Made by a program: the position numbers and the translations under genes | NCBI GenBank assembly: GCA_944322925.1 | Contig: CALUQM010000008.1 | Location: forward strand, 9,073 to 73,072 | DNA length: 64,000 bases | Source of the DNA: an uncultured Bacteroidales bacterium | Lineage (GTDB): Bacteria > Bacteroidota > Bacteroidia > Bacteroidales > UBA932 | Reading direction: 5' to 3' | Shown here: positions 1 to 64,000 of the stretch, in pieces | Numbering within the stretch: the first letter of the stretch is position 1 | Layout of the letters: each line of letters starts with the position of its first letter | The notes under the pieces: generated by a model | Database searches by the model: none | What the model was told of the DNA's origin: nothing | Seen by the model: only the letters and a program-made list of their open reading frames with translations

Positions 1-1
1 G

Positions 2-109
2 GAATTCGACAGCAAGACCCTCACCGGCAAATACCTTAATGTTCCTGTAAGAGAGGAGATCCCTGAGACAATCAACGAACAGCTCATCGTCGAGTTGTAC
101 TCTAAGTAA
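2..109 (+). CDS. rpsD: 30S ribosomal protein S4, C-terminal fragment (5' truncated by window edge)
   Basis: Frame from nt 2 translates EFDSKTLTGKYLNVPVREEIPETINEQLIVELYSK*; EQLIVELYSK is the S4 C-terminus; lies directly upstream of rpoA as in the alpha operon. Confidence 0.95.
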   Translation, partial: EFDSKTLTGKYLNVPVREEIPETINEQLIVELYSK

Positions 110-136
110 TAATTAACACCAAAAGGAATTTTCAAT

Positions 137-1144
137 ATGGCAATCTTAGCATTTCAGAAACCTGACAAGGTGATAATGCTTGAAGGGACCGATACGGTCG
201 GACGCTTTGAGTTCAGGCCTCTCGAGCCTGGGTATGGTCAGACAATTGGCAATGCGCTCCGTCGTATATTGTTGTCTTCCCTGGAAGGTTTTGCTATCAA
301 TTCCGTCAGGATTTCCGGAGTGGATCAGGAATTCGCTACGATTCCGGGCGTCATCGAGGGTATGCAGGATATTATCCTCAATCTCAAGCAGGTGAGATTC
401 AAGAGGATGGTTGATACTGTAGATTCCGAGGTAGCAAACATCGTGATCAGCGGCAAGCAGGAGTTTACCGCAGAGGATATTTCCAAAGGATTGTCTTCAT
501 TCAAGGTGTTGAATCCGGAACTGCACATCTGTTCTCTCGAACCTTCAGTGAAGCTCGAGATATCTCTCAATGTCAGCAAGGGACGCGGCTTTGTTCCTGC
601 CGACGAGAGTGTGGATTCCGATACTCCGATAGGGACCATTCCTGTAGATGCTATCTATACTCCTATCAAGAATGTCAACTGGATAGTGGACAACTGGCGT
701 GTGGAGCAGAAGACCGATTACGAGAAACTTACCCTCGAAATCATTACGGACGGTTCCATCACTCCGAAACTCGCTCTTCAGGAGGCTGCCAATATCCTTA
801 TCTATCACTTCAAGCTGTTTACCGACGAGAAAAAGCTTTCTCTTGAAAGCGCAGTGGAGTCGGATTCGAAAGAGCTTGATGAAGAGTCTCTCAGAATGAG
901 GCATCTGCTTCTCACCAAACTTTCCGACATGGGACTTTCAGTGAGGGCTTACAACTGCCTGAAAGCTGCGGACATCGATACATTCGCCGATCTGGTTTCA
1001 TATTCGAGATCCGAACTGATGAAGTTCAGGAATTTCGGAAGAAAGTCTCTGAATGAAATCGACCTTCTTGTCGAGAAGATGAAACTTTCATTCGGGATGG
1101 ATGTATCCAAGTATAATATTGAACCAAAGAAAAAGACTGTATAA
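137..1144 (+). CDS. rpoA: DNA-directed RNA polymerase subunit alpha
   Basis: [32 protein letters not shown] and alpha-[13 protein letters not shown]...FRNFGRKSL motifs; position between rpsD and rplQ. Confidence 0.99.
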
Positions 1145-1146
1145 CA

Positions 1147-1683
1147 ATGAGGCATAATAGATCAATCAATCATCTTGGCCGCAAGAGCGGACATCGCAAG
1201 GCTCTTCTTGCCAATATGGCTGTATCTCTTATCGAGCACAAGAGGATCACTACGACTGTTGCCAAGGCAAAGGCTCTCAAGATGTATGTTGAACCTCTTA
1301 TAACCAAATCGAAAGAGGATACGACAAATTCGCGCCGTACCGTATTCAGTTATCTGAAAAACAAGGAAGCCGTTAAGGAGCTCTTCAGCACGATCTCTCC
1401 TAAGGTAGCTTCCCGTCCGGGCGGATATACCAGGATTCTCAAGACAGGTTTCCGTCTCGGTGACGGTGCCGATATGGCTCTTATCGAACTTGTCGACTTC
1501 AACGAGGCAGCACTGGCTTCTTCTCCTAAGAAGGAAGCAAAGAAGACTTCTACCCGCCGCAGCCGTTCGAAGAAAGCTGCAGCAGCAGAAGCCGCTCCGG
1601 CAGCCGAGGCTCCTGTAGCCGAAACTCCGGCCGTTGAAGCTCCTGCTGAGGAAGCTCCTGCAGAGGAAAAGAAAGCCGAATAA
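1147..1683 (+). CDS. rplQ: 50S ribosomal protein L17 with Ala/Glu/Pro-rich C-terminal tail
   Basis: MRH...[38 protein letters not shown] motifs. Confidence 0.99.
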
Positions 1684-1694
1684 GGAATTCTTCC

Positions 1695-1738
1695 GCAATA
1701 AAAAAGCCGGTCTCAGACGAGGCCGGTTTTTTTATTGC
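1695..1738. terminator. Bidirectional intrinsic terminator between convergent rplQ and nagB
   Basis: gcaataaaaaagccggtctc-agac-gaggccggtttttttattgc: GC stem (with G-U pairs) flanked by A-run and T-run. Confidence 0.9.
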
Positions 1739-1752
1739 CGTGTGGCGGAGTC

Positions 1753-2547
1753 TTACTGCAGATTGTCTTTTTCTATATCCTTGAAATATCTGTAGGTGTT
1801 GACTTTGAGTTCTCCCGCAGCGAGTTCGTCGCAGACGATTATCCCGTGCGGATGGGCTTGCAGGGCGGAAAGCGTGCAGGTCTGTGAATATGCTCCTTCT
1901 ACCGCCTGCTGTAGTGCGCGGGCTTTCTTGTGCCCGAATGCGAGCACGAGCACTTCTTTGGCATCCATTACCGTACCTACTCCGACCGTAAGGGCAAGTT
2001 TCGGAACTTTGGCGATGTCGTTGTCGAAGAAACGGGAATTTACCAGAATAGTGTCGTATGTGAGGGTCTTTACACGGGTCCTGGATACGAGGGACGAGAA
2101 CGGTTCGTTGAATGCAAGATGACCGTCTTCCCCGACGCCTCCCATGAAAAGGTCGATGCCTCCGGCCGCCTTTATCCGCGCCTCGTATGAGGCGCATTCC
2201 GCTTCGAGGTCAGGTGCATTGCCGTTGAGAATATTGATGTTTTCCTTTGGGACGTCTACATGGTCGAAGAAGTTTCTGGCCATGAAGGAATGGTAGCTTT
2301 CGGGATGGGACTCAGGAAGGCCTACGTATTCGTCCATGTTGAACGTGATGACGTTCTTGAACGAGATTTCACCGGCCCTGTTCATCCTGATGAGCTCCTT
2401 GTATGTCGCTACAGGAGTCGATCCGGTAGGCAGTCCGAGTACGAAAGGGCTGTCGGTCCTTGAGGCTTTCTCCCTGATTCTGGATACTATGTAATGCGCA
2501 GCCCAGATAGCGCCCTTCGCGTCGTTTTCGTTGATAATAAGTCTCAT
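1753..2547 (-). CDS. nagB: Glucosamine-6-phosphate deaminase (short, intact form)
   Basis: [16 protein letters not shown] (catalytic Asp), GHLAFNEP (catalytic His), ALTVGVGT motifs. Confidence 0.97.
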
Positions 2548-2566
2548 TTATGTCTGGTTTTGGATT

Positions 2567-4483
2567 TTAAAAAAGTTTCACGAACACTTCGATGGCCTGG
2601 TATTCGGCCATGCCGAGTTCGTCATAAAGGCGGGCCGTATTCTGTGTCCTGTCTTCCGCTCGCTGCCAGAATTCGCGCGGGTCTTCTCCTGGGAACGGAA
2701 CGATGTCTTTCTGCGAAACATGACGGTAGATCGCATGGCGTTTCTTGATAAGCTCGTCTGGACTCAGCGGCACGGCCATGTCTACTCTTCCGAGCTCCCA
2801 CTCCATCCAAGCTCCGCGGTACATCCATACGTGACATTCCTTCAGCCATGACTCGTTCCTGAGCTGGTCGAGGGCTTCGAGCACGGCCTCCGTGCAGACC
2901 CTGTGTGTGCCGTGAGGATCGGCAAGGTCTCCGGCAAGGTATATCTGGTGAGGTTTTACCTTATTGAGAAGGTCTATGATGATGTCTATGTCCTTCTGTG
3001 TCCTCTGTCCTTTCTTTATGCCGCCTGTCTCATAGAATGGCAGATTGAGGAAATGTGCGTTGGTGTTTTCGTCCAGGCCGAAAGATCTTACGGCCGATCT
3101 TGCTTCCGCACGGCGTATTGCAGCCTTGATGTCCAGAAGTGCGCGCGGTTCCGGTTCTCCCGGTTTCTTTGCAGCTACAATCGCCTTGACTTCGTCGAAC
3201 TTGTCCGCAAATCCGAGTTCATGGGCGGTGTCCATGTGCTGGAGGACGACATCGTCGTGTACCGCCACGTTGCCTGAGGTCTCGTATGCGACATGTACGT
3301 CATGACCCTGTTCCACAAGGCGGATGAAGGTGCCGCCCATTGAAATCACGTCGTCGTCCGGATGAGGGGAGAAAATGACCACCCTTTTCGGGAACGGCGA
3401 GGATGATACGGGGCGTGTGGAATCGTCTGCATTCGGTTTCCCTCCCGGCCAGCCTGTAATCGTGTGCTGCAGGTCATTGAATACATCGATGTTTATCTTG
3501 TCGTAAGGTCCTTTCATTTCAAGCAGTTCTCCGAGCGAATTCTGGATGTAGTCCTGATATTTCAGCTTGAGTATCGGCTTGTGGACCGTTTCGCACAGCC
3601 ATACGACGGCTTTCCTGATGAATTTCGGCGTCCAGTCGCACGGTCCGACCAGCCACGGGGCGACGACTCTTGTCAGAAGACTCGAAGAATTGTCGTCGGT
3701 GTAGAACGATATGTTGTCATGCCTCTGGAGGAAAGATGCAGGGCAGGCAGGAGTGACCGGGCCTTCCACGATATCCTTTACTGCATTTGCCTTGTCTTCG
3801 CCCCATGCCATCAGGATTATCTTCTTTGCGCTCATTATCGTGGCTATTCCGACTGTGATCGCGGTTTTCGGAGTGTCGGCGATATTTCCGTTGAAATTGC
3901 GCGACTGGGCTTTCCTCGACTTGTACGAAAGAAGCACTGTCCTGGTGCGGCTCTTTTCGGAAGATCCGGCTTCGTTGAAGCCTATCTGGCCCTGTTCCCC
4001 GACTCCTATTACGAGAAGGTCGAGTCCGGAAACAGCCTTGTCGTATTCGGCGCAGTAAGCTGAAATCCTGTCCTTGCCTACGGTGCCGTCCGGAATATGT
4101 ATGTTTTCTTTTCTTACGTCTACATTATTCAGGAACTCTTCATATAGACGGTGGTTTCTGCTCTGGGCCTCGCCGTCTCCGACAGGATAATATTCGTCTA
4201 TGCTGAATATCTCCACATCTGCAAAGGATATTTCACCTTCCCTGTATCTGGCAGACAGAAGCTTGTAGAGCGTGACAGGAGTCGTGCCTGTCGTGAGTCC
4301 GAGCCTGAACGGGCTGCCCTTGTGATTCTTTATGGCCGAAACTATGATTCCGGCTATTTTTTCACTCGCATATTCCTGATCTTCGTAGATTTCGGCAGGT
4401 ATCTTTTCATAGCTGTGCAGAATGTCCGAAGGCAGGTCTTTTTCGATGAGACCGCCGTCTTTAGGTAAAGTAAAGTGTTTCAT
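2567..4483 (-). CDS. NagB-like domain fused to PIG-L/LmbE-type deacetylase domain
   Basis: N-terminal NagB fold (GLTTGTTP, SIDEYYP, GQIGFNE); C-terminal SPHPDDDVISMGG and DPHGTHRV PIG-L metal-binding motifs. Confidence 0.9.
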   Translation of the reverse strand: MKHFTLPKDGGLIEKDLPSDILHSYEKIPAEIYEDQEYASEKIAGIIVSAIKNHKGSPFRLGLTTGTTPVTLYKLLSARYREGEISFADVEIFSIDEYYPVGDGEAQSRNHRLYEEFLNNVDVRKENIHIPDGTVGKDRISAYCAEYDKAVSGLDLLVIGVGEQGQIGFNEAGSSEKSRTRTVLLSYKSRKAQSRNFNGNIADTPKTAITVGIATIMSAKKIILMAWGEDKANAVKDIVEGPVTPACPASFLQRHDNISFYTDDNSSSLLTRVVAPWLVGPCDWTPKFIRKAVVWLCETVHKPILKLKYQDYIQNSLGELLEMKGPYDKINIDVFNDLQHTITGWPGGKPNADDSTRPVSSSPFPKRVVIFSPHPDDDVISMGGTFIRLVEQGHDVHVAYETSGNVAVHDDVVLQHMDTAHELGFADKFDEVKAIVAAKKPGEPEPRALLDIKAAIRRAEARSAVRSFGLDENTNAHFLNLPFYETGGIKKGQRTQKDIDIIIDLLNKVKPHQIYLAGDLADPHGTHRVCTEAVLEALDQLRNESWLKECHVWMYRGAWMEWELGRVDMAVPLSPDELIKKRHAIYRHVSQKDIVPFPGEDPREFWQRAEDRTQNTARLYDELGMAEYQAIEVFVKLF

Positions 4484-4528
4484 GAATATAATGAATTATG
4501 TGTTTTCTTTCTTTTACAGCCTATTATA

Positions 4529-4536
4529 CAAAAATA
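4529..4536 (-). promoter_or_regulatory. Bacteroidetes -7 promoter element (TATTTTTG) for nagB-like operon
   Basis: Exact TAnnTTTG match on minus strand ~45 nt upstream of the ATG at 4483. Confidence 0.6.
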
Positions 4537-4628
4537 CGAAAAAAATGCAATCAGTAAGCCGAGATTCCGAATAATTAATTATTTTTAAGGAAAATTAAGA
4601 AATTGTTAACAACCTAACTATACTTATC

Positions 4629-6827
4629 ATGATCAATTTATTCTATCTTGTACCTTTTGCTGCTGTTGTGGCACTTGGCTTTGCCTGGTATTTCTTCAGG
4701 CAGATGATGAAGGAAAGCGAAGGCTCCGCCACCATGAAAGAGATTGCGCTTTTCGTCAGAAAAGGGGCGATGGCCTATCTCAAGCAGCAGTATAAGGTCG
4801 TGACGATAGTATTCGTCATTCTCGCATTGTTTTTTGCTGTCCTAGCGTACGGTTTCGGTGTGCAGAACTCATGGGTGCCGTTCGCGTTCCTTACCGGCGG
4901 ATTCTTCTCGGGTCTGGCAGGTTTCATAGGAATGAAGACGGCTACGTATGCTTCCGCAAGAACGGCCAATGCCGCCATGCGTTCGCTTAACTCCGGTTTG
5001 AAAATAGCTTTCCGCTCCGGCGCCGTGATGGGACTTACCGTAGTCGGCCTCGGTCTTCTCGACATTTCTCTCTGGTATATAATACTGGATACGTTCACCG
5101 AGGCTGAAGGCCCTCAGAAACTGGTCATGATCACGACTACCATGCTGACTTTCGGTATGGGTGCTTCTACCCAGGCTCTGTTCGCACGTGTCGGCGGCGG
5201 CATATATACGAAGGCTGCCGATGTGGGAGCCGACCTTGTCGGAAAGGTGGAGGCGGGAATACCTGAAGACGACCCGAGGAATCCGGCTACCATTGCCGAC
5301 AATGTAGGTGACAACGTGGGCGACGTGGCAGGAATGGGTGCCGACCTGTATGAATCCTACTGCGGTTCCATCCTCGCTACGACGGCTCTCGGAGCTTCGG
5401 CATTCTATGCTGCCGGCGAAGACATGCAGTTAAGGGCGGTTTTCGCTCCTATGATCATTGCCGCGGTCGGAGTCATCCTTTCCGTAATAGGTATTTTTAC
5501 AGTGAGGACGAAAGAGAATGCCGGAATGAGCCAGCTTCTGAAGTCTCTCGGCTTCGGCACCAACCTCAGTGCAGTGCTCATAGCTGTGGCCACATTCGGT
5601 ATCATGTATGTCCTCGGCATGGAGAACTGGCTCGGAATTTCATTCTCGGTAATAGTGGGCCTCGTTGCAGGTGTCATCATAGGACAGTCTACCGAATATT
5701 ATACCTCGCATTCATACAAGCCTACGAAGAAACTTGCGGAAAGTGCGCAGACAGGACCTGCGACGGTGATAATTTCAGGCGTCGGCCTCGGCATGATATC
5801 CACGGCCATACCGGTGATAACCATTGCCATTGCCATTCTTCTGTCATATCTCTGCGCCATCAATTTCGATTTCGCTAACATACTTTCTGCCGAAAACCTC
5901 GGCCTCGGGCTATACGGAATCGGCATAGCTGCGGTCGGCATGCTTTCAACTCTCGGAATTACCCTTGCCACCGATGCTTACGGACCTATTGCGGACAACG
6001 CCGGCGGCAATGCGCAGATGAGCGAACTCGATCCTGAAGTAAGGCGCAGGACCGATATCCTCGATGCTCTCGGCAATACTACTGCCGCTACGGGCAAGGG
6101 ATTCGCCATCGGTTCGGCAGCCCTGACGGCGCTCGCACTTCTGGCGTCGTATATGGAGGAAATCAAGATAGCTCTCAACCGTGCCGGCGAACAGATTGTC
6201 GGGGTTGCCGGTGAGCTGATGGACGCTGCACAGGCTACGATACCTGATCTGATGGCCCATTATCATGTGGATCTGATGAACCCTATGGTTCTTGTCGGAG
6301 TATTCATCGGAGCCATGATGTCATTCCTGTTCTGCGGCCTTACAATGAATGCCGTAGGAAGGGCTGCACAGAAGATGGTAGAGGAAGTCCGCAGACAGTT
6401 CCGCGAGATCAAGGGCATCCTGACCAGGGAAGCTACTCCGGACTATGCGCGCTGCGTGGAAATTTCGACGAGGGGTGCACAGAGGGAAATGCTGTTCCCT
6501 TCGATAATAGCCATTGTAGTCCCTGTTGTTGTGGGACTGGTTCTCGGTGTCGCAGGCGTGATGGGTCTCCTTATCGGAGGTCTCGGTTCCGGCTTCGTAC
6601 TTGCGATCTTCATGGCCAATTCCGGTGGTGCGTGGGACAATGCCAAGAAGTATGTCGAGGAAGGCAATCTCGGAGGCAAGAATTCGGAATGCCATAAGGC
6701 TACCGTAGTCGGAGATACTGTAGGAGATCCGTTCAAGGATACATCCGGACCGTCCCTCAATATCCTTATCAAGCTTATGAGCATGGTTTCAATAGTAATG
6801 GCCGGCCTTACCGTCCTTATCCATTAG
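4629..6827 (+). CDS. hppA: Membrane-integral cation-translocating pyrophosphatase (K+-dependent, Na+ or Na+/H+ type)
   Basis: GGGIYTKAADVGADLVGKVE, IADNVGDNVGD, GDTVGDPFKDTSGPSLN motifs; GNTTAA (Ala = K+-dependent class). Confidence 0.97.
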   Translation: MINLFYLVPFAAVVALGFAWYFFRQMMKESEGSATMKEIALFVRKGAMAYLKQQYKVVTIVFVILALFFAVLAYGFGVQNSWVPFAFLTGGFFSGLAGFIGMKTATYASARTANAAMRSLNSGLKIAFRSGAVMGLTVVGLGLLDISLWYIILDTFTEAEGPQKLVMITTTMLTFGMGASTQALFARVGGGIYTKAADVGADLVGKVEAGIPEDDPRNPATIADNVGDNVGDVAGMGADLYESYCGSILATTALGASAFYAAGEDMQLRAVFAPMIIAAVGVILSVIGIFTVRTKENAGMSQLLKSLGFGTNLSAVLIAVATFGIMYVLGMENWLGISFSVIVGLVAGVIIGQSTEYYTSHSYKPTKKLAESAQTGPATVIISGVGLGMISTAIPVITIAIAILLSYLCAINFDFANILSAENLGLGLYGIGIAAVGMLSTLGITLATDAYGPIADNAGGNAQMSELDPEVRRRTDILDALGNTTAATGKGFAIGSAALTALALLASYMEEIKIALNRAGEQIVGVAGELMDAAQATIPDLMAHYHVDLMNPMVLVGVFIGAMMSFLFCGLTMNAVGRAAQKMVEEVRRQFREIKGILTREATPDYARCVEISTRGAQREMLFPSIIAIVVPVVVGLVLGVAGVMGLLIGGLGSGFVLAIFMANSGGAWDNAKKYVEEGNLGGKNSECHKATVVGDTVGDPFKDTSGPSLNILIKLMSMVSIVMAGLTVLIH

Positions 6828-6875
6828 AAATCATACTTGCCGGAATGCCGGGAAAATGCCGGGAAAACAACTTTC

Positions 6876-6907
6876 TTTGGAAATTAGTGCGGAAATTCAT
6901 AAATTTG
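6876..6907 (+). promoter_or_regulatory. Bacteroidetes housekeeping promoter TTTG-N20-TAAATTTG for the met leader/operon
   Basis: TTTG 6876-6879, 20-nt spacer, TAAATTTG 6900-6907 match the -33/-7 consensus and spacing. Confidence 0.8.
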
Positions 6908-6915
6908 CAAGAATT

Positions 6916-6966
6916 ATGGATTTCCGCACTTTCATATCGATGATGTCCAAGCGAATGCATCGCTAA
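6916..6966 (+). CDS. Putative Met-rich leader peptide MDFRTFISMMSKRMHR
   Basis: ATG 6916 to TAA 6964-6966, 4 Met in 16 aa including tandem ATGATG; starts just after the promoter and precedes metX. Confidence 0.6.
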   Translation: MDFRTFISMMSKRMHR

Positions 6967-7077
6967 GATGCTATACTGTTTTTTTGCCGTATCGGGCGCG
7001 GGATGCGCAGGCGGCGCAGACCGTAAGAATCCAGATGCCGGAAGGCAAATCTAACAGCAGTCAAACTCAAGGATATC

Positions 7078-8103
7078 ATGATATTGAAACAATACAGACA
7101 TCAGGGAACATTCAATCTTGAAAACGGTGGCCGCATAGACGATCTTACCATCGTATATCATTGCTCTGAAAAACCTTATTCCGGACCTTCGGACGGCCGC
7201 AAGGTCGTATGGATATGCCATGCCTTTACGGCTAATTCCGATCCGCAGGACTGGTGGCCGGGACTCGTGGGCCCCGGCAAGGTAATAGATCCGGACAAAT
7301 ATTTCGTGGCATGCGTGAACATGCTCGGTTCTCCGTACGGCACCACCTCTCCGGCATCAGTCAATCCTGCCACTGGCAGACCGTACTGCTTCGATTTTCC
7401 GAAAATCACAGTCAGGGATATCGTCAATGCGAATATCCTTATCCGCAAACATCTCGGCGTAGAGAAGATAGACCTTATGATCGGAGGATCCATAGGCGGA
7501 TTCCAGGCTTTGGAATGGATGATAATGGAGCCGGAAGTGATGAAAAAATCACTTGTCTCCGCATGCAGCGCAAGGGTGACTCCGTGGGTTACGGCATATA
7601 ACGAATCGCAGAGAATGGCTCTCGAGGCTGATCCGACATTCCGTGAATGCGCGAGTCTCGAAGGAGGAAAGAAGGGTCTTGCATGTGCCCGTGCGATTGC
7701 CCTGATTTCATACAGGAACTATATCTGTTACAATGAAACCCAGTCGGAATCCGATCCGGACAAGATGTTCGCGGACAAGGTGTGTTCGTACCAGCAGTAT
7801 CAGGGAAAGAAACTGATAGACAGGTTCGATGCCTATTCCTACTATTGCCTGACTTATTCTCTGGACAGTCATAATGTAGGGAGAGGGAGAGGAGGCGTCG
7901 AAGCTGCCCTGAAGCGGATCAAGGCCGACACTGTCGTGGTCGGAATCAATACCGACAACCTTTTCCCGGTTGAGGAGCAGAAGTATATGGCCACTCATAT
8001 AGACGGGGCGATTTATGTGGAGATCATTTCCAAGTTCGGGCATGACGGTTTCCTCATAGAAAGCGGTCCTTTGGGAAATATCATACAGCAGCTTTTGGAT
8101 TAA
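7078..8103 (+). CDS. metX: Homoserine O-acetyltransferase
   Basis: VWICHAFTA, WWPGLVGPG, IGGSIGG nucleophile elbow, FGHDGFL; upstream of metY. Confidence 0.93.
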   Translation: MILKQYRHQGTFNLENGGRIDDLTIVYHCSEKPYSGPSDGRKVVWICHAFTANSDPQDWWPGLVGPGKVIDPDKYFVACVNMLGSPYGTTSPASVNPATGRPYCFDFPKITVRDIVNANILIRKHLGVEKIDLMIGGSIGGFQALEWMIMEPEVMKKSLVSACSARVTPWVTAYNESQRMALEADPTFRECASLEGGKKGLACARAIALISYRNYICYNETQSESDPDKMFADKVCSYQQYQGKKLIDRFDAYSYYCLTYSLDSHNVGRGRGGVEAALKRIKADTVVVGINTDNLFPVEEQKYMATHIDGAIYVEIISKFGHDGFLIESGPLGNIIQQLLD

Positions 8104-8115
8104 ATCAGATACGAG

Positions 8116-9396
8116 ATGGAAAACAGGGAATACGGATTTGAAACACTGCAGCTCAGAGCCGGACAGGATATAGATCCCGTGTCCAAGGCCACGGCGGTTC
8201 CGATTTACCAGACTACTGCATACGTTTTCGATGACATGCAGTACGGCGCCGATCTTTTTGCGCTGAAGAAGCCGGGGAACATATATACCCGCATCACGAA
8301 TACTACCAATGACGTGTTCGAAAAACGTATGGCTGCGCTCGAAGGAGGGGTGGCTGCCGTGTCTACGGCATCCGGTACTTCCGCCATTTTTCTTGCTGTC
8401 ACCAATATATGCGGTCCGGGCGACAATATCGTGACATCTCCTTTCCTGTATGGAGGGACTTTCACGATGTTCGAGATCACCTTGAGGGATATGGGCATAG
8501 AAGTGAGATTCGCGGAAAGCGACCGCATGGAAGATATCCGGAAACTTGTCGACGGAAAGACAAAGGCCGTGTATCTCGAAGTCCTCGGCAATCCGGCCTT
8601 CAATGTGCCGGATTTCGAGCCTATCGTGGAAATGGCTCATGAAAAAGGCGTTTGCGTGATAGTGGACAACACATTCGGCTGCGGAGGCTATCTGTTCCGT
8701 CCGTTCGACTGGGGCGCCGACGTATCCGTCCATTCCGCCACGAAGTGGATCTGCGGTCACGGTACGTCTCTTGGCGGGGTAGTCGTGGACAGCGGCAATT
8801 TCGACTGGACGCCGGAGAAATATCCGCTGTTGGCCGCTCCTTCCGAAAGTTATCATGGCCTGATATACAAGGAAGTCTTCGGAAAGGCTGCGTTTGCCGG
8901 AAGGGTGCGTGTGGACGGACTGAGGAATATCGGGGCTTCCGCTTCTCCGTTCAATTCGTTCCTCATGCTCCAGGGACTCGAGACCTTGTCGCTCCGGGTG
9001 GAGAGATGCTGCTCCAATGCCCTTGCTATCGCGGAGTTCCTCGACAGTCATCCGGCCGTGGAAAGCGTGAGCTATACGGGGCTGCCGGACAATCCTTACC
9101 ATGCTCTTGCAATGAAGTATCTCCGGCACGGATTCGGAGCCGTGCTGACATTCAGGGTAAAAGGCGGATTCGATGCGGCTGCCGCCCTTGTAAGCAGGCT
9201 TGAACTTATCCTGCATGTGGGCAGCGTGGGTGATTCCAAATCCCTGATAGTGCATCCGGCATCCACGACGCATTCACAGCTCGGTCCGCAGGAACAGATT
9301 GCAGCGGGAGTGTATCCGAACCTTCTCAGACTGTCCGTAGGGACTGAAAGCGTAGATGACCTGATACGCGATCTGGATCAGGCTCTGCAGGCATAG
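8116..9396 (+). CDS. metY: O-acetylhomoserine aminocarboxypropyltransferase (sulfhydrylase)
   Basis: VPIYQTTAY, GNIYTRITN, IVDNTFG, HSATKWICGHG (PLP Lys) motifs; 426 aa. Confidence 0.92.
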   Translation: MENREYGFETLQLRAGQDIDPVSKATAVPIYQTTAYVFDDMQYGADLFALKKPGNIYTRITNTTNDVFEKRMAALEGGVAAVSTASGTSAIFLAVTNICGPGDNIVTSPFLYGGTFTMFEITLRDMGIEVRFAESDRMEDIRKLVDGKTKAVYLEVLGNPAFNVPDFEPIVEMAHEKGVCVIVDNTFGCGGYLFRPFDWGADVSVHSATKWICGHGTSLGGVVVDSGNFDWTPEKYPLLAAPSESYHGLIYKEVFGKAAFAGRVRVDGLRNIGASASPFNSFLMLQGLETLSLRVERCCSNALAIAEFLDSHPAVESVSYTGLPDNPYHALAMKYLRHGFGAVLTFRVKGGFDAAAALVSRLELILHVGSVGDSKSLIVHPASTTHSQLGPQEQIAAGVYPNLLRLSVGTESVDDLIRDLDQALQA

Positions 9397-9448
9397 CCGT
9401 TCAGACTGAAACAAGAAATATCATAAACGAACTAAAAAACAGAAAGCC

Positions 9449-10453
9449 ATGAAAGTAGCAGTAGTCGGTGCCACCGGACTCGTAGGCACCAGAATGTTGG
9501 AAGTCCTCGCAGAACGCGACTTCCCTGTAACAGAACTCCTCCCCGTAGCCTCTGCGAAGTCTGTCGGCCGCAAGGTGACTTTTCAGGGAAAGGAATGGTC
9601 CGTGGTGAGTGCTGAAGATGCGATTGCAGCCAGACCCGATCTCGCCCTCTTTTCTGCAGGAGCAGGCGCTTCAAGGGAGCTTGCCCCGAAATTCGCCGAG
9701 GTCGGCTGCCGTGTCGTAGACAATTCTTCATGCTGGAGGATGGATCCGACGAAGAAACTCGTAGTTCCAGAAATAAACGGAGATGTCATTACAGCAGAAG
9801 ACTATATCATAGCCAATCCCAACTGTTCGACAATCCAGATGCTCATGCCTCTTGCCCCGCTGCACAGGGCGTTCAGAATCAAGAGGATCGTAGTCTCTAC
9901 GTATCAGTCCGTTACAGGTACGGGATACAAGGCTCTCGACCAGATGGAAGCCGAGCGTGCGGGCAAAAAGTGGGGAGAATATCCTGCAGTCTATCCATAT
10001 CCGATAGACGAGAACATACTTCCGCACATAGATTCCTTCCTCGATTCGGGTTACACCAAGGAAGAGATGAAAATGGTCAACGAGACTCACAAGATTCTCG
10101 ACGAATCCATACTCGTCTCCCCGACAACGGTGCGTGTCCCTGTCAAGGGCGGTCATTCGGAATCCGTTAATGTCGAATTCGAAAATGACTTTACCCTTGA
10201 AGAAGTCCGCAGGCTTATATCTGAAACTCCTGGCTGTGTCCTGCAGGACAATCCTTCGGAAAATATTTATCCGATGCCGCTTTTCGCATGGGGAAAGGAC
10301 GACGTGTTCGTAGGTCGGATCCGCAGGGACCCTTCAGTAAAATACGGCCTCAATCTCTGGTGTGTTGCCGACAACCTTCGCAAGGGTGCGGCTACCAATG
10401 CCGTCCAGATTGCACAATATATGATCGGAAAAGGATTTCTTCCGAAAAACTGA
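9449..10453 (+). CDS. asd: Aspartate-semialdehyde dehydrogenase
   Basis: VAVVGATGLVG, IIANPNCSTIQ (catalytic Cys), VRVPVKGGHS, DNLRKGAATNAVQ. Confidence 0.98.
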   Translation: MKVAVVGATGLVGTRMLEVLAERDFPVTELLPVASAKSVGRKVTFQGKEWSVVSAEDAIAARPDLALFSAGAGASRELAPKFAEVGCRVVDNSSCWRMDPTKKLVVPEINGDVITAEDYIIANPNCSTIQMLMPLAPLHRAFRIKRIVVSTYQSVTGTGYKALDQMEAERAGKKWGEYPAVYPYPIDENILPHIDSFLDSGYTKEEMKMVNETHKILDESILVSPTTVRVPVKGGHSESVNVEFENDFTLEEVRRLISETPGCVLQDNPSENIYPMPLFAWGKDDVFVGRIRRDPSVKYGLNLWCVADNLRKGAATNAVQIAQYMIGKGFLPKN

Positions 10454-10457
10454 GCCG

Positions 10458-10949
10458 CTACAGGTAGACTATGATGTAATACATCATTATGCCGCAGGCG
10501 ATCAGTTTGACGCCAGTCCCTACGAGGAAGCCGAGAAACGAGCCGAGTGCCGATTTCAGGGCTTCCTCGTTGTTTTTTCCGGCGTATGCTATCTCTGCGA
10601 TGAATGCCCCGAGGAATGAAAATATGATCATGCCCCATGGCGGTAGAATGAAGATTCCGAGGAGCATCCCTATGATGGTGCCGCGTTCGGCATATTTAGA
10701 TCCGCCCGAGACCTTTGTCAGATATGCTGGTATTACATAATCGAGGATAGATACGAGAACCGTAACGCCGAGCATGACAAGCAGGAGGGTCAGGGTCATT
10801 TCCTCTCCCTTCCCGTTCGTGCCTCCCCAGAAATACAGAAGCAGCATTCCGACCCAGCTGAGCGGAGGTCCAGGAAGAGCGGGGAGGACACTCCCGAGAA
10901 TGCCGATGATTCCTGCCAGTACGGCAAGTATTCCTATTACCGTTTCCAT
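10458..10949 (-). CDS. DUF456-family membrane protein
   Basis: Hydrophobic ILGSVLPALPGPPLS, GGSKYA..G..IG..LG patterns; start chosen at ATG 10949 overlapping the upstream TAA (TAATG coupling). Confidence 0.8.
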   Translation of the reverse strand: METVIGILAVLAGIIGILGSVLPALPGPPLSWVGMLLLYFWGGTNGKGEEMTLTLLLVMLGVTVLVSILDYVIPAYLTKVSGGSKYAERGTIIGMLLGIFILPPWGMIIFSFLGAFIAEIAYAGKNNEEALKSALGSFLGFLVGTGVKLIACGIMMYYIIVYL

Positions 10950-12397
10950 TACAGTCCTGTTTCCATTGCGGCCTCTACGTCTTCCGCCTTTATCGGAAGC
11001 CTGCAGGACCCGAGCCTTCTGCATCCGTCTTCGGTAACGAGAAGGTCGTCCTCGAGCCTGATTCCTCCGAAATCGAGGTAGTGTTCAAGCGCGGAGTAGT
11101 TGACCATGCCTTTGTCTGTCTTCTCCGCTTTCCATTTGCCGATAAGGGCAGGTATGAAATAGATTCCGGGTTCATCGGTGATGACATGTCCCGGTCTGAG
11201 CCTTCTGGCCATTCTCAATGAGCCGAGTCCGAGTTGGGCGGATCTCTCCTGGTCATCGTCATAGCCGACCAGGTCTTCTCCGAGGTCTTCCATGTCATGG
11301 ACGTCAATTCCCATGTTGTGTCCGAGTCCGTGCGGCATGAACAGTCCTGCAATACCTTCCCTTACCATGTCGTCGATATGGCCAGTCACGAGTCCGAGAG
11401 CCTTCAGCCCGTCGAGCATTCTGGCAGCTACGGCGAGATGCACCTCCCTGTAGGCTGTCCCCGGTGCCGCGAGCTGATATGCCAGTTCGTTGCAGTTCTC
11501 GACTATGTCATAGATGTCGCGCTGTTTCTGCGAGAATTTTCCGCTGCACGGGAGAGTCCTCGTGAAGTCGGACGCGTAGTGGGTGCTGCTTTCTGCTCCT
11601 GCATCTATAAGCAGCATTCTTCCCGGCGTTATGATCTGCCGGTGCGAATGGTTGTGGAGGGTCTCTCCGTTCTGAGACAGGATAGTAGTGAATGATACTC
11701 CCCAGCCTTTCGAGATTGTCACCCCTTCCATGAGACCTACGATATCCTGTTCCCTGACTCCCGGTTTACAGGCCTTTCTTGCCGTACTGTGCATCAGAAA
11801 GCCGGTTTCGCAGGCCTTGTCGATTTCTTCGATTTCGCAGGCTTCCTTGACAAGTCTCATTGAAATCACGGCTTTTGTCAGTGCGAGCGAGGCCGAATCC
11901 TGCTTCGATGAAGAGATTTCCGCTGTCTTCCTGACATTTTCCGCGGAACAGCCCGTGATTTCGGAAATCATCATTGTGTTGTAATATCTTGAGGCAGGAA
12001 GGAAGTGTACGGGGCGTCCCGCCGCCTTTGCCTTGCGGACGGCTTCGAAGAAGGAAAGATACGGAAAAGTCCTTGCCGCTCCGATCATTTCCCCTTTGGA
12101 TGCCACCGACGGCTGCGGCCCCATCCATATTATGTCATCTATATCCGTGTCATTGCCGTACAGGATTTCGTCTCCGCTGTCAAGATCGAGTATGGCGGCG
12201 AATCCGGGTTCATCTATCCCCCAGTAATACAGGAATGAACTTTCCTGCCTGAACCTGTAATCGTTTCCCCTGTAATTCTGAGGGGCATCCACGTTGCCGA
12301 GAAAGATGGCGATGCCGCGATTCCCTTCCGCAGCGCAGCCGCTCATCAGTCCGAGCAGCCTTTTCCGCCTGTTGACGTAAATTTCCTTATCGAACAT
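10949..12397 (-). CDS. pepP: Xaa-Pro aminopeptidase (M24B, aminopeptidase P)
   Basis: YRFRQESSFLYYWG, LIDAGAE..HYASDFTRT, HGLGHNMGIDVHD, TDEPGIY, IRLEDD metal ligands; start MFDKEIY at 12397 chosen over the upstream ORF-track start. Confidence 0.93.
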   Translation of the reverse strand: MFDKEIYVNRRKRLLGLMSGCAAEGNRGIAIFLGNVDAPQNYRGNDYRFRQESSFLYYWGIDEPGFAAILDLDSGDEILYGNDTDIDDIIWMGPQPSVASKGEMIGAARTFPYLSFFEAVRKAKAAGRPVHFLPASRYYNTMMISEITGCSAENVRKTAEISSSKQDSASLALTKAVISMRLVKEACEIEEIDKACETGFLMHSTARKACKPGVREQDIVGLMEGVTISKGWGVSFTTILSQNGETLHNHSHRQIITPGRMLLIDAGAESSTHYASDFTRTLPCSGKFSQKQRDIYDIVENCNELAYQLAAPGTAYREVHLAVAARMLDGLKALGLVTGHIDDMVREGIAGLFMPHGLGHNMGIDVHDMEDLGEDLVGYDDDQERSAQLGLGSLRMARRLRPGHVITDEPGIYFIPALIGKWKAEKTDKGMVNYSALEHYLDFGGIRLEDDLLVTEDGCRRLGSCRLPIKAEDVEAAMETGL

Positions 12398-12539
12398 TTT
12401 TGTAATGTTAAAAACGTCTAAAGTTAATAAAAATTTACATGACAGGCGACTTGAAAGCACCCTTTTTAGTTACCCTATTCCGTTACCCGAAGGACCGAAA
12501 TCCCTCTGATTTCTTATGCTATCCTTTTCGACGTCTTTT

Positions 12540-14774
12540 TTATGCCATCTTCCTCGAAGCTCTTGCATAATGCTTCAGGGAGATGCAGAGCTGCTCGGAT
12601 TCCTGTATGAGGTTGAGGTACATGTAGGCCATCGTCAGATTCAGGTTTTTCTCCTGAATGTCTACCATCAGGGCTTTCCTGAGGTCCGAGAACTTGATCT
12701 GGAGCCTGCTCAGGGTTTCTTCCTGTGCCCTCATTTCTTCGTAGTTCCTGTCCTTGAAGTGAGTCGCAAGGCTTCTTATCGTGTTCACGAGTTCGTCACG
12801 GACAATACTGAAGGCCTTGCAGTATTCCTCAGGAATCGGAGTGAAGTTGTTGTCCACGTGTTCGTAGGCAGGTTCGCAGATTCGGCGCAGAGAATAATAT
12901 ACCTGCTCCATATAGTTGAATGCAGTGTGGAACCACGCGCTTTTTTCGAGTCCGGTTTCCTGATCCACTTTCCTGAGGCAGACAGTCTCTTTCTTGCGGA
13001 GATTTTTCAGGGAGGTCTTGTACTGCTTCAGGTCGTTGGCCGAATGCCTGAGGGTCCTGACATTTTCCTGCATGAGTCCGTCAGTGATGCTGATATACTG
13101 TTCTGCGGTCTGGTCGAGGAATTTCCTGTCGTTCTCAGCCACGTATTTCAGGAACGGCACCCAGACTTTTTTGCTGTCGGTGATTTTCATTATTTCCTGG
13201 AATCCCTTGTCTCCTCTTGTCCCGTCAGCTTTTTCCTTGTATGTCACGTTGCTGTGGATAAGGACGGCAAGACCGGCTATTACTATGATGACAGTTACGA
13301 CCGTTCCTCCGAAATACATTATCAGGGCTATGAAGAAGGTGCAGATGAAAGCGATTGCGGCAGTCAGGAACCAGCCTCCGATGACGGAGAGCACTCCGGT
13401 GATTCTGAACACTGCGCTTTCGCGGCTCCATGCCTTGTCTGCAAGCGAGGTACCCATTGCTACCATGAATGTCACGTATGTGGTGGACAGAGGCAGTTTC
13501 AGCGATGTTCCGAGTGCGATCAGAAGCGAGGCTACGACGAGATTTACAGATGCGCGCACAAGGTCGTAGGCGGCGTTGTCCTCCATTTCGACCGTACTTT
13601 TGTCGAATCGCTTTCCGATCCAGTTCTTGACTCCTGCAGGAGTGACGGCAAGGATAAAATTGGCAGTAGAATTGCTCCACCTTACGACGCTTCTCGCTAC
13701 CTTGGACGACCCGAACATTTCATCTCCTTCGTCCTGGCGCGCAAGATTGATTTCGGTCTTTGTCACGTTGTGGGCTTTCTTTGAAGTGGCGAGGGCAATC
13801 ACCATGACAATGCCGGCCGCTACAAGGAATATGAGCGGAGTCGAAGCGGGCTCGTTGAGTACGCCCATCATGTGTGCGGAAGGATCCCCGCCTCCGGCAG
13901 CCATATAGTCCTGATAGGAAGCGAATCCGGCAAGCGGAACTCCGATGAAGTTTACGAGGTCATTCCCTGCAAAGGCAGTAGCCAGGGCGAATGTGCCGAT
14001 AAGCACAATTATCTTGAATACGTTTACTTTCAGGAAATGCAGGATCTGCATCAGTATCGTGAAGAATACGAGACATCCCCCGAGAAGTACCAGAGTATGT
14101 TCTTCTATCCAGCCTTTTACGTCATCCGTCATGAATGAAAGGTCTTTCGTGCCCTTGAAAAGCATGAAGTAGATGATGGCCGTCGTGGCGATGCCGCCGA
14201 AAATGCCGATCTTCCATTTAAGCCCCTTGCTGTAGTTGAAGGTGAAAATCAGTCGTGCTATATATTGTATTAGAATACCGCTGACGAATGCGATGGCTAC
14301 GGAGACGAAAATCGCCATTATCACCGAAAGCGCCTTTTCAGTATTCATGTAGTCTGCGAAACCGAGACCGGAATCATCCCCGACCATTTTTACGATAGAC
14401 AGGGCGAAAGAGGCTCCGAGCAGTTCGAAAACCATCGAGACCGTAGTGGAAGTCGGCATTCCGAGGGAATTGAACACGTCCAGCAGGATAATGTCGGTGA
14501 CCATCACTGCGAGGAAAATGTACATCAGTTCCTTGAATGCGAACTGTTCCGGCCGGAAAATGCCGTGTCTGGCGATGTCCATCATTCCGTTGCTCATGAT
14601 GGCTCCGAGGAAAACGCCGGTGGCCGCTACGATGATGATTGTCCTGAATCTGGCGACTTTTGCGCCGATGGCTGAATTGAGGAAGTTGACTGCATCATTG
14701 CTGACTCCTACCCACAGGTCAGAAATTGCAAGGATGAAAAGGAATATCACAAATCCCAGATAAATCCATTCCAT
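12540..14774 (-). CDS. PiT-family inorganic phosphate transporter with C-terminal PhoU-like helical region
   Basis: GVSNDAVNFLNSAIG and AGNDLVNFIG signature repeats, PLSTTYVT; start MEWIYLG at 14774. Confidence 0.9.
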   Translation of the reverse strand: MEWIYLGFVIFLFILAISDLWVGVSNDAVNFLNSAIGAKVARFRTIIIVAATGVFLGAIMSNGMMDIARHGIFRPEQFAFKELMYIFLAVMVTDIILLDVFNSLGMPTSTTVSMVFELLGASFALSIVKMVGDDSGLGFADYMNTEKALSVIMAIFVSVAIAFVSGILIQYIARLIFTFNYSKGLKWKIGIFGGIATTAIIYFMLFKGTKDLSFMTDDVKGWIEEHTLVLLGGCLVFFTILMQILHFLKVNVFKIIVLIGTFALATAFAGNDLVNFIGVPLAGFASYQDYMAAGGGDPSAHMMGVLNEPASTPLIFLVAAGIVMVIALATSKKAHNVTKTEINLARQDEGDEMFGSSKVARSVVRWSNSTANFILAVTPAGVKNWIGKRFDKSTVEMEDNAAYDLVRASVNLVVASLLIALGTSLKLPLSTTYVTFMVAMGTSLADKAWSRESAVFRITGVLSVIGGWFLTAAIAFICTFFIALIMYFGGTVVTVIIVIAGLAVLIHSNVTYKEKADGTRGDKGFQEIMKITDSKKVWVPFLKYVAENDRKFLDQTAEQYISITDGLMQENVRTLRHSANDLKQYKTSLKNLRKKETVCLRKVDQETGLEKSAWFHTAFNYMEQVYYSLRRICEPAYEHVDNNFTPIPEEYCKAFSIVRDELVNTIRSLATHFKDRNYEEMRAQEETLSRLQIKFSDLRKALMVDIQEKNLNLTMAYMYLNLIQESEQLCISLKHYARASRKMA

Positions 14775-14798
14775 AATGTAGATAATATGAATTTGCCG

Positions 14799-14919
14799 CA
14801 AAAATAATTTCCGTATGTTGGGATTCTGTTGCGGAAATGTTAAAATATTGTTACAAAAATTCTTAACAAATATTTTACATTCCCTTATAATCTACAAACA
14901 GGTAAATGATATACCTTTG
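14799..14919. promoter_or_regulatory. Divergent promoters with two inverted PhoB-box-like sites
   Basis: -7 elements at 14799-14806 (minus) and 14912-14919 (plus); inverted arms 14836-14853 and 14864-14881, each containing TGT(T/A)A half-sites 11 nt apart. Confidence 0.6.
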
Positions 14920-14940
14920 TGCGGATTAAAATATTGCCCG

Positions 14941-15630
14941 ATGGAAAAGAAAACGATAATGGTAGTGGACGATGAGCAGGATATCCGTGAAATCCTCGAA
15001 TTCAATCTCGAGAATGCCGGATACGAAGTCATACCTGCGGCATCTGCCGAAGATGCTCTGGAAAGGACGCAGGACGCGGATCTGATTCTTCTCGACGTGA
15101 TGATGGAAGGCATGTCCGGATTCAAGATGGCCGAGATTCTCAGAAAGGAGAGGCGCAGCCAGATCCCGATCATATTTCTGACGGCAAGGAGCGCTGAGAA
15201 TGATCTGCTTACCGGGTTTTCTGCGGGAGGAGACGACTATATATCCAAGCCGTTTTCCATAAATGAAGTGCTTGCCAGAGTGAAAGCTGTCCTGAAGCGG
15301 AGTGCGGCGATAAAGCCGGAGAAGCCTGTCAGGTCTCAGATTGAACTCGGAAAGCTGAGGATAGACGTGGACCGGAAGATGGTCTATGTTGACGGTGTTG
15401 CGGTAGTCTTTCCTAAAAAGGAACTCGAGATACTGACTCTTCTTGCGTCGCATCCCGGCAGGATATACTCACGCGAGGAAATGATAAATGAACTGTGGGA
15501 TGACGCTCCCTATGTTCTCGACCGTACGGTAGACGTCCACATAGCACGTATCAGAAGCAAGCTCGGGGTCTGCAAGGGGTATCTTACCAACAGATCGGGC
15601 TACGGGTATTCGATGAATGCTGAAGACTGA
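14941..15630 (+). CDS. OmpR/PhoB-family response regulator
   Basis: IMVVDDE, LILLDVMM, IIFLTA, DDYISKPF, winged-helix RTVDVHIARIRSKL; start MEKKT at 14941. Confidence 0.95.
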   Translation: MEKKTIMVVDDEQDIREILEFNLENAGYEVIPAASAEDALERTQDADLILLDVMMEGMSGFKMAEILRKERRSQIPIIFLTARSAENDLLTGFSAGGDDYISKPFSINEVLARVKAVLKRSAAIKPEKPVRSQIELGKLRIDVDRKMVYVDGVAVVFPKKELEILTLLASHPGRIYSREEMINELWDDAPYVLDRTVDVHIARIRSKLGVCKGYLTNRSGYGYSMNAED

Positions 15631-15635
15631 CGAAC

Positions 15636-17354
15636 ATGAAACAAAGGAAAAGATCATACAAGAGACAGCTGCTGATATACTTTGCGGCGGTTTTCTCCCT
15701 TTTTGCCATACTGCTTATCCTTTTCCAGTTCCGGAGCGATACGGACAACAGGAAAAGGATGCTGCAGGACCGCCTTTCGTGTTACGCAGACATTGTCTCC
15801 AAGAGCCGCGACTATGCTGCAACGGTAGCCATGTTCCCGTCAGAACTGAGGGTAACGGTTATCGGCATGGACGGAAAAGTCCTGTTCGACTCCGTCGAGG
15901 ACGAGACCACGCTCGACAACCATGCTTCGCGCCCTGAAGTCCGGGCGGCCCTCTCCGACAAGACCGGGGGAGTAATACGCAAGTCGGATACTGTGGGAAT
16001 CAGCTATTTCTACTATGCGAAATCATACGGCAGCTATGTGGTAAGGATGGCGCTTCCGTTCGACTATGACGTGCAGAAGGCCCTCAGACCGGATTTCGTC
16101 TTTATTCTTATCATCGTACTGGTTTTCCTCGTGGCATTGTTTTTCATCATTTTCCTGTCTGACAAATTCGGTGAAGGCGTTTCCCGCCTGCACAGGTTTG
16201 CCGAAGCTGCCGAACAGGGGAAAGTTGACTATGAGAACATGTCATTTCCGGATTCCGAACTCGGAGACATAGGAAATCAGATGCTCGAAAGCTACCACAG
16301 ACTGGAACAGAGCAACCAGATCATAGCTCTCGAAAAGGAAAGGCTGCTGCTGCACCTGCATTATTATGAAGGAGGCATAGCGATATTTTCCCAGGAACGG
16401 AAAAAGGTTTATGCGAATCCTAAGTTCGTGCAGTTCGTGAACCTCATGCTCGACCGTCCGACTCCTGACATGGATGCGTTGTGGGACAGTGAGATATTCA
16501 GGCCTCTGTCCGAATTCCTCGACAGGAATACTGATTCGAGGGTGGACAACGTGCCGGTCTTCCAGTACAATGTCAGCAAGGGCGCAAGGGTCTATGCCCT
16601 GCAGATCCTCGTCTATCCGGACAACGGCTGCGAAGTGTCGGTCAATGACGTTACGGATGTAGAGAAGAACAGGGTGATGAAGCAGCAGATGACCAACAAT
16701 ATCGCACACGAGCTGAGGACGCCGGTCAGCAGTATAAGAGGCTACCTCGAGACCCTGACCGTATGCAAGAACATCTCGGCGGAGAAAAAGAACATGTTTC
16801 TCGAGAGGGCGTATGTCCAGGTGATGCGCCTTTCCGATCTGATAAGGGACATCGGTATGATAACCAAAATCGAAGAGGCTCCGGAACAGCTGCACAAGGA
16901 AAAGGTCTGTCTGAAAAATGTTGTGGATGAAGTTTCGGATGAACTGCGGCCGCGTCTTGAGGACATGGGCATCCTTGTCGAGAACATGCTCAGTCCCGAT
17001 CTGTATGTAAACGGCAATTCGAGTCTGATTTATGCCGTATTCAGGAATCTGATGGAGAACAGCGTCAAGTACGGCGGCCGGGAGATCAAAATCCATGTAG
17101 AATGTTATGCCAAGGGCGACGGCTACTGTCATTTTTCATATTACGATACGGGCAAAGGCGTTCCGGAGGAGCATCTTTCAAAGATTTTCGAAAGATTCTA
17201 CCGGGTTTCGGAAGGCAGGACGCGCGATGACGGAGGGTCGGGACTCGGCCTGTCCATAGTGCGTAATGCGATAGCTTTCCACAAGGGGGATGTCCGCGCT
17301 CTCAACCGCAAGGGCGGCGGTCTGGAATTCATATTCTCTCTCAGTGAAAAATAG
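15636..17354 (+). CDS. Sensor histidine kinase (PhoR-like)
   Basis: Two TM segments, DNHASRPEV periplasmic motif typical of PhoR, HELRTPV H-box, NLMENSVKY, DTGKG, GGSGLGLSIV. Confidence 0.93.
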   Translation: MKQRKRSYKRQLLIYFAAVFSLFAILLILFQFRSDTDNRKRMLQDRLSCYADIVSKSRDYAATVAMFPSELRVTVIGMDGKVLFDSVEDETTLDNHASRPEVRAALSDKTGGVIRKSDTVGISYFYYAKSYGSYVVRMALPFDYDVQKALRPDFVFILIIVLVFLVALFFIIFLSDKFGEGVSRLHRFAEAAEQGKVDYENMSFPDSELGDIGNQMLESYHRLEQSNQIIALEKERLLLHLHYYEGGIAIFSQERKKVYANPKFVQFVNLMLDRPTPDMDALWDSEIFRPLSEFLDRNTDSRVDNVPVFQYNVSKGARVYALQILVYPDNGCEVSVNDVTDVEKNRVMKQQMTNNIAHELRTPVSSIRGYLETLTVCKNISAEKKNMFLERAYVQVMRLSDLIRDIGMITKIEEAPEQLHKEKVCLKNVVDEVSDELRPRLEDMGILVENMLSPDLYVNGNSSLIYAVFRNLMENSVKYGGREIKIHVECYAKGDGYCHFSYYDTGKGVPEEHLSKIFERFYRVSEGRTRDDGGSGLGLSIVRNAIAFHKGDVRALNRKGGGLEFIFSLSEK

Positions 17355-17425
17355 GAGGCCGGTCTGGTTTTCCGGAAGATTTTTGACAACTTCTTATTAC
17401 CTTTGCGGAAAATCCAGACAGACCC

Positions 17426-18094
17426 ATGGAAGCAATTATAGAAGCACGGGGTATAGAAAAATCATTCGGGAATCTGAAAGTCCTGAAAGGTGTCGACCTG
17501 ACGGTGTCCAGGTCAGAAGTCCTGTCCATTATGGGCGCTTCCGGCGCCGGCAAGACCACTTTGCTCCAGATTCTCGGCACACTTTCTACGCCGGACTCCG
17601 GATCTCTTGTCATCGACAATATTGATGTGCTGAGGCTTGACGGAAGGCTGCTTGCGCTTTTCCGCAACACCAAGGTAGGTTTTGTCTTCCAGTTCCATCA
17701 CCTTCTGCCGGAGTTCACTGCCGCCGAGAATGTCATGATCCCGGCGCTCATTGCCGGAAAATCATCCAAAGAAGCCAGACGTGAAGCGGAAGCCATGCTC
17801 GGGGACCTCGGCCTGTCCGGAAGGACAGGACACAAGCCGTCGGAGCTTTCCGGCGGAGAACAGCAGAGAGTGGCCATTGCCAGGGCGCTGATCAATCACC
17901 CCTCGGTGGTTTTTGCCGACGAGCCGTCCGGAAACCTGGACAGCCTTACCAAAAAAGACCTGCATAATCTCTTTTTCAGTCTGAGGGACAGGCTCGGGCA
18001 GACTTTCGTCATTGTCACGCATGATCCGGAACTCGCGTCCATGTGCGACAGGAGCCTGTTCATGAGGGACGGACTTTTTGTAGGAGAAGAATAG
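17426..18094 (+). CDS. lolD: ABC transporter ATP-binding protein (LolD-like)
   Basis: GASGAGKTT Walker [44 protein letters not shown]; TACCTTTG -7 element at 17398-17405. Confidence 0.85.
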
Positions 18095-18119
18095 CCCTTT
18101 AGGGGAATTTCATTCAGGC

Positions 18120-18887
18120 ATGGGTATTTTCAGATTCCGCAAATTCTGCGTCGAGAACACAGAATCGGCCATGAAGGTCAATACAGACGGCGTCCTGCTC
18201 GGCGTCCTGATGTCCGTATTTCCGGAATACAGGACCTGTCTCGATGTCGGGACAGGTACAGGTACGGTGGCGTTGATTGCCGCCCAGCGTATTTCCGGAC
18301 TTTCCGATGCGGAAAATGGCGGCCTGCCGTCCTGCAGTGATTTCAGAATCATCGGCATAGATATCGACGGACCTTCCGCAAGGGAGGCCGCAGGCAATTT
18401 CGCGGCTTCTCCGTGGCGGGACCATCTTGAGTCGGTACATGTTTCGCTTGAAGACTTAGGCGCCCGTCTGAGATCCGGGAACTGTGATATCGGAAAATTC
18501 GATCATATATTTTCCAATCCCCCGTATTACGACATGTCTCTCAGGGCGCCCGATGCCAGAAGGAACGGGGCGAGGCATACGGATACCCTGTCTTACAGGG
18601 AACTTGCTGCCTTTTCTTCGGAATTTATGTCGGACAGGGGGATATTGTCGGTAATCCTGCCTTCCGACGCGCGTACGTGGCTTTTCAGGCATGCGGCAAT
18701 GTACGGACTGTATCCTTTCCGCACCGTAAGCATAAGAACGACGCCTGCGAAAGCCCCGTCCCGTATCGTAGCTGAATTTTCGAGGATCCGCCGCAGTGTG
18801 ACTGCAGATGAGAGCCTGACTCTCCATGACGGTCCTGGATATACCCCCGAATATGTCTCTCTGACAAAGGATTTCTATTTATGGTAG
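18120..18887 (+). CDS. tRNA1(Val) A37 N6-methyltransferase (TrmN6/YfiC family)
   Basis: FRFRKFCV...[26 protein letters not shown] motifs. Confidence 0.88.
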
Positions 18888-18921
18888 GGAAGATAAAGCA
18901 AAACTTTCTATCTTTGCGGAC

Positions 18922-20709
18922 ATGAAAAATATCAGGAATTTCTGCATAATTGCACATATCGATCACGGCAAGAGCACTCTTGCGGACAGGATGATCGAGA
19001 TAACAAAGACTCTTGCCGCCCGCGACATGGAAGCCCAGGTGCTGGATTCCATGGATCTGGAGAAGGAGAAAGGCATTACGATAAAAAGCCACGCTATCCA
19101 GATGGATTATGTACATGGCGGGGAACAGTATGTACTGAATCTGATCGATACTCCGGGCCATGTCGACTTTTCATACGAAGTTTCGAGGGCCATAGCTTCA
19201 TGTGAAGGGGCCCTTCTTGTAGTCGATGCCACCCAGGGTATTCAGGCCCAGACCATTTCGAATCTGTATCTTGCGATAGAACATGATCTGGAAATAATCC
19301 CTGTGCTGAACAAGATCGATGTGGATTCTGCCATGGTGGATGTCGTTACCGACCAGGTCGTAGACCTGTTGGGATGCAAGCCGGAAGACGTGCTTTGCGC
19401 ATCCGGCAAGACGGGGCAGGGGGTACAGGAGATCCTCGATGCGATAGTGGAGCGTATCCCGGTGCCGAAAGGCGATCCCGAGGCTCCTCTGCAGGCCCTG
19501 ATCTTCGATTCCGTATTCAATTCTTTCAGGGGAATCATCGCCTATTTCAAGATTGTGAACGGCAGTATCCGTACCGGAGACAAGGTAAAATTCTTCAATA
19601 CCGGAAAAATCTATGATGCGGACGAAGTCGGAGTCCTGAAAATGAAACTCGACCCGCGCCAGGAAATCCCCTGCGGAAGCGTGGGTTACATAATATCAGG
19701 GATAAAGACCGCTTCGGAAGTCAAGGTGGGAGACACTATTACCCATGTCGGCAACCCCTGTTCGGAAGCCATTGCTGGTTTCGAGGAAGTAAAGCCGATG
19801 CTTTTTGCAGGAGTCTATCCGGTCGAAACCGACCAGTACGAAGAACTGAGGTCTTCTCTGGAGAAACTCCAGCTCAATGATGCCTCCCTTGTTTTCGAAC
19901 CGGAGTCTTCTCTGGCGCTCGGCTTCGGATTTCGCTGCGGCTTCCTGGGCCTGCTGCATCTCGAGATCATTCAGGAAAGGCTGTACCGCGAGTTCAACAT
20001 GGATGTCATCACCACGGTACCGAACGTGTCCTACAAGGTCTATACGACGCAGGGCGATGTCGTGGACGTTCATAACCCTTCAGGTCTGCCTGCTCCTACC
20101 CTGATTTCAAAGATCGAAGAACCGTATATCAGGGCGCAGGTCATTTCCAAGTCTGAATTTTACGGTCCCATAATGAAACTTTGTCTGGACAAGAGGGGTA
20201 CTCTCGTGAACCAGCACTACATTACTTCCGACCGTCTCGAACTTACCTACGACATGCCGCTTTCGGAGATAGTCTTCGATTTTTACGACAAGCTCAAGTC
20301 GATATCCAAAGGCTACGCCTCATTCGACTATCATCTCGTCGGCTTCAGGGAAGCCAGACTCGTGAAACTCGATATTCTTCTGAACGGAGACCCTGCCGAC
20401 GCCCTTTCGAGTCTTATCCATGCCGATCATGCCTATGATTTCGGCCGTAAGATCTGCGAAAAGCTGAAGGAACTGATCCCTCGCCAGCAGTTCGATGTCG
20501 CCATACAGGCTGCGATAGGTGCGAAAATCATAGCGCGCGAGACGGTCAAGGCCGTAAGGAAGGATGTTACCGCCAAATGCTACGGCGGAGACATCACAAG
20601 GAAGAGGAAACTTCTCGAGAAACAGAAACAGGGCAAGAAGAGAATGCGTCAGATCGGTACGGTGGAAGTACCGCAGAGTGCATTTATGGCTGTGTTGAAA
20701 CTCGACTGA
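18922..20709 (+). CDS. lepA: Elongation factor 4
   Basis: [46 protein letters not shown]; TATCTTTG -7 element at 18909-18916. Confidence 0.99.
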
Positions 20710-20720
20710 GAAGTTGCGAT

Positions 20721-20759
20721 ATCAAAAACGGGTTGTCATCACGACAACCCGTTTTTGAT
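20721..20759. terminator. Intrinsic terminator after lepA (symmetrical, could act on both strands)
   Basis: atcaaaaacgggttgtc-atcac-gacaacccgtttttgat perfect 17-bp inverted repeat with A/T runs. Confidence 0.92.
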
Positions 20760-20861
20760 CTGTGGAAATCGGGAAAGATTGCACAAAACCCCGATTTGTA
20801 AGTCTCCACAGAAAGAGACGAATAAGATTCTTAACCGGAATCAAAGGTCGCATCTTTGTCT

Positions 20862-20930
20862 ATGTACAAGGTTGTCGATAATGTTGTTTTAGTTGTTGTT
20901 TTAGTTGTTGTGCGTTGTTCCATACCATGA
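20862..20930 (+). CDS. Putative Val-rich uORF MYKVVDNVVLVVVLVVVRCSIP overlapping the menA start (ATGA)
   Basis: ATG 20862 to TGA 20928-20930; 10 Val in 22 aa; stop overlaps the menA ATG at 20927. Confidence 0.35.
   Translation: MYKVVDNVVLVVVLVVVRCSIP
20883..20911. repeat. 12-bp tandem repeat (GTTGTTTTAGTT) x ~2.4
   Basis: gttgttttagtt gttgttttagtt gttgt read directly. Confidence 0.9.
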
Positions 20931-21838
20931 AAAGTATAAAACCCTACATCACTGCAATGCGTCTCAGGACGCTTCCCCAATCTCTTGCCGGAGTTTCTCT
21001 CGGACTCATGCTTGCGGCTTCCGATTACAGGATCAATCCGTGGGCTGCAGTCTTTACGCTGCTGACCGCCGTTTTCCTGCAGATCCTCTCCAATACGTCA
21101 AATGAGCTCGGAGACTTTCTCAGAGGCACCGACAGACCCGATGACAGGCAGGGCCCTGACTATACCCTGACAAAAGGGCTGATAAGCGAAAAGGAATACA
21201 GGGCGATGATTGTTGTCTATGTCCTTCTGTCGGCAGCAAGCGGTCTTGCCATGATATGGTTTTCCTTCGGGACATTTTTCGATTACGGGGCATTCATAAC
21301 GATGCTTCTCGGCGTAGCTGCCATTTCGGGAGCCATAAAATATACTCTCGGGAGAAATCCTTACGGGTACAGGGGACTGGGAGATGTTTACGTGTTCATC
21401 TTTTTCGGAATCGTGGCCGTCCTGGGATCATATTTTGTCGCTACCCATGAAATCAGGACGTGGATACTTCTGCTTCCGGCTGCGTCTGTCGGTTTCCTCA
21501 GTACTGCAGTGCTCAATGTGAACAACCTTAGGGATATGGAAAGCGATGCGGCAACCAGAAGGACGATTCCGGTAAGGATTGGAGAGAAGAAAGCCAAGAT
21601 CTACCATACCTTCCTTATTGCTGGAGGATGGCTCGGAATGACGGCTTTTGCCATGCTGAGAATTTTCGACTGGTGGCACTATCTGTATGTCGTGACCTTG
21701 CCGCTGTTCATTTTCCATCTTGTCATGGTCTGGAAAAATTCCGGCAAGGCCCTCGACCCGCAGCTGCCTTTCCTTGTCATTTCCACTTTCGTGTTTTCCC
21801 TGCTTGCCGGTTTCGGCTTTGTCAGATTTTTACTCTGA
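20927..21838 (+). CDS. menA: 1,4-dihydroxy-2-naphthoate octaprenyltransferase
   Basis: RLRTLP, LQILSNTSNELGDF, YTLGRNPYGYRGLGD, LNVNNLRDMESD. Confidence 0.95.
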   Translation: MKSIKPYITAMRLRTLPQSLAGVSLGLMLAASDYRINPWAAVFTLLTAVFLQILSNTSNELGDFLRGTDRPDDRQGPDYTLTKGLISEKEYRAMIVVYVLLSAASGLAMIWFSFGTFFDYGAFITMLLGVAAISGAIKYTLGRNPYGYRGLGDVYVFIFFGIVAVLGSYFVATHEIRTWILLLPAASVGFLSTAVLNVNNLRDMESDAATRRTIPVRIGEKKAKIYHTFLIAGGWLGMTAFAMLRIFDWWHYLYVVTLPLFIFHLVMVWKNSGKALDPQLPFLVISTFVFSLLAGFGFVRFLL

Positions 21839-24800
21839 CGTTTCCTGTATGCTTTCGAAGAGAGTCCCGTCCGGATCTATTATTTTCCGGATGCGGACAT
21901 CAATGTCGTCTGCAATGGACTTGTCTCCGTTGTTCGTGCAAATGTACTGGAGATTGCTCAAGTAAGTGTAGATGTTGTCGAAATACGTTGTGCTGTAGTC
22001 GTAGAAGGATATGAAGAACGAAGCCGATTCCATCAGCCGGTCGGCAAAGCGTCCGGCGATTTCCCTTGCCTTGTCCCCCTGTCCGAGTTCGTAGTACAGG
22101 GCGATCATTCTGAGCACCATGTATTCGTTGCTGAAGTCATAGAAAGTCATGTCCAGAGGGAAATTGTACTCGGGTACGTTTTCCTGGCACATTTCCATCA
22201 TTTCCAGAGCCCTGTCGGGCCGTCCTGCCTCAATCATCTTGTCTGCGGCATTAAGGAATAGGTTTCTCTGGGACATCACTCCGCAGAACGTATAGAGATT
22301 CTGGTAGTCCACGAAATAGTCGTCCCGTTTCAGGGCATCCCACGAGAATACCTCCGTCATCTTGCGGTAAAGATCCTCGGGATCGGTGAAGCCCACATCC
22401 GCACTGCTCATAGGTCCTTTGACCGGTACGAACTTGTACGAGAAGCCTTCGTACATCAGATAGCTCTTCTGGCCCACGTCGAGGTCTCCGCCCATGTTAA
22501 GCATGTTTATCGGCCTGTCCCACTGATAGTTGGACAGCAGGTCGAGGAAGAAGAGCTCCGGTTTCGTGATATACGTCTTGTTTTCAGGCATCTCGAGGAT
22601 GATTTCATCAGGTATGATGTCGGCATATTTTTCGTCGAGAATACCGTATTTTATCACGTTTTCCTTGTTGACAGGCACGCTGATCTTGCGCGATATGATG
22701 TAGTCTACCAGTTTCCCGCTGGTCAGCTCCACCTTTGCACGCGGATGCTTGAATACCCGCATCACATCGGAAATCGATATCACTGTGTCGCGCACGTCGT
22801 ATATGAAGACAAGTTCATTGGTCCCGTACAGGTACTGCTCGAGTCCGACGGTCAGAGGAAGCGGCGCCGATTCGTTGCAGGCGTATTTCATCTGGTCTAT
22901 GTGCCAGTCCGTACCGAGAAGCGAGGTGTTGCATATCCTAACGTCGGTGCGGACGTTTTCCACTTCCTGTGCGTACCAGAGCGGGAAGGTGTCATTGTCC
23001 CCGTGGGTAATCAGTATGCCGTTCTCTCCTACGGAATTGAGATAGTTCCGTGCGAGTTCGACCGCAGTGTAGCGATGGCTCCTGTCATGGTCGTCCCAGT
23101 TCTGCTGAGCCATCAGGGCAGGCACTCCGAGGCAGACAAGGGAAACGGCCGATGCCACGGCTGTCCTTGCTCCGGTATTGTCCGTCTTGCCTGCAAGCCA
23201 GGAATACAGAGCCAGCACTGCCAGTCCTATCCATATCGAAAAGGCATAGAACGAGCCTGCATAGGCATAGTCCCTTTCCCTGACCTGGTAAGGAGGCTGG
23301 TTCAGATATATGACAATCGCTATTCCTGTCATGAAGAAAAGCAGGAATGTCAGCCATGTCCCTCTCTTGTCCCTTGCGAACTGGAAGAAAAGCCCTATCA
23401 GTCCGAGCAGCAGCGGAAGCATGTAGTAATGGTTTTTCCCCTTGTTGTCTTTCAAGTAGTCCGGGGCTCCGCTCTGGTCTCCGAGTCTGGCCTTGTCTAT
23501 GAAGCCTATGCCGCTTTCCCAGTTGCCTGCGAACAGTTCTCCCGGAGACGGGCTGTGGATGTCGTTCTGCCTTCCGGCGAAATTCCACATGAAATACCTC
23601 CAGTACATCCAGTTGAGCTGGTAGTCGAGAAAGAATTTCATGTTCGTGCCGAATGTCGGTTTCAGGTGTTCGGCGCCTTCCACCGGAGTCCCTTTCCCGT
23701 CCATGTAGGATTCGTAGAAATCGATGTACCTCTGGTCGCTGCCAGCCCACATGCGCGGGAAGAACATCTTTCCTTCTGCAGGGTATTTCAATTCTCCCGG
23801 ACTGTCGGCATGTACGTATTTGTCACCTATCGGGGTCCAGTATTTCGGTGTCACGACGTCATACGGCGCATCGAAATACTGCCCGTAGATCAGAGGTGTC
23901 GAGCCGTACTGCTCACGTGCAAGATATCTGATCAGGGTAAAAGGATTGTCAGGCTGGTATTCGTTCGTAGGCGTCTTTGCGGATGACCTTATTATGACGA
24001 CAGAGAATATCGAGAACCCGATGACGATGACTGTAAAGCAGAGCAGGAGCGTATTGGCCACGACCTGATGCCTTTTCATCGTATGGAACAATCCCCAGAA
24101 GCAGACTGCGAGCAGCACGATCATGAAAAATGCCGCACCGGTATTGAACGGCAGTCCGAGTACGTTGACGAAAAACAGATCGGTATATGCTGCCAGTTTC
24201 GGGAGATACGGAATAATGCCGTAGAGAATGACGGCAAGAATAATGGCCGAAAGGGCAAATATCTTTACGTATTCCCAGAACGAATAATGACCGGATTCAC
24301 GCTTCTTGTAGTAGAACATGAAGACAAGGGCCGGAATGGTCAGCAGGTTGAGAAGGTGCACTCCGATGGAAAGTCCCATCAGGAAAGAAATCAGTACTAT
24401 CCATCTGTTCGCATACGGCGAATCCGCCTGTTCATACCATTTTGTCATGGCCCAGAAGACTACGGCGGTGAACAGCGAGGACATCGCGTAGACTTCACCC
24501 TCTACGGCAGAGAACCAGAATGTATCGGAAAAGCAATATGCCAGAGCTCCGACGATTCCGGACCCGTATATGGCAATGGCCTGCGACAGGGTGTATTTGC
24601 CTCCGTCACCGGCCCTGACAAGTCTTTTGGCCAGGAATACTATTGTAAGATACAGGAAAAATATAGTCAGGGCGGAACATAATGCACTCATCACGTTTAC
24701 GGCTACCGCTGCGTGCATGTTGTCCGTAAACATTGTGAAAAAGCGTGCGATGAGCTGGAAAACCGGGTTTCCCGGCGGGTGTCCCACTTCAAGTTTGTAG

Positions 24801-24934
24801 GATGATGCGATAAATTCCCCGCAATCCCAGAATGATGCGGTCGGCTCTATGGTAAGGAGATATGTCACTGAAGACACTATCAGTACGAAAAATGCCGAAA
24901 TCCTGTTCCAGAGCGTAAATTTCCTGTTATCCAT
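21830..24934 (-). CDS. DUF2723 polytopic membrane protein (TMEM260-like, GT-C putative protein O-mannosyltransferase)
   Basis: TASFWDCGEFIASSYKLEVGHPPG, WFSAVEGEVYA, RERDYAYAGSF, GDNDTFPLWY; many TM segments, 1034 aa. Confidence 0.88.
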   Translation of the reverse strand: MDNRKFTLWNRISAFFVLIVSSVTYLLTIEPTASFWDCGEFIASSYKLEVGHPPGNPVFQLIARFFTMFTDNMHAAVAVNVMSALCSALTIFFLYLTIVFLAKRLVRAGDGGKYTLSQAIAIYGSGIVGALAYCFSDTFWFSAVEGEVYAMSSLFTAVVFWAMTKWYEQADSPYANRWIVLISFLMGLSIGVHLLNLLTIPALVFMFYYKKRESGHYSFWEYVKIFALSAIILAVILYGIIPYLPKLAAYTDLFFVNVLGLPFNTGAAFFMIVLLAVCFWGLFHTMKRHQVVANTLLLCFTVIVIGFSIFSVVIIRSSAKTPTNEYQPDNPFTLIRYLAREQYGSTPLIYGQYFDAPYDVVTPKYWTPIGDKYVHADSPGELKYPAEGKMFFPRMWAGSDQRYIDFYESYMDGKGTPVEGAEHLKPTFGTNMKFFLDYQLNWMYWRYFMWNFAGRQNDIHSPSPGELFAGNWESGIGFIDKARLGDQSGAPDYLKDNKGKNHYYMLPLLLGLIGLFFQFARDKRGTWLTFLLFFMTGIAIVIYLNQPPYQVRERDYAYAGSFYAFSIWIGLAVLALYSWLAGKTDNTGARTAVASAVSLVCLGVPALMAQQNWDDHDRSHRYTAVELARNYLNSVGENGILITHGDNDTFPLWYAQEVENVRTDVRICNTSLLGTDWHIDQMKYACNESAPLPLTVGLEQYLYGTNELVFIYDVRDTVISISDVMRVFKHPRAKVELTSGKLVDYIISRKISVPVNKENVIKYGILDEKYADIIPDEIILEMPENKTYITKPELFFLDLLSNYQWDRPINMLNMGGDLDVGQKSYLMYEGFSYKFVPVKGPMSSADVGFTDPEDLYRKMTEVFSWDALKRDDYFVDYQNLYTFCGVMSQRNLFLNAADKMIEAGRPDRALEMMEMCQENVPEYNFPLDMTFYDFSNEYMVLRMIALYYELGQGDKAREIAGRFADRLMESASFFISFYDYSTTYFDNIYTYLSNLQYICTNNGDKSIADDIDVRIRKIIDPDGTLFESIQETSE

Positions 24935-24963
24935 TTATAATAAATATTTTCTGTTCAAGCAGG

Positions 24964-24992
24964 CAAAGATAGTAAAAATCTGAGTATTTTTG
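24964..24992. promoter_or_regulatory. Back-to-back -7 promoter elements for DUF2723 (minus) and SUI1 operon (plus)
   Basis: TATCTTTG on minus 24964-24971; TATTTTTG on plus 24985-24992. Confidence 0.65.
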
Positions 24993-25029
24993 CGGAAACG
25001 GAAATGCTTGTCGCTTAAAACAGATACAA

Positions 25030-25374
25030 ATGGCAGATAACGATTGGAAAAAGCGTCTCGGTGTGGTTTATTCGACTGACCCGGACTTTAAATATGAAGA
25101 AGAAGAGACAGTGGAGCCGGAGACATTGCAGCCGTCCCTGCAGCGTCTTGTCGTATCGCTCGACAAACGGAACAGGGGAGGGAAGCAGGTGACTCTCGTC
25201 TCTGGATTCCGCGGGAAAGAGGAGGATCTTGCGGATCTCGGCAGGACTCTTAAAATCAAATGCGGAGTCGGAGGAAGCGCCAAAAACGGAGAAATTACCA
25301 TTCAGGGCGACTTCCGGGACAAGGTTACGGATCTTCTGACAAAAATGGGGTACAAGGCAAAGCGGGGAAATTGA
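25030..25374 (+). CDS. SUI1/YciH-family translation factor
   Basis: LGVVYSTDPDF, RGGKQVTLVSGF, LKIKCGVGGSAKNGEITIQGDFRDKV. Confidence 0.93.
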   Translation: MADNDWKKRLGVVYSTDPDFKYEEEETVEPETLQPSLQRLVVSLDKRNRGGKQVTLVSGFRGKEEDLADLGRTLKIKCGVGGSAKNGEITIQGDFRDKVTDLLTKMGYKAKRGN

Positions 25375-25375
25375 A

Positions 25376-26005
25376 ATGGAAAGTTCCGTTCCGGGAATCC
25401 TGTCCGCAATCTGCGTGATTGTCGGGATACTGCTGCTAAGGGTGTTTTTCAACGTCCTCCCCGTGCTTGGCGGCTGCCTGCTGCGCTGGAAAGAGTGCGT
25501 CAAATCTGAGGACAGCGTAAAGACGGGCATAGACAGGAATATCATGGCCATATATCTGGTCCTGCCTTTCTGTCTCGTAGCCGCAAGATACCGGCTTTAT
25601 CCGGCGGATTTCATGCAGGGGCTCTCCGATACGGCCTGTCTGGGCGCCGTGACCGGAATATTCATCATGTATGTTCTGGTCCGTCTTCTTTTCTTCAGCC
25701 TTGTACGCCCTTCCGGCATGGACCGGAAGACATATCTGGCATCCCACAGGGCAGCCTGGAGCTTTTTCTGCATCATGGCTCTTGCCGTTCTCTGTACGGC
25801 GGGATTCTGTTCTTTCATCAAGGTTCCGGATGACTGCGTGACCCGTATTCTTCTTTATGTCATGGCCGGCATATACGCCGTGTTTCTTGTCAGGAGATTC
25901 CAAATTTTCAGCAACAGTTGCTCGATTTTGACAGCAATTTTGTATCTTTGCGCCCTGGAAATTTTGCCGTCGGCAATTTTTGTGGTTCCGGCAATATTTT
26001 TTTGA
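25376..26005 (+). CDS. DUF4271-family membrane protein
   Basis: Hydrophobic 209 aa with C-terminal ILYLCALEILP motif; position before hemD-rnpA as I recall from other Bacteroidetes. Confidence 0.65.
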   Translation: MESSVPGILSAICVIVGILLLRVFFNVLPVLGGCLLRWKECVKSEDSVKTGIDRNIMAIYLVLPFCLVAARYRLYPADFMQGLSDTACLGAVTGIFIMYVLVRLLFFSLVRPSGMDRKTYLASHRAAWSFFCIMALAVLCTAGFCSFIKVPDDCVTRILLYVMAGIYAVFLVRRFQIFSNSCSILTAILYLCALEILPSAIFVVPAIFF

Positions 26006-26006
26006 T

Positions 26007-26747
26007 ATGACAGTCAGGAATATTCTTATCTCCCAGCAGCCGCCGAAAGCTGCGTCTCCATATTCAGAAATCACTTCGAAATATGGGGTCAACTTCGATT
26101 TCGTGCCTTTTTTCTCGATAGAACCTTTGTCCTCAAGGGAATTCAGGGCCCAGAGGATCAACATACTCGATTATACGGCGATAGTATTTTCAGCGAGATC
26201 GACTATCGACGCATTTTTCCATCTGTGTGCGGAACTGAGGATAAAGATTCCGGAGACGATGAAGTATTTTTGCACGACCGAAGCTGTCGCCATGTATCTG
26301 CAGAAGCATATCGTCTACAGAAAAAGGAAAATATTTTTCGGAGACGGCACGCCGGCGTCGCTCATAACGCAGATCGGGACCAAGCATAAGGGAGAAAAAT
26401 TCCTTATTGCGACATCGGATTCCGCCAACAATGACATTACGCGGCTTTTCGAAACAGGCGGATTGGACTTCAACAGTGCGATTTTCGTCAAATCCGTATC
26501 CCGGAACCTGAAAGACATTTCACCGTCGGCATACGACATGATTGTCCTGTACAATCCTTCCGACGTGAAGTCTCTCTATGAGAATTTTCCGGAGTTCCAG
26601 CAGAATAACGTCAAGTTCGTCTCATACGGCAAGTCCGTAGTCAAGGCAATGAACGACGCCGGGCTGAAAATCGAGATTTCCGCACCTACGTCCACTGCGC
26701 CGTCCGTAGCAAAAGCTCTCGAACTCTATCTGGAAAGCAACAGATAG
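26007..26747 (+). CDS. hemD: Uroporphyrinogen-III synthase-like protein
   Basis: ILISQQPP...SPY, FDFVPFFSIE, REFRAQRINILDYTAIVF, MKYFC..EAVAMYLQKHIVYRKRKIFFG; start MTVRN at 26007. Confidence 0.85.
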   Translation: MTVRNILISQQPPKAASPYSEITSKYGVNFDFVPFFSIEPLSSREFRAQRINILDYTAIVFSARSTIDAFFHLCAELRIKIPETMKYFCTTEAVAMYLQKHIVYRKRKIFFGDGTPASLITQIGTKHKGEKFLIATSDSANNDITRLFETGGLDFNSAIFVKSVSRNLKDISPSAYDMIVLYNPSDVKSLYENFPEFQQNNVKFVSYGKSVVKAMNDAGLKIEISAPTSTAPSVAKALELYLESNR

Positions 26748-26749
26748 AG

Positions 26750-27130
26750 ATGGTTTCGGACGTACCGCGCAACACTCTGCCGAAAGAAGAAAGGCTGTAC
26801 GGCAAGAAAGACATCAGCAGGCTTCTTGCCCGGGGGAAATATCGTGTCTGCAGAAATATCAGGTATTGTTTCTCTGCCGGGAACGGGACGGGCCGCAACA
26901 GAATCATGGTTTCGGTTTCCAAAAAACTTTTCAGGCGCGCCGTAAAACGCAATCTTCTGAAAAGAAGAATCCGCGAGAGCTACAGGCTGCAGAAGCATGT
27001 TCTGCCGGCAGAATGCGCGACAGACATTTTTTTCATATACAACAGCAAAGAGATATCCGCCACTCCGGAAATCCGTGCCGAAGTAGGAAAGATACTCGAG
27101 ATGATCGGAAATGAGGTCAGGAAAGATTAG
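26750..27130 (+). CDS. rnpA: Ribonuclease P protein component
   Basis: [35 protein letters not shown] (RNR motif). Confidence 0.95.
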
Positions 27131-27359
27131 GGAAATATTGAAGAAAGCCGCAATTTTTCCATTTGTCTTTCTTATTTTGTTCTACAGGAAGTGCATATCT
27201 CCGTTCACTCCGGCATCCTGCAGATTCACCCCTACATGTTCGGCATACGCTCTTGAGGCGTTCAGGAAACACGGTCCGTTCAAAGGTCTGTACCTGACTG
27301 TAAGGCGACTGCTCAGATGCCATCCGTGGGGAGGAAGCGGATACGATCCTGTACCTTGA
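27111..27359 (+). CDS. yidD: Membrane protein insertion efficiency factor
   Basis: [43 protein letters not shown]. Confidence 0.95.
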
Positions 27360-27374
27360 ACTTAGACTGAAGGA

Positions 27375-27463
27375 GCAGGGTGCAGCCCTGCGACGAGCCC
27401 CCGGCAAGTGGGCGAATGGGGGTGGCGCCCCTTGAAAAGGGGCTGTCGATGCATCGACCTGGG
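27375..27463 (+). other. GC-rich multi-hairpin element in the yidD-menG intergenic region (candidate cis-regulatory RNA or dispersed repeat)
   Basis: Stems gcaggg/ccctgc, ccccc/ggggg, gcccctt/aaggggc and the 14-bp palindrome gtcgatgcatcgac. Confidence 0.45.
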
Positions 27464-27483
27464 TTTAAGACAAACGTTATATT

Positions 27484-28203
27484 ATGCCGCAAAAAGAGAA
27501 AATACGCCGGATGTTCGACAATATCGCTCCGGATTATGACAGACTGAACCATATTCTTTCACTCGATATCGACCGGATATGGAGGAAAAAGGCCGTAAGG
27601 GAAATTGCAGACGGTACCGCTCCTGTGGAAGTTCTGGACGTAGCCTGCGGCACAGGTGATTTTTCCATTGCGATAGCACGGAAAGCGGCTCCCGGCAGCA
27701 GAATTACCGGAATAGACCTTTCCGAGGGAATGCTCGACGGTTTCCGGGCCAAGGCAGAGGCTGCCGGCCTGAATGAAATCATTGCCATGGAGCAGGGTGA
27801 CTGCGAGAATCTCGGATTTCCCGACAATTCCTTCGACAGGGTTACCGTAGCTTTCGGAGTACGGAATTTCGAGAATCTCGCGGCAGGACTCAGGGAGATG
27901 TACCGCGTCCTGAAACCCGGAGGCAAGACCGTGATTCTGGAGCTTTCAGTACCCGGCAATCCTGTTTTAAGATTCCTTTACAAATTGTATTTCCTGCATG
28001 TCCTGCCTGCGATAGGAGGCCTTGTTTCGGGCAACAGGGGAGCATATATGTATCTGCCTGCATCGGTGCTGAAATTCCCGAAACCGCAGGTTTTCATGGA
28101 TATGATGTCCTCGTGCGGTTTCAGGAATGTCCGGGGGAAAGCCTTTACCTTCGGCATCTGCCGGATGTATGTCGGGGCGAAGGATATTACCGGTATTCGA
28201 TGA
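27484..28203 (+). CDS. menG: Demethylmenaquinone methyltransferase (UbiE/MenG)
   Basis: MFDNIAPDYDRLNHILSL.ID..WRK, VLDVACGTGD, VAFGVRNF, LKPGGK..ILELS. Confidence 0.95.
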   Translation: MPQKEKIRRMFDNIAPDYDRLNHILSLDIDRIWRKKAVREIADGTAPVEVLDVACGTGDFSIAIARKAAPGSRITGIDLSEGMLDGFRAKAEAAGLNEIIAMEQGDCENLGFPDNSFDRVTVAFGVRNFENLAAGLREMYRVLKPGGKTVILELSVPGNPVLRFLYKLYFLHVLPAIGGLVSGNRGAYMYLPASVLKFPKPQVFMDMMSSCGFRNVRGKAFTFGICRMYVGAKDITGIR

Positions 28204-31200
28204 ATATCTCGTCTATGTTCGGGGCTAAATCCGATACTGCAGTCAGTTTTATGTTGTTGGCGCCAGTGTACAGCGGAATGGAGGCTTCCTTGTACTGCCA
28301 GTCCGAATCTGCGCTTCCGGTGTCTGTGAATTCCAGTTTCTTCGAAAACTCCCCGTTGTTCTGAAGTTCCAGTACGGTTGCCCCCGAATCCAGCTGCTGC
28401 GAGTACCTGATTCTCAGTGTAGCCTGCATCGGCGCTCCGTCATTCTCCTGATACCATGTTATGCTGCTTCCCTTTCCCTTGAACTGGACGAAGCCTGCCC
28501 CGTTTACATTGTCTCCGCTCGTATTTCTGACCGCGGCCCTGTCGAGAACGGCATATTCGGCCTGCAGACCTTCGTTTTCACAGACGTTTTCGCCCGGAGT
28601 CCCCCAATACAGTCCGGTCCCGTCTCCGAATGTCTCTTCAAGTCTCAGTTCCATTCCGTTCCTGTCCGTCACGAGAGCCTTTACAGTCGTGTTCGCACTT
28701 ACTCTGAACGGCCTTTCATAAAGAGGGGAGCCCTGATCCGGTTCCGAGCCGTCTGTAGTATATCTGACGGTGAACCTGCCGCCTTTCGTTTTCCCTGTCG
28801 CAAGGCTGATCCTGTGTATGCTGACAGTCACGGTATCCGATATTTTCAGGCTCCGGTCCCCGTTGATGCAGGCTGCTGTCAGCACGCCTTTCCCCTGCGG
28901 GTTTCGTATGAATGCACGGCACAGTCCGAAGAACGCCCTGCGGGATGAGGATCTGAAATTGCATGTCGTATCCACCGGATTCCCGTTTTCGAAAGAGAGT
29001 ACTTCTGCGCCTTCGGGGATGTCGATGTATATCCTGTTGTCTCCGTACGGAAACATGGTGCCGGTCTTGTCGGTTGTCATGAACGTTACGATGTCCGTAT
29101 CTCCCGCATCGCAGTCCTTTACGATTCCGAAATCATATCCCGTACCGGATGTCCTGACTGATGCCGACCCTGTCTCCCTGCCATTCCTGTATGCCTTGAC
29201 CGAAATGACCCCCGGTTTCCACGGAACTTTCCATTCGCACTGCATTTCATTCCATCCCTTACCCTTTTTTCTGATTCCGAGCGATTCCCCGTCGAAGAAC
29301 AGTTCTGCCGAATCGCCGGTAGTGTAGACCCATACCGGGATCATTGTCCCCGGTGCCATATCCGGGTGAGTCCAGTGCGGGAGGATATGGACCATGTCGA
29401 GATCATTTTCGCGCCACTGGCTCTGATACAGATAATAATGGTCTTTCCGGAAACCGGCGAGATCTATCACTCCTCCCATGAAGGCCCTGAACGGCCATCC
29501 TCCGTGAACATATCCGGCTTCTCCGAGATAGTCGAACCCTGTCCATCTGAAATGCCCCGAATACCAGAGCAGATCCCGCAGAAAAGCCATGTTGTGGCGG
29601 GCTGTCAGCCGGACTGTCGCATTGTCGTATGAAGAATTGAAAATCTGCTTTACGTTTCTTCTGTTTTGCGGGGATGTCCAGTCATAGCCGAAGATTTCCT
29701 TTTCCGTAAGGTCGGGGATTTCGAACGGAGCCTGCCATTTGTTCGGATAACCGTCCCTGTACCATGTCTTTGTCCTGTAATAGCCCCTGACCTGCCATGT
29801 GTGCGGGGTCTCGGTTCCTATAAATGCCTTCCCGTCAGGCCGGTAATCCTTGAAAAACGTCTGTTTTTCGGAATTTCCGTTTACTCCGAGTACGTCCATG
29901 AATTCGGAACCTGAATGCCCGGAAGTCACCATCCTGTCAGGGTCTTCCTCGTGACAGACCCTGACCAGATCTGCCGCCACATCGCCTCTGGTCTCATTCC
30001 CCATGCTGTATATGAATACGCAGGGATGGTTTCTGTCCCTTCTTATGAAATCTCTCAGATCCCGTTCCCACCACTCGGCGAAGGCCTGTGCCCCGTAATC
30101 GTGTTCGGCTTTCTGTTTCCATCCGTCGAAGATTTCGTCCATTACGAGGATCCCCATTTCATCGCACAGATCATAGAAGAAAGGAAGCTGGGGATTATGG
30201 GCCGTCCTGATGGCATTGCAACCCATATCCTTGAGCAGGCCGAGTTTCCAGCGGAGCAGTTCCCTTGTCCACATGGCTCCGACAGGGCCTCCTTCGAGAT
30301 GTTCGCATACGCCTCTGAGCTTTATGTTTTTTCCGTTCAGGAAAAATCCTTTTTCCGCATCCCATCCGATTGTCCTGAATCCGAATCTTATGCTTTCCGT
30401 GTCGCAGACTTTTCCTTTGCCGTTTTTCAGCCGGATTTCCAGTTCGTAGAGCGAAGGGGAGCCCGGGCTCCACAATTCCGGTTCCCGTACACTAAGGTGC
30501 AGGATGCCTCTGTCTCCGGAAACCTTGTCCGAGACCCTTCTTCCGTTTTTCTTTACGACGGCTTCCGCTGTCCCCGTCCCGCCTTCAAGAGTGTAGGACA
30601 CCGCCACGTCCCACTGCCCCGAATCCGTTTCATGAGTGCGCAGATGTATTCCGTCCTTTGTGAAATGCAGGATATTTTCAGTCCTCAGGCAGACAGAGCC
30701 GTAGATCCCGCAGCCATGATACCATCTCGCGCTCGGCTCGAGGGAATTGTCCACCCTGACGCTTATCACATTGTCGCCTTTCCTGACATACCGGCTGATA
30801 TCGTAGCTGAAACTTATGTATCCGTAAGGACGTTTCCCGAGATATTGCCCGTTGATCCAGACTTCGCTGTTCATATATACGGCATCGAAATCGAGATAGT
30901 ATTTTCTGTCCCTGCCTGCGTCAGGAATACCGATGTGTTTCCTGTACCAGCCGATTCCGCCTCCGGCATACCCTCCCCTGTCTTTCTGTGCCCCGTTTCT
31001 GGAAAATCCGTTTTCAAAGGCCCAGTCATGCGGGAGGTCGAGTTCCCTCCAGGAGGAATCGTCATATTCGGGATCGGCTGCTTCAGGCACATCGGAAAGT
31101 TTGAAAAGCCAGCCTTTCCCGATATCCGCGGCACCGGCTCCGGCTCCGGACATGTCCGGCATTGTCATGAATATCGTGAATACTATGGAAAACAGCAGAC

Positions 31201-31213
31201 GGGAATATTTCAT
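28187..31213 (-). CDS. GH2 beta-galactosidase-like enzyme with FN3-associated module and C-terminal CBM35/CBM6-like module
   Basis: Signal peptide; LDLPHDWA, NSEVWING, RWYHGCGIYG, AIRTAHNP, SMGNET, FRWTGFDYLGEA; YTTDGSEP module; C-terminal beta-sandwich ending APNIDEIFIEYR. Confidence 0.9.
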   Translation of the reverse strand: MKYSRLLFSIVFTIFMTMPDMSGAGAGAADIGKGWLFKLSDVPEAADPEYDDSSWRELDLPHDWAFENGFSRNGAQKDRGGYAGGGIGWYRKHIGIPDAGRDRKYYLDFDAVYMNSEVWINGQYLGKRPYGYISFSYDISRYVRKGDNVISVRVDNSLEPSARWYHGCGIYGSVCLRTENILHFTKDGIHLRTHETDSGQWDVAVSYTLEGGTGTAEAVVKKNGRRVSDKVSGDRGILHLSVREPELWSPGSPSLYELEIRLKNGKGKVCDTESIRFGFRTIGWDAEKGFFLNGKNIKLRGVCEHLEGGPVGAMWTRELLRWKLGLLKDMGCNAIRTAHNPQLPFFYDLCDEMGILVMDEIFDGWKQKAEHDYGAQAFAEWWERDLRDFIRRDRNHPCVFIYSMGNETRGDVAADLVRVCHEEDPDRMVTSGHSGSEFMDVLGVNGNSEKQTFFKDYRPDGKAFIGTETPHTWQVRGYYRTKTWYRDGYPNKWQAPFEIPDLTEKEIFGYDWTSPQNRRNVKQIFNSSYDNATVRLTARHNMAFLRDLLWYSGHFRWTGFDYLGEAGYVHGGWPFRAFMGGVIDLAGFRKDHYYLYQSQWRENDLDMVHILPHWTHPDMAPGTMIPVWVYTTGDSAELFFDGESLGIRKKGKGWNEMQCEWKVPWKPGVISVKAYRNGRETGSASVRTSGTGYDFGIVKDCDAGDTDIVTFMTTDKTGTMFPYGDNRIYIDIPEGAEVLSFENGNPVDTTCNFRSSSRRAFFGLCRAFIRNPQGKGVLTAACINGDRSLKISDTVTVSIHRISLATGKTKGGRFTVRYTTDGSEPDQGSPLYERPFRVSANTTVKALVTDRNGMELRLEETFGDGTGLYWGTPGENVCENEGLQAEYAVLDRAAVRNTSGDNVNGAGFVQFKGKGSSITWYQENDGAPMQATLRIRYSQQLDSGATVLELQNNGEFSKKLEFTDTGSADSDWQYKEASIPLYTGANNIKLTAVSDLAPNIDEIFIEYR

Positions 31214-31225
31214 GTCATCGGGTTT

Positions 31226-33661
31226 TTATCGGCATTCGATTTTTATTGTAGCTTCCGGCAGTCCGGCGCTCCTGACTTTCAGAGTGATATCTCCGGCTTT
31301 GCGGCTTTTGCCGGTGACAGCCATGCATTTTCCGCTGAAGGTGTGCATGGACTTGCCGTAGAAGCTTTCGAGAGAGGTGGGGTCTCCGTTGCATAGGGCC
31401 AGAAAATCTCCTCCGGAAACTTCGAATTCGAGAGGAACTGCGGCATCCGGACATAATGTACCGTCTTTGTCCACGACGGAGACTTCTATGAACGAGATGT
31501 CCTTGCCGTCGGCATCGATTTCAGTCCTGTCGGCCTGCAGTTCCAGAGCATACGGCTCTCCGGCAGTCCGGACAGATGTCTCGGCAGCTATGTTTCCGTC
31601 CTTGTCGTATGCAAGGGCCTGCAGGGTCCCCGGTTCGTATTTCACACCATCCCAGACAATCCTGTACCCTGAAGTTTTCCCCGAGGCGGTCTTGTCTTTC
31701 TTTCCAAGGCTTCTGCCGTTGAGGAACAGTTCCACTTCATCGTAGCTGGTATAGCAATGTACGGGAACCGTGTCCCCTTCCTCCCAGTTCCAGTGCGGAA
31801 GCAGATGGAGTACGGGTTTTCCGCTCCACCGGCTCTGGTACAGGTAGAATCTGTCTTTTTTCATGCCGGCCAGGTCGACTATTCCGAAATATGAACTGCG
31901 TGAGGATACCGTTTCGTTGTAAGGAGTAGGCTCTCCGAGGTAGTCGAATCCTGTCCAGACGAATTCTCCGGCAACAAAGCTGTTGTCATCCTGCCCCTTG
32001 AATTCAGTATCGGGTGTAGACGCCCATGCAGGATATTCGAGATCGTATGAAGAGCAGTGGAAATCGGGATGGAAAGGATGTTTCGTCTCTATGGCCGGAA
32101 TATGGTATTTGCCTCTCGAACTTACGGTGGATGCGGTTTCCGACCCGAATATGCAATAGTCAGGATGCTTTTCATGCACATCTCCGTAGGCGAAAGGCTT
32201 GTAGTTGAATCCGACGACGTCGAGGACTTCTCCAAAACCGTTCGCCAAGGCATCGGCATATTTGTTCAGACCTGCCGTTACAGGTCTTGTTGGATCTTCC
32301 CGATGGCAGATGTCTGTCAGGAACCGGGCGACTTTGACACCGTCTTTGTAACCCTGTTCCTTGATTTCATTGCCGATACTCCATAATATTATGGAAGGAT
32401 GATTCCTGTCCCTGCGGATCATGCTGACAAGGTCTTTTTCAGCCCATTCGTCGAAAAGACCGGCGTAGCCGTTCCTGTTTTTTCCGATTTTCCATTCATC
32501 GAAGCTCTCGTCGATGACGAGGAATCCCATTCTGTCGCAGAGGTCGAGGAGTTCCGGCGCCGGAGGGTTGTGCGATGTGCGGATGGCATTGCAACCCATT
32601 TCCTTCATTATCTCAAGCTGTCTTTCGATGGCCCGTCTGTTGACTGCGGCGCCGAGAGGCCCGAGGTCATGGTGCAGGCAGACTCCCTGCAGCGGTACGC
32701 GCCTTCCGTTTAGAGAAAATCCGTTGTCGGGATCGAAGCCGAATGTTCTTATTCCGAAAGGAGTTTCGTATTCATCGAGGATCCTGTCTCCGGAGACGAT
32801 CCTGCTCACGGCAGTGTACATCGCCGGGTCTTCTATGTCCCATTTGCGGATATTGTCGAGGCTGACAGTCTGTTCCAGGGTGGAAATATCCGTGCCGTCC
32901 GGCAGCGGCGTTTCCGAGAAAGCGGCTTCCATGCCCGAAGGATCGATGATTGTCGTGACAAGTTTGCAGCCGTTGCCGTATCCGGTATTTTCGACGGTCG
33001 TCCTGATATTGACCGAGGCTGTGTTTTCTCCGACTTCAGGTGTCGTGACATACGTTCCCCAGTGGGCGATGTGTACAGGCTGGAGTACGACAAGACGCAC
33101 ATTCCTGTAAATGCCTGCTCCGGGATACCATCTCGAAGATTCACCCTTGTTTTCAAGCCTTACCGCAAGGATATTCTCCTGTCCCGGCCCGATGTACTCC
33201 GTGATGTCGAAAGCAAAGGAGCTGTACCCGTAAGGCCGTTTGCCGACAAGCTCGCCGTTGACATATACTTCGGCGTGGCTCATTGCTCCGTCGAATTCTA
33301 TCCTGTAGCGCCGGCCCTTGTCCGCAGTAAGTTCGCCCAGGTCGTATCTGTACCAGCCTGTTCCTATGAACGGGAGGGCTCCTGTCCTGCCCGTCCTGAG
33401 TTTCTTCACCTTGTCCCCGTCTTCAGATACTTTTACGACCTGGGCGTCTATATCCATGTCGAACGGGCCGGCAATGGCCCAGTCATGAGGCACCGAGACT
33501 GTTTCCCATGCCGAATCGTCGTATCCGGGCATGGCTGAAGACGGATTGTCTTCCCTCGTAAATTTCCATCCTTCATCGAGGAGGCGCGTTTCCCTGCCGG
33601 TTTCGGGAGAGACGCATGATGCCAGCGCTATGATTGCCAGGCAGTATATCAGATGTTTCAT
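31226..33661 (-). CDS. GH2 beta-galactosidase-like lipoprotein
   Basis: Lipobox LASC; SVPHDWAI, SSRWYPGAGIYRNV, AIRTSHNPP, WSIGNEI, GSETAS, VWTGFDYLGEPTP. Confidence 0.93.
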   Translation of the reverse strand: MKHLIYCLAIIALASCVSPETGRETRLLDEGWKFTREDNPSSAMPGYDDSAWETVSVPHDWAIAGPFDMDIDAQVVKVSEDGDKVKKLRTGRTGALPFIGTGWYRYDLGELTADKGRRYRIEFDGAMSHAEVYVNGELVGKRPYGYSSFAFDITEYIGPGQENILAVRLENKGESSRWYPGAGIYRNVRLVVLQPVHIAHWGTYVTTPEVGENTASVNIRTTVENTGYGNGCKLVTTIIDPSGMEAAFSETPLPDGTDISTLEQTVSLDNIRKWDIEDPAMYTAVSRIVSGDRILDEYETPFGIRTFGFDPDNGFSLNGRRVPLQGVCLHHDLGPLGAAVNRRAIERQLEIMKEMGCNAIRTSHNPPAPELLDLCDRMGFLVIDESFDEWKIGKNRNGYAGLFDEWAEKDLVSMIRRDRNHPSIILWSIGNEIKEQGYKDGVKVARFLTDICHREDPTRPVTAGLNKYADALANGFGEVLDVVGFNYKPFAYGDVHEKHPDYCIFGSETASTVSSRGKYHIPAIETKHPFHPDFHCSSYDLEYPAWASTPDTEFKGQDDNSFVAGEFVWTGFDYLGEPTPYNETVSSRSSYFGIVDLAGMKKDRFYLYQSRWSGKPVLHLLPHWNWEEGDTVPVHCYTSYDEVELFLNGRSLGKKDKTASGKTSGYRIVWDGVKYEPGTLQALAYDKDGNIAAETSVRTAGEPYALELQADRTEIDADGKDISFIEVSVVDKDGTLCPDAAVPLEFEVSGGDFLALCNGDPTSLESFYGKSMHTFSGKCMAVTGKSRKAGDITLKVRSAGLPEATIKIECR

Positions 33662-33698
33662 GGCTGTTGTTTTTTGTCCGTTGACATGCTGTGTTTCA

Positions 33699-35120
33699 TT
33701 AAAGGCTTCCGAATCCGTCGAAATCCCAGATCGGATTGGCAGTTCTGGAAGAGTCCATCAGTTTTTTCAGTTTTTTTGCCAGTCTCGGATGAGATGAAAT
33801 GACATTCTCCGTTTCGCTTTCATCTTTTTCGAGATTGTACAATTCGTAATACGCCTTTTCAGGGGTCTTGCTGTCCAGTTCCACGAGTTTCCATCCGTTT
33901 CTGATGATGGCGCGTTTCCCTCCCTTTTCATGGAATTCGTAATACAGGAAGTCATGCTTTTTCTGATGCCCCTTTCCCGTCAGGCTCGGCAGATATGATA
34001 TTCCGTCCGTGTCTTCAGGTATTTCCGCACCGGTTATCTCGCAGACAGTAGGCATGAAGTCCCAGAATGCGGAAATATGGTCGGAGACCGTACCGGCCTC
34101 TATGACAGCCGGCCATTGGGCGACAAAAGGAGTATGGATGCCTCCGTCATACAGGTCTCTTTTCTTGCCTCTGTATATGGAATTGCTGTCGAAAAATTCA
34201 GGATCATGCCCTCCCTCGGAGTGGACTCCGTTGTCCGAAGAAAAGATTACAAGCGTATTTTCGTAGACACCCTTTTCTTTCAGCAGGTCCACGAGCCTGG
34301 CAATGTCCCTGTCGAGCCGGCTTACCATTGCGGCGTATGCAGCCCTCGGCTTAGGCTGGCTCTTGTATCCCTTGCCGTCCTTCGATCTGTTGACGAACGG
34401 GGTTTCCTTGAATTTCCCGTCATATTCTCCAAGATCAGGTACATCGAGATCGGCATGAGGGATAGTCGGGGTCAGATAGAGGAAGAAAGGGGTCCCTGCC
34501 GTCCTGTCGACAAAATCCAACGCCTTCTCCATGATCATGTCATGGGAATAGACCTTGTGGTCGAGGTAGACTTTCTCTCCGTTTTCCCACAGATAGTCGG
34601 GATAATAACTGTGCGCCCTGCCCTGTCCGAGATAACCGAAGAAATAATCGAATCCCTGCCTGTTCGGCTCGCCCTCGTTTCTCGGACCGCCGAGTCCCCA
34701 TTTGCCGACACAGGCGGTAACATAGCCTCTGGTCTTGAGGATTTCCGCTACAGTGACCTCTTCATCGGCAAGAGGCCAGTCGTATGAGTTCCCGTCGTAT
34801 GCCGCCTTGCCCTTGTTGCCTCTGATGAAGCTGTGTCCGGTGTGTTTCCCTGTCATAAGGACGCACCTTGACGGTGCGCTGACGGTCGAACCTGAATAAT
34901 GGCTCGTGAACAGGATTCCGTTTTCGGCGATATTGTCGATGGCCGGGGTCTTTATGTCTTTCTGTCCGTAGCAGCCGAGATCTCCTATGCCGAGATCGTC
35001 CGCAAGAATGAAAATCACATTCGGCAGGCCGGGTGCGGTATTCCGGTCATGGCTTTGGGCCGCCGATATTCCTATCGAGGCGGGCAGCAGTATTGCTGCA
35101 GGTAAAATGTTTTTGAGCAT
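33699..35120 (-). CDS. Ser-type sulfatase (S1, resembles S1_20)
   Basis: PNVIFILADDLG, STVSAPSRCVLMTGKH (S-x-P-x-R), GKWGLG, FSSDNG, KRDLYDGGI. Confidence 0.93.
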   Translation of the reverse strand: MLKNILPAAILLPASIGISAAQSHDRNTAPGLPNVIFILADDLGIGDLGCYGQKDIKTPAIDNIAENGILFTSHYSGSTVSAPSRCVLMTGKHTGHSFIRGNKGKAAYDGNSYDWPLADEEVTVAEILKTRGYVTACVGKWGLGGPRNEGEPNRQGFDYFFGYLGQGRAHSYYPDYLWENGEKVYLDHKVYSHDMIMEKALDFVDRTAGTPFFLYLTPTIPHADLDVPDLGEYDGKFKETPFVNRSKDGKGYKSQPKPRAAYAAMVSRLDRDIARLVDLLKEKGVYENTLVIFSSDNGVHSEGGHDPEFFDSNSIYRGKKRDLYDGGIHTPFVAQWPAVIEAGTVSDHISAFWDFMPTVCEITGAEIPEDTDGISYLPSLTGKGHQKKHDFLYYEFHEKGGKRAIIRNGWKLVELDSKTPEKAYYELYNLEKDESETENVISSHPRLAKKLKKLMDSSRTANPIWDFDGFGSL

Positions 35121-35137
35121 AACGGTTTCTTTTTCTA

Positions 35138-35295
35138 CAAATTTAAATTATAACGATTATTCTCCGGGGTAAAATTTCTGTCAAAAAATGGCATTAAATC
35201 TTATAACTTCCTTGAATTTTGTCGGTTTGAAACAAAATTGGCAGTTTTTTGACTGAAAAGAATATCCCGGGTATTTCAGGAAAAAAATATCTTTG
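35138..35295. promoter_or_regulatory. Divergent promoters, each with TTTTTTGACnGA whose GAC ends 34 nt upstream of the -7 element
   Basis: Minus: TAAATTTG 35138-35145 with motif C at 35180; plus: motif C at 35253 with TATCTTTG 35288-35295. Confidence 0.7.
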
Positions 35296-35306
35296 AAACA
35301 AAAAAA

Positions 35307-36506
35307 ATGAGACGCGAAGTTTACATTGTTGTACTGTCTGTCCTTGCCGTTGTCTCTGCAAATATTTCGCAGGCGCAGGAAAAGCGGAAACTTACGGCAG
35401 ACATTGTTCTCGGGCCTTATGTCCAGGCAGTTACCTCGGACAGTTTTACCGTAGTATGGAAAACCGACATGGATGCCGTGGCGTGGGTGGAGACAGCTCC
35501 GGACGACGGAACGCATTTCTTCGCGCAGGAGCGACCTGCATACTACCAGACGGTGGCAGGGAAAAGACCTGTAGGCAGATTGCACAGGGTTACCGTATCC
35601 GGTCTTGAACCGGGGACAGTGTACCGGTACCGGGTGATGCAGCAGGCGGTCCTGACTCCTCCGGACGAAAAGAGGATTGTGTTCGGCATCGCTTCGGGGA
35701 ACAATCCGTTCAGGCAGCAGCCCTATGAGGTCAGGACACTTGATCCCGATGCGGAGACATTGGACTTCGCTATAATCAACGACATACACGGGAAAGACCA
35801 GGTATTCAGAAAACTGATGACCGACATCCCGTCGGACAGCATCGATATGGTCTTTTTCAATGGAGACATGCTTTCCTCCATGGATTCCGAAAAGCAGCTG
35901 TTCGACGGTTACCTGAAATCCGCCGCCGAACTTTTCGCCGCGAATATTCCTTTTTACAATTCGAGGGGGAACCATGAAGGGAGGGGCATGTTTTCCTACA
36001 GGTATCTCGATTATTTCCCTACCTCTACCGGAGAAACATATTACATGGTCAGGCAGGGGCCTGCGGCGATTCTTGTCCTCGACTGCGGCGAAGACAAGCC
36101 TGACAGCGACGTCAGCTATTTCGGCCTTGCCGATTATGACAGTTTCAGGGAAAAGGAAGCCGAATGGCTAAGGAATACCGTATGTTCGGAAGAGTTCCGC
36201 AGCGCTCCCGTCAAGATCGCAGTATTGCATATCCCTGCTTCTACAGGCGGCTGGCACGGAAATGCCGAAATCAACAGACTCTTCATCCCGGTACTTGAAG
36301 AGGCAGGCATAGACCTGATGATCAGCGGACATATTCACAGATATTCTTATTCGGAACCCGGCGAGAGAGGTTGCTCCTTTCCCGTGCTGATAAACGGAGC
36401 CGATGAAAAACACTACTTCCATATTGCCGGAGACAGTATCAAGGCGGAACGTATCGACCAGGAAGGCACCGTACTGAATACTTTTGAAATCAATGTCGGA
36501 AATTAG
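35307..36506 (+). CDS. Secreted metallophosphoesterase with N-terminal FN3 domain (purple acid phosphatase-like)
   Basis: Signal peptide; GPYVQ, VTVSGLEPGTVYRYRV; NDIHG, GDML, GNHE, GHIH calcineurin-like motifs. Confidence 0.88.
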   Translation: MRREVYIVVLSVLAVVSANISQAQEKRKLTADIVLGPYVQAVTSDSFTVVWKTDMDAVAWVETAPDDGTHFFAQERPAYYQTVAGKRPVGRLHRVTVSGLEPGTVYRYRVMQQAVLTPPDEKRIVFGIASGNNPFRQQPYEVRTLDPDAETLDFAIINDIHGKDQVFRKLMTDIPSDSIDMVFFNGDMLSSMDSEKQLFDGYLKSAAELFAANIPFYNSRGNHEGRGMFSYRYLDYFPTSTGETYYMVRQGPAAILVLDCGEDKPDSDVSYFGLADYDSFREKEAEWLRNTVCSEEFRSAPVKIAVLHIPASTGGWHGNAEINRLFIPVLEEAGIDLMISGHIHRYSYSEPGERGCSFPVLINGADEKHYFHIAGDSIKAERIDQEGTVLNTFEINVGN

Positions 36507-36516
36507 CATGTCGCGT

Positions 36517-37959
36517 ATGAAAAAGTTTTTGCCTGTTTTATTTTTCCTTATTTCCCTGCACGGGATGTCTGCCAGAGATCCATGGCAGGTGACCGTTTAT
36601 CCGGAAGCGGAGACAGCTCCAGTAAGCGAACTGTTCTGGGGGACCAATTTCCTTTTCTGGATTGAAGACGATGCCGCCCTGGAGGACGGCAAGATAGAAA
36701 AGGCCATGAAGGACCTTCCGGTAAGGCTGCTGCGGTATCCTGGCGGTACCGTAGCCGACAATTTCCACTGGGAGACGAATCTTCTCGACAATCATTTCAT
36801 GTTCCCGTATGAAGAGGGGGAGGCTGAAAGCGATTTCGATGAATTCATGGCTTTCTGCAAAAAGACTGGTGCGGAGCCGCTGCTTGTCGTGAACACGCAG
36901 TCGTGGGCTTTGAAGAACGATATCGAAGGCGGTGCACAGGAGGCTGCAGCCTGGGTAAGATACTGCAGGGAAAAGGGATATGACGTAAAATACTGGGAAA
37001 TCGGAAATGAAACCTACTGGCATCCTGTCATGACTGCAAGGGAGTACGGCCGCCTGGCGAACGTTTATGCGGAAGCGATGAAGGCCGCGGATCCCGACAT
37101 TGTTCTCAGTGTCAACGGAGGCTGGGACATAAACATGACCGGCAACAAGGAGAGGACACCTCGGGAGGATCTCGAATATATCGAGGAAAAGTACGGACAG
37201 ATTTCAAGCGTGGAGGACTACAAAAGGCTGAAAGAATATGCGGATTCGGTCAAAGCCACGCCATGGACTGTCGGAGAAGACAAATGGTGGCATGACCTTA
37301 TTACGGAATGCGGGCAGAATATCGACATGATATCCGTCCACTGGTATTATCATGACAATGTCATCAGGCATATAGACAAAAAGCTTCTCGAACTGCAGGA
37401 TTACCTGAAGACACTCGTGCCTCAGAAGGACTACCTGCTGTGCCTATCTGAATTCAACTGCAATACTCCGGAATTCGAATACAGGGTTGCGGGCTTTGCC
37501 GAATCGGTCGGCAGGTTTCTGAATGCCGGGACAGACCTTGCCTGCTTCTGGCCTTTCCGTATCGGAGGCAATCCCACTGCCAGGTCCAACAGAAACATGT
37601 TGTCGCTCGAAAGCAAGGATGTCCAGTATCCTTATCAGATTTTCAGTCTTTTCCAGAAAAAACTCACGGGTTCCATGATCAGATGCGACTGTCCGGACGA
37701 CCTTTATGCCTTTGCCTCGAAGGACGGGGACAGAATGGTCCTGGTCGTTTCCGGAAGACGGCTGGACGCGTCGGCTGAAGTGACAGTAAGGCTTGCCGGA
37801 GGGGAGAGGGCGGAATTGACAGGGGCAGAAAAATATATCCCGCAACCTCGGACCATAGGGGTGGAAGCGTGCGGGATACCTGCAACAGTGTCGGGAAAAA
37901 GAATCACTTTTGAAGTTGAGCCCCTTTCTTTTGTCCTGATCGAGATGGATCTCCGATAA
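36517..37959 (+). CDS. Secreted clan GH-A-like glycoside hydrolase, family unassigned (GH51/GH79-like motifs)
   Basis: Signal MKKFLPVLFF; LLRYPGG, FDEFMAFC, YWEIGNETYW (acid/base), LSEFN (candidate nucleophile); start could be 36508. Confidence 0.7.
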   Translation: MKKFLPVLFFLISLHGMSARDPWQVTVYPEAETAPVSELFWGTNFLFWIEDDAALEDGKIEKAMKDLPVRLLRYPGGTVADNFHWETNLLDNHFMFPYEEGEAESDFDEFMAFCKKTGAEPLLVVNTQSWALKNDIEGGAQEAAAWVRYCREKGYDVKYWEIGNETYWHPVMTAREYGRLANVYAEAMKAADPDIVLSVNGGWDINMTGNKERTPREDLEYIEEKYGQISSVEDYKRLKEYADSVKATPWTVGEDKWWHDLITECGQNIDMISVHWYYHDNVIRHIDKKLLELQDYLKTLVPQKDYLLCLSEFNCNTPEFEYRVAGFAESVGRFLNAGTDLACFWPFRIGGNPTARSNRNMLSLESKDVQYPYQIFSLFQKKLTGSMIRCDCPDDLYAFASKDGDRMVLVVSGRRLDASAEVTVRLAGGERAELTGAEKYIPQPRTIGVEACGIPATVSGKRITFEVEPLSFVLIEMDLR

Positions 37960-38866
37960 TTTTCATGTTTTTCATCCATTCGACGGCGATGTCTTTCCAG
38001 ATGTCCATGGGTTTTCCGTTGTCGATGTATCCCATGCCGTGTTTCCCCGTCCTGAAAATGTGAATTTCGGCGGGAACGCCGGAGGCTTTCAGCTTGTCGT
38101 AGAATTCGAGTGCTCCGTCGACAGGAGCGGCAGGATCATCGGTACAGTGGGATATGAACGTCGGCATGGCGGTGCTGTCGATATGGTTTGCAGGATTGCA
38201 GAATTCAATGCTTTCTTCGTCCGGATCAGGTCCGAGGATTTTTTTCAGAGTCCATGTATTCCTGTCGTTTATCACGGCTTTTACCAGAATCAGAAAGTCC
38301 GGTCTCGATGAATAATGGTCCAGTTCGTGAGGAGAGTCCGGGTCCGCTTCCAGAGTATGTACTGCGAGCATGGCGGCAAGATGGCCTCCGGCAGACGAGC
38401 CTGTGATTCCGGTCATTTCCGGATTTATGCCGAATCTCGATGCGTTCATGCGCACCATTCTGACCGCCTGCTGTCCGTCAGTTACCGGAATCGACGGGTG
38501 TCCGTTCGGAAGACGGTATTTTACTACGACTGCGGCAAGCCCGTTGGCCGTATAGAATTCCGCCGCGCGGATGCCGGCGTCCCGGATATGGATGTTGGCA
38601 TACCCTCCGCCCGGAAATATCACTATGCACGGATAGCCGTTCTCCGGTTTCGGCGTTTCCGGAAGGAAGACCATGATTTCGGCTTCGGTGATATTGTAGC
38701 ATATACCTTTTTCCGATGTATATTCTTTTTCCGTTATTCCGTTCGAGGATATTTCCGAAGTATATTCTATCGGAAGGACGAAATCCGGTTCGGGAAGTCC
38801 GCTCCCGGCTGCTGCCGTCATCGAGGCGACGGCGGCACTTAGCAATATCGTGATTTTCTTTTTCAT
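37904..38866 (-). CDS. Secreted alpha/beta-hydrolase esterase (carbohydrate esterase-like)
   Basis: IFPGGGY, VVKYRLP, GSSAGGH (Ser), DDP (Asp), KHGMG (His). Confidence 0.88.
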   Translation of the reverse strand: MKKKITILLSAAVASMTAAAGSGLPEPDFVLPIEYTSEISSNGITEKEYTSEKGICYNITEAEIMVFLPETPKPENGYPCIVIFPGGGYANIHIRDAGIRAAEFYTANGLAAVVVKYRLPNGHPSIPVTDGQQAVRMVRMNASRFGINPEMTGITGSSAGGHLAAMLAVHTLEADPDSPHELDHYSSRPDFLILVKAVINDRNTWTLKKILGPDPDEESIEFCNPANHIDSTAMPTFISHCTDDPAAPVDGALEFYDKLKASGVPAEIHIFRTGKHGMGYIDNGKPMDIWKDIAVEWMKNMKIIGDPSRSGQKKGAQLQK

Positions 38867-38881
38867 TGCATGCGGCGATTA

Positions 38882-40876
38882 TTATTCTGCAGGCTCAGGG
38901 ACAAAAGGGAGAGGTCTCAGCGGTCTTGTCATTTTGTTGGTCTTGAGTCCTGTTTTGTAGACTTTCGGTCCGTAAAGGTCTTCGGCAGGTATGAGCCCGA
39001 GATTCACGAGGACTTTCCTTTCCCCGATACCGTCACCGGCGCCGGGCATTTTCTTCCTTTCCTTCTGAAGATAGGCTTCGGAAGCCTGCTCGAGAGACGA
39101 GATCACATAATCCGGAAATTCCGTTCTTGCTTCAGGGTCGATGGACAGGACTTCCAGGGCCGGAGTAAGTTTGCGGTTCCGCGACATCTCCCTGAATGCG
39201 ACATCTTTCATTTCAGTGTGGCAAAGGGCGAACGCCGCTTCCTGGGCTGCAAGGTAATCTTCTCCCGCAAGCATTTTCACAAGTTCTTCCAGCCCGTCGG
39301 AAAGTTCTCCCTTTGCGGCGAGTACGGCCATGTTCACCGTAGCCCAGAACTTGAATTCGCTGCCGTCGCTGCCGTTGATTACGGATTTCAGATAAGGAAT
39401 GTCGTCTTCGGTCACACAGGCGGTCATTTCGGCGAGGGAGTACAGTTTCTCGATATCGTACCCTTCAGCCCGTACCTTTTCGTAAGGAGAGCCTTCCTGC
39501 CGCGCTGTCATCGGCAGAAGTCCGAGATCCCCGGTGTCTCTGATATGTTCCGAAAGCGCTTTCCTGAATTTGTCTACCATGCCGGCATATTCCGGATTTC
39601 CTATAAGGTCGTTCAGTTCGAACGGATCTGCCGAGAGATCATAGAACGACTCGGCAGGGGCGTATTCGTACGGTCTCGATGTCGTTGCGGAGCATTCTCC
39701 CGCAAAATAAGCCTTGTCCCAGTACAGATTGGCCGGCATTTCCCACTGGAAATAATTGAAAAGGGCGTCTTTCTTGTACGGTATGTAATATCTGATGTAT
39801 TTGAAACGGCCGTCGCTGATCGTCCTCGACGGTATGTAGTGCAGCGACCTGTTGGTCATGTATCCGATCTGGTATTCGCGTTCTGCGGTGTCGTATTTCC
39901 CGAGAAACGGCAGTCCCTGCATGTAGGCCGGGGGTTCTATTCCGGCAGCGCTCAGGACGGTGGCGCCCATGTCGGCGAACGATACGAGCCTGTCGCAGTC
40001 TCCTGCCGGCATTTTCGACAGGTGCTGCCATTTTGGCGGCAGGTAGACCACCATCGGTACCCTGAAACTCGATTCGTATGAAAATGCCTTGCCACGTGGA
40101 AGACAGCCTCCGTGATCGCTGAATACGAACACTATCGTGTTGTCGTCCAGCCCTTTTTCCTTGAGGTCATCGAGAAATATCCTTACCCACTTGTCTATGT
40201 CGTTGACGCCTTCTATATGGAAGGCATAGTCCGACCTGACTTCAGGTATGTCGGGTACGTGAGGCGGGAGATCGAGCCCGTCAGGGTCGATTCCTTCCGC
40301 CGCAAAGTCACGCCGTCCGTCGAGATGTACGGAGGTCAGCCTGCTCATGTGCGTCAGTCCGCTGTTGAATACGGCGAAGAACGGCTGTCCGGGCTTCCTG
40401 CCGGGACTGTTGTATGTCGCGGTATTGCTGCATTCGTCCCAGCAGCTTCTGTTGTCGGTTTTCGTGTTGTAGTCCGTTTTCTGGTTGTTCGTGCAGTAAT
40501 ATCCCGCATCCCTGAGGTATTGTGGAAAAAGGATATTGTCCGGAGTGGCCACCTTTCCTCTGTGCCAGTCCATGGCAAATGTCGTAGAGTAGCATCCCGT
40601 AATCAGTGTGGATCTGGACGGAGAACTCTGCGGACCGCACGAGTAGGCATTGTTGAATTTGATGCCGATCCGGGCGAGACTGTCTATTACCGGCGTATCG
40701 GCAGCCCCGTTGCCGTAGCAGCCGAATTCATAGCTGCTCGTGTCTTCGAAGGTAAGCCAGAGGATATTCGGCCTTTCCTGTGTCTCCGGCCCACTTTCAT
40801 TGTTGTTTCCTGCCCATGCTGCCGGAATTGCTGCAAGGGCGGCGAGTGAAGAAAAATAAAATTTTGCGGTATTCAT
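38882..40876 (-). CDS. Ser-type sulfatase (resembles S1_8) with C-terminal helical/HEAT-like extension
   Basis: PNILWLTFED, QSSPSRSTLITG, KTDYN, VFSDHGG; start uncertain (40876/40882); TACTTTTG -7 element on minus at 40909-40916. Confidence 0.88.
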   Translation of the reverse strand: MNTAKFYFSSLAALAAIPAAWAGNNNESGPETQERPNILWLTFEDTSSYEFGCYGNGAADTPVIDSLARIGIKFNNAYSCGPQSSPSRSTLITGCYSTTFAMDWHRGKVATPDNILFPQYLRDAGYYCTNNQKTDYNTKTDNRSCWDECSNTATYNSPGRKPGQPFFAVFNSGLTHMSRLTSVHLDGRRDFAAEGIDPDGLDLPPHVPDIPEVRSDYAFHIEGVNDIDKWVRIFLDDLKEKGLDDNTIVFVFSDHGGCLPRGKAFSYESSFRVPMVVYLPPKWQHLSKMPAGDCDRLVSFADMGATVLSAAGIEPPAYMQGLPFLGKYDTAEREYQIGYMTNRSLHYIPSRTISDGRFKYIRYYIPYKKDALFNYFQWEMPANLYWDKAYFAGECSATTSRPYEYAPAESFYDLSADPFELNDLIGNPEYAGMVDKFRKALSEHIRDTGDLGLLPMTARQEGSPYEKVRAEGYDIEKLYSLAEMTACVTEDDIPYLKSVINGSDGSEFKFWATVNMAVLAAKGELSDGLEELVKMLAGEDYLAAQEAAFALCHTEMKDVAFREMSRNRKLTPALEVLSIDPEARTEFPDYVISSLEQASEAYLQKERKKMPGAGDGIGERKVLVNLGLIPAEDLYGPKVYKTGLKTNKMTRPLRPLPFVPEPAE

Positions 40877-41058
40877 GTTCATCAGGAAAAGATTAAACAG
40901 CTTCATGACAAAAGTACGAATCAGAAAATTGAAAAACGTGTAAAAAATTTTCAATAATTGCATATAATTTTTCCAAAAAGACAAAAAGGCGACCGGGAGC
41001 ATTAAATTTTGTTATTTTTACAATCGCATAACCGATAATCGCGAACTGTTCCGATATT

Positions 41059-44000
41059 ATGACAAGGTCTGAAATATACGCTCTTCTGGCGGCAGCCATG
41101 ATTTCCCTGACGGGTGCGGTCTCCTCGTCGGCCGAGCCTGGAAACGGAGATCTGAAACTCTCATTTACATATTACGGTGTTTTCGACGGCCTGCCGTCCA
41201 ATGAAATCAACAGGATAACCCAGGACTCTCTCGGATTCATCTGGTGTGCTACCAACAACGGCCTTGTCCGTTTCGACGGTTATGAATTTTCCGAGTTCCG
41301 TTCCAGCTACAAGCATCCGTCTTTCTTCCCGAACAATTATGTCAGGGACATGGAAAGGCTGGGCAGCGGGAAAATGTGTCTGGTCCTGTCCGATCAGGCG
41401 GCAATATTCGACAAGACGGAATCCAGGACGGAAGTGATAAACGATACCGTCATTTCTTCCCTGAAACTGAAGGCATTTGTTCCGGTGACGAAGACCGTAT
41501 TCATTCTCGGCGGAGAGGACGGAGGTGTCATATATGATTCGGAAACGGGAGTGGTATCGGACCGGATAAGCTGCAACGGAGAGCCTGTCAGGCATATCCG
41601 GCAGATATACCGGGACAGCGAAGGCAATATATGGCTGGGAACCTGGAGGCGCGGCATATATCTCATGAGGGCCGGATCGGATACTTTCGTCAAAATCAAG
41701 AGAAAGGGACTTCCGGGGAACATCACGGTGACGAAATTCGTAGAGGACAAAGACGGAAATCTCTTCGTCGGCACATGGGGAGACGGCCTGTTCTGTCTGT
41801 CGGGCAAGAAACGGGTGCTGTCATATTCATGGCCCAAGTCGGATGCCTACCATCTCGACAGGAACATAATATATGATATCGCCGTCGATGATAAAGGTAT
41901 GATATGGACTGGAACTCCGGGCGGACTGAGGATTTTCTCTCTGGCAGGCGGCCGGTTTTCCACCGTAAGCTATGTGAATGCCGAAACGAGGAGAGAGGAA
42001 GACCTGCATGAAGTAAGGGCCGTGTTCAAGGATAATGACGGCAATATATGGCTGTCGGACTATGGAAAAGGGCTTGTTACCATAAGCCATGAGATGCCGG
42101 GCATCCGGGAAATAGATCCGCGGGACATGGGCGTGAACTACAGTGTGGTTACGGCTCTTTACAAGCAGGGCGACATTCTGTGGATAGGAATAAGGGGGCT
42201 GAATTTCATCAGGTACGACATGCGCGCTGAGAAAATACTGCCGGATGCCGGTTTCATGAGGCAGTTCGATCCCGAATGCAATGCCGTCGTGAGCTTCGTC
42301 CCGGTTCCGGAGAAGGACCTGCTCTTCCTGTCGACCCGTTATCACGGAGTGTACATGCTGAAGATGAACGCAGGCGAGGTCACCGATATCCGCTACTTCG
42401 ATACCGGTGTCCCCGGAATCCGCAACGAGTTCACGAACACGGCTGCGAGGGATACGGAAAACAATATCTGGGTCGGTACGAATTCCGGGCTTTCGATACT
42501 TCGCTGTTCTCCGGATGGAGGATACGAAGTCATGAATCCGGCAGAACTCAATTCTTATCTGAAAAACTGCGTCGTCGAGACTGTTTTCCCCGATTCCAAA
42601 GGCAATGTCTGGGTCGGTACGACAAATTCCGGGCTTTACCGGATCAGATATGATGCGGACACAGGGACCATAGAGGAATTCCGCAGGTACTGCGTGGAGA
42701 ACGGGACTGTAAGCAACGACAGGATTCAGACCATTTTCGAAGATTCCAAAGGCCGGTTGTGGACCGGAACCAACGGCGGCGGACTGAATGTCTACAGGAG
42801 CGGGGAGGATACATTTGAAATCATCCGCAGCATGGACCTTTTCCCGTCTGACCAGATATTCGCCCTCGCCGAGGACGAATCCGGCAAGCTGTGGATATCG
42901 ACTGGAAAGGGCGTGACCTGCTACGATCCCGATGCCCGGGGAGGCAGTCTGTGGAATATCGGCATAGATGTCGGCCTGAAGAATCTGTCATTTATCAAGA
43001 ATGCCGTTCTGGAAGAGGCGGGAACCATTGTTTTCGGAGGATATGACGGACTGAGCATCTTTACTCCGGACATGATAAGCCAGGAGGGAGAGGTGCCTGT
43101 GCCGAGCATAATAGACGTGCAGATACTCAACGAGTCTCTTTTTACTCTTCCCGAAAAGGAAAGAATACGGGCCGCGGCCAAACTCCCTCCGTATTCGGAA
43201 AGGATAGTTCTCGGACACAAGGACATAAGTGTCAGTTTCAAGTACGTTTCTCCGACATTCAGAAACGAGGAGCTTGTCAAGTATGCCTACAGGCTTTCAG
43301 GGCTTGAAAAAGGCTGGAACTATGTCAAGTCCGACCAGAGGACGGTGACATACAATTATCTGAAACCGGGAAATTATGTCTTTGAAGTCAAGGCCGGAAA
43401 TGCAGCAGACATGTGGAATCCGGTAACGGCTTCCGTGGATATCGTGATCAGGCCTGCTCCGTGGCTGACGGTATGGGCGAAGCTGGGATATCTCATCGTG
43501 TCTCTGCTTGCGGGCTACGGTGTTTTCGTGACGGTACGCAACCGTGCGCGTCTGCGTCAGGCTCTGAGGATAGAACAGATGGAGCGTCTCAAATCCGATG
43601 AGGTCAACAACGCCAAGCTGATGTTCTTTACCAACGTTTCCCATGAGCTGTTCACTCCTATTACCGTGATGTCGTGCTCTCTGGAGAAACTGATAGAAAA
43701 GGAGCCGGAGAATCTTGCCCTTCACAAGATCATGCGTTCGAATCTGAACCGCCTGATGCGTCTTCTCCAGCAGATAATGGAGTTCAGGAAGGCTGAATCA
43801 TCCAATCTGAAACTGCGGGTATCGGAAATCGACATCGTGCCTTTCCTGAAGAAGATTTGCGATGAAAACTTCTCTCCGCTTGTCGTTGACAGGAATATAA
43901 GGATGATATTCTCTTCTGCCTCCGAACATATAAAAGGCTATGCCGATACCGACAAGCTCGACAAAATCGTATACAATCTCATATCCAATGCCTACAAATA

Positions 44001-45159
44001 CAACCGTGAAGACGGAAAAGTCTTCGTTTCCGTCGGCGACGAGACGGATAACGGACGCAGATTTGTCGTGATTTCCGTAAAGGATACGGGCTACGGTATA
44101 GAAAAAGACAGGCTGAAGGACCTGTTCAAGAGATTCTACGAAGGGGATTACAGGAAATTCAATACCAAAGGTACGGGAATTGGCCTGTCTCTGACGAAAG
44201 ATCTTGTCGACCTTCACCGCGGCACCATAAAGGTAGACAGTACGGAAGGGGAGGGTACGGTATTTACGGTAAGGCTGCCTCTCGACAAGGATGCGTACAG
44301 CCCGGATCAGATAGATTCCGGAATCATCGCCCAGAGCGATACGGACAGGCCGGGACATGTCGAAAGGGCAAAGGAAGCCCATGATGAAAATACGCCGACG
44401 CTGATGATAGTCGAAGACAACGAGGACCTGCGCCTTGTCATGAAAAATATTCTGGAACCGACCTACCGTATTTTTACAGCAAGCAACGGAAGGCTGGCTC
44501 TGGATATCCTCAAGGACGAGGATGTCGATCTGGTCATAACGGATTATCTCATGCCGGAGATGGACGGTATCGAACTGTGCAGGGCGATAAGGTCGGATAT
44601 TACCATATCCCATCTGCCTGTGATAATGCTCAGTGCAAAGACAGAAAAAGAGAGCAAGCTCAAATCATTCGAGTCCGGGATCGACGCCTATGTCACCAAG
44701 CCTTTCGAAGTGAATCTGCTTGTCGCTCAGGTCGACGGAATGATAGCGAACAGGAGGAAACTCTACGACAAGTTCCGGTCGGAAGAGAACATGCCGCCGG
44801 ATCTTCTTATCAGCACGGATATGGACAAACGCTTCATCGACAAGGCCATAAGGCTGATCGAAAGCCATATTTCCGACGCGGACTACAACATCGATGTCTT
44901 CAACGACGAGATGAACATGTCATATTCCACCCTTTACAGGAAAATCAAGGGAGTTACGGGCATGTCTCCAAAAGAATTTATCCGGAATATCCGCTTCAAG
45001 TATGCCTGCCGGCTGCTGCTGGAAAAAACCGCGACTGTTTCCGAAGTAGCTTTCATGGTAGGATTTACGGATGCAAAATATTTCAGCATTTCTTTCAAAA
45101 AGGAATTCGGTATGACACCGAGCCAGTATATAGCCGAACATCGTAAAAAGAACGAATAA
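41059..45159 (+). CDS. Hybrid two-component system regulator (beta-propeller sensor, Y_Y_Y, HisKA/HATPase, REC, AraC)
   Basis: GLPSNEINRITQD..GFIW repeats, YAYRLSG, SHELFTP, GTGIGLSL, VITDYLMPEMDG, VAFMVGFTDAKYFSISFKKEFGMTPSQY. Confidence 0.97.
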   Translation: MTRSEIYALLAAAMISLTGAVSSSAEPGNGDLKLSFTYYGVFDGLPSNEINRITQDSLGFIWCATNNGLVRFDGYEFSEFRSSYKHPSFFPNNYVRDMERLGSGKMCLVLSDQAAIFDKTESRTEVINDTVISSLKLKAFVPVTKTVFILGGEDGGVIYDSETGVVSDRISCNGEPVRHIRQIYRDSEGNIWLGTWRRGIYLMRAGSDTFVKIKRKGLPGNITVTKFVEDKDGNLFVGTWGDGLFCLSGKKRVLSYSWPKSDAYHLDRNIIYDIAVDDKGMIWTGTPGGLRIFSLAGGRFSTVSYVNAETRREEDLHEVRAVFKDNDGNIWLSDYGKGLVTISHEMPGIREIDPRDMGVNYSVVTALYKQGDILWIGIRGLNFIRYDMRAEKILPDAGFMRQFDPECNAVVSFVPVPEKDLLFLSTRYHGVYMLKMNAGEVTDIRYFDTGVPGIRNEFTNTAARDTENNIWVGTNSGLSILRCSPDGGYEVMNPAELNSYLKNCVVETVFPDSKGNVWVGTTNSGLYRIRYDADTGTIEEFRRYCVENGTVSNDRIQTIFEDSKGRLWTGTNGGGLNVYRSGEDTFEIIRSMDLFPSDQIFALAEDESGKLWISTGKGVTCYDPDARGGSLWNIGIDVGLKNLSFIKNAVLEEAGTIVFGGYDGLSIFTPDMISQEGEVPVPSIIDVQILNESLFTLPEKERIRAAAKLPPYSERIVLGHKDISVSFKYVSPTFRNEELVKYAYRLSGLEKGWNYVKSDQRTVTYNYLKPGNYVFEVKAGNAADMWNPVTASVDIVIRPAPWLTVWAKLGYLIVSLLAGYGVFVTVRNRARLRQALRIEQMERLKSDEVNNAKLMFFTNVSHELFTPITVMSCSLEKLIEKEPENLALHKIMRSNLNRLMRLLQQIMEFRKAESSNLKLRVSEIDIVPFLKKICDENFSPLVVDRNIRMIFSSASEHIKGYADTDKLDKIVYNLISNAYKYNREDGKVFVSVGDETDNGRRFVVISVKDTGYGIEKDRLKDLFKRFYEGDYRKFNTKGTGIGLSLTKDLVDLHRGTIKVDSTEGEGTVFTVRLPLDKDAYSPDQIDSGIIAQSDTDRPGHVERAKEAHDENTPTLMIVEDNEDLRLVMKNILEPTYRIFTASNGRLALDILKDEDVDLVITDYLMPEMDGIELCRAIRSDITISHLPVIMLSAKTEKESKLKSFESGIDAYVTKPFEVNLLVAQVDGMIANRRKLYDKFRSEENMPPDLLISTDMDKRFIDKAIRLIESHISDADYNIDVFNDEMNMSYSTLYRKIKGVTGMSPKEFIRNIRFKYACRLLLEKTATVSEVAFMVGFTDAKYFSISFKKEFGMTPSQYIAEHRKKNE

Positions 45160-45165
45160 CCGGTA

Positions 45166-45216
45166 TATTTTGACCGATTTGTGACCATAGAAAAAGGGTG
45201 CCATTGTTTAATTTTG
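45166..45216 (+). promoter_or_regulatory. Promoter with TATTTTGACCGA motif and TAATTTTG -7 element
   Basis: Motif C at 45174, -7 element 45209-45216, gap 34 nt identical to the two promoters at 35.1-35.3 kb. Confidence 0.7.
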
Positions 45217-45241
45217 CATTGAACGATAAAATCTTCTGACT

Positions 45242-46672
45242 ATGGGAAAGATATTGAGGACAATCGGGCTCCTTTCCGCCGGCTCCGTTCTGGTTCCGGC
45301 GTTGAATCAGGCCCGTGCCGAACAGACGGAAAAACCGAATATTCTGCTGCTTCTTATAGATGACATGGGGTACAGGGATACAGGTTTCACCGGAAGCGAT
45401 TTTTACGAGACCCCGGTGATAGATTCCCTGGCATCCCGCGGCATGGTGTTCAACCAGGCATACGCGTGTGCCGGGAACAGCGCTCCGAGCCGCTCATGTC
45501 TTATTTCCGGCCAGTTCACTCCGAGAAACGGAGTCTATGCGGTGTACCACACCAAACGCGGCCCGAAAGAATACATGAGGCTGGAGCCTTATCCCAATGA
45601 AAGCAACCTTCCTCTGGACTGTTATACGATTGCCGAAGCCATGAGGGATGCCGGCTATGCTACCGGAATGGTAGGAAAATGGCATCTCGGGGATTCCGGG
45701 CATTCCCCGGCCATGCAGGGATTCATGATGGCAAAGGAAGAAAAACCCCAGAGCATGGAGGAATTCAAGCGGACGAATGATCCCAAAAACATGTTCAGCG
45801 AGGTCGATACCATGATAGATTTCATCGAGAAATCCGTGGACGAGGGCAAGCCGTTCTTCGGCTACCTCCCGTTCCATGCAGTCCATACCGCATGGCAGGC
45901 GAGGCAGGACTATGTGGATTATTTCTCCGGCAAGAAACCGGGAAAACTGCACAAACAGCCGCTGTATGCGGCGATGATCAGGAATCTGGATGACGCCATC
46001 GGAAAACTGGTCGACAAAATAAACGAACTCGGTATATCGGACAACACCATAATAATATTTACTTCGGACAACGGCGGGGTCCCTAAAACTTCCCAGGCTC
46101 CGCTGCGCGGATTCAAGGGCTGTCTTTACGAAGGAGGCATAAGGGTTCCGATGTTTTTTTACTGTCCGGCCAGAATTCAGGCCGGATCTACGGATCTTCC
46201 GGTAGCAAACGTGGATTTCTTCCCTACTGTAGTCGATATGGCAGGAGGAGATATCCCTGAAGACAAGGTCCTGGACGGCATTTCCCTTAAAGGACTTCTG
46301 TATGGAGAAAAGGAAATGACGGAGCGGCCAGTCCTGTACTGGCATTTCCCGGGCTATCTCGACAAGCCGTGTCCGGGAGGCAGGGACGAACTGTTCCGGC
46401 AGAGGCCTTCGACCGTAATGAGAAAAGGCGACTGGAAACTGACTCTGTATTATGAAGAATGGATGCTCGACGGCGGCTGGGAGGCAAGGGATACCAATCA
46501 CTGCACGGAACTGTACAATCTGAAAGACGACATGTCCGAGACGCACGACCTGTCTTCCGAATGTCCGGAAATACGTGATGCCATGCTTGCGGAAATGCTG
46601 CAGTGGCTCAGGGACAATGATGTGGATATGCCTACGGTAAAACAACAGAACGGTAAAACAGCAGAACGATGA
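45242..46672 (+). CDS. Ser-type sulfatase (resembles S1_16)
   Basis: PNILLLLIDDMG, GNSAPSRSCLISG, GKWHLG, FTSDNGG, KGCLYEGGIRVP. Confidence 0.93.
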   Translation: MGKILRTIGLLSAGSVLVPALNQARAEQTEKPNILLLLIDDMGYRDTGFTGSDFYETPVIDSLASRGMVFNQAYACAGNSAPSRSCLISGQFTPRNGVYAVYHTKRGPKEYMRLEPYPNESNLPLDCYTIAEAMRDAGYATGMVGKWHLGDSGHSPAMQGFMMAKEEKPQSMEEFKRTNDPKNMFSEVDTMIDFIEKSVDEGKPFFGYLPFHAVHTAWQARQDYVDYFSGKKPGKLHKQPLYAAMIRNLDDAIGKLVDKINELGISDNTIIIFTSDNGGVPKTSQAPLRGFKGCLYEGGIRVPMFFYCPARIQAGSTDLPVANVDFFPTVVDMAGGDIPEDKVLDGISLKGLLYGEKEMTERPVLYWHFPGYLDKPCPGGRDELFRQRPSTVMRKGDWKLTLYYEEWMLDGGWEARDTNHCTELYNLKDDMSETHDLSSECPEIRDAMLAEMLQWLRDNDVDMPTVKQQNGKTAER

Positions 46673-49098
46673 AAAAGATATTGCTTGCCCTGTCGGTACT
46701 TCTTGCAGGCGTTGTGGCCGCAAATGCCCAGATTACTTTCGGAACACCTGTCAGGATAAATGACGGGTGGAAATTCCGCCTCGACTCCATCGCTGACTAT
46801 TCAGGCGTAAAAGTCCGCAATTCCGGATGGCGGACAGTGAATCTTCCGCACGACTGGAGTGTGGAAAGCTGCATGTCCGATGAATATTACAGTTGTACCG
46901 GGTATCTTCCCGGCGGCATCGGATGGTACAGGAAGTCTGTGACGATACCCGAGTCTGAATCCGGGAAAAAACAGTATCTGTATTTCGGTGGCGTCTATTG
47001 CAACAGCGAGGTATGGGTCAACGGACACAAGGCCGGTTACCGGCCGAACGGATATGTTTCCTTCATTTATGATATCACACCTTATGTGAAATTCGGCGGC
47101 GAAAACGTCATTGCCGTAAAAGTGGACCATTCCGACCAGGCAGACTCCAGATGGTACACCGGATCCGGAATCTACCGCGACGTCTTCCTCGTATCGAGCG
47201 GATATGTCCATATCGACAACTGGGGGATTTTCGTGAAGACGGCTTCCGTAAAGTCAGGAGTGGCCGAACTCGATGTCACTCTTAAACTCGTCAATGAGAC
47301 GGACGCCGATGCCGCCCTTACCGTAAGGCATTGTCTTTACAGAAAGGGAGGCTCCGACGTAGTGGCTTCCGCGGCTTCGGAAGTCACGGTATCCGCCGGC
47401 GGGCGGGCTGAGGACTATTGCCGGATTTCGGTTCCTGATCCGAAACTGTGGAGCGTGGACGAGCCTTCACTTTACCGCCTCGAGACGACAGTTACCGACA
47501 CTGACGGGAACTTCGTCGACGGGACCACGACAGTTACCGGAATCAGGACCGTAAGGTTCGATGCGGACAAGGGCCTTTTCCTCAACGGAGTAAACATGAA
47601 GATGAAGGGAGTCTGCCTGCACCATGATGCGGCGTCTCTCGGGGCCGCAGTGCCTGAAAGCGTGTGGAGAAGGAGGCTGATGACCTTGAAGGAGCTGGGA
47701 GTCAACGCGATAAGGACAAGCCACAACATGCAGGACGAAATGTTGTACGACCTGTGCGACGAACTCGGTTTCCTGGTCAAGGACGAAGCCTTCGACGAAT
47801 GGGAATTCCCCAAGAGAAAATGGCTCATAGGGTGGAACGTAGGCAAGAATCCGGGATTTCAGGGATATGCGGAATATTTCGAGGAATGGGCGGAACAGGA
47901 TCTCAGGACAATGGTGGAAAGGGACAAGAACCACCCGTCGGTAATCTTGTGGAGCATAGGCAATGAGGTCGATTATCCGAATGACCCTTATTCTCATCCG
48001 ATACTTGACAAGGAAGGCATAAACCAGAAGACGATTCCGGGGTACAAGCCGGAAAAGCCCGCTGCGGAAAGAATAGGTTTCATTGCGGAGAGATTCGTGA
48101 AAATCGTCAAGGAGATAGACACTTCAAGAGCCGTTACCGGTGCCATGGCCGGCGTGGTAATGTCCAATTACACCAAATATCCGTATGTTCTCGACGTGAC
48201 AGGCTACAATTATACCGAAAGCCGGTATCAGTCCGATCATCTCCAGTATCCCGAAAGGATAATTTACGGTAGCGAAAACAGGCATCCGTATCCGGACTGG
48301 ACTGCCGTCAGGGACAATGAACACATATCCGGACAGTTCCTGTGGACAGGGATAGACTATCTCGGGGAAGCCGGACGTTTTCCGTCGAGAGGAATGGCGG
48401 CAGGCCTTCTCGACCTCGGAGGTTTTGTAAAGCCGAGAGGAATGTACCGAAAGACCCTGTGGTCCGACGAGCCGGCTGCGTATGTCGGAACGATAAGGAA
48501 AGACAGAATAAGGAAGAATACCGCCTATTTCGACCTGGAACCGGTCTGGAATTATGAACCCGGCGATACTGTCAGGGTAGCATCCTTCTCGAACTGCGAC
48601 TATTCGAGGCTGCTTGTCAACGGAAAGGAAATAAATGCCGCACCGGGATATGACGCCAATTCGAATTCCCTTTTCTGGGATGTCGTCTATGAACCCGGGA
48701 CGCTGAGGCTGGAAACCTGGTCCAAGGACGGTTCCGCCACCGGCTATGAAATCAGGACCTACGGCCGCCCTGTGAAACTGGTCGCGTTTGCCGACCGTCT
48801 GACCATGTCTGAAGGCGGTGACGTGGTTCATGTCGAGGTCAATTTCGTGGATAAGAACGGCACAAGGGTGCTCGATGCCATGGACGATGTAAAATGCACG
48901 GTGGAGGGTGCCGGAGAGCTGCTGCGTCTCGAGAATGCGTCTCCGAAATACACCGGACCTTATATTACGGATTCTATGCCGATGTACAGGGGGCGTATTC
49001 TGGCATACGTGAAATCTTCCGACAGGCCCGGTGCGGTGACAGTCAGATTTACGGCAGAGACTGGTGAAGAATGTTCAGTGAAAATCAATGTAAGGTGA
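46669..49098 (+). CDS. GH2 beta-galactosidase-like enzyme
   Basis: NLPHDWSVE, DSRWYTGSGIYRDV, AIRTSHN, WSIGNEVD, GSENRH, LWTGIDYLGEA. Confidence 0.93.
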   Translation: MKKILLALSVLLAGVVAANAQITFGTPVRINDGWKFRLDSIADYSGVKVRNSGWRTVNLPHDWSVESCMSDEYYSCTGYLPGGIGWYRKSVTIPESESGKKQYLYFGGVYCNSEVWVNGHKAGYRPNGYVSFIYDITPYVKFGGENVIAVKVDHSDQADSRWYTGSGIYRDVFLVSSGYVHIDNWGIFVKTASVKSGVAELDVTLKLVNETDADAALTVRHCLYRKGGSDVVASAASEVTVSAGGRAEDYCRISVPDPKLWSVDEPSLYRLETTVTDTDGNFVDGTTTVTGIRTVRFDADKGLFLNGVNMKMKGVCLHHDAASLGAAVPESVWRRRLMTLKELGVNAIRTSHNMQDEMLYDLCDELGFLVKDEAFDEWEFPKRKWLIGWNVGKNPGFQGYAEYFEEWAEQDLRTMVERDKNHPSVILWSIGNEVDYPNDPYSHPILDKEGINQKTIPGYKPEKPAAERIGFIAERFVKIVKEIDTSRAVTGAMAGVVMSNYTKYPYVLDVTGYNYTESRYQSDHLQYPERIIYGSENRHPYPDWTAVRDNEHISGQFLWTGIDYLGEAGRFPSRGMAAGLLDLGGFVKPRGMYRKTLWSDEPAAYVGTIRKDRIRKNTAYFDLEPVWNYEPGDTVRVASFSNCDYSRLLVNGKEINAAPGYDANSNSLFWDVVYEPGTLRLETWSKDGSATGYEIRTYGRPVKLVAFADRLTMSEGGDVVHVEVNFVDKNGTRVLDAMDDVKCTVEGAGELLRLENASPKYTGPYITDSMPMYRGRILAYVKSSDRPGAVTVRFTAETGEECSVKINVR

Positions 49099-49102
49099 AA
49101 CT

Positions 49103-51388
49103 ATGAAGAAAGGATTGTTTCTGACAGGCGCATTCGCGGTTTCGGCAATGTACCCGGGAGGTGCGGTGGCCGGAACAGGGAGTCAGGATGAAAACCGGGA
49201 CCTGCCCAATGTGGTGGTTTTCCTCGTAGATGACATGGGCTGGATGGATTCTTCGTGCTACGGCAGCAGATTCTATCGGACCCCGAACATGGAAGCTCTT
49301 GCCGAAAGCGGGCTGATGTTTACCGACGCTTATTCGGCCTGCACGGTGAGCTCTCCGACAAGGGCCGCCCTGATGACGGGAAAATATCCGGCACGGCTGC
49401 ATCTTACCGATTTCATTGCCGGGCATAATTTCGCCTGGGCCAGGATGTCTCCTCCGGACTGGAGAAAATATCTTCCGCTGGAAGAAGTCACGATCGCCGA
49501 AATATTGAAAGATGCAGGGTATGCGACATGGCATGTCGGCAAATGGCATCTGGGGCAGGAGGAAAAATATTATCCTCAGAACCAGGGATTCGACATCAAT
49601 ATCGGCGGATGCGGAATGGGTGCTCCCGGCCAGCCGGGCCCGCGCACCAAAGGCTATTTCTCACCGTACGGGGTCCAGTACAATCTTGCCCCGGGACCGG
49701 AAGGGGAATATCTTACCGACCGCCTGACCGACGAGGCTCTCAGGCTGATACGTGGCAGGGACAGAAGCAAGCCTTTTTACCTGAACATGGCACACTACGC
49801 CGTCCATACTCCGCTTCAGGCAAAGCAGGATAAGATAAGTAAATACGAGGCGCTTGCCGATTCCTCGTATTTCCAGAAGAATGCGGTCTATGCCGCCATG
49901 ATAGAAAGCATGGATGAAAGTCTGGGCAGAATCAGGGCTGAACTCGAAAAGGAAGGCATAGCGGACAACACACTGTTTATCTTTGCTTCCGACAACGGAG
50001 CTCTTTACAGTGTTTCCGAAAGTCATCCTCTGAGAGCCGGAAAGGGCTCTGAGTTCGAGGGCGGCATCAGGACACCGCTGATAATATCATGGCCGGGGCA
50101 TATAGAGCCGGGCACGGTTTCACATGAACCTGTCATTACGATGGACATTCCTGCGACTCTGATGGACATGGTCGGCTACCGGCCTGAAGGTGCCCTGGAC
50201 GGCAAGTCGCTGATGCCGGTATTCGAAGGGAGGAAACTGAAGAAACGTCCGCTGTTCTGGCATTATCCCCATTATCACTTCGCAAAGCCGTTTTCTTCCA
50301 TGCGTCTGGGGGACTGGAAGCTCATCGAAATGCTTGAAGACAACTCCTTGATGCTTTTCAACCTGAAGAATGATATCGGGGAGACAGAGAACCTGGCCGG
50401 GAAATACCCGAAGCGTACAGCTGAAATGTATGCGATGCTTTCCGCATGGAGAGATTCGGTAGATGCGCAGTATCCTGTTCCCAATCCGGATTATGATCCC
50501 GCCCGGGCAGACAAAAAGGCTCCCAAAGGCAGAAAACAGCCGGACAGGAAGATCTCTTCCGCAATTTTGCCGGTGACTCCTCCGACAGAAAGATACACCC
50601 TCGATACCGCCGCAGTGCCGAGCGCGGTTTACCGTAAGGACCCGGATCTGAAAATGTATTTCATGTACCCTGAAAATCTCGGCAGGAATGAGTTGAGGCC
50701 GGCTATCGTCTTCTTTTTCGGAGGCGGATGGGTCAGCGGCTCGGTCAATGCGTTCGCCATGCAGGCGAAAGCACTGTCGGAGAGGGGCATGGTAGCGGTC
50801 CTTGCCGACTACAGGACGAAAAACAGGTACGGCACTCCTCCGACAGCATGCGTGGAAGATGCCAGATCAGCCATGCGCTACCTGAAAATCCATGCTGCAG
50901 AACACCACATCGACACGACGATGCTGGCTGCCGGAGGCGGATCGGCCGGGGCTCATATTGCTGCGGCTACCGCTTTTGTCAAAGGATTCGACTCCCCGGA
51001 CGATGACCTGTCCGTCTCGCCGGTTCCCAAGGCTCTCGTACTTTTCAATCCGGTTTTCAATAATGCTCCGGCTCCGGAAGGCTGGGGATATGAAAGAGTC
51101 AGGGATTGTTTCCCGGAGATTTCCCCGGCCCATAACATAGCACCGGGCGCCCCTCCTGTACTGATACTTCTCGGTACGAATGACAAGAACGTCCCTGTAT
51201 CCACAGCGGAAGCCTTCAAGGCTGAAATGGAGAAATGCGGGTCCAGATGCGATCTGGAACTGTATGAGGGGGCCGAACACGGGTTTTTCCATTTCAGTCC
51301 GAAACGGACCGGTGACAAGGATTTCTACACCAGGACCCTGACGCGGACCATTGAATTCCTTTTTTCTCTCGGGTATATAAAGAATTAA
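49103..51388 (+). CDS. Sulfatase (resembles S1_16) fused to C-terminal alpha/beta-hydrolase esterase
   Basis: VSSPTRAALMTGKYPARL sulfatase core; then FFFGGGW, ADYR, GGSAGAH, GTNDKNV, AEHGFF esterase triad in one open frame. Confidence 0.9.
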   Translation: MKKGLFLTGAFAVSAMYPGGAVAGTGSQDENRDLPNVVVFLVDDMGWMDSSCYGSRFYRTPNMEALAESGLMFTDAYSACTVSSPTRAALMTGKYPARLHLTDFIAGHNFAWARMSPPDWRKYLPLEEVTIAEILKDAGYATWHVGKWHLGQEEKYYPQNQGFDINIGGCGMGAPGQPGPRTKGYFSPYGVQYNLAPGPEGEYLTDRLTDEALRLIRGRDRSKPFYLNMAHYAVHTPLQAKQDKISKYEALADSSYFQKNAVYAAMIESMDESLGRIRAELEKEGIADNTLFIFASDNGALYSVSESHPLRAGKGSEFEGGIRTPLIISWPGHIEPGTVSHEPVITMDIPATLMDMVGYRPEGALDGKSLMPVFEGRKLKKRPLFWHYPHYHFAKPFSSMRLGDWKLIEMLEDNSLMLFNLKNDIGETENLAGKYPKRTAEMYAMLSAWRDSVDAQYPVPNPDYDPARADKKAPKGRKQPDRKISSAILPVTPPTERYTLDTAAVPSAVYRKDPDLKMYFMYPENLGRNELRPAIVFFFGGGWVSGSVNAFAMQAKALSERGMVAVLADYRTKNRYGTPPTACVEDARSAMRYLKIHAAEHHIDTTMLAAGGGSAGAHIAAATAFVKGFDSPDDDLSVSPVPKALVLFNPVFNNAPAPEGWGYERVRDCFPEISPAHNIAPGAPPVLILLGTNDKNVPVSTAEAFKAEMEKCGSRCDLELYEGAEHGFFHFSPKRTGDKDFYTRTLTRTIEFLFSLGYIKN

Positions 51389-51400
51389 CCACATACTGTC

Positions 51401-53254
51401 ATGAACCCTAAAATAATCCTTTCCGCCGGTCTTCTTCCGGCAGCAGCGGCCTCCGTTTCAGGAGCCGTTCCGAAATCGGAGCGTCCGAACATAGTCTTTT
51501 TCATGGCGGAAGACCTTGCAAGAACCTGTTTCGAACTGTATCAGGGCTATGGGGCCAAAACACCCTTCCTTGAGGAAATGGCCGGGCACGGGGTAGTATT
51601 CAACAACGCCTATTCAAATGCTCCCGTAAGTTCCGCAGCCAGGAGTTCTGTCATAACGGGCTGTTATGCTCCGGCATACGGCCTGTCCTCACACAGAAAA
51701 CTCGAGCCTGTCGTACTGCCGGAAAACATCTGGCTTTTCCCCCACTATCTCAGGGAAGCGGGATACTTTACCACCAATGCTTCCAAGACTGACTATAACT
51801 GCGTGATGGACAAGCAGGCCTGGGATCTCGTGAAAGGCAAGATGGGAGACTGGCGCAGGAGAAATTCTCCGGACCAGCCGTTCTTCCACTGTTTTTCGAT
51901 CAACGCCTGTCATGAGAGCTGCCTCCATTTCCCTGATTCCGACCTCGGTACGATCCCGACGGAGCATGATCCGGATTCTGTCAGACTTTATCCGTTCCAT
52001 CCGGATACGGAACTGTTCAGATATACATACGCCAGGCTGTACGACAAGATAAAATACGTGGATTCCGTCCTCGGGGAAATGCTTGCAATGCTCCGGGAAG
52101 ACGGTCTGCTCGACAATACCTTTGTGTTCTACATGGGCGACAACGGCGGATGCGTTCCGTTTTCGAAAAGCTATACCAACGAGCAGGGCCTGAATGTTCC
52201 GCTTGTGGTGTATATTCCGGACAACTGGAAAGATGACGTAGCCTATGCCGCCGGTGACAGGGCGGACGGTTTCGTGGAGTTCCTCGACCTTGCGCCTACC
52301 GTCCTTGCCCTTGCAGGCATAGATGTCCCGGGCCACATGGACGGAAGATCCTTCCTCGGACCTGAAATCAGCCGCGAGGACGTCGAATCCAGGGATGTGG
52401 TATTCTGCTACGGAGACCGTTTCGATGAACTCTATGCAGTGAACAGGACTGTCCGCAAGGGAGATTTCAAATATTCGAGGAACTATCTTCCCCATCAGCC
52501 TAAGGGAATGTTCTGCGCCTACCGTTACAAGCAGGCCGCATTCAGACAGTGGCGGGAAATGTTCGACAACGGGGAACTCGATGACATTCAGAGCGCCTTT
52601 TATCTCCCGCAGGGGGCAGAGGAGCTTTACGATCTTTCCTCCGATCCGTACGAGACTGTCAATCTTGCCGGGGATCCTGCCTTTGCCGGAAAACTGGAGG
52701 AGATGCGCGGTCTTCTGAAAGACAGGATAATGTCCGAGCAGGACCTTGTCCTGGTGCCTGAAGCATTCTGGCTGGACCACACGGACGACATTGTCGGCTT
52801 CAGGGAAAGCATCGGCAACAGACTGGGAGAATATTATGATGCTGCGGAACTGGAAAGAGGCCCGTTCCGCAAAGTCCATAAGGAAATCCGTGCCGCTCTG
52901 GACTCCGATGACCCGATAGTAAGATACTGGGCCGTTACGGCCTGCTGCGGTTTCGGAAAAGAGGCCCGCAGTCTGGAAAAGGAGATCAGGTCTCTTCTCG
53001 AGGATGACTGCACTGTCGTGAAAAGCCGTGCTGCCCTGTATTGTGTTGCAAACGGAATGGATGTGCCGGACAATGTCTTCAAGACCGCCCTTGCATCCTC
53101 TGAAAACGAAGCCGCCACACTGATGGTCCTGAACGATATGGCTTTTCTTTATGAAAATGTCGGAGGTTTCAGTGAAGAAATTTCCGAAATAGATCTGAAA
53201 TACCTGCCTAACGCCTACGGCGAAAGACTCAAATTCTTTAAAAGACACAAATGA
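51401..53254 (+). CDS. Ser-type sulfatase (S-x-A-x-R variant, resembles S1_8) with C-terminal HEAT-like extension
   Basis: PNIVFFMAEDL, PVSSAARSSVITG, KTDYN, MGDNGG; tail DSDDPIVRYWAVTA...DCTVVKSRAALY. Confidence 0.88.
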   Translation: MNPKIILSAGLLPAAAASVSGAVPKSERPNIVFFMAEDLARTCFELYQGYGAKTPFLEEMAGHGVVFNNAYSNAPVSSAARSSVITGCYAPAYGLSSHRKLEPVVLPENIWLFPHYLREAGYFTTNASKTDYNCVMDKQAWDLVKGKMGDWRRRNSPDQPFFHCFSINACHESCLHFPDSDLGTIPTEHDPDSVRLYPFHPDTELFRYTYARLYDKIKYVDSVLGEMLAMLREDGLLDNTFVFYMGDNGGCVPFSKSYTNEQGLNVPLVVYIPDNWKDDVAYAAGDRADGFVEFLDLAPTVLALAGIDVPGHMDGRSFLGPEISREDVESRDVVFCYGDRFDELYAVNRTVRKGDFKYSRNYLPHQPKGMFCAYRYKQAAFRQWREMFDNGELDDIQSAFYLPQGAEELYDLSSDPYETVNLAGDPAFAGKLEEMRGLLKDRIMSEQDLVLVPEAFWLDHTDDIVGFRESIGNRLGEYYDAAELERGPFRKVHKEIRAALDSDDPIVRYWAVTACCGFGKEARSLEKEIRSLLEDDCTVVKSRAALYCVANGMDVPDNVFKTALASSENEAATLMVLNDMAFLYENVGGFSEEISEIDLKYLPNAYGERLKFFKRHK

Positions 53255-54645
53255 TGACCGGACATCTTGCATCTTCTGTTACGGTGTGCGCAGCAGGTCT
53301 TGCCGCCGTGACTTCATGCGGTCAGAATGCCGGAAAATCCGGCTCCGACCTGCCGAACATAGTTTTTATCCTGGCGGATGACATGGGAATAGGCGATGTC
53401 GGCTGCTACGGGCAGCGGATGATCGAAACCCCGAACATCGACGCCCTTGCAGATGCGGGAGTCCGATTCACCTCGCATTATGCCGGCTCGACGGTAAGCG
53501 CGCCTTCCAGATGCTGCCTGATGACGGGCAAGGACACCGGACACTCGTGGGTGCGCGGCAACAAAGGTTCCGGCGGTTTCGATTTCCCTCTGGCATCGGA
53601 AGAGGTCACGGTGGCCGAGATATTGAAAGCCAGGGGCTATGCCACTGCCTGCGTCGGGAAATGGGGCCTCGGCGGAATAGGGGCGGAAGGGCATCCCAAC
53701 AATCAGGGCTTCGATTATTTCTTCGGATATCTCGGGCAGGGAGCTGCACATAACTATTATCCGGACTACCTGTACGAAAATTCGGAAAAGGTCATGCTCG
53801 ACGGCAAGGTCTACAGCCATTTCATGATAGTCGAGAAAGGTCTGGACTTCATAAGGCGGCACAGCGACGGGCCGTTCTTTGCCTATTTCGCAGTCACTCC
53901 TCCCCATGCCGATCTCGACTATCCTGATATCAGCCGGTATGAAGGCCGCTTCGAGGAAGTCCCTCATGTCAACAATACGAAAAACGGAAGAGGCTACAAG
54001 AGCCAGCCGAAACCGAGGGCGACTTACGCCTCCATGGTATCGGAAGTAGACAGCAATGTCGGCAGTGTCGTGTCATTACTCGACGAACTCGGTATTCTCG
54101 ACAATACCATAGTAATATTCTCTTCCGACAACGGCGTACATTGCGTAGGCGGCCACGACCCTGATTATTTCGACAGCAACGGACCGTTCAGGGGGTACAA
54201 GCGCGATCTTTACGAAGGCGGGGTGCGTACTCCTTTCGTCGTGAGGTGGGACGGCCATGTAGCTCCTGGTTCCGAGACGGACCATATTTCGGCATTCTGG
54301 GATTTCCTGCCGACGGTATGCGACATTGTAGGGGCTGAAGTTCCCGATTCGACAAACGGTATTTCATACCTGCCGACCCTGACAGGTGTCGGGAAACAGG
54401 CTGAACATCCATTCATTTACTATGAATTTTATGAAAAGGGAGGCAAGCAGTCCATCCTCAGGGACGGGTGGAAACTTGTGCGTCTGAACATGAGCAAACC
54501 GGAAAAAATCGTGGAGGAACTATATTATCTGCCGGACGATATCTCCGAACAGAATGATCTGGCCGGACAATATCCTGAAAAGGTGGCCGAACTCAGAGAT
54601 CTGGCACAGTCCCACAGGGAGGAAAGTCCGGTCTTCAAATGGTGA
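53251..54645 (+). CDS. Ser-type sulfatase lipoprotein (resembles S1_20), paralog of 33699-35120
   Basis: Lipobox VTSC; STVSAPSRCCLMTGKD, GKWGLG, FSSDNG, KRDLYEGGV. Confidence 0.93.
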   Translation: MMTGHLASSVTVCAAGLAAVTSCGQNAGKSGSDLPNIVFILADDMGIGDVGCYGQRMIETPNIDALADAGVRFTSHYAGSTVSAPSRCCLMTGKDTGHSWVRGNKGSGGFDFPLASEEVTVAEILKARGYATACVGKWGLGGIGAEGHPNNQGFDYFFGYLGQGAAHNYYPDYLYENSEKVMLDGKVYSHFMIVEKGLDFIRRHSDGPFFAYFAVTPPHADLDYPDISRYEGRFEEVPHVNNTKNGRGYKSQPKPRATYASMVSEVDSNVGSVVSLLDELGILDNTIVIFSSDNGVHCVGGHDPDYFDSNGPFRGYKRDLYEGGVRTPFVVRWDGHVAPGSETDHISAFWDFLPTVCDIVGAEVPDSTNGISYLPTLTGVGKQAEHPFIYYEFYEKGGKQSILRDGWKLVRLNMSKPEKIVEELYYLPDDISEQNDLAGQYPEKVAELRDLAQSHREESPVFKW

Positions 54646-54660
54646 CTGGAACTGTTCCTC

Positions 54661-55593
54661 CTACCTTCTCAATCTTACGAATATGCTCAGGGGCAGGTTT
54701 TTCCCGAATCTGTCCCTGAGTACCAGTTCCCCGCATTCGAGTCCCGGCACTTCTCCCGAAAGTCCGAAAGCCTGTTTCACGACAGTCTCTCCGAGTACGG
54801 CCGAATAGCCGTTCGAGTAAAGGTTCAGTACCATGAAACTGTCTGACGGAGCCAGTATCCCGGCCACGCATTTCATTATGTCGAAAAGGCATTCGTCGAG
54901 TTTCCATTTTTCACCGTCCGGACCGTGTCCGTATGCAGGGGGATCAAGAATTATCCCCTGATATACATTTCCCCTCCGGGCTTCTCTCCTGGCGAATTTC
55001 AGGGCGTCTTCCACTATCCATCTGATATTGTCCAGACCGCTGAGCTCCATGTTGGTCCTTGCCCATGTGACTACCTGCCTTACGGAGTCGAGATGCGTGA
55101 CATCAGCTCCTGCAGCCTTGGCGGCCAGGGAAGCCGCTCCGGTATATGCGAAAAGGTTGAGTACTCTTGGCCGGCTTTTCCCTTCGGCTTCAGCCTTGCG
55201 GACGAGTTCTGACGTGTTGGCGTAAATGTACTCCCAGTTCGGGGCCTGTTCCGGGAACACTCCGACATGTTTGAATGCCGTAAGTCCGAGTCTGAGGGAC
55301 AGGTCAAGCCCTTTCTGCGCCCCCTCGTACCGGATTACCCACTGGTCGTCCATCCTTTTCCGCCTGTCCCAGGTGCCGCTGTCCTCCTTGCCGGCCTTGC
55401 CGAATCCGGCGCCGGGGCTGAATCTCACGTTCATGAGCTTTTCCCAGTCGGTTTCCGACATTGTCTTGTCCCACAATGCCTTCGGCTCGGGACGGGCCAT
55501 GTGGAACCGTCCGAATCTTTCGAGCTTTTCGAAATTGCCCGAATCTACAAGTTCATAATCTTTCCAGAATTCTCCGGGAGTCTCTATTGTCAT
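54661..55593 (-). CDS. Class I SAM-dependent methyltransferase (RlmI/RlmK-like)
   Basis: YELVDSGNFEKLERFG, FKHVGVFPEQ, VLNLFAYTGAAS, IILDPPAYG. Confidence 0.88.
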   Translation of the reverse strand: MTIETPGEFWKDYELVDSGNFEKLERFGRFHMARPEPKALWDKTMSETDWEKLMNVRFSPGAGFGKAGKEDSGTWDRRKRMDDQWVIRYEGAQKGLDLSLRLGLTAFKHVGVFPEQAPNWEYIYANTSELVRKAEAEGKSRPRVLNLFAYTGAASLAAKAAGADVTHLDSVRQVVTWARTNMELSGLDNIRWIVEDALKFARREARRGNVYQGIILDPPAYGHGPDGEKWKLDECLFDIMKCVAGILAPSDSFMVLNLYSNGYSAVLGETVVKQAFGLSGEVPGLECGELVLRDRFGKNLPLSIFVRLRR

Positions 55594-55665
55594 GATATCC
55601 GTATTAATCTCCTGACTTTCATTACGGCCGTGTCAGGGATGGCGTTATAATGTCTGTCGCGAGGG

Positions 55666-55743
55666 CAAAGATAAGAAGAAATGCGCAATAAGCATAAGAT
55701 AATGAATTTCATTATTGTATTTCCCCGAAAATTGCTATTTTTG
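55666..55743. promoter_or_regulatory. Divergent promoters with a central Fur-box-like palindrome
   Basis: TATCTTTG (minus 55666-55673), GATAATGAATTTCATTATT (55698-55716), TATTTTTG (plus 55736-55743). Confidence 0.55.
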
Positions 55744-55788
55744 CAAGGATGTATTGAATCAGGGATTTAATCTATAACAACTTTTTAT

Positions 55789-57042
55789 ATGCAACAGAGT
55801 ATTGATACTTACGATTTTTCAGGCAAGAAAGCCATTGTAAGGGTGGATTTCAACGTTCCGCTCAATGAAAAATTCGAAATCACGGATGACACCAGAATCC
55901 GGGCTGCCATTCCTACTTTGAAGAAAGTCCTTGAAAAAGGCGGTTCTCTCATCATAATGTCCCACCTCGGACGTCCTAAGGGTGTGACTGAAAAATTTTC
56001 TCTCAAACATATTCTCGGCAGGGTGGAGGAACTTCTCGGAGTGCCTGTAAAATTTGCCGACGACTGCATGTCTGCAGATGACAAGGTAGCCGCCCTGAAA
56101 CCGGGCGAAGTGCTCGTTCTCGAAAACCTCCGTTTCTATGCGGAAGAGGAAGGCAAGCCGAGAGGCCTTGCAGAGGATGCCACCGACGAGGAGAAGAAGG
56201 CAGCCAAGGCTGCGGTGAAGGAAAGCCAGAAGAAATTTGTGGCCAAGCTTGCCTCGTATGCCGACTGCTATATCAACGATGCTTTCGGAACGGCCCACAG
56301 GGCACACGCTTCGACAGCCCTTATCGCAAAGTATTTCCCGGAAGACAAGATGTTCGGATATGTAATGGAAGGCGAGATCAAGGCTATCGACCGCGTCCTC
56401 AAGACTCCTGAGCACCCTGTTACCGCAATCATCGGCGGAGCCAAGGTATCTTCCAAGATAGGCATTATCGAGCATCTTTTCGATGTTGTCGACAACATGA
56501 TCATCGGCGGCGGCATGGTATATACATTCGTAAAGGCGCAGGGCGGCAAGATCGGAAATTCCCTCTGCGAGCCTGACCAGACCCAGCTTGCTCTCGATAC
56601 CATCAAGAAAGCCGAGGAAAAAGGCGTGAAACTTTATCTTTCCAAGGAAGTCGTCATCGCCGACGCATTCTCTAATGATGCCAACACCAAGATCTGCCGC
56701 AACGATGAAATTCCTGACGGCTGGGAGGGTGTAGATGCCGCTCCAAGCACTCTTGCCGTATGGGAAGATGTCATCATGAAGTCCAAGACCATCCTCTGGA
56801 ACGGTCCTGTAGGCGTATTCGAATTGCCTTCATTTGCAAAAGGCACCAACAAGGTGGCTGAAATGCTGGCAAAAGCCACGGAAAACGGAGCGTTTACCCT
56901 TGTAGGCGGCGGAGACTCCGTAGCAGCCGTGACCCAGATGGGTTATGCCAACAAGGTAAGCTACGTGTCTACGGGCGGCGGAGCCATGCTCGAATATCTC
57001 GAAGGCAAGGAACTGCCTGGTATCGCAGCCATCCGTGAATAA
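55789..57042 (+). CDS. pgk: Phosphoglycerate kinase
   Basis: [56 protein letters not shown]. Confidence 0.99.
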
Positions 57043-57070
57043 GGCCTGACGGCCGTTGCTGACTGAAAAG

Positions 57071-57952
57071 ATGACAGATACTCTTTTCATAAACTGGAAT
57101 GTAAGCCCCGAGATTTTCCATATCGGGGCTTTTGCTGTCAGATGGTATTCCATTCTGTTCATTTCCGGCTTTATCCTCGGCTGGTTCATTTTCAAATGGT
57201 TTTTCAAGAGAGAGAATCTTCCCCTGAAACTGCTCGACCCCCTGCTTTATACTTTGCTGATCGGTACGATTGTAGGCGCAAGGCTCGGGCACTGCATTTT
57301 CTATCAGCCTGACTATTATTTCGGAAGCTGGCAGGGTTTCTGGGAGATTTTCATGCCGTGGAAAGGCGGACTTGCAAGTCATGGCGGAACCATTGCCCTT
57401 CTGATTGCGATGTGGTGGTATGCAAGGCATTACGGCCGGAAATACGATTTCGACATGCTTTGGATTCTCGACAGGCTGTGTATAGCCGTATGTTTCGCCG
57501 GTGCGCTGATCAGACTCGGAAACCTGTTCAATTCGGAGATTTACGGAGACGTTACCGATCTTCCGTGGGGCTTCATATTCGAGCGCAGGGGAGAGACTGA
57601 ACCTAAGCATCCGACCCAGCTCTACGAAGCCTTGAGCTATACGATTCTCGGTGTCGTACTGCTTCTCATGTACAAATACAGGCTCGACAAGCTCAGACGC
57701 GGAACGATCATAGGAATTTTCTTCATAGTGCTTTTCGGCATGCGTTTCCTTATAGAGTTCATCAAGGAGCCTCAGGTCGGTTTCGAGGAAAACATGGCGC
57801 TCAACATGGGGCAGATCCTGAGTATTCCTTTTATCCTTGCGGGAATCGGTCTTCTTGTCTACAGCCTTAAATGGGGCAAGCCGGCAGGTATCGTGCATCC
57901 GGAAAAGCCGAAGCCGCAGCAGACCCACTATGCGAAAAGTCTCGGGAAATGA
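57071..57952 (+). CDS. lgt: Prolipoprotein diacylglyceryl transferase
   Basis: VRWYS, GARLGHC, GLASHGG, IRLGNLFNSEIYG, HPTQLYEA, RFLIEF. Confidence 0.97.
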   Translation: MTDTLFINWNVSPEIFHIGAFAVRWYSILFISGFILGWFIFKWFFKRENLPLKLLDPLLYTLLIGTIVGARLGHCIFYQPDYYFGSWQGFWEIFMPWKGGLASHGGTIALLIAMWWYARHYGRKYDFDMLWILDRLCIAVCFAGALIRLGNLFNSEIYGDVTDLPWGFIFERRGETEPKHPTQLYEALSYTILGVVLLLMYKYRLDKLRRGTIIGIFFIVLFGMRFLIEFIKEPQVGFEENMALNMGQILSIPFILAGIGLLVYSLKWGKPAGIVHPEKPKPQQTHYAKSLGK

Positions 57953-58500
57953 CGGGAAATCCGAGAATCGACAGCACGCTCGCATTTCTGGAAGAGCATT
58001 CCATAGACTATGAGCTTTATGTACATCCTCCTCTGCCTACGATAGAGGAGGCTTTGAAATATTGGCGGAATCTTGATTCGACCCACTGCAAGAATCTGTT
58101 TTTCCGCAATCATAAGGGCAACAGGCATTATCTGGTCGTTCTGGAGTGTCACAAGGACCTCGATATTCACGGGCTCGAGCACCGGCTGCACCAGGGAAAG
58201 TTGTCTTTTGCCTCTCCGGAAAGGATGAACCGCTGCCTCGGCCTGTCCCCGGGTTCCGTATCGCCGCTCGGCCTTGTCAACGACATCGTCCCGGAAAATC
58301 CGGATCCCAGGGAACTGTATCCGAACGGTCACAGGGTGAAATTGTTTTTGGACCGGGATTTGCAGGCAGCGCCCCGTCTGAGTTTCCATCCTTGCGACAA
58401 TACGGCAAGCGTCATCATCGGCAATGACGGATTCATGCGCTTTCTCGATATCTGGGGAGGGGAATATGAGTGGATAGACATCGGAACTCAGGATGTTTGA
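57949..58500 (+). CDS. YbaK/ProX-family aminoacyl-tRNA editing protein (PrdX-like)
   Basis: HCKNLFFRNHKG, KLSFAS, GSVSPLGL, FHPCDNTAS; ATGA overlap with lgt stop. Confidence 0.9.
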   Translation: MTGNPRIDSTLAFLEEHSIDYELYVHPPLPTIEEALKYWRNLDSTHCKNLFFRNHKGNRHYLVVLECHKDLDIHGLEHRLHQGKLSFASPERMNRCLGLSPGSVSPLGLVNDIVPENPDPRELYPNGHRVKLFLDRDLQAAPRLSFHPCDNTASVIIGNDGFMRFLDIWGGEYEWIDIGTQDV

Positions 58501-58512
58501 CAAAGTGGATTT

Positions 58513-59286
58513 ATGATTAAGGCAATTTTTTTCGATATCGACGGAACGCTTGTAAGTTTCAGGACACATCAGATCTCGAAAGCGACCATCGATACGCTGT
58601 ATGAACTGAAAAGCAGGGGCATCCGGCTTTTTATAGCAAGCGGCAGGCACCTTCTCATCATGGACAATCTCAGCGGATTCCCATTCGACGGGTATGTGTG
58701 CATGAACGGATCCCTTATATTCGACAGGGGAGAGATGATTTACAGCCGGCCTCTCGACAGCGCCGATGCCGATGCGGTCATTACCCTTGCCGAAGAAAAC
58801 AGGATACCGTGCGTCCTTTTCGCCGAAAAGGAAATCGTGATCAACTGCCATACCGAACTCACCGACAGGGTGTTCGAAATGATACACCTTCCCAAGCCGG
58901 AGCCTGTATCTCTTTTGCGCTATCTGGGAAAGCCGGTCAGCCAGTTCACCATATTCATCGACAGGGAAACGGAGGAGAAGACTCTTCTTCCGCTTCTGAG
59001 GCATTCCGTTACGGCAAGGTGGCATCCGGAATTTACTGATATAGACCCTGAAAATATATCCAAGGCGGAGGGAATTTCGAGGGTGATTGAGCGTTACGGT
59101 ATCAGGCGGGAAGAAGTCATGGCATTCGGTGACGGTGGCAACGACATCGAAATGATCGAATACGCAGGCATCGGCGTTGCCATGGGCAATGCGGCTCCCG
59201 ATGTCCGCAGTCATGCGGATTATGTGACATCGACTGTAGACGAGGACGGAATCGTGAATGCGGTCCGTCATTTCGGCTTGTTGTAA
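58513..59286 (+). CDS. Cof-type HAD-IIB hydrolase
   Basis: FFDIDGTLV, ASGR, NGS, SKAEGI, AFGDGGNDIEM, VAMGNA. Confidence 0.95.
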   Translation: MIKAIFFDIDGTLVSFRTHQISKATIDTLYELKSRGIRLFIASGRHLLIMDNLSGFPFDGYVCMNGSLIFDRGEMIYSRPLDSADADAVITLAEENRIPCVLFAEKEIVINCHTELTDRVFEMIHLPKPEPVSLLRYLGKPVSQFTIFIDRETEEKTLLPLLRHSVTARWHPEFTDIDPENISKAEGISRVIERYGIRREEVMAFGDGGNDIEMIEYAGIGVAMGNAAPDVRSHADYVTSTVDEDGIVNAVRHFGLL

Positions 59287-59306
59287 TGATTTTTATTTTG
59301 TAAGAA

Positions 59307-60713
59307 ATGAGACGATTCAGTATTTGTGCGTCCGTTTTTATCCTGTCCTCGGTTTTTGCCGTGTGCGGCAAGGCACAGGATACGCTGCCGGAGCCGGTCT
59401 GTATTACTCTGGATGACGCACTGAAAATTGCATTGAGCGAAAACGTCACCGTCAAGGTGGCTGACAAGGAAATAGAGAGGACAGGTTATGCCAGGAAAGG
59501 CACCTATTCCTCTCTTTTTCCACAGATAGATGTTTCCGGGGCCTATCAGCGCACTATCAAGAAACAGGTCATGTACATGGATTTCGACATGGATGCTCTC
59601 GGAGGCATGACAGGCGGATCCGGAGAGTCGGAGCAGGCGCTTGACATGGACGGCGGCCTTGAAGTCGGACGGTGGAATACATGGTCCGCAGGAGTGCAGG
59701 CATCCATGCCTCTTGTCAATGCCCAGCTCTGGAAAAGTATCGGAATTTCCGGCCTCGATGTGGAACTTGCGGTAGAGAAGGCCCGCTCTTCCCGCCTCGA
59801 CATGGTGACTTCTGTAAAGAATGCCTATTATTCGGTACTTCTCGCCAAAGAGGCCTTCGACGTCTACAGGGAAGTGTATGAGAACGCCGTAAAGAATTAC
59901 GAAGAGACGGAAAAGAAATACAATGCCCAGAAAGCCAGCGAATTCGATCTCGTAAGGGCAAAGACGAACGTGGCCAATGCTGTCCCCGATGTCTATAATG
60001 CCGAAAGTTCGGTGATACTTGCCCTGTGGCAGCTCAAGGCGGTCATAGGGGTTGACCTCGATGAAAATATAGACGTGACCGGATCTCTGATAGATTACTC
60101 CGAGGACATGAGTTATGACATAGGAATCACCGATTCTGTCTCGCTCGACCATAATACCACGATGAAACAGCTTGCCATCCAGGCCGAACAGCTTGCCGAA
60201 TCCGTCAGACTGCAGAAATATGCCTATATCCCGACCCTGTCGGCGGCTTTCTCGTTCAGTCTCAATGCTATGACCAACGACTTCAAATTCAGCCAGTACC
60301 GCTGGACCCCGTACTCGTACGTAGGTCTGAGCCTTTCCATTCCTATATTTTCAGGAGGCAAGAGGTATAATGCCGTACGTCAGACCAAAACCCAGTACGA
60401 GCAGCTCGAACTTCAGACAATGGATACGGAAAGGAATCTGAGGATAAGCATCCGTCAGAGCCTTACCGAGATGGAGACCAATATCAAGAGCTATTATGCG
60501 GCAAAGGAAGCTGTCGCCTCGGCGCAGAAGGGATACGACATTGCAGAGAAGACATATCAGGTCGGCAGGAACACTCTCATAGAGCTGAATGACGCCCAGC
60601 TCGCTCTTACGCAGGCGCGGCTCGGAGTCTCTCAGGCCGTTTATAATTTCGTGACAGCCAAGGCCCGTCTTGAACAGACCCTGGGAATGGATTTTATTGA
60701 CAATAAAGAATAA
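59307..60713 (+). CDS. TolC-family outer membrane efflux protein
   Basis: Signal peptide, TLDDALKIAL, two helical repeats, ELNDAQLALTQA; precedes MFP and RND genes. Confidence 0.92.
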   Translation: MRRFSICASVFILSSVFAVCGKAQDTLPEPVCITLDDALKIALSENVTVKVADKEIERTGYARKGTYSSLFPQIDVSGAYQRTIKKQVMYMDFDMDALGGMTGGSGESEQALDMDGGLEVGRWNTWSAGVQASMPLVNAQLWKSIGISGLDVELAVEKARSSRLDMVTSVKNAYYSVLLAKEAFDVYREVYENAVKNYEETEKKYNAQKASEFDLVRAKTNVANAVPDVYNAESSVILALWQLKAVIGVDLDENIDVTGSLIDYSEDMSYDIGITDSVSLDHNTTMKQLAIQAEQLAESVRLQKYAYIPTLSAAFSFSLNAMTNDFKFSQYRWTPYSYVGLSLSIPIFSGGKRYNAVRQTKTQYEQLELQTMDTERNLRISIRQSLTEMETNIKSYYAAKEAVASAQKGYDIAEKTYQVGRNTLIELNDAQLALTQARLGVSQAVYNFVTAKARLEQTLGMDFIDNKE

Positions 60714-60719
60714 TTTTAT

Positions 60720-61766
60720 ATGAAATCGATTGTTTTTCAGGCAGTATGTGCATCTGTCCCTTTTGCTCTGGCTGCCTTGATGGCGGCTGGTTGCGGCAAT
60801 TCCGCATCATCCGGTTCCGTGACGGAAAATCCCGAGGATGAAGTCCCTTCAGTCGTAGTGAAACAGGTGTTTGTCGAGGACGTGCCGCAGTACGGCGTAT
60901 ACACTTCGACTGTCCAGCCGTTTGTCAAGAACAACATCGCACCTCAGACCAGCGGCAGGATCACTGAAATAAATGTCGAGACCGGAGATTATGTCACGGC
61001 CGGTCAGGTGCTTGCCGAAATGGATGACGTGAATCTCCTGCAGGCCAGGCTCAAGATGGTGAACGACTCGACGGAGTTTTCCCGCCTGTCCGGGCTGTAT
61101 GAGGCCGGCGGTCTTTCAAAATCCGATCTGGACGCGATGGAACTCTCATACAACGTATCCAGAAGCAGTTATGAGAATCTTCTGGAGAATACCATACTGA
61201 CGAGTCCGGTCGACGGTGTCATTTCCGCAAGAAACTATGACCGGGGAGACATGTTTTCTCTCGGACAGCCGATATATACCGTAGAGCAGATCGTGCCGGT
61301 AAAGCTCCTTGTCGGCATTTCGGAAACAGACTATACGAAGGTGCACAGGGGAGACAAGGTGGAAGTGACGGCTGATGCCTTTCCAGGCAGGACGTTCGAC
61401 GGGGAAATCAACAGGATATATCCTACGATAGATCCGGCGACCCACACTTTTACCGTCGAAATCATAGTCCCTAACCGCGACAGGGTTCTCCGGCCGGGCA
61501 TGTTCGCAAGAGTAAAAGTGCTGTTTGCAGTCAACAGGAGCGTTGTGGTGCCTGATGCCGCGATAGTCAAGCAGACCGGTTCCGGTGAAAGATTCATCTA
61601 TGTCCTGAATCCGGCGGACAGTACCGTCACCTATCAGAATGTCGACCTCGGAGTCAGGATGGATACCGAATACGAGGTCCTGTCCGGTCTGAAAGACGGC
61701 GACATGATAGTGACGGAAGGACAGATCCGCCTGAAGTCCGGTATCAAGGTTTCAGTCAAGGAATAA
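60720..61766 (+). CDS. RND efflux periplasmic adaptor (MFP) lipoprotein
   Basis: Lipobox AAGC; GRITEINVETGDYVTAGQVL, LTSPVDGVIS, LRPGMFARV, GLKDGDMIVTEG. Confidence 0.95.
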   Translation: MKSIVFQAVCASVPFALAALMAAGCGNSASSGSVTENPEDEVPSVVVKQVFVEDVPQYGVYTSTVQPFVKNNIAPQTSGRITEINVETGDYVTAGQVLAEMDDVNLLQARLKMVNDSTEFSRLSGLYEAGGLSKSDLDAMELSYNVSRSSYENLLENTILTSPVDGVISARNYDRGDMFSLGQPIYTVEQIVPVKLLVGISETDYTKVHRGDKVEVTADAFPGRTFDGEINRIYPTIDPATHTFTVEIIVPNRDRVLRPGMFARVKVLFAVNRSVVVPDAAIVKQTGSGERFIYVLNPADSTVTYQNVDLGVRMDTEYEVLSGLKDGDMIVTEGQIRLKSGIKVSVKE

Positions 61767-61770
61767 GATC

Positions 61771-64000
61771 ATGAGCATATACAGAAAAGCAGTCAACAAC
61801 CCGGTAACGACGGCGCTGGTCTTTGCGACCTGTGCCATTCTCGGCATATATTCTCTCATGAATATTTCCATCAACCAGTTGCCGGAGTTCGATGCCAACG
61901 TCATAATGGTCATGTCTTCCTATCCGGGAGTCAGTGCGGAAGACATTGAAACCAACCTGTCCAAAGTTCTGGAAAACGCCCTTAACGGAGTCAGCGACCT
62001 GAAAGACATCACTTCCACTTCCAAGGAGAACATATCCCTGATAATGCTCGAGTTCGAATACGGGGTGGACATAGACGTGGCGACGAATGATGTCCGGGAC
62101 AAGCTGGACCTTGTAAATTCGGAACTTCCGGACGGGGCGTCGGTGCCAGTGATTTTCAAGTTCAGTGCGGACGATCTGCCGATCATGATATTGTCGGCTA
62201 CCGCAGAGGAAAGTCTCCCTGCTCTCGAGAAAATCCTCGACGACAAGGTCACCACCCCTCTTGCAAGGGTGTCCGGGGTCGGTACCGTATCAGTTTCAGG
62301 TGCTCCGCCGCGTGAAATACAGGTATTCTGCGACCCGAACAAGCTGGAGGCCTACGGACTTTCGATTTCTGCAATATCTTCTGTCCTTGCTTCGGAAAAC
62401 AGGAATGTGCCGAGCGGGAACATCGACATAGGCACGGATACATATTCTGTCCGGGTGGAAAAGGAATTCGAGAGTGCGGAAGAGATGCTCGACGTTGTTG
62501 TCGGCTACAGCAACGGAAGCGCGGTCTACCTGAGAGATGTGGCCGTGGTCAATGACGGTATCGAGGAACGTTCCCAGGAAGCATATACCGATGGAGTCCA
62601 GGGTGCCCAGATCGTGATTCAGAAGCAGACGGGAGCCAATACCGTTAATGTCATCAAGGACGTCAAAAAGGCCTTGTCGAGAATCGAAAAGACCCTTCCG
62701 TCCGATGTGAAGATTTCGACCGTCATCGACAGTTCGTCCAATATCATCAACAGCATCAACAGCCTGAAAGAAACCATAATCATCACTTTCCTGGTTGTCA
62801 TGCTCGTCGTTTACGTATTCCTCGGGCGGTGGAGGGCGACTTTCATAATCATTCTTGCGATTCCCATATCGCTTCTGGCTTCGCTCGTGTATCTGTTCGC
62901 GACTGGAAATACCCTCAATGTCATTTCCATGTCCGCATTGTCCATAGCGATAGGAATGGTGGTAGATGACGCCATAGTGGTCCTGGAGAATGTTTCGACC
63001 CATCTCGAGAGAGGGGCCAAGCCGAAAGAGGCAGCCGTGCATGCCACACAGGAAGTGGGTATTTCGGTAGTCGCTTCGACTCTCACCATGCTTGCCGTTT
63101 TCCTTCCGCTCACCATGATACAGGGTATGGCCGGAATAATGTTCCGTCAGCTCGGATGGATTGTCAGCATCATCATGATCGTTTCTACTGTGGGTGCACT
63201 TACCCTTGTGCCTATGATGTGTTCGAGGATGCTCGTCTACAAGCCGAAAACGAACAGGCTGCACCAGTTCATTTTCGGCGGCGTCAACAGATTCCTGAAC
63301 TGGCTTACAAGGGTGTACGGAAACATCATAAACTGGTCCGTACATCACAGGACGGCAGTGGTCTGCATGGCCGTGGTCATATTTTTCTCGACACTCTTCC
63401 TTCTCGGCCCGAAAATCAAGTCCGAATATTTCCCGAAATCCGATTCCGGACGTATCTCGATTTCCATAGAGCTTCCGGTCGGGACCGCCCAGTACATCAC
63501 GAGGGATTTCGCCGAAATGCTGTACAACCGCTTCCGTTCCGAAATTCCCGAGATCGTGGTATGCAGCTATTCTCTCGGACAGGCCGATACCGACAATGCC
63601 TGGGGCTCCATGCAGAATACGGGAACGCACATAATTTCCTTCAACATGGACCTCGGCAGCATGGAAGACCGCGAACGGTCATGCTGGGATATTTCCGCAA
63701 TAATCAGGTCGGACCTGAACGAATATCCCGAGATCAAGAAATTCGAGGTTACTGAAGGCCAGATGGGGCTCGGAGGCACAAGTTCTGTCGATGTCGAGAT
63801 CTACGGATATGATTTCAACACTACCGACAGGGTGGCTCAGGACATTGCCGCGGGCATGAAGGCAATGGGGTCATGTTCCGAAGTCGTCATCAGCCGCGAT
63901 GAATATACCCCTGAGTATCAGGTCGATTTCGACAGGACCAAGCTGGCTGTCAACGGCCTGAACAGTACGACTGCCGCATCCTATCTGAGCGCCTGCATCA
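61771..64000 (+). CDS. AcrB/AcrD/AcrF-family RND permease (3' truncated by window edge)
   Basis: Manual translation MSIYRKAVNNPVTTALV...LPEFDAN...SYPGVSAEDIE; later GMVVDDAIVVLEN proton-relay motif; absent from the ORF track, presumably because there is no stop in the window. Confidence 0.93.
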   Translation, partial: MSIYRKAVNNPVTTALVFATCAILGIYSLMNISINQLPEFDANVIMVMSSYPGVSAEDIETNLSKVLENALNGVSDLKDITSTSKENISLIMLEFEYGVDIDVATNDVRDKLDLVNSELPDGASVPVIFKFSADDLPIMILSATAEESLPALEKILDDKVTTPLARVSGVGTVSVSGAPPREIQVFCDPNKLEAYGLSISAISSVLASENRNVPSGNIDIGTDTYSVRVEKEFESAEEMLDVVVGYSNGSAVYLRDVAVVNDGIEERSQEAYTDGVQGAQIVIQKQTGANTVNVIKDVKKALSRIEKTLPSDVKISTVIDSSSNIINSINSLKETIIITFLVVMLVVYVFLGRWRATFIIILAIPISLLASLVYLFATGNTLNVISMSALSIAIGMVVDDAIVVLENVSTHLERGAKPKEAAVHATQEVGISVVASTLTMLAVFLPLTMIQGMAGIMFRQLGWIVSIIMIVSTVGALTLVPMMCSRMLVYKPKTNRLHQFIFGGVNRFLNWLTRVYGNIINWSVHHRTAVVCMAVVIFFSTLFLLGPKIKSEYFPKSDSGRISISIELPVGTAQYITRDFAEMLYNRFRSEIPEIVVCSYSLGQADTDNAWGSMQNTGTHIISFNMDLGSMEDRERSCWDISAIIRSDLNEYPEIKKFEVTEGQMGLGGTSSVDVEIYGYDFNTTDRVAQDIAAGMKAMGSCSEVVISRDEYTPEYQVDFDRTKLAVNGLNSTTAASYLSACI

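Follow-up and report, generated by a model that had tools for sequence, protein, structure and literature searches.

A Met-rich mini-ORF leader upstream of metX-metY-asd in uncultured Bacteroidales: a candidate translational attenuator

An uncultured gut Bacteroidales bacterium carries, upstream of its metX-metY-asd genes, a Met-rich mini-gene of 16 codons, which we read as part of a ribosome-mediated translational attenuator of the operon, in which a ribosome stalled at a Met codon would unmask the metX start. Judged from sequence comparison, this reading has in our view about an even chance of being right. The element was analysed in a window, i.e., the whole 64,000-nucleotide stretch of DNA under study, and by comparison with its relatives. 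This comparison shows an ORF whose reading frame is preserved, a conserved helix that masks the metX start and covariation in the second of two hairpins; known RNA families gave no match.

In the following mechanism we infer where transcription starts, that the ribosome stalls, that methionine is what is sensed, and in which direction the operon responds. Transcription would begin just upstream of the ATG at 6916, by a few nucleotides, giving an mRNA with a nearly leaderless ORF of 16 codons at its 5' end. In the naked RNA, positions 6929-6949 would pair with 7070-7090 and, together with hairpins 1 and 2 (Table 1), complete a multi-branched structure in which the metX AUG is hidden. In Bacteroidota, which largely do without Shine-Dalgarno pairing, hiding the AUG should block initiation. 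With methionine plentiful, the ribosome would traverse the mini-ORF, terminate in the loop of hairpin 1 and depart; the masking helix would then form and metX would be off, and Rho-dependent polarity on metY and asd may follow. With Met-tRNA(Met) scarce, the ribosome would stall with Met9, Met10 or Met14 in the A site and hold the anti-start segment, leaving the metX start single-stranded and the operon translated. A ribosome stalled at Met14 would cover only the 3' half of this segment.

Table 1. Features of the metX leader and the genes that follow it (window positions; position 1 is the first letter of the window)
Feature	Positions	Strand	Basis or remark
-33 promoter element TTTG	6876-6879	+	Sequence; 20-nt spacer to the -7 box
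Promoter inverted repeat AGTGCGGAAATTCATAA / TTATGGATTTCCGCACT	6886-6902 / 6914-6930		16/17, 94% complementary over 17 nt
-7 promoter element TAAATTTG (TAnnTTTG)	6900-6907	+	Box kept upstream of the mini-ORF ATG in the family
Leader mini-ORF MDFRTFISMMSKRMHR (then stop)	6916-6966	+	Translation; frame kept in 37 leaders
Anti-start segment, mini-ORF codons 5-11	6929-6949	+	Duplex energy; long-range helix in minimum-free-energy fold
Hairpin 1, family consensus AUGCAUC, 5-nt loop, GAUGCAU	6955-6973	+	Window keeps 5/7 pairs; loop contains the mini-ORF stop
Pyrimidine/U-rich tract between hairpins 1 and 2	6972-6985	+	U-rich in most members; T7 at 6979-6985
Hairpin 2, outer GCCG/CGGC, inner GCGC/GCGC, loop GGGAU (7000-7004)	6986-7015	+	-13.6 kcal/mol
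Variable spacer	7016-7069	+	27-177 nt, sequence variable; holds GGCAAA (7044-7049) and AACAG (7053-7057), the 3' halves of a long stem
metX translation-initiation region (start codon 7078-7080)	7070-7090	+	Predicted pairing with 6929-6949
metX-like homoserine O-acyltransferase gene	7078-8103	+	NCBIfam and Pfam
metY (O-acetylhomoserine aminocarboxypropyltransferase / cysteine synthase family)	8116-9396	+	TIGR01326, 607 bits, exceeds cut-off
asd (aspartate-semialdehyde dehydrogenase)	9449-10453	+	NF011456, 420 bits, exceeds cut-off

The leader family and its promoter

Regarding the first gene of the operon, the top NCBIfam matches are MetX models (E 3e-92), yet they score under the equivalog cut-offs, and Pfam places the product in the alpha/beta hydrolase fold. 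We collected 37 distinct leaders from Ca. Cryptobacteroides and other uncultured Bacteroidales, all of them directly upstream of metX and 140-285 nt long, with the element of the window measuring about 170 nt. At metX loci gathered by protein similarity alone, the leader is present in 26 of 79. Among the collected members and the metagenome matches listed, none lies ahead of a gene other than metX; a metagenome pattern scan gave seven true members among the 120 matches listed, the rest being mostly chance, and all seven are upstream of metX. The mini-ORF, the gcatc/gatgc hairpin and the gcgc hairpin recur across the 37 homologous leaders, i.e., beyond chance. A covariance model of the leader (110 positions, with matches scoring 43-124 bits) represents a candidate new cis-regulatory RNA family, with a micro-ORF of 16-26 residues that gene callers have overlooked. 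The term "ribulon" is reportedly used by Canestrari et al. for a set of operons co-regulated by ribosome stalling; our search for other amino-acid-rich leaderless mini-ORFs behind a full promoter pattern, which covered the window and all collected loci, returned only the metX leader family, and no general ribulon emerged for this lineage.

The known controls of methionine genes are SAM riboswitches, T-boxes and proteins, such as MetJ, MetR and others. With Rfam at gathering thresholds, the whole 64 kb gave no matches, and a permissive search (E ≤ 10) of positions 6780-7130 gave no SAM or T-box match, only chance miRNA-like ones to the promoter palindrome. SAM riboswitches of all Rfam classes, the T-box and Bacteroid-trp (RF01692) were rejected as candidates, since their covariance models found no match, and the exclusion of a SAM riboswitch, on which a preliminary description of this DNA had made its leader-peptide proposal depend, is thereby upheld. 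Upstream of metX in 20 leader-less relatives, neither a SAM riboswitch nor a T-box was found.

The promoter of the window fits the -33/-7 consensus of Bacteroidetes quoted in PMC7366714. From the -7 box to the ATG of the mini-ORF there are 8 nt in the window, and in the family this distance is 7-10 nt in nearly all members and at most 12 in outlying ones. With the ATG so close to the box, the 5' UTR is predicted to be just a few nucleotides long, transcription starting at about 6911-6913; 5' UTRs below 10 nt make up only about 3.7% in B. thetaiotaomicron (PMC7366714), which counts against a near-leaderless start. In public RNA data, one contig assembled from a mixed gut community joins the leader (from 6942) to metX and carries no 5'-end information. 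Some RNA contigs extend into the promoter, pointing to DNA carry-over or read-through, and we set these data aside as evidence.

The right arm of the promoter inverted repeat contains the ATG and codons 2-5 of the mini-ORF. Both this repeat and the pairing between the mini-ORF and the metX start, which spans 18 bp in the window, were absent from the preliminary description. The repeat gives rise to an account, improbable in our judgement, in which any translation of the mini-ORF would transiently open the metX start while regulation would take place elsewhere, e.g., by a repressor bound to the palindrome. The palindrome exactly straddles the -7 box and the predicted transcript start, it is retained in L017, where the leader is deleted, and related palindromes are present at leader-less metX promoters (L001); in addition, the tandem Met codons of the mini-ORF are dispensable, as described below. 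However, the repeat is significant in two clades only, between which the sequences and the spacing of the arms differ, and most leaders lack it, which excludes it as the main regulator of the family. The palindrome is unique in the 64-kb window, where a half-site search detected no second copy upstream of another gene, and the account explains neither the enrichment in Met codons nor the upkeep of a complex leader of 140-285 nt. We regard the repeat as a separable add-on, i.e., a candidate operator or hairpin.

The mini-ORF and its pairing with the metX start

The pattern of variation among the 37 leaders makes it almost certain that the mini-ORF is translated. Its codons 2-5 are variable and never a stop, two distinct 3-nt insertions (L050 and L075) preserve the frame, and all 97 internal ATGs located 5' of the 3' arm of hairpin 1 share the frame. 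Every leader retains an in-frame stop: TAA or TGA falls inside the loop of hairpin 1 in 24 leaders, and TAG directly follows hairpin 1 in all eight leaders whose 5-nt loop lacks a stop, versus one of the 24 that have a stop in the loop. Moreover, the codons for Ser8, Ser11, Lys12 and Arg16 vary synonymously.

In the window, Met codons are found at 6916 (the start), 6940-6942, 6943-6945 and 6955-6957, and the stop TAA at 6964-6966. Mini-ORFs of the family have 15-25 codons with one to five internal Met codons, at least two in all members except L314, and Met14 occurs in every one of them. In place of the tandem pair, L010 and L152 have VM, L014 has MK, L107 LK, L148 VK, L157 VV and L314 LL. The pair was lost in at least six lineages, and the sole internal Met of L314 is Met14. 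The conservation of Met14 could reflect hairpin 1, of which it is part, instead of sensing. Where Met codons were lost the pairing described below was retained, which indicates that RNA pairing is the stronger constraint.

These data bear directly on the preliminary description, which had reported a promoter followed by an ORF with four Met codons (one tandem pair), a T7 run and a set of hairpins, and had proposed a tRNA-Met-charging sensor that controls metX-metY-asd in a Bacteroidales lineage. All the letters that it listed are confirmed in the window, and the ORF is conserved and behaves as a translated frame in 37 leaders, as judged from 3-nt indels, in-frame ATGs and stop placement. A control element based on a leader ORF is supported by this conserved, Met-rich frame with its invariant Met14; the tandem pair, in turn, proved not to be universal, being replaced in some lineages. 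The idea of a sensor based on Met codons is plausible.

The encoded peptide itself offers another reading, in which the nascent chain, with its conserved C-terminus (F)IS(M)(M)S(K/M)RMHR, would halt or slow the ribosome that makes it, either alone or with a small molecule, and this ribosome would remodel the leader. The last 10-11 residues are conserved while the four codons listed above change synonymously, this stretch has about the length of the upper exit tunnel, its C-terminus is strongly basic (KRMHR), and the need to keep Met-His-Arg is the simplest explanation for the invariance of hairpin 1. Nevertheless, the distance from RMHR to the stop is variable, with the stop at +1, +4 or +11 codons, while metabolite-sensing arrest peptides of the TnaC and SpeFL type would be expected to keep it constant, and much of the peptide conservation overlaps RNA pairing. 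An arrest induced by the end product would also unmask metX, and thus produce a positive feedback that makes no sense for a biosynthetic operon. We hold this reading to be quite unlikely.

For translational attenuation, the pointer is the conserved pairing of mini-ORF codons 5-11 with the metX start. The duplex predicted in the window has an energy of -19.1 kcal/mol versus -7.3 ± 2.3 kcal/mol for a shuffled target (z -5.2), and for nearly all full leaders the minimum-free-energy prediction includes the masking helix. When 84-234 nt downstream were searched, 33 of 36 leaders had their best complement of the anti-start segment in the metX start region, although these start regions differ in sequence. 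The mean duplex energy with the cognate start is -16.7 kcal/mol, compared with -7.5 ± 2.7 kcal/mol for 18 leader-less metX relatives, and this is the informative comparison; because the anti-start segment is conserved, cognate starts are only slightly better than those of other family members (-16.7 versus -14.2 kcal/mol), which makes for a weak test. Compensatory pairs occur in the helix, namely AAGUCC/GGACUU (L014), AUAUCU/AGAUAU (L107) and GCUCCUU/AAGGAGC (L314), and the spacers are enriched about 10-fold in GACAU boxes, the complement of AUGUC (28 observed versus 2.8 expected). A compact element whose variants include natural compensatory mutants is easily tested, and the leader could become a methionine-responsive part for engineering gut Bacteroidales.

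In a thermodynamic model, the unpaired probability of the metX start goes up from 0.34 to 0.48-0.55 when the nucleotides covered by a ribosome at Met9, Met10 or Met14 are kept single-stranded, and in the same model a ribosome at the stop codon of the mini-ORF gives 0.27. The predicted opening of the start region is modest.

The hairpins and the U tract

The two hairpins of the leader differ in how they vary. Six of the seven pairs of hairpin 1 are invariant in 37 sequences and the seventh is broken only in the window, where gcatc/gatgc (6957-6961/6967-6971) folds at -6.8 kcal/mol (z -4.4), compared with about -8.3 kcal/mol in relatives. The invariance extends to the whole GCGA-AUGCAUC...GAUGCAU sequence, CGA codon included, whereas hairpin 2 covaries freely, with compensatory changes at eight of its ten pairs and, in most members, the purine-rich loop GGGAU. 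The covariation score of the two-hairpin structure as a whole was reached by none of 500 shuffles. Another mini-hairpin, gcga/tcgc (6951-6954/6960-6963), folds at -2.8 kcal/mol and shows no covariation. Regarding the U tract, it is absent from L098, L115, L135 and L314, where the sequence is C-rich or otherwise different, and no conserved U run was found after hairpin 2 among the leaders.

The preliminary description had assembled these parts into a classical transcription attenuator, in which hairpin 1 and the U tract would act as an intrinsic terminator, and where the ribosome stands on the Met codons would determine whether this or a competing structure forms. A hairpin followed by a U-rich tract is indeed present in most leaders, the mini-ORF ends exactly within hairpin 1, and control by a leader-peptide attenuator is the classical arrangement in amino-acid operons. 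Several results make this mechanism doubtful to a high degree. The stem is weak, with a U run that begins 2-3 nt past it, and a terminator scan of the window performs at chance level (one found versus 0.7 expected from shuffles). There is no conserved, covarying antiterminator, the alternatives proposed being either specific to the window or invariant, and the conserved pairing with the metX start is left unaccounted for. The sign would be wrong as well: a stall at Met9 or Met10 leaves hairpin 1 free, and starvation would thus terminate the transcription of a biosynthetic operon. As a family feature, a canonical terminator was rejected on comparison of relatives, several of which lack the U tract.

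Of the structures in that description, the gcatc/gatgc and gcgc hairpins recur in the 37 leaders. For gcga/tcgc covariation is missing, and the long stem (ctgtt/aacag with tttgcc/ggcaaa) is part of the minimum-free-energy fold of the window, but folding of the relatives did not return it as a conserved pairing. The comparison gives no support to the output that had been put forward, a terminator set against an antiterminator: the hairpin is weak, the U tract is missing in several members, and the competing stems are specific to the window or do not covary.

Translational attenuation, for its part, does not explain the invariance of hairpin 1 and RMHR, the CGA codon or the GGGAU loops. Some of these features are at the basis of a further reading, in which a ligand (SAM, SAH or Met) or a trans-acting protein would recognise hairpin 1, along with the GCGA next to it, and hairpin 2 with its purine-rich loop. 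The masking helix would become more stable on binding, and the mini-ORF would be translated as a secondary matter or as a further input. We consider this reading unlikely. Neither hairpin 1 nor the GCGA before it varies in the 37 sequences although the stem could covary, but selection on the peptide Met-His-Arg would already fix six of the seven bases of its 5' arm. Similarly, most members have GGGAU as the loop of hairpin 2, and a possible pseudoknot with a downstream AUCC(C) has one compensatory case (AGGAU:AUCCU in L010 versus GGGAU:AUCCC in L008), but both the loop and the stem are wholly replaced in L098, L115, L135, L148, L166 and L314. The multi-branched junction, closed by the helix that masks the start, resembles a translational OFF riboswitch; however, no Rfam model matches with E up to 10, the junction strands vary in length and sequence with the exception of A(A/U)GCGA, and the spacer ranges from 27 to 177 nt. 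A purely RNA-based switch would, in addition, leave the evidence from reading frame and stop codons unexplained.

Finally, the elements may act in combination. The nascent peptide with S(K/M)RMHR and the invariant hairpin 1, along with the purine-loop hairpin 2, would in this case sense SAM, SAH or Met directly, and this sensing may operate besides, or in place of, hungry Met codons to gate the helix that masks the start codon. Such a composite sensor, to which we assign a small probability, would be either a new riboswitch class inside a translated ORF, or the first case in bacteria of an arrest peptide sensing Met or SAM.

Comparison with known control systems

Leader-peptide transcription attenuators are classically known for trp, his, thr, leu, ilv and pheA; to our knowledge, methionine is not among the amino acids with this type of control. 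Like them, the metX leader places a short ORF, almost certainly translated and apparently enriched in codons for the end product, before a biosynthetic operon; unlike them, it has no conserved intrinsic terminator or terminator/antiterminator alternative. Our search of the full-text literature found no example of leader-peptide control of methionine genes, and the mechanism proposed here would fill a gap, as a type of control so far undescribed for methionine or for Bacteroidota.

Within the same phylum, the metX leader can be compared with Bacteroid-trp (RF01692), which we take to be a Trp-codon leader peptide. It is described as a cis-regulatory, non-switch motif of Bacteroidetes (PMC2864571) and, like the metX leader, it precedes amino-acid biosynthesis genes, but its Rfam model does not match the window, and both the amino acid and the architecture differ. 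SAM riboswitches (SAM-I to SAM-VI, SAM/SAH) and Met T-boxes control the same kinds of genes (metX/metA, metY); they need no translated ORF, in contrast to the metX leader, and their models give no match with E up to 10.

Control during translation elongation would be shared with another methionine-pathway gene, CGS1 of Arabidopsis, for which a SAM-dependent nascent-peptide arrest is reported (PMC3083191). CGS1 is eukaryotic, the arrest is induced by SAM within the coding region of the enzyme itself and leads to mRNA decay, and we saw no sequence relation to the metX leader. In the drug-inducible leaders of ermC/ermB, cat and cmlA, stalling of the ribosome on a short leader ORF rearranges a hairpin that otherwise sequesters the start region of the downstream gene, much as proposed here; those stalls are triggered by an antibiotic and a specific nascent peptide and serve resistance genes, whereas the metX leader would respond to a hungry codon and serve biosynthetic genes.

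The polycysteine mini-ORFs of mycobacteria, for which translational attenuation was demonstrated by mutagenesis and proteomics (Canestrari et al., bioRxiv 10.1101/834739), resemble the metX leader in several respects. In both, an operon for amino-acid biosynthesis has as its first cistron a short leaderless ORF (predicted to be so here) with codons for the pathway's own amino acid, a duplex that involves the mini-ORF region and is a prediction in the case of metX masks the ribosome-binding region of the next gene, and a stalled ribosome is proposed to prevent this duplex, so that translation is controlled, and not termination. The metX leader, inferred from sequence alone, differs in belonging to Bacteroidota and to methionine, in having fewer sensing codons, which are not always consecutive, and in having two extra conserved hairpins, one of them of invariant sequence. 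It would also mask the start codon and its flanks rather than a Shine-Dalgarno site, which suggests one solution for Bacteroidota: a start codon region hidden by a sequence that only a translating ribosome can remove.

The metX leader and its distribution

The metX, metY and asd genes of the window are preceded by a conserved RNA region, the leader, which opens with a mini-ORF of 16 codons (the uORF) and continues with two hairpins; the gene after asd lies on the opposite strand. The promoter, TTTG-N20-TAAATTTG, agrees with the Bacteroidetes −33/−7 consensus quoted in PMC7366714. All the sequence elements listed in the preliminary description, i.e., promoter, ORF, small hairpins, T7 run and long stem, are found in the window, where the folding energies are −2.8 kcal/mol for the gcga/tcgc hairpin, −6.8 kcal/mol for gcatc/gatgc, −13.6 kcal/mol for the region of the gcgc hairpins, and −32.7 kcal/mol for that of the long stem.

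Features of the metX leader locus, in window coordinates
Feature	Position	Remarks
11-nt unit ATGCCGGGAAA, twice (tandem duplication)	6845–6866	3′ of the H+-pyrophosphatase stop codon (6827), 5′ of the metX promoter
−33 element TTTG	6876–6879	20-nt gap to the −7 box
Promoter inverted repeat AGTGCGGAAATTCATAA / TTATGGATTTCCGCACT	6886–6902 / 6914–6930	17-nt arms, 94% complementary, astride the −7 box
−7 element TAAATTTG	6900–6907	8 nt before the uORF ATG
uORF, MDFRTFISMMSKRMHR followed by a stop codon	6916–6966	translated from the window sequence
Anti-start segment	6929–6949	uORF codons 5–11
Met9, Met10, Met14 codons	6940–6942, 6943–6945, 6955–6957	
Hairpin 1	6955–6973	
Hairpin 2	6986–7015	
MetX-like acyltransferase gene	7078–8103	
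MetY gene	8116–9396	
Asd gene	9449–10453	

Relatives of metX, gathered through protein similarity, came from Ca. Cryptobacteroides and other uncultured Bacteroidales of chicken, ruminant and horse gut, and several of them share the entire leader. A DNA pattern scan, a metagenome scan and a search with the covariance model R1, which has 110 positions, then enlarged the set to at least 37 distinct leaders, every one directly 5′ of metX, with a single copy in the window (6913–7021, 103 bits). Within the protein-similarity set, which is unbiased because its loci were chosen by protein similarity, the leader is present in 26 of 79 loci; in most other Bacteroidales, metX follows another gene and has no leader.

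Regarding known RNA families, Rfam at gathering scores returned none for the whole 64-kb window, tRNA included. In the region 6780–7130, a permissive scan at E values up to 10 found no SAM riboswitch, nor a T-box or amino-acid leader. It gave chance miRNA-like matches only, which pointed to the long promoter inverted repeat, and no Rfam element was found before metX in 20 leader-less relatives.

The uORF and the two hairpins

The uORF was proposed from the window alone, and it recurs as a kept reading frame across the leader family. Its ATG lies 7–10 nt 3′ of TAnnTTTG in nearly all leaders, codons 2–5 vary freely yet never include a stop, two distinct 3-nt insertions (in the relatives L050 and L075) preserve the frame, and the internal ATGs 5′ of the hairpin 1 3′ arm are in frame in 97 cases out of 97. 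Moreover, Ser8 and Ser11 occur with all four TCN codons, Lys12 with AAG or AAA, and Arg16 with CGC or CGT. The strongest sign of translation is the placement of the stop: TAA or TGA lies inside the hairpin 1 loop in 24 leaders (one of which also has TAG just past the hairpin), all eight leaders whose 5-nt loop contains no stop, representing five different loop sequences, have TAG directly 3′ of the hairpin, and four with a 7-nt loop continue to a TAA within hairpin 2. Judged from its sequence, the mini-ORF has the properties expected of a frame that is translated.

In one clade labelled “uncultured Alistipes sp.” (L174, L178, L189, L193, L198), the 7-nt loop shifts the frame and the hairpin 1 3′ arm is read as an additional Met-His, so that the uORF extends to 26 codons, five of which are internal Met codons, and ends in hairpin 2. 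Arg13 (6952–6954) is CGA in all leaders examined, with neighbouring codons varying synonymously; its third base is accounted for neither by the peptide nor by hairpin 1.

Hairpin 1 (AUGCAUC, loop, GAUGCAU; about −8.3 kcal/mol) keeps one sequence throughout the 37 leaders save for the outer pairs of the window's copy, the sole family member to read GATGCTA for GATGCAT (6967–6973) and to lose the two outer pairs; the window instead carries the long stem specific to it (6976–6988 with 7044–7057). Hairpin 2 is found in every leader, with compensatory changes at 8 of its 10 pairs, and none of 500 shuffles matched the covariation score observed for the two hairpins, a result that was the same on a MAFFT alignment and on a model-fitted alignment, the latter being biased towards structure. 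The hairpin 2 loop is frequently GGGAU, with other sequences in several lineages, and a U-rich tract 3′ of hairpin 1 is usual but not general.

The transcription attenuator of the preliminary description is not supported by the family: its long stem is not recovered among relatives as a conserved pairing, its gcga/tcgc mini-hairpin shows no covariation, and no conserved terminator/antiterminator pair was found. A transcription terminator would also have the wrong sign, because a stall at Met9 or Met10 leaves hairpin 1 free to form.

The hairpin 2 loop GGGAU (7000–7004) could form a pseudoknot with AUCC(C) 5–15 nt further 3′ (7029–7032 in the window); in the window's clade only, AGGAU/AUCCU in L010 is compensatory relative to GGGAU/AUCCC in L008.

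Predicted masking of the metX start and the candidate mechanism

A pairing missed by the preliminary description joins the anti-start segment to the metX start region: in the window, 6930–6938 pairs with 7080–7089 and 6940–6948 with 7071–7079, for a total of 18 pairs, one of them G-U, interrupted by two single-base bulges; in this helix the metX AUG pairs partly with the Met9 codon. This duplex has an energy of −19.1 kcal/mol, versus −7.3 ± 2.3 for shuffled targets, and it closes the minimum-free-energy fold predicted for the entire leader (−57.9 kcal/mol, z −2.9); an equivalent long-range helix is predicted for nearly all relatives. When the uORF segment was searched against all sequence 3′ of hairpin 2 (84–234 nt per leader), 33 of 36 leaders had their best target overlapping the start region of metX, despite widely differing target sequences. 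The mean duplex energy is −16.7 kcal/mol with cognate starts versus −7.5 ± 2.7 with 18 leader-less metX loci, which take in the closest relatives (88–90% protein identity), which shows that the complementarity does not simply follow from the coding sequence of metX. Matched two-sided changes occur as well, with AAGUCC/GGACUU in L014 versus AUGUCC/GGACAU in L008, AUAUCU/AGAUAU in L107, and GCUCCUU/AAGGAGC in L314. The spacers of related leaders (e.g., L052, L075, L090) hold 28 GACAU boxes, the complement of AUGUC in codons 10–11, in 2,580 nt versus 2.8 expected, about ten-fold, with up to four in some leaders; they look like additional docking sites for the anti-start segment.

The uORF start UAUGGA (6915–6920) can itself pair with UUCAUA of codons 6–7 (6933–6938; alignment A2 columns 3–8 and 19–24). 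Since CAUA of these codons is also the partner of metX UAUG, the anti-start segment can mask either start codon.

A near-leaderless translated mini-ORF, an internal anti-start segment and a masked metX start would together make up the anatomy of translational attenuation, as in the leaderless poly-Cys mini-ORFs of mycobacteria (bioRxiv 10.1101/834739) and the erm and cat leaders, where this mechanism has been demonstrated by experiment; here the likeness is read from sequence. A ribosome whose A site holds the Met9 or Met10 codon would cover the entire anti-start segment, and one at Met14 its 3′ half together with the hairpin 1 5′ arm. With these footprints forced unpaired, the modelled unpaired probability of the window's metX start rises from 0.34 to 0.48–0.55, with a similar rise predicted for most relatives, whereas a ribosome at the stop codon gives no rise (0.27), so that starvation for Met-tRNA would switch metX on, a response that has the right sign in the model.

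The architecture of the leader is well supported, and we give ribosome-mediated translational attenuation of metX about an even chance of being its function; that methionine is the signal we infer from gene context and Met enrichment. The Met-sensor reading is weakened by losses of the tandem Met pair, which becomes VM, MK, LK, VK, VV or LL across lineages, and by the location of Met14, the sole Met kept in L314, whose invariance has another possible cause because it sits in hairpin 1. Lineages without Met9 and Met10 often have Met at position 12 or 3 (L148, L157, L107), events that are possibly non-independent. In addition, GCGA-AUGCAUC...GAUGCAU is wholly invariant whereas hairpin 2 covaries freely, which suggests selection on the peptide Arg-Met-His-Arg, a sequence-specific partner, or both. 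Because of this invariance two other readings are kept as rivals: a riboswitch or protein-binding element, which is improbable, and action through the nascent peptide, which is slightly less probable still.

The class of translational attenuation is already known. In the full-text literature, whose coverage is incomplete, we found neither a methionine leader-peptide attenuator nor any account of the present element; what is new here is the amino acid, the phylum, the invariant hairpin module, and the masking of a start codon that has no Shine-Dalgarno site.

The promoter palindrome and leader-less variants

The right arm of the promoter palindrome contains the uORF ATG, and the 64-kb window has no second copy of it. 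The palindrome is significant in only two clades, the window's and one other, in which each of the two arms has another sequence (AGGATTTTTCATAA / TTATGRRAAATCCT). In the relative L017 (2463–2515), a natural deletion variant, promoter and palindrome are retained and the rest of the leader is deleted, the first four uORF codons (ATG CAT TTC CGT) running straight on, in frame, into the metX ATG. Kept in this variant and absent from most leaders, the palindrome is thus a module that can be separated from the leader, and it may serve either as an operator or as a hairpin concealing the uORF ATG in read-through transcripts.

The closest metX relatives, L001–L007 (88–90% protein identity), are leader-less. 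No promoter/5′ UTR repeat was found in L005; in L001, L002 and, weakly, L007, there is partial complementarity between a short 5′ UTR and the gene's own promoter, and the repeat of L001 (2458–2500; TGGAAATCTATAATTT / AAATTCAGAATTTCCA, 75% complementary) ends at the metX ATG.

Follow-up and report, generated by a model that had tools for sequence, protein, structure and literature searches.

A sulfated-galactan PUL without a local importer has been described before. The carrageenan regulon of the marine bacterium Zobellia galactanivorans is a non-canonical PUL lacking susCD (Ficko-Blean et al. 2017, PMC5698469); its susCD pair is distal, although other Bacteroidetes have it within the PUL (PMC5698469). 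The lambda-carrageenan PUL of Pseudoalteromonas distincta includes S1_8C, an exo Gal-2-sulfatase which strips the 2-sulfate from terminal beta-Gal and so enables a GH2 to act (bioRxiv 10.1101/2025.01.09.632246). In Bacteroides thetaiotaomicron, orphan sulfatase genes supplementing PULs are known, and its colonic mucin O-glycan sulfatases (BT1636 and BT1622 in S1_20, BT3057 and BT3796 in S1_16, and S1_15) represent the subfamilies of the closest solved relatives of the S1_20, S1_16-like and S1_15 enzymes described here.

The locus studied here is a 26-kb cluster of 13 intact genes in an uncultured gut Bacteroidales (positions 28187-54645 of the window, i.e., the whole 64-kb stretch of contig C8 that was analysed). 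It encodes three GH2 enzymes, six Ser-type S1 sulfatases, two esterase domains, one HTCS (hybrid two-component sensor/regulator), a secreted purple-acid-phosphatase-like enzyme and a distant GH51-like hydrolase (Table 1). The genome is a 2.25-Mb MAG of 78 contigs with 94% completeness. Pfam and NCBIfam profiles recovered every element of the original prediction's gene list in place, along with its convergent housekeeping bounds (UbiE/MenG on the left, the RlmI-like methyltransferase on the right). The reported lack of SusC/SusD also held: each large ORF in the 64-kb window was assigned to another family, and none of the 36 genome matches to the SusC profile TIGR04056 fell on C8. The locus thus resembles the Zobellia regulon in having no local susCD, in combining sulfatases with GH2 and in its AraC-type DNA-binding regulator, and that regulon is the precedent for a distal importer. 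By contrast, the Zobellia regulator is the stand-alone AraC protein CgrA rather than a full HTCS, and the present system has two tandem SusC/D pairs (on contig C23, see below), lacks the carrageenan-specific GH16/GH82/GH127/GH129/GH150/GH110 and belongs to an uncultured small-genome gut Bacteroidales; co-induction of C8 and C23 is predicted here.

Table 1. Features of the C8 locus (window positions), of contig C23 and of the C2 PUL.
Feature	Position	Strand	Basis
Left boundary, UbiE/MenG methyltransferase (housekeeping)	27484..28203	+	PF01209 E=1e-63; convergent with GH2a
GH2a, 1008 aa	28187..31213	-	Pfam GH2 N/mid/TIM/DUF4982/C5
GH2b beta-galactosidase (GalB-type), 811 aa	31226..33661	-	NCBIfam NF041463 GalB, Pfam
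Sulf1, S1_20-type, predicted exo 3S-Gal, 473 aa	33699..35120	-	best PDB 7ANA
Promoter, Sulf1-GH2b-GH2a operon	35138..35184	-	TTGACAGA-N31-TAAATTTG
Promoter, phosphoesterase-GH51-like operon	35249..35295	+	TTGACTGA-N31-TATCTTTG
Secreted purple-acid-phosphatase-like metallophosphoesterase, 399 aa	35307..36506	+	PF00149 1e-18, PF16656 8e-9
Distant GH51-like clan GH-A hydrolase, 483 aa	36508..37959	+	AF2 model pLDDT 92, Foldseek
Free carbohydrate esterase (BD-FAE/Abhydrolase_3), 320 aa	37904..38866	-	Pfam
Sulf2, S1_8-like, predicted 2-O-sulfatase, ~666 aa	38882..40882	-	best PDB 9BBA 'S1_8C'
Promoter, Sulf2-esterase operon (weaker box)	40909..40954	-	TTGAAAAT-N30-TACTTTTG
HTCS, 1366 aa	41059..45159	+	full domain set
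Promoter, Sulf3-GH2c-Sulf4Est-Sulf5-Sulf6 operon	45170..45216	+	TTGACCGA-N31-TAATTTTG
Sulf3, S1_16/S1_19-like, predicted 4S-Gal, 476 aa	45242..46672	+	best PDB 9FO1 (S1_16)
GH2c beta-galactosidase-like, 809 aa	46669..49098	+	Pfam; NCBIfam GalA/GalB-like
Sulf4-Est, S1_16 sulfatase + esterase fusion, 761 aa	49103..51388	+	PDB matches, Pfam
Sulf5, S1_8-like paralogue of Sulf2, 617 aa	51401..53254	+	Pfam; 269 bits to Sulf2
Sulf6, S1_20 paralogue of Sulf1, 464 aa	53251..54645	+	650 bits to Sulf1
Right boundary, RlmI-like SAM methyltransferase (housekeeping)	54661..55593	-	convergent with locus
C23 sulfatase-GH43 fusion	540-2963	+	
C23 DUF4971/GH30-like lipoprotein	2973-4631	-	
C23 LRR protein	4638-6113	-	
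C23 BT_3987-like surface protein	6141-7055	-	
C23 SusD2	7068-8867	-	
C23 SusC2	8891-11977	-	
C23 SusD1	11971-13863	-	
C23 SusC1	13876-17055	-	
C23 BNR_4+GH105 fusion	17082-19463	-	
C23 S1_20 sulfatase	20021-21466	-	
C23 S1_15 (6S) sulfatase	21476-23014	-	
C2 SusC genes	101402-104236 and 106005-109028		

All six sulfatases match PF00884, and the genome encodes an anSME (C3:37153-38301). Subfamilies were assigned by the best match among solved structures (PDB), and specificities, which derive from homologues with 30-50% identity, are predicted to fall into three pairs: S1_20 (3S-Gal), S1_16-like (4S-Gal/GalNAc) and S1_8-like (2S-Gal). The solved structures bore out the earlier S1_20 and S1_16 calls. 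Specifically, Sulf1 (FGly motif SAPSR) scored 375 bits against 7ANA and 345 bits against 7AN1, with the next subfamily below 200 bits. Both it and Sulf6 carry the S1_20 Gal-selectivity dyad Q..AH[NS]YYP (Q..AHSYYP and Q..AHNYYP, respectively), the Gal-selective Q..H dyad common to them and B. thetaiotaomicron S1_20; Sulf6 has a lipoprotein signal (VTSC), and BT1636 is surface-located. Sulf4-Est reached 449 bits against 9FO1 and 391 bits against 6UST, and its BD-FAE/Abhydrolase_3 esterase half 189 bits against 5AO9. The subfamily of Sulf3 (motif SAPSR) appears borderline (9FO1 245 bits, 6UST 204, S1_19 186). The third, S1_8-like pair points to 2-O-sulfate; its best solved relative is S1_8C of P. 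distincta, a gammaproteobacterium, which Sulf2 matches (9BBA, residues 28-519) at only 230 bits. Sulf2 has a C-terminal extension and an SSPSR motif, Sulf5 a HEAT-like tail and an SSAAR motif. Similarity to the B. thetaiotaomicron sulfatases is only moderate (best PDB matches 345-375 bits). Unlike that mucin set, C8/C23 has the S1_8-like pair, the GH51-like enzyme, GH43 and GH105, and none of the mucin enzymes GH20, GH29/95, GH33 and GH16 was found in the C8 locus or the C23 genes examined.

Among the remaining enzymes, GH2b passed the NF041463 cut-off (948 vs. 900 bits) and has a lipoprotein signal (LASC), GH2a has an SPI signal peptide and an Fn3_assoc/CHB_HEX_C tail, and the NCBIfam matches of GH2a (GalA/GalB-like) and the free esterase (PaeX/AxeA1-like) lay under cut-off. 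The phosphoesterase combines Metallophos and Pur_ac_phosph_N domains, found no relative in a sequence search of the PDB, and is present in the orthologous loci L047 and L052 and absent from L045 and L046. For the GH51-like protein, the top Foldseek matches were all GH51 arabinofuranosidases (TM 0.65-0.69, 14-19% identity), and E168 (WEIGNE) and E315 are invariant across 33 homologues; most of the homologues retrieved carry a hypothetical-protein annotation. Two ORF calls were revised: ORF 35181-35975(-) is spurious, overlapping the phosphoesterase gene and having no Pfam match, and ORF 38882-41002 truly starts at ~40882/40876, which leaves its own -7 box upstream of the start. SPI-type signal peptides on 11 of the 13 locus proteins and assigned families that are all exo-acting fit the periplasmic stripping module of the original prediction, which we likewise infer; no endo-acting enzyme was firmly recognised for the proposed system.

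That prediction also had the importer encoded elsewhere, and comparison with other genomes speaks strongly for it. Three related genomes have the orthologous locus in one continuous stretch with a SusC-SusD-SusC-SusD block and surface proteins: in L046/L048, SusC-SusD-SusC-SusD-BT3987-like comes immediately after Sulf6; in L047/L049, the GH51-like gene has the equivalent block upstream of it; and L052 (Ca. Cryptobacteroides sp.) reads SusD2-304aa-LRR-GH51-like-phosphoesterase-Sulf2-HTCS-...-552aa. Here this tandem block is on C23, where its promoter shares the motif of the C8 locus, and its SusC1/D1/C2/D2 and 304-aa genes are 82-90% identical to their L048 counterparts (vs. 49% for the next-best SusC elsewhere in the genome), which explains the absent C8 transporter. 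Sequence comparison establishes orthology, synteny and a shared promoter architecture. We consider it likely that the two contigs hold a split PUL, with the regulator and periplasmic-enzyme half on C8 and the outer-membrane half on C23, and together they probably form one HTCS regulon. Given its single-copy nadABC/fabD and ordinary tetranucleotide composition, C23 is part of this genome; as the genome is a MAG, the placing of C8 and C23 in the same cell comes from binning. A more distant homologous PUL in human-gut Bacteroides (B. xylanisolvens; SusC WP_122271082) is contiguous, whereas C8/C23 is split. Its order is Sulf-DUF4971-GH2-Sulf-Sulf(HEAT)-GH43-Sulf(S1_20-like)-SusC-SusD-SusC-SusD-BT3987-like-GH43-Sulf, with 48-72% identity to GH2c, Sulf5, Sulf1, the S1_15 sulfatase and SusC/D here; no regulator was seen within 10 kb of it, and the searchable literature gave no substrate.

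Three further loci (L045/L066/L067) are SusC/D-less too and abut the same TMEM260 block, their enzymes being 64-83% and their HTCS 67% identical to those here. At least two species have kept the SusC/D-less form, at one and the same chromosomal site, and in another assembly (L068) a C23-type operon stands beside nadABC; judged from these genomes, the split form is stable. This retention, the exo-type enzymes with periplasmic signal peptides and the presence of sulfatases and GHs on C23 itself would also suit a self-contained, SusC/D-independent periplasmic scavenging cluster, in which small sulfated oligosaccharides set free by other members of the community enter via unrelated porins or TonB-dependent transporters, only the four local operons answer to the HTCS and C23 is an independent PUL. 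Upstream of SusC1, C23 does differ from L048 in its GH105 gene and non-orthologous sulfatases, and it could be a separate PUL under some other regulator. We nevertheless regard the scavenging explanation as unlikely: the orthologous SusC/D block lies physically within the locus in three other genomes, C23 carries no complete HTCS, and the box in its SusC-operon promoter is of the locus type and exactly spaced. An assembly or binning artefact, or a decaying remnant rendered non-functional by transporter loss, might be suspected from the contig number and completeness of the MAG, but is highly improbable, as the C8 contig is unbroken across both housekeeping flanks, the same SusC/D-less layout recurs in independent assemblies, 13/13 ORFs are full-length vs. 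their orthologues with intact FGly motifs and catalytic residues, and some of this genome's single-copy core genes are on C23.

Joint regulation of both halves of the proposed split PUL is suggested by the promoters. The HTCS comprises Reg_prop, Y_Y_Y, HisKA, HATPase_c, Response_reg and HTH_AraC domains, and its orthologues (48-67% identity) occur in syntenic loci only. Its AraC-type domain would bind a TTGA(C/A)nGA box, set 30-31 nt before the -7 element TAnnTTTG; such a box stands ahead of the C23 SusC operon and of each of the four locus operons. Orthologous promoters in L045, L046, L047 and L068 retain the box at fixed spacing between flanks that diverge: the Sulf1-operon box is kept in L045 and L046, which also have ATTGAA at equal spacing in the Sulf2-esterase promoter, and TTTGAC and ATTTG..CCAT of the Sulf3-operon promoter are kept in L045, L046 and L047. 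The SusC1 promoter of L048 has the TTGAAAGAAAAA variant, identical to C23. Genome-wide, TTGAnnGA-N30/31-TAnnTTTG, a relaxed form set after sites in related loci and on C23 had been seen, had five matches in 2.25 Mb (background ~0.55 per offset, 1121 -7 boxes): three in the locus, one ahead of GH105-SusC1 (C23:19514-19560), and one at a C2 PUL. HTCS binding and co-induction of the C8 and C23 operons are what we would deduce from these promoters, and the proposed co-regulation rests on one short motif.

The strict motif, put forward for locating a remote susCD, would by itself have led, through a perfect site, to a different tandem SusC/D at C2:101302, but this PUL has its own HTCS (C2 114557-118579). 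The box may therefore be common to several HTCS paralogues rather than peculiar to the one on C8. It is quite improbable that the C2 PUL, not C23, is the remote importer: although C2:101302-101349 fits TTTTGACGGA-N30-TATTTTTG with a TGAC..TGAC direct repeat as in the Sulf3 promoter, and the PUL includes a GH51-like paralogue (117 bits) and a sulfatase, its SusC/D are only 29-35% identical to those linked with the orthologous loci (82-90% for C23), and the HTH domains of the C2 and C8 HTCS are only 34% identical.

Under the split-PUL reading, homology suggests that the C23 half would capture, probably nick and import oligosaccharides of a heavily sulfated glycan, host-derived or dietary, that is rich in beta-galactosides, O-sulfated at several positions and O-acetylated. 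In the periplasm, exo-sulfatases may first act at positions 2 (S1_8-like), 3 (S1_20) and 4 (S1_16-like), with the S1_15 enzyme of C23 desulfating position 6; O-acetyl esterases would work beside them, jointly uncapping terminal galactose. The three GH2 beta-galactosidases and the GH51-like enzyme could then take sugars off singly, the same sulfatase-then-GH2 logic as in P. distincta (although the C8 locus has no GH150 or GH110), and the HTCS would sense a released oligosaccharide.

As regards the flanks, UbiE/MenG is not at the left-boundary position in the closest relative (G013), and in relatives without the locus the RlmI-like gene adjoins rnpA or TMEM260.

ORF listing combined with Pfam and NCBIfam scans resolved 13 genes in the locus, with a single HTCS gene and four operons around it (see the table below). 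The originally predicted tally, with six sulfatases, three GH2 enzymes, two esterase domains and one each of phosphoesterase and HTCS, proved exact. Housekeeping genes flank the locus on both sides: rnpA and menG to the left, and to the right pgk and the gene of an RlmI-like methyltransferase. All locus ORFs are full length relative to their orthologues, 11 of the 13 proteins carry SPI-type signal peptides, lipoboxes were found in GH2b and Sulf6, and the HTCS is a single 1366-aa ORF with Reg_prop/Y_Y_Y sensor, HisKA, HATPase_c, receiver and AraC HTH domains all present. The absence of SusC and SusD was likewise borne out, with all window ORFs falling into other families; the SusC model TIGR04056 had 36 matches genome-wide and none on the contig of the locus (C8). 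Set against the canonical definition of a PUL (in the PULDB sense), the locus has co-localised CAZymes and a dedicated sensor/regulator and lacks an adjacent susC/susD-like pair. A 264-aa ORF, which matches no family and overlaps both a promoter region and the opposite-strand phosphoesterase gene, is almost certainly not a gene.

Coordinates and direction of the features discussed (window positions for C8; contig or locus positions otherwise)
Feature	Contig or locus	Coordinates	Direction or strand	Detail
Whole locus	C8	28187-54645		
Sulf1-GH2b-GH2a operon	C8	35120 to 28187	leftward	
Phosphoesterase + GH-A-like gene operon	C8	35307-37959	rightward	
Sulf2-esterase operon	C8	40882 to 37904	leftward	second, free esterase copy beside Sulf2 (37904-40882)
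HTCS	C8	41059-45159	rightward	
Sulf3-GH2c-Sulf4Est-Sulf5-Sulf6 operon	C8	45242-54645	rightward	after HTCS
S1_16 sulfatase-esterase fusion	C8	49103-51388		
264-aa ORF	C8	35181-35975	-	
TMEM260-DUF4271-hemD-rnpA block	C8	21830-27130		
S1_15-type sulfatase	C23			762 bits to 7OZC
Second S1_20 sulfatase	C23			perfect agreement with published S1_20 signature
BNR_4+GH105 fusion	C23			
Sulfatase-GH43 fusion	C23			
342-aa ORF	C23	32869-33897	-	
S1_20 sulfatase-GH105 gap	C23	19600-19900		
Second tandem SusC/SusD PUL	C2	94124-121581		
First promoter of that PUL	C2	101304-101349		
Esterase-Sulf2 orthologue fusion	L046	7006-9798		930 aa
Sulf2-HTCS intergenic region	L052	8830-10000		

True orthologues of the HTCS (48–67% identity) were found only in syntenic loci, which come from metagenome assemblies and two same-genus GTDB genomes, one of them named as a Candidatus Cryptobacteroides sp. 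In three of these loci SusC and SusD are contiguous with the remaining genes: in L046/L048 the last sulfatase is directly followed by SusC-SusD-SusC-SusD and a BT_3987-like protein, in L047/L049 a SusC/D block with BACON and unknown proteins lies upstream of the GH51-like gene, and in L052 the locus genes are interspersed with those for SusD2, a 304-aa protein, a DUF4971 lipoprotein and an LRR protein. The orthologues of precisely this gene set, SusC1, SusD1, SusC2 and SusD2 among them, sit on a different contig, C23, in the window's own genome (G000), where they are 82–90% identical to their L048 counterparts (vs. 49% for the next-best SusC in G000). This similarity supports the original claim that the importer is encoded elsewhere, and the distal pairs of G000 have orthologues inside the locus in L048, L049 and L052. 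That C23 was mis-binned is very unlikely, since it holds the sole G000 copies of nadA/B/C and fabD and has an ordinary composition. The contig also encodes sulfatases and fusion proteins (see the table), a 552-aa lipoprotein with weak GH30-like matches only in a PDB sequence search, and a GH43 domain whose PDB relatives are uncharacterised; no complete HTCS was found on it. A separate 342-aa ORF on C23 joins about 170 N-terminal sulfatase residues (SSPSR) to an AraC HTH that is 70% identical to that of an HTCS on contig C20, and looks like a deletion/recombination chimera or the remnant of a lost HTCS.

The two contigs also have similar promoters, which may reflect a shared regulatory element. 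Three of the locus promoters, at window 35138-35184, 35249-35295 and 45170-45216, carry TTGAC(A/T/C)GA followed, at a distance of exactly 31 nt, by a TAnnTTTG -7 element. In the fourth, that of the Sulf2-esterase operon at 40909-40954, the spacing is 30 nt and the box reads ATTGAAAAT. Orthologous promoters in L045, L046 and L047 keep a T-rich TTGA(C/A) box at equal spacing within divergent flanks. The SusC1 promoter of the contiguous L048 reads TTGAAAGAAAAA-N-TAAATTTG, and the C23 promoter preceding GH105-SusC1, at 19514-19560, carries the same 12-mer at identical spacing; the operon promoter in L068, a C23-type operon from another assembly, reads TTTTTTGAAATA-N31-TATATTTG. Relative to the canonical -33 TTTG position (TTTG peak at offset 22), the box is about 17 nt further upstream, a placement that fits a putative activator site.

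In the genome scan suggested in the original prediction, the strict motif TTTTGACnGA alone gave 27 matches, and combined with the -7 box it recovered only the three local sites together with sites on contigs C2, C9, C18 and C50. It missed C23, which came up once TTGAnnGA was used as a relaxed core. The relaxed motif (TTGAnnGA-N30/31-TAnnTTTG), which is short and was fixed post hoc, after the sites in related loci and on C23 had been seen, yielded five sites among 1121 -7 boxes in G000 (three in the C8 locus plus single sites on C23 and at C2:101304), compared with about 0.55 per neighbouring offset. The HTH domains of four HTCSs share 31–43% identity and were uninformative on operator sharing.

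The C2 site is the first promoter of a second tandem SusC-SusD-SusC-SusD PUL, which includes a GH51-like paralogue, a sulfatase and its own HTCS, with an HTH only 34% identical to that of the C8 HTCS. It reads TTTTGACGGA-N30-TATTTTTG, an architecture like that of the locus with a TGAC..TGAC direct repeat, and could represent cross-talk or, alternatively, a type of promoter that this HTCS subfamily has in common. Upstream of the motif-bearing promoter on C23, the gap between the S1_20 sulfatase and GH105 contains a GGTGAC...GTCACC hairpin as well as a long, near-perfect inverted repeat, each arm of which measures about 32 nt (GAACCATATTGTCGGGATGGCA...); L068 has a comparable hairpin (GGGTGAC...GGGTCACCC). 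These elements could be a terminator, REP-like or MITE-like.

The best-supported interpretation is that the C8 locus and C23 are two parts of a split PUL that probably form one HTCS regulon; the original interpretation is supported, with the remote importer now identified on C23. The contiguous form looks ancestral because it is also the form of a more distant homologous PUL, which is found in Bacteroides (B. xylanisolvens) and is widespread in gut assemblies. The split form looks derived and is stable: the locus of the closest species (L045/L066/L067; enzymes 64–83% identical) also comes without SusC/D, the L045-type locus adjoins the same TMEM260 block as the window locus (with the block inverted between both genomes), and the C23-type operon recurs beside nadABC in L068.

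Within the genus the locus is rare, being found in 3 of 401 sampled genomes (two candidates scored per genome), and the HTCS orthologue was absent from 18 same-genus genomes and then from 398 of 400 others sampled; in G013, the closest relative sharing the flanks, rnpA directly adjoins the methyltransferase and the locus is absent. From the HTCS rarity among the sampled genomes and the G013 junction, the locus is judged to be an accessory insertion rather than an ancestral feature of the genus; compared with the nearest sampled relative, it is an insertion. The TMEM260-rnpA block is inverted in G000 and G013 relative to most genus members (L033-L040), and one breakpoint of this inversion is the edge of the sulfatase locus. 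In L052 (Ca. Cryptobacteroides sp. FUKU07) the Sulf2-HTCS intergenic region spans about 1.1 kb, vs. about 0.2 kb here, and contains extra sequence.

The six sulfatases form three paralogous pairs (Sulf1/Sulf6, Sulf4-Est/Sulf3, with Sulf3 the weaker, and Sulf2/Sulf5), all six with a Ser-type FGly motif SxPxR (SSAAR in Sulf5), and G000 encodes one anSME, the anaerobic sulfatase-maturing enzyme, at C3:37153-38301. Subfamilies were assigned from best matches among all PDB chains rather than SulfAtlas HMMs. By this measure the earlier S1_20 and S1_16 calls hold for Sulf1, Sulf6 and Sulf4, with Sulf3 a borderline S1_16 enzyme (245 bits to 9FO1 vs. 186 bits to S1_19). The best solved relatives of Sulf1/Sulf6 are 7ANA (375 bits) and 7AN1 (345 bits), with other subfamilies below 200 bits; we take these to be BT1622 and BT1636, the 3S-Gal(NAc) sulfatases of subfamily S1_20 from B. 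thetaiotaomicron, and the PDB table has only generic names for them. Both proteins thus have S1_20 members as their nearest characterised relatives, together with the SAPSR FGly motif and the Gln/His dyad by which S1_20 enzymes select sugars of galacto configuration: their signatures (GQGRAHSYYP in Sulf1, GQGAAHNYYP in Sulf6) agree with the published one at 7 of 10 positions, with Q and H conserved. The published activity of these relatives is on 3S-Gal/GalNAc. Sulf4-Est matched the S1_16 structures 9FO1 (449 bits), 6UST (391) and 7OZ9/7OZA (about 252), for which the published activity is on 4S-Gal/GalNAc. Sulf2 is highly divergent, though its clearly best matches are S1_8 structures, with 9BBA (S1_8C) at 230 bits and S1_8A/B at about 157–160 bits, and Sulf5 was placed in S1_8 solely via its paralogy to Sulf2. 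The S1_8C enzyme 9BBA acts as an exo beta-Gal-2-sulfate sulfohydrolase and thereby opens the way for a GH2 (bioRxiv 10.1101/2025.01.09.632246). The fusion partner of the esterase varies: it is joined to the S1_16 sulfatase here and in L045, a second, free copy stands beside Sulf2, and in L046 the esterase is fused to the Sulf2 orthologue while the S1_16 enzyme is separate.

All three GH2 proteins have the N-terminal sugar-binding, Ig-like and TIM-barrel domains, and GH2b exceeds the NCBIfam cut-off for GalB beta-galactosidase. The enzyme previously listed as an unassigned GH-A protein is indeed present and is nearest, at a distance, to the GH51 fold: its predicted structure (pLDDT 92) is a (beta/alpha)8 barrel with a C-terminal beta-sandwich, and every one of its top structural matches is a GH51 arabinofuranosidase (TM 0.65–0.69, identity 14–19%). 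The GNE acid/base E168 and a second Glu, the putative nucleophile E315, are invariant in 33 homologues, mostly annotated as hypothetical protein. Sequence similarity to GH51 is confined to residues 63–200 (58 bits), and the protein had no Pfam match above cut-off; precomputed annotation of its homologues gives PF22848. The phosphoesterase had no relative in the PDB sequence search and is considered accessory because it occurs in two of the four orthologous loci. Neither this search nor those with the 552-aa lipoprotein and the GH43 domain helped to narrow down the substrate.

In the proposed division of labour, C23 would supply capture, a possible surface endo-enzyme and import, and the C8 locus the sensor and a periplasmic, exo-acting cascade. 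This cascade would remove sulfate from positions 2, 3 and 4 (C8) and 6 (C23) along with acetyl groups, after which the beta-galactosidases and the GH51-like enzyme could act; the substrate would be a galactose-rich glycan that is sulfated and acetylated. The enzyme mix of the C8 locus and the C23 genes examined includes GH43, the GH51-like enzyme and GH105 and contains no GH16/20/29/33/95 or GH110/150/127/129, and it therefore matches neither the classic PULs for mucin O-glycans nor those for carrageenan. A far-reaching proposal, which we consider rather improbable, is that the two loci together form a complete kit for Gal 2-/3-/4-/6-O-desulfation, deacetylation and possibly dephosphorylation, controlled by one HTCS via a fixed-distance TTGAC operator and aimed at an animal-gut sulfated glycan that no characterised PUL addresses, with the homologous Bacteroides PUL as an orphan system for the same substrate. 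A candidate would then be a multiply sulfated beta-galactan or arabinogalactan or, more speculatively, the Gal-Gal-Xyl linkage region of proteoglycans in its sulfated and phosphorylated form.

Split systems have a precedent in the carrageenan regulon of Zobellia galactanivorans, where a PUL lacks susCD; the pair is distal there, whereas other species have it within the PUL (PMC5698469). The C8 locus resembles it in having no susCD of its own and distal pairs (on C23) that lie inside the locus elsewhere, and differs in its HTCS regulator, its two tandem SusC/D pairs and its uncultured gut host. Orphan sulfatase genes supporting PULs are also known in B. thetaiotaomicron. The searchable literature yielded no characterised equivalent for this PUL type, DUF4971 or Cryptobacteroides sulfatases, and described no substrate for the homologous sulfatase-rich PUL common in human-gut Bacteroides. 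PUL predictors, which take susC/susD pairs as their anchors, would overlook a 13-gene, six-sulfatase locus such as this one and label the C23 transporter operon a regulator-less PUL. Joining both halves yields a concrete candidate HTCS operator, and to our knowledge few HTCS binding sites have been defined. It also indicates that PULs can become split, and stay so, in gut Bacteroidales with reduced genomes.

On another contig of the same genome, C20 (39 kb), a further HTCS is encoded together with a GH2, three sulfatases and a SusC. This contig clearly stands out in composition (GC 0.452 vs. about 0.50, with the largest tetranucleotide distance); it may have been acquired recently or mis-binned.

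What the first reader, a model, noticed from the sequence alone, without database searches (positions are those of the whole stretch)
35138..45216. Shared upstream motif at a fixed 34-nt distance in three promoters of the locus: candidate HTCS operator
Seen: P(35307, plus) TTTTTTGAC-tga...N34-TATCTTTG; P(35120, minus) TTTTTTGAC-aga...N34-TAAATTTG; P(45242, plus) TATTTTGAC-cga...N34-TAATTTTG. The consensus is TTTTGACnGAWW, with the C exactly 34 nt before the -7 element in all three (C at 35253, 35180 and 45174). The fourth promoter (minus, -7 at 40909-40916) has only a degenerate TATTGAA at 33 nt. Known: HTCS AraC domains activate from sites just upstream of the -33 region. Inference: this is the binding site of the 41059-45159 regulator and defines its regulon directly from sequence.
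Basis: partly seen in the sequence, partly recalled or inferred. Interest (0 to 1): 0.7.

Follow-up and report, generated by a model that had tools for sequence, protein, structure and literature searches.

The report
Conserved tandem operator of a sulfatase-locus regulator
The shared TTTTGAC motif is real, and it is the promoter-proximal half of a conserved two-part DNA site that sits at a fixed distance before every operon of a sulfatase/glycosidase gene cluster, so it is most likely where the cluster's own hybrid two-component regulator binds – a good new example of a known kind of switch.

Summary
TTTTGAC lies 34 nt upstream of TAnnTTTG at 35253(+), 35180(-) and 45174(+), and TATTGAA lies 33 nt upstream at 40950(-). 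Only 26 TAnnTTTG boxes occur in the 64 kb window. The four with TTGA[CA] at 33-34 nt are exactly the four operon promoters of the sulfatase/GH2 locus around the HTCS gene (41059-45159).

Nine related loci (HTCS 48-73% identical) carry the same motif at the same 33-34 nt distance before most non-HTCS operons there, while the flanking DNA is not conserved. In 621 kb of unrelated Bacteroidota loci it occurs at 4 of 549 boxes. A weight matrix built only from the relatives ranks the window's sites 1, 2, 3 and 6 of 127,958 positions.

The motif is only the proximal half-site. A second TGA[AC] core lies 21-22 bp upstream in 17 of 23 sites. This tandem-repeat layout is the one predicted for Bacteroides HTCS operators and footprinted for BT4124. 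The proximal half-site (about 22 bp, TTTTTGAMAKAWTTnTAnMC) ends where a -33 element would sit, which suggests activation.

This is a new member of a known kind. Binding by the HTCS is inferred, not shown.

The parts
41059..45159 (+). Hybrid two-component system (HTCS) regulator, 1366 aa. It has a signal/TM segment, Reg_prop propeller plus Y_Y_Y sensor, a TM segment near residue 808, HisKA (SHELFTP), HATPase_c, a receiver domain (Asp in DYLMPEMDG at 1162) and an AraC-type HTH_18 DNA-binding domain.
   Evidence: Pfam hits; motifs and hydrophobic segments; orthologues P0001-P0007
35246..35267 (+). Promoter A, proximal half-site TTTTTGACTGAAAAGAATATCC. The C (position 0) is at 35253, 34 nt before the -7 box.
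   Evidence: PWM 8.9, rank 6 of 127,958; homologous site in L056 (5485+) and L054 (5449+)
35224..35245 (+). Promoter A, distal half-site with core TTTGAA at 35226-35231, 22 bp upstream of the proximal core.
35288..35295 (+). Promoter A, -7 box TATCTTTG. It drives the metallophosphatase (35307-36506) and the ASD1/GH79-like gene (36484-37959).
35166..35187 (-). Promoter B, proximal half-site TTTTTGACAGAAATTTTACCCC (minus strand). Position 0 is at 35180, 34 nt before the -7 box.
   Evidence: PWM 20.3, rank 1
35188..35209 (-). Promoter B, expected position of the distal half-site. In this genome it is degenerate (TTATAAG), whereas L056 has TTTGAC and L054 has TATGAA at the same place.
35138..35145 (-). 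Promoter B, -7 box TAAATTTG (minus strand). It drives the sulfatase (33699-35120), GH2 (31226-33661) and GH2 (28187-31213).
40936..40957 (-). Promoter P4, proximal half-site TTATTGAAAATTTTTTACACGT (minus strand). Position 0 is at 40950, 33 nt before the -7 box. The TATTGAA variant is conserved in L054, L055 and L056.
   Evidence: PWM 15.5, rank 3
40958..40979 (-). Promoter P4, distal half-site with core TTTGGA at 40972-40977 (one mismatch), 22 bp upstream of the proximal core.
40909..40916 (-). Promoter P4, -7 box TACTTTTG (minus strand). It drives the sulfatase (38882 to about 40876/40882) and the esterase (37904-38866).
45167..45188 (+). Promoter P3, proximal half-site ATTTTGACCGATTTGTGACCAT. 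The C is at 45174, 34 nt before the -7 box. It begins 8 nt after the HTCS stop codon.
   Evidence: PWM 19.3, rank 2; conserved at the same place in L003 and L054-L059
45145..45166 (+). Promoter P3, expected distal half-site. Only GAA is kept (AAAGAA at 45147-45152), and it overlaps the last HTCS codons and the stop.
45209..45216 (+). Promoter P3, -7 box TAATTTTG. It drives the sulfatase (45242-46672), GH2 (46669-49098), sulfatase-esterase fusion (49103-51388), sulfatase (51401-53254) and sulfatase (53251-54645).

Best explanation
The TTTTGAC motif is the promoter-proximal half of a bipartite operator.

Anatomy: the operator consists of two direct-repeat half-sites, with consensus about TTTTTGAMAKAWTTnTAnMC, whose cores lie 21-22 bp apart (two helical turns). 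The proximal core sits 33-34 nt upstream of the -7 box TAnnTTTG. If the TSS lies about 5-7 nt after the box, the proximal half-site covers roughly -54 to -33. Its 3' end (the 'MC' at +11/+12) then falls where a -33 TTTG element would normally be, and the distal half-site covers roughly -76 to -55.

Mechanism (inferred): the membrane-bound HTCS dimer encoded at 41059-45159 senses an oligosaccharide from a sulfated, probably beta-galactoside-rich glycan through its periplasmic propeller domain. It autophosphorylates, which releases its two AraC-type DNA-binding domains. These occupy the two half-sites on one face of the DNA and recruit sigma-ABfr RNA polymerase to promoters that lack a -33 element.

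Regulon: four operons in the window carry the site, 12 genes in all: six sulfatases (one of them fused to an esterase domain), three GH2, one separate esterase, a metallophosphatase and an ASD1/GH79-like protein.

Shown: the anatomy, the locus specificity and the evolutionary conservation of the site. Inferred: that the HTCS is the binding protein, and that binding activates.
For: (1) Exact anatomy in the window.
(2) Specificity. 4 of 26 window -7 boxes carry the motif, and they are the four locus promoters. In 621 kb of unrelated Bacteroidota loci the count is 4 of 549, with 0 for the stricter TWTTGAM form and 0 for the bipartite pattern. Across the window plus related loci it is 20 of 134, Fisher p = 1e-11.
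(3) Phylogenetic footprint. In L003, L054-L059 and L001 (HTCS 48-73% identical), 19 further sites hold the motif 33 or 34 nt from the box. They include a SusC-like gene in L056, GH59 genes in L057/L058 and a transglutaminase-like gene in L054. Information content drops to about 0 in the flanks.
(4) Tandem layout. A TGA[AC] core ends 22 nt (13 sites) or 21 nt (4 sites) upstream of the proximal core in 17 of 23 sites, against at most 2 at any other offset (nominal p = 1e-23; the sites are not independent).
(5) A PWM built without window sequence ranks the window sites 1, 2, 3 and 6 of 127,958.
(6) The HTCS is the only DNA-binding protein found in the annotated loci (window and L054-L059). Its DNA-binding domain is 70-78% identical across orthologues, with near-invariant HTH helices STLYRKIKG and DAKYFS.SFKKEFG.
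(7) Literature. HTCS operators are predicted as direct repeats about 21 bp apart (PMC3878776). DNase footprints of BT4124 show half-sites 21-22 bp apart (PMC13292587). In the published alignments the proximal repeat ends about 19-21 nt before TAnnTTTG, as here.
(8) The B. thetaiotaomicron BT0267-BT0268 intergenic region has the same half-site (TTTTGAATGATT), one tandem pair 22 bp apart, and TTTTTGAA 33 nt before CACTTTTG.
(9) No conserved -33 TTTG lies between the site and the box, as expected for activator-dependent promoters.
Against: - There is no binding or expression experiment. The metatranscriptome contigs are too sparse to place a TSS or show co-regulation.
- In the window itself only promoter A has a clean distal half-site. 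P4 has one mismatch, and P3 and B are weak.
- The only footprinted HTCS (BT4124) repressed its targets when the free receiver-DBD fragment was expressed, so activation is not assured.
- A similar half-site serves a 32%-identical HTCS locus in B. thetaiotaomicron, so the motif class is not unique to this regulator.
- Orthologous promoters are not statistically independent, so the p-values are overstated.
Confidence: 0.8

Rival explanations
1. The same conserved tandem site is bound by the HTCS but acts as a repressor or fine-tuning site rather than as an activator site.
For: BT4124, the only HTCS with footprinted sites, lowered expression of its target genes when its active receiver-DBD was expressed (PMC13292587).
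Against: - The distance to the -7 box is fixed at 33-34 nt across all 23 sites.
- No -33 element is present.
- The proximal half-site abuts the polymerase-binding region. This geometry is typical of AraC/XylS activators (general knowledge). Repressor sites are not usually held at a fixed upstream phase.
Confidence: 0.1
2. The site is bound by another transcription factor encoded elsewhere in the genome, such as a global carbohydrate regulator or a paralogous HTCS with a similar DNA-binding domain, and not by the adjacent HTCS.
For: A near-identical half-site and geometry occur at the BT0267/BT0268 locus of B. thetaiotaomicron, whose HTCS is only 32% identical. This shows that the motif class is shared between different regulators. 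Nothing here demonstrates binding.
Against: - The motif travels with the HTCS orthologue in all loci examined.
- It is absent where the metallophosphatase orthologue sits without the HTCS (L015).
- It is absent from 50 unrelated loci.
- No other regulator gene was found in the annotated loci.
- CRP-like global regulators bind palindromes, not 21-22 bp direct repeats (general knowledge).
Confidence: 0.07
3. The motif is a general promoter element of this organism, such as an UP-like or extended upstream element read by RNA polymerase, or simply a chance A/T-rich similarity.
For: The motif is T-rich and sits upstream of promoters. TTTG is also the -33 consensus of Bacteroidota (PMC7366714).
Against: - 22 of the 26 -7 boxes in the window lack it.
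- 545 of 549 boxes in control loci lack it, and the spacing histogram in controls is flat.
- The spacing of 33-34 nt from the box is far beyond the -33 position.
- The independent PWM ranks and the shuffles rule out chance.
Confidence: 0.03

Closest known systems
Predicted operator of B. thetaiotaomicron HTCS_Aga-1 (BT0267, arabinogalactan PUL; Ravcheev et al. 2013, RegPrecise)
   Same: - The half-site sequence is nearly the same: TTTTGAATGATT and TATTGAACGATT, against TTTTGACCGATT, TTTTGACTGAAA and TATTGAA here.
- One tandem pair lies 22 bp apart.
- TTTTTGAA lies 33 nt upstream of a CACTTTTG box.
- The site lies directly downstream of the HTCS gene, in front of the next operon.
- My PWM scores the three sites 15.5-17.1.
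   Different: - The regulators are only 32% identical overall and 45% identical in the DNA-binding domain.
- The target genes differ: a SusC-led arabinogalactan PUL there, a sulfatase/GH2 locus without SusC/D in the window here.
- The organisms differ: Bacteroides there, a chicken-gut Candidatus Cryptobacteroides here.
- The BT0267 site is itself only a prediction.
Footprinted binding sites of HTCS BT4124 (HTCS_Rgu-1) at bt4114 and bt4108 (J Biol Chem 2026, PMC13292587)
   Same: - Two half-sites about 21-22 bp apart are occupied by the two AraC domains of a dimeric HTCS.
- Several operons of one locus each carry a site.
- In the published alignment the proximal repeat ends about 21 nt before TAnnTTTG.
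   Different: - The half-site sequence differs (CAAAAAATAC...ACAC).
- BT4124 has two full sites per promoter.
- BT4124 behaved as a repressor in the assay used.
AraC/XylS-family activator sites (AraC I1-I2, RhaS, XylS Om; MarA marbox), from general knowledge and not tested here
   Same: - The half-sites are asymmetric and about 17-20 bp long, with two contact blocks about one helical turn apart (here TGAM at -3..0 and MC at +11/+12).
- The half-sites are arranged as direct repeats 21 bp apart.
- The proximal one reaches the -35-equivalent region.
   Different: - The polymerase partner is the Bacteroidota sigma-ABfr, with a -7/-33 promoter.
- The DNA-binding domains are tethered to a membrane-bound histidine kinase.

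Membership tests
Bacteroidota hybrid two-component system (HTCS) regulator | Single polypeptide with a periplasmic Reg_prop/Y_Y_Y sensor, a TM segment, HisKA plus HATPase_c, a receiver domain and a C-terminal AraC-type HTH | tested here: met
   All domains are found by Pfam. Hydrophobic segments lie at residues 6-24 and about 805-826, His sits in SHELFTP and Asp in DYLMPEMDG.
HTCS operator (tandem half-sites) | Direct repeat of two similar half-sites about 21-22 bp apart | tested here: met
   17 of 23 sites have a TGA[AC] core 21-22 bp upstream of the proximal core, against at most 2 at any other offset. In the window the repeat is clean at promoter A, has one mismatch at P4, and is weak at P3 and B.
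HTCS operator (tandem half-sites) | Found before the operons of the locus that encodes the HTCS, and conserved in orthologous loci while the flanks diverge | tested here: met
   Nine related loci, 23 sites, flank information about 0.
HTCS operator (tandem half-sites) | Proximal half-site ends about 19-21 nt upstream of the -7 box, as in published Bacteroides HTCS alignments | tested here: met
   The half-site extends to +14 and the box starts at +34/+35. Compare BT0367, BT2818, BT4114 and BT4116.
HTCS operator (tandem half-sites) | Physically bound by the AraC domains of the cognate HTCS | not testable with these tools
   Needs EMSA, footprinting or DAP-seq.
Sigma-ABfr promoter of Bacteroidota | -7 box TAnnTTTG shortly upstream of the gene start | tested here: met
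   Boxes lie 11-25 nt before the start codons. Consensus from PMC7366714.
Sigma-ABfr promoter of Bacteroidota | -33 TTTG element about 19-21 nt upstream of the -7 box | tested here: not met
   No conserved TTTG at that position. The operator's 'MC' occupies it instead. This is consistent with activator-dependent promoters.
Sigma-ABfr promoter of Bacteroidota | Transcription start just downstream of the box | tested here: inconclusive
   Only sparse metatranscriptome contigs were found, none ending at the promoters.
General promoter or UP-like element | Present at most promoters irrespective of gene function | tested here: not met
   Absent from 22 of 26 window boxes and 545 of 549 control boxes.

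The most novel reading that the evidence does not exclude
The fixed geometry may be a general positional rule for HTCS-activated promoters. That geometry is a proximal half-site core 33-34 nt before TAnnTTTG, replacing the -33 element, with a partner half-site 21-22 bp further upstream. The TTTGA(A/C) half-site class may be shared by distantly related HTCSs: this Cryptobacteroides regulator and B. thetaiotaomicron BT0267 are 32% identical. If both hold, HTCS regulons in uncultured Bacteroidales could be read from sequence by anchoring on the -7 box. Paralogous HTCSs with the same half-site class could also cross-regulate each other's loci.
Probability: 0.3. Interest if true: 0.5.

Novelty: new member of a known kind. 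Interest (0 to 1): 0.35.

Why it matters
HTCSs are a major class of regulators of polysaccharide utilization loci in gut Bacteroidota. Operators have been predicted for about 16 B. thetaiotaomicron HTCSs, and, in the papers read here, only BT4124 has footprinted sites.

Here an operator, its two-part anatomy, its phase relative to the promoter and a 12-gene regulon can be read from sequence for an uncultured chicken-gut Candidatus Cryptobacteroides. This gives a concrete, cheap target for EMSA, DAP-seq and reporter tests. It also offers a handle for finding the missing SusC/D transporter and the sulfated glycan that the locus degrades. It does not change the known picture of how HTCSs work.

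Tried and rejected
- JGI metagenome scan with the HTCS: only distant paralogues were found and nothing useful.
- RNA evidence for TSSs or co-expression: one metatranscriptome (X25) holds a few short contigs inside coding regions, and none reach the promoters.
- Second half-site 21 bp downstream of TTTTGAC, overlapping -33: not supported. Positions +15 to +24 carry no information. The partner lies upstream.
- The CCCGG box seen after the motif at promoters A and B, and in L003: this is the 'MC' contact block at +11/+12 of the half-site. At promoter A it is shifted by 2 nt, which lowers that site's score. It is not a separate element.
- E. coli-type -35/-10 reading of TTGACA: no -10 lies at 17 bp, and the organism is a Bacteroidota with -7/-33 promoters.
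- Metallophosphatase orthologue outside the locus (L015, 68% identical): it has no motif, which shows that the motif follows the locus and not the gene.
- L001/L002 (48% HTCS): the HTCS and the next sulfatase are 7 nt apart with no promoter, and only one site was found (L001 4200-).
- First exact search for the BT0268 upstream sequence copied from the supplement PDF failed because the PDF text has an extra base. A shorter pattern worked.
- A world-wide pattern scan for the bipartite motif was not run. The expected chance matches in 596 Gb (hundreds to thousands) would swamp the few true sites.
Full report
**1. Observation**

- Promoter A (plus): TTTTTTGAC ends at C 35253, and 34 nt later comes TATCTTTG (35288-35295), with the ATG at 35307.
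- Promoter B (minus): GTCAAAAAA at 35180-35188 is TTTTTTGAC on the minus strand. 34 nt separate it from CAAATTTA (35138-35145), the reverse complement of TAAATTTG. The start codon is at 35120.
- Promoter P3 (plus): TATTTTGAC ends at C 45174, then 34 nt, then TAATTTTG (45209-45216), with the ATG at 45242.
- Promoter P4 (minus): TATTGAA at 40950-40956, 33 nt from TACTTTTG (40909-40916).

The consensus TTTTGACNGAWW occurs three times in 64 kb, only at these sites (0.25 expected). The full spaced pattern occurs three times against none in shuffles. Both tests are post hoc, so I looked for independent ones.

**2. Context**

The motif-bearing promoters head the four operons of a locus built around a hybrid two-component system gene at 41059-45159. 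That protein has Reg_prop/Y_Y_Y, HisKA, HATPase_c, Response_reg and HTH_18/AraC domains. It also has the phospho-acceptor His, the receiver Asp and two hydrophobic segments.

The four operons are:
- B: sulfatase 33699-35120, GH2 31226-33661, GH2 28187-31213.
- A: metallophosphatase 35307-36506, ASD1/GH79-like 36484-37959.
- P4: sulfatase 38882 to about 40880, esterase 37904-38866.
- P3: sulfatase 45242-46672, GH2 46669-49098, sulfatase-esterase fusion 49103-51388, sulfatases 51401-53254 and 53251-54645.

No SusC/D pair lies in the locus. LepA is 97-98% identical to MAGs that include Candidatus Cryptobacteroides merdigallinarum. The DNA is found in chicken-gut metagenomes.

**3. Is it more than chance, and is it a general promoter feature?**

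The window holds only 26 TAnnTTTG boxes on both strands. Four have TTGA[CA] 33-34 nt upstream, and they are exactly the four locus promoters. None of the other 22 boxes has it. The stricter T[AT]TTGA[CA] form occurs 0 times, and the spacing histogram is flat. For the window alone, Fisher p = 2e-4. The motif is therefore neither chance nor a general promoter element.

**4. Comparative evidence**

The HTCS has a compact orthologue group: 99, 67, 64, 61, 53, 53 and 52% identity, after which the next hit drops to 37%. To these add a 73% orthologue (L003) and two at 48% (L001/L002). I fetched their contigs, and L054-L059 are largely syntenic. Between the HTCS stop codon and the next sulfatase, all eight loci carry (T/A)(T/A)TTGAC or ATATGAC 33 or 34 nt before TAnnTTTG, while the rest of the spacer is unalignable.

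The same holds elsewhere:
- At the divergent sulfatase promoter (L054, L056).
- At the ASD1-gene promoter (L054, L056).
- At the sulfatase promoter facing the HTCS, where TATTGAA is conserved in L054, L055 and L056. The window's 'degenerate' fourth site is therefore a conserved variant.
- Before a SusC-like gene in L056, GH59 genes in L057/L058, an extra sulfatase operon in L058, a transglutaminase-like gene in L054 and the minus operon of L059.

Altogether 20 of 134 boxes in the window plus related loci carry the motif, against 4 of 549 in controls (p = 1e-11). Orthologous sites are not independent, so this p-value is overstated.

A position weight matrix built only from the non-window sites ranks the window's four sites 1, 2, 3 and 6 of 127,958 positions. 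Where the metallophosphatase orthologue sits outside such a locus (L015), the motif is absent.

**5.

I anchored the 23 sites on the C/A of TGAM. The information profile shows a proximal element of about 22 bp: TTTTT-G-A-M-A-K-A-W-T-T-n-T-A-n-M-C (positions -7 to +14). The flanks are uninformative.

A second TGA[AC] core ends 22 nt (13 sites) or 21 nt (4 sites) upstream of the first, that is in 17 of 23 sites. No other offset has more than 2. The operator is thus a tandem direct repeat with a period of two helical turns.

In the window the distal half-site varies in quality:
- Promoter A: clean (TTTGAA, 35226-35231).
- P4: one mismatch (TTTGGA, 40972-40977).
- P3: reduced to GAA, where it overlaps the last HTCS codons.
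- B: degenerate.

With the box's T at +34/+35, a -33 TTTG element would fall at about +12 to +15. There the sites carry the conserved 'MC' of the operator and no TTTG.

**6. What it most likely is**

Ravcheev et al. predicted operators for 16 B. thetaiotaomicron HTCSs. All are direct repeats of two sites, on average 21 bp apart, read as two monomers on one face of the DNA (PMC3878776). A 2026 study footprinted BT4124 and found half-sites marked by hypersensitive positions 21-22 bp apart (PMC13292587). In the published alignments the proximal repeat ends about 19-21 nt before TAnnTTTG (BT0367, BT2818, BT4114, BT4116), the same phase as here.

The HTCS is the only DNA-binding protein found in the annotated loci (window and L054-L059). 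Its AraC domain is 70-78% identical, with near-invariant helices, across orthologues that share the motif.

The best explanation is therefore that the two AraC domains of the HTCS dimer bind the two half-sites and activate sigma-ABfr promoters that lack a -33 element. Shown: sequence anatomy, specificity and conservation. Inferred: the identity of the binding protein (confidence about 0.8) and the sign of regulation. Activation is favoured by the fixed phase and the missing -33 element, but BT4124 acted as a repressor in its assay.

**7. Closest known case**

The supplement of PMC3878776 shows a similar sequence before BT0268. I retrieved the B. thetaiotaomicron locus. The BT0267 (HTCS_Aga-1) to BT0268 spacer holds TTTTGAATGATT and TATTGAACGATT 22 bp apart, and TTTTTGAATGATT 33 nt before CACTTTTG. 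My matrix scores these three sites 15.5-17.1, and they are the top hits of the 8 kb locus.

BT0267 is only 32% identical to the window's HTCS overall and 45% identical in the DNA-binding domain. So the half-site class and the geometry are shared by distant HTCSs. This strengthens the HTCS assignment, but it also warns that the motif alone may not separate paralogous regulons in a whole genome.

**8. Rivals**

- A general or UP-like promoter element, or chance: contradicted.
- Another regulator binding the site: cannot be excluded without experiments, but disfavoured by strict co-occurrence with the HTCS gene and by the direct-repeat layout.
- Repression instead of activation: remains possible.

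**9. Dead ends**

The JGI metagenome scan gave no close relatives. RNA runs were too sparse for TSS mapping. A related strain (X19) differs at 35220, 35222 and 35306 and has an inserted A after 35299. None of these changes touches a half-site core or a -7 box.

**10. Verdict**

This is a new member of a known kind of cis-regulatory site. It is a useful, directly testable annotation for an uncultured gut bacterium, but not a surprise for the field.

Noticed in passing
L142 6700-6840 (B. thetaiotaomicron BT0267-BT0268 spacer) and L142 2390-2440 (minus strand): The half-site class TTTTGAATGATT recurs five times around BT0267. Three copies lie in the spacer before BT0268 (two of them 22 bp apart, one 33 nt before CACTTTTG), and two lie before the divergent upstream gene. 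This suggests that distant HTCSs share a half-site class and promoter phase.
   Followed up: partly
window 38882-41002 (minus strand): The mechanical ORF (706 aa) starts upstream of its own -7 box (40909-40916). The real start is probably the ATG at 40882 or 40876 (MNTAKFYFSSLAALAA..., a signal peptide), in line with the 652-653 aa orthologues in L054 and L055.
   Followed up: partly
window 35307-36506, compared with L054 5435-6961 and L056 5541-6998: In the window a metallophosphatase gene sits between promoter A and the ASD1/GH79-like gene. In L054 and L056 the same promoter drives the ASD1-like gene directly. The metallophosphatase orthologue lies elsewhere in L059 and, outside any such locus, in L015. 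The gene looks like a mobile cargo within the regulon.
   Followed up: partly
window 49103-51388; L056 7006-9798: Sulfatase and esterase (BD-FAE) domains are fused in one 761-aa protein in the window. In L056 the separate sulfatase and esterase of the P4 operon are fused instead (930 aa). The repeated fusion hints that desulfation and deacetylation act on the same substrate.
   Followed up: no
window 28187-54645; L056 23097 onward; L001 15474-20548: The window's locus has no SusC/SusD pair. In L056 a SusC-like gene with the same operator follows the last sulfatase. In L001/L002 two ORFs of SusC/SusD-like size (1072 and about 613 aa; not annotated) follow the first sulfatase. The transporter of the window's organism is probably encoded elsewhere and should carry the operator.
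   Followed up: partly
L059 10001-10150: The HTCS gene call in L059 (1422 aa) is over-extended at its 5' end. The extension contains the operator (TTTTTGAT, 33 nt from TATCTTTG) and the promoter of the divergent sulfatase operon. The real start is probably the ATGACAAGATAT... about 150 nt downstream.
   Followed up: partly
window 45080-45101 (minus strand; core at 45094): A PWM hit (14.5) lies on the antisense strand inside the HTCS DNA-binding-domain coding sequence (KYFSISFKK). It has no -7 box or partner half-site, so it is most likely a by-product of coding constraint.
   Followed up: no
window 35220, 35222, 35299, 35306: A related strain in run X19 (about 97-98% identical) carries two T>C changes, one inserted A and one A>C in the divergent intergenic region. 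All of them fall outside the half-site cores and the -7 boxes.
   Followed up: no
L057 2012-4132 and L058 2082-4154: In the 53% orthologous loci a GH59 (galactocerebrosidase-like beta-galactosidase) gene heads the operator-bearing operon facing the HTCS. This adds to the GH2-rich content and points to a sulfated beta-galactoside-containing substrate.
   Followed up: no
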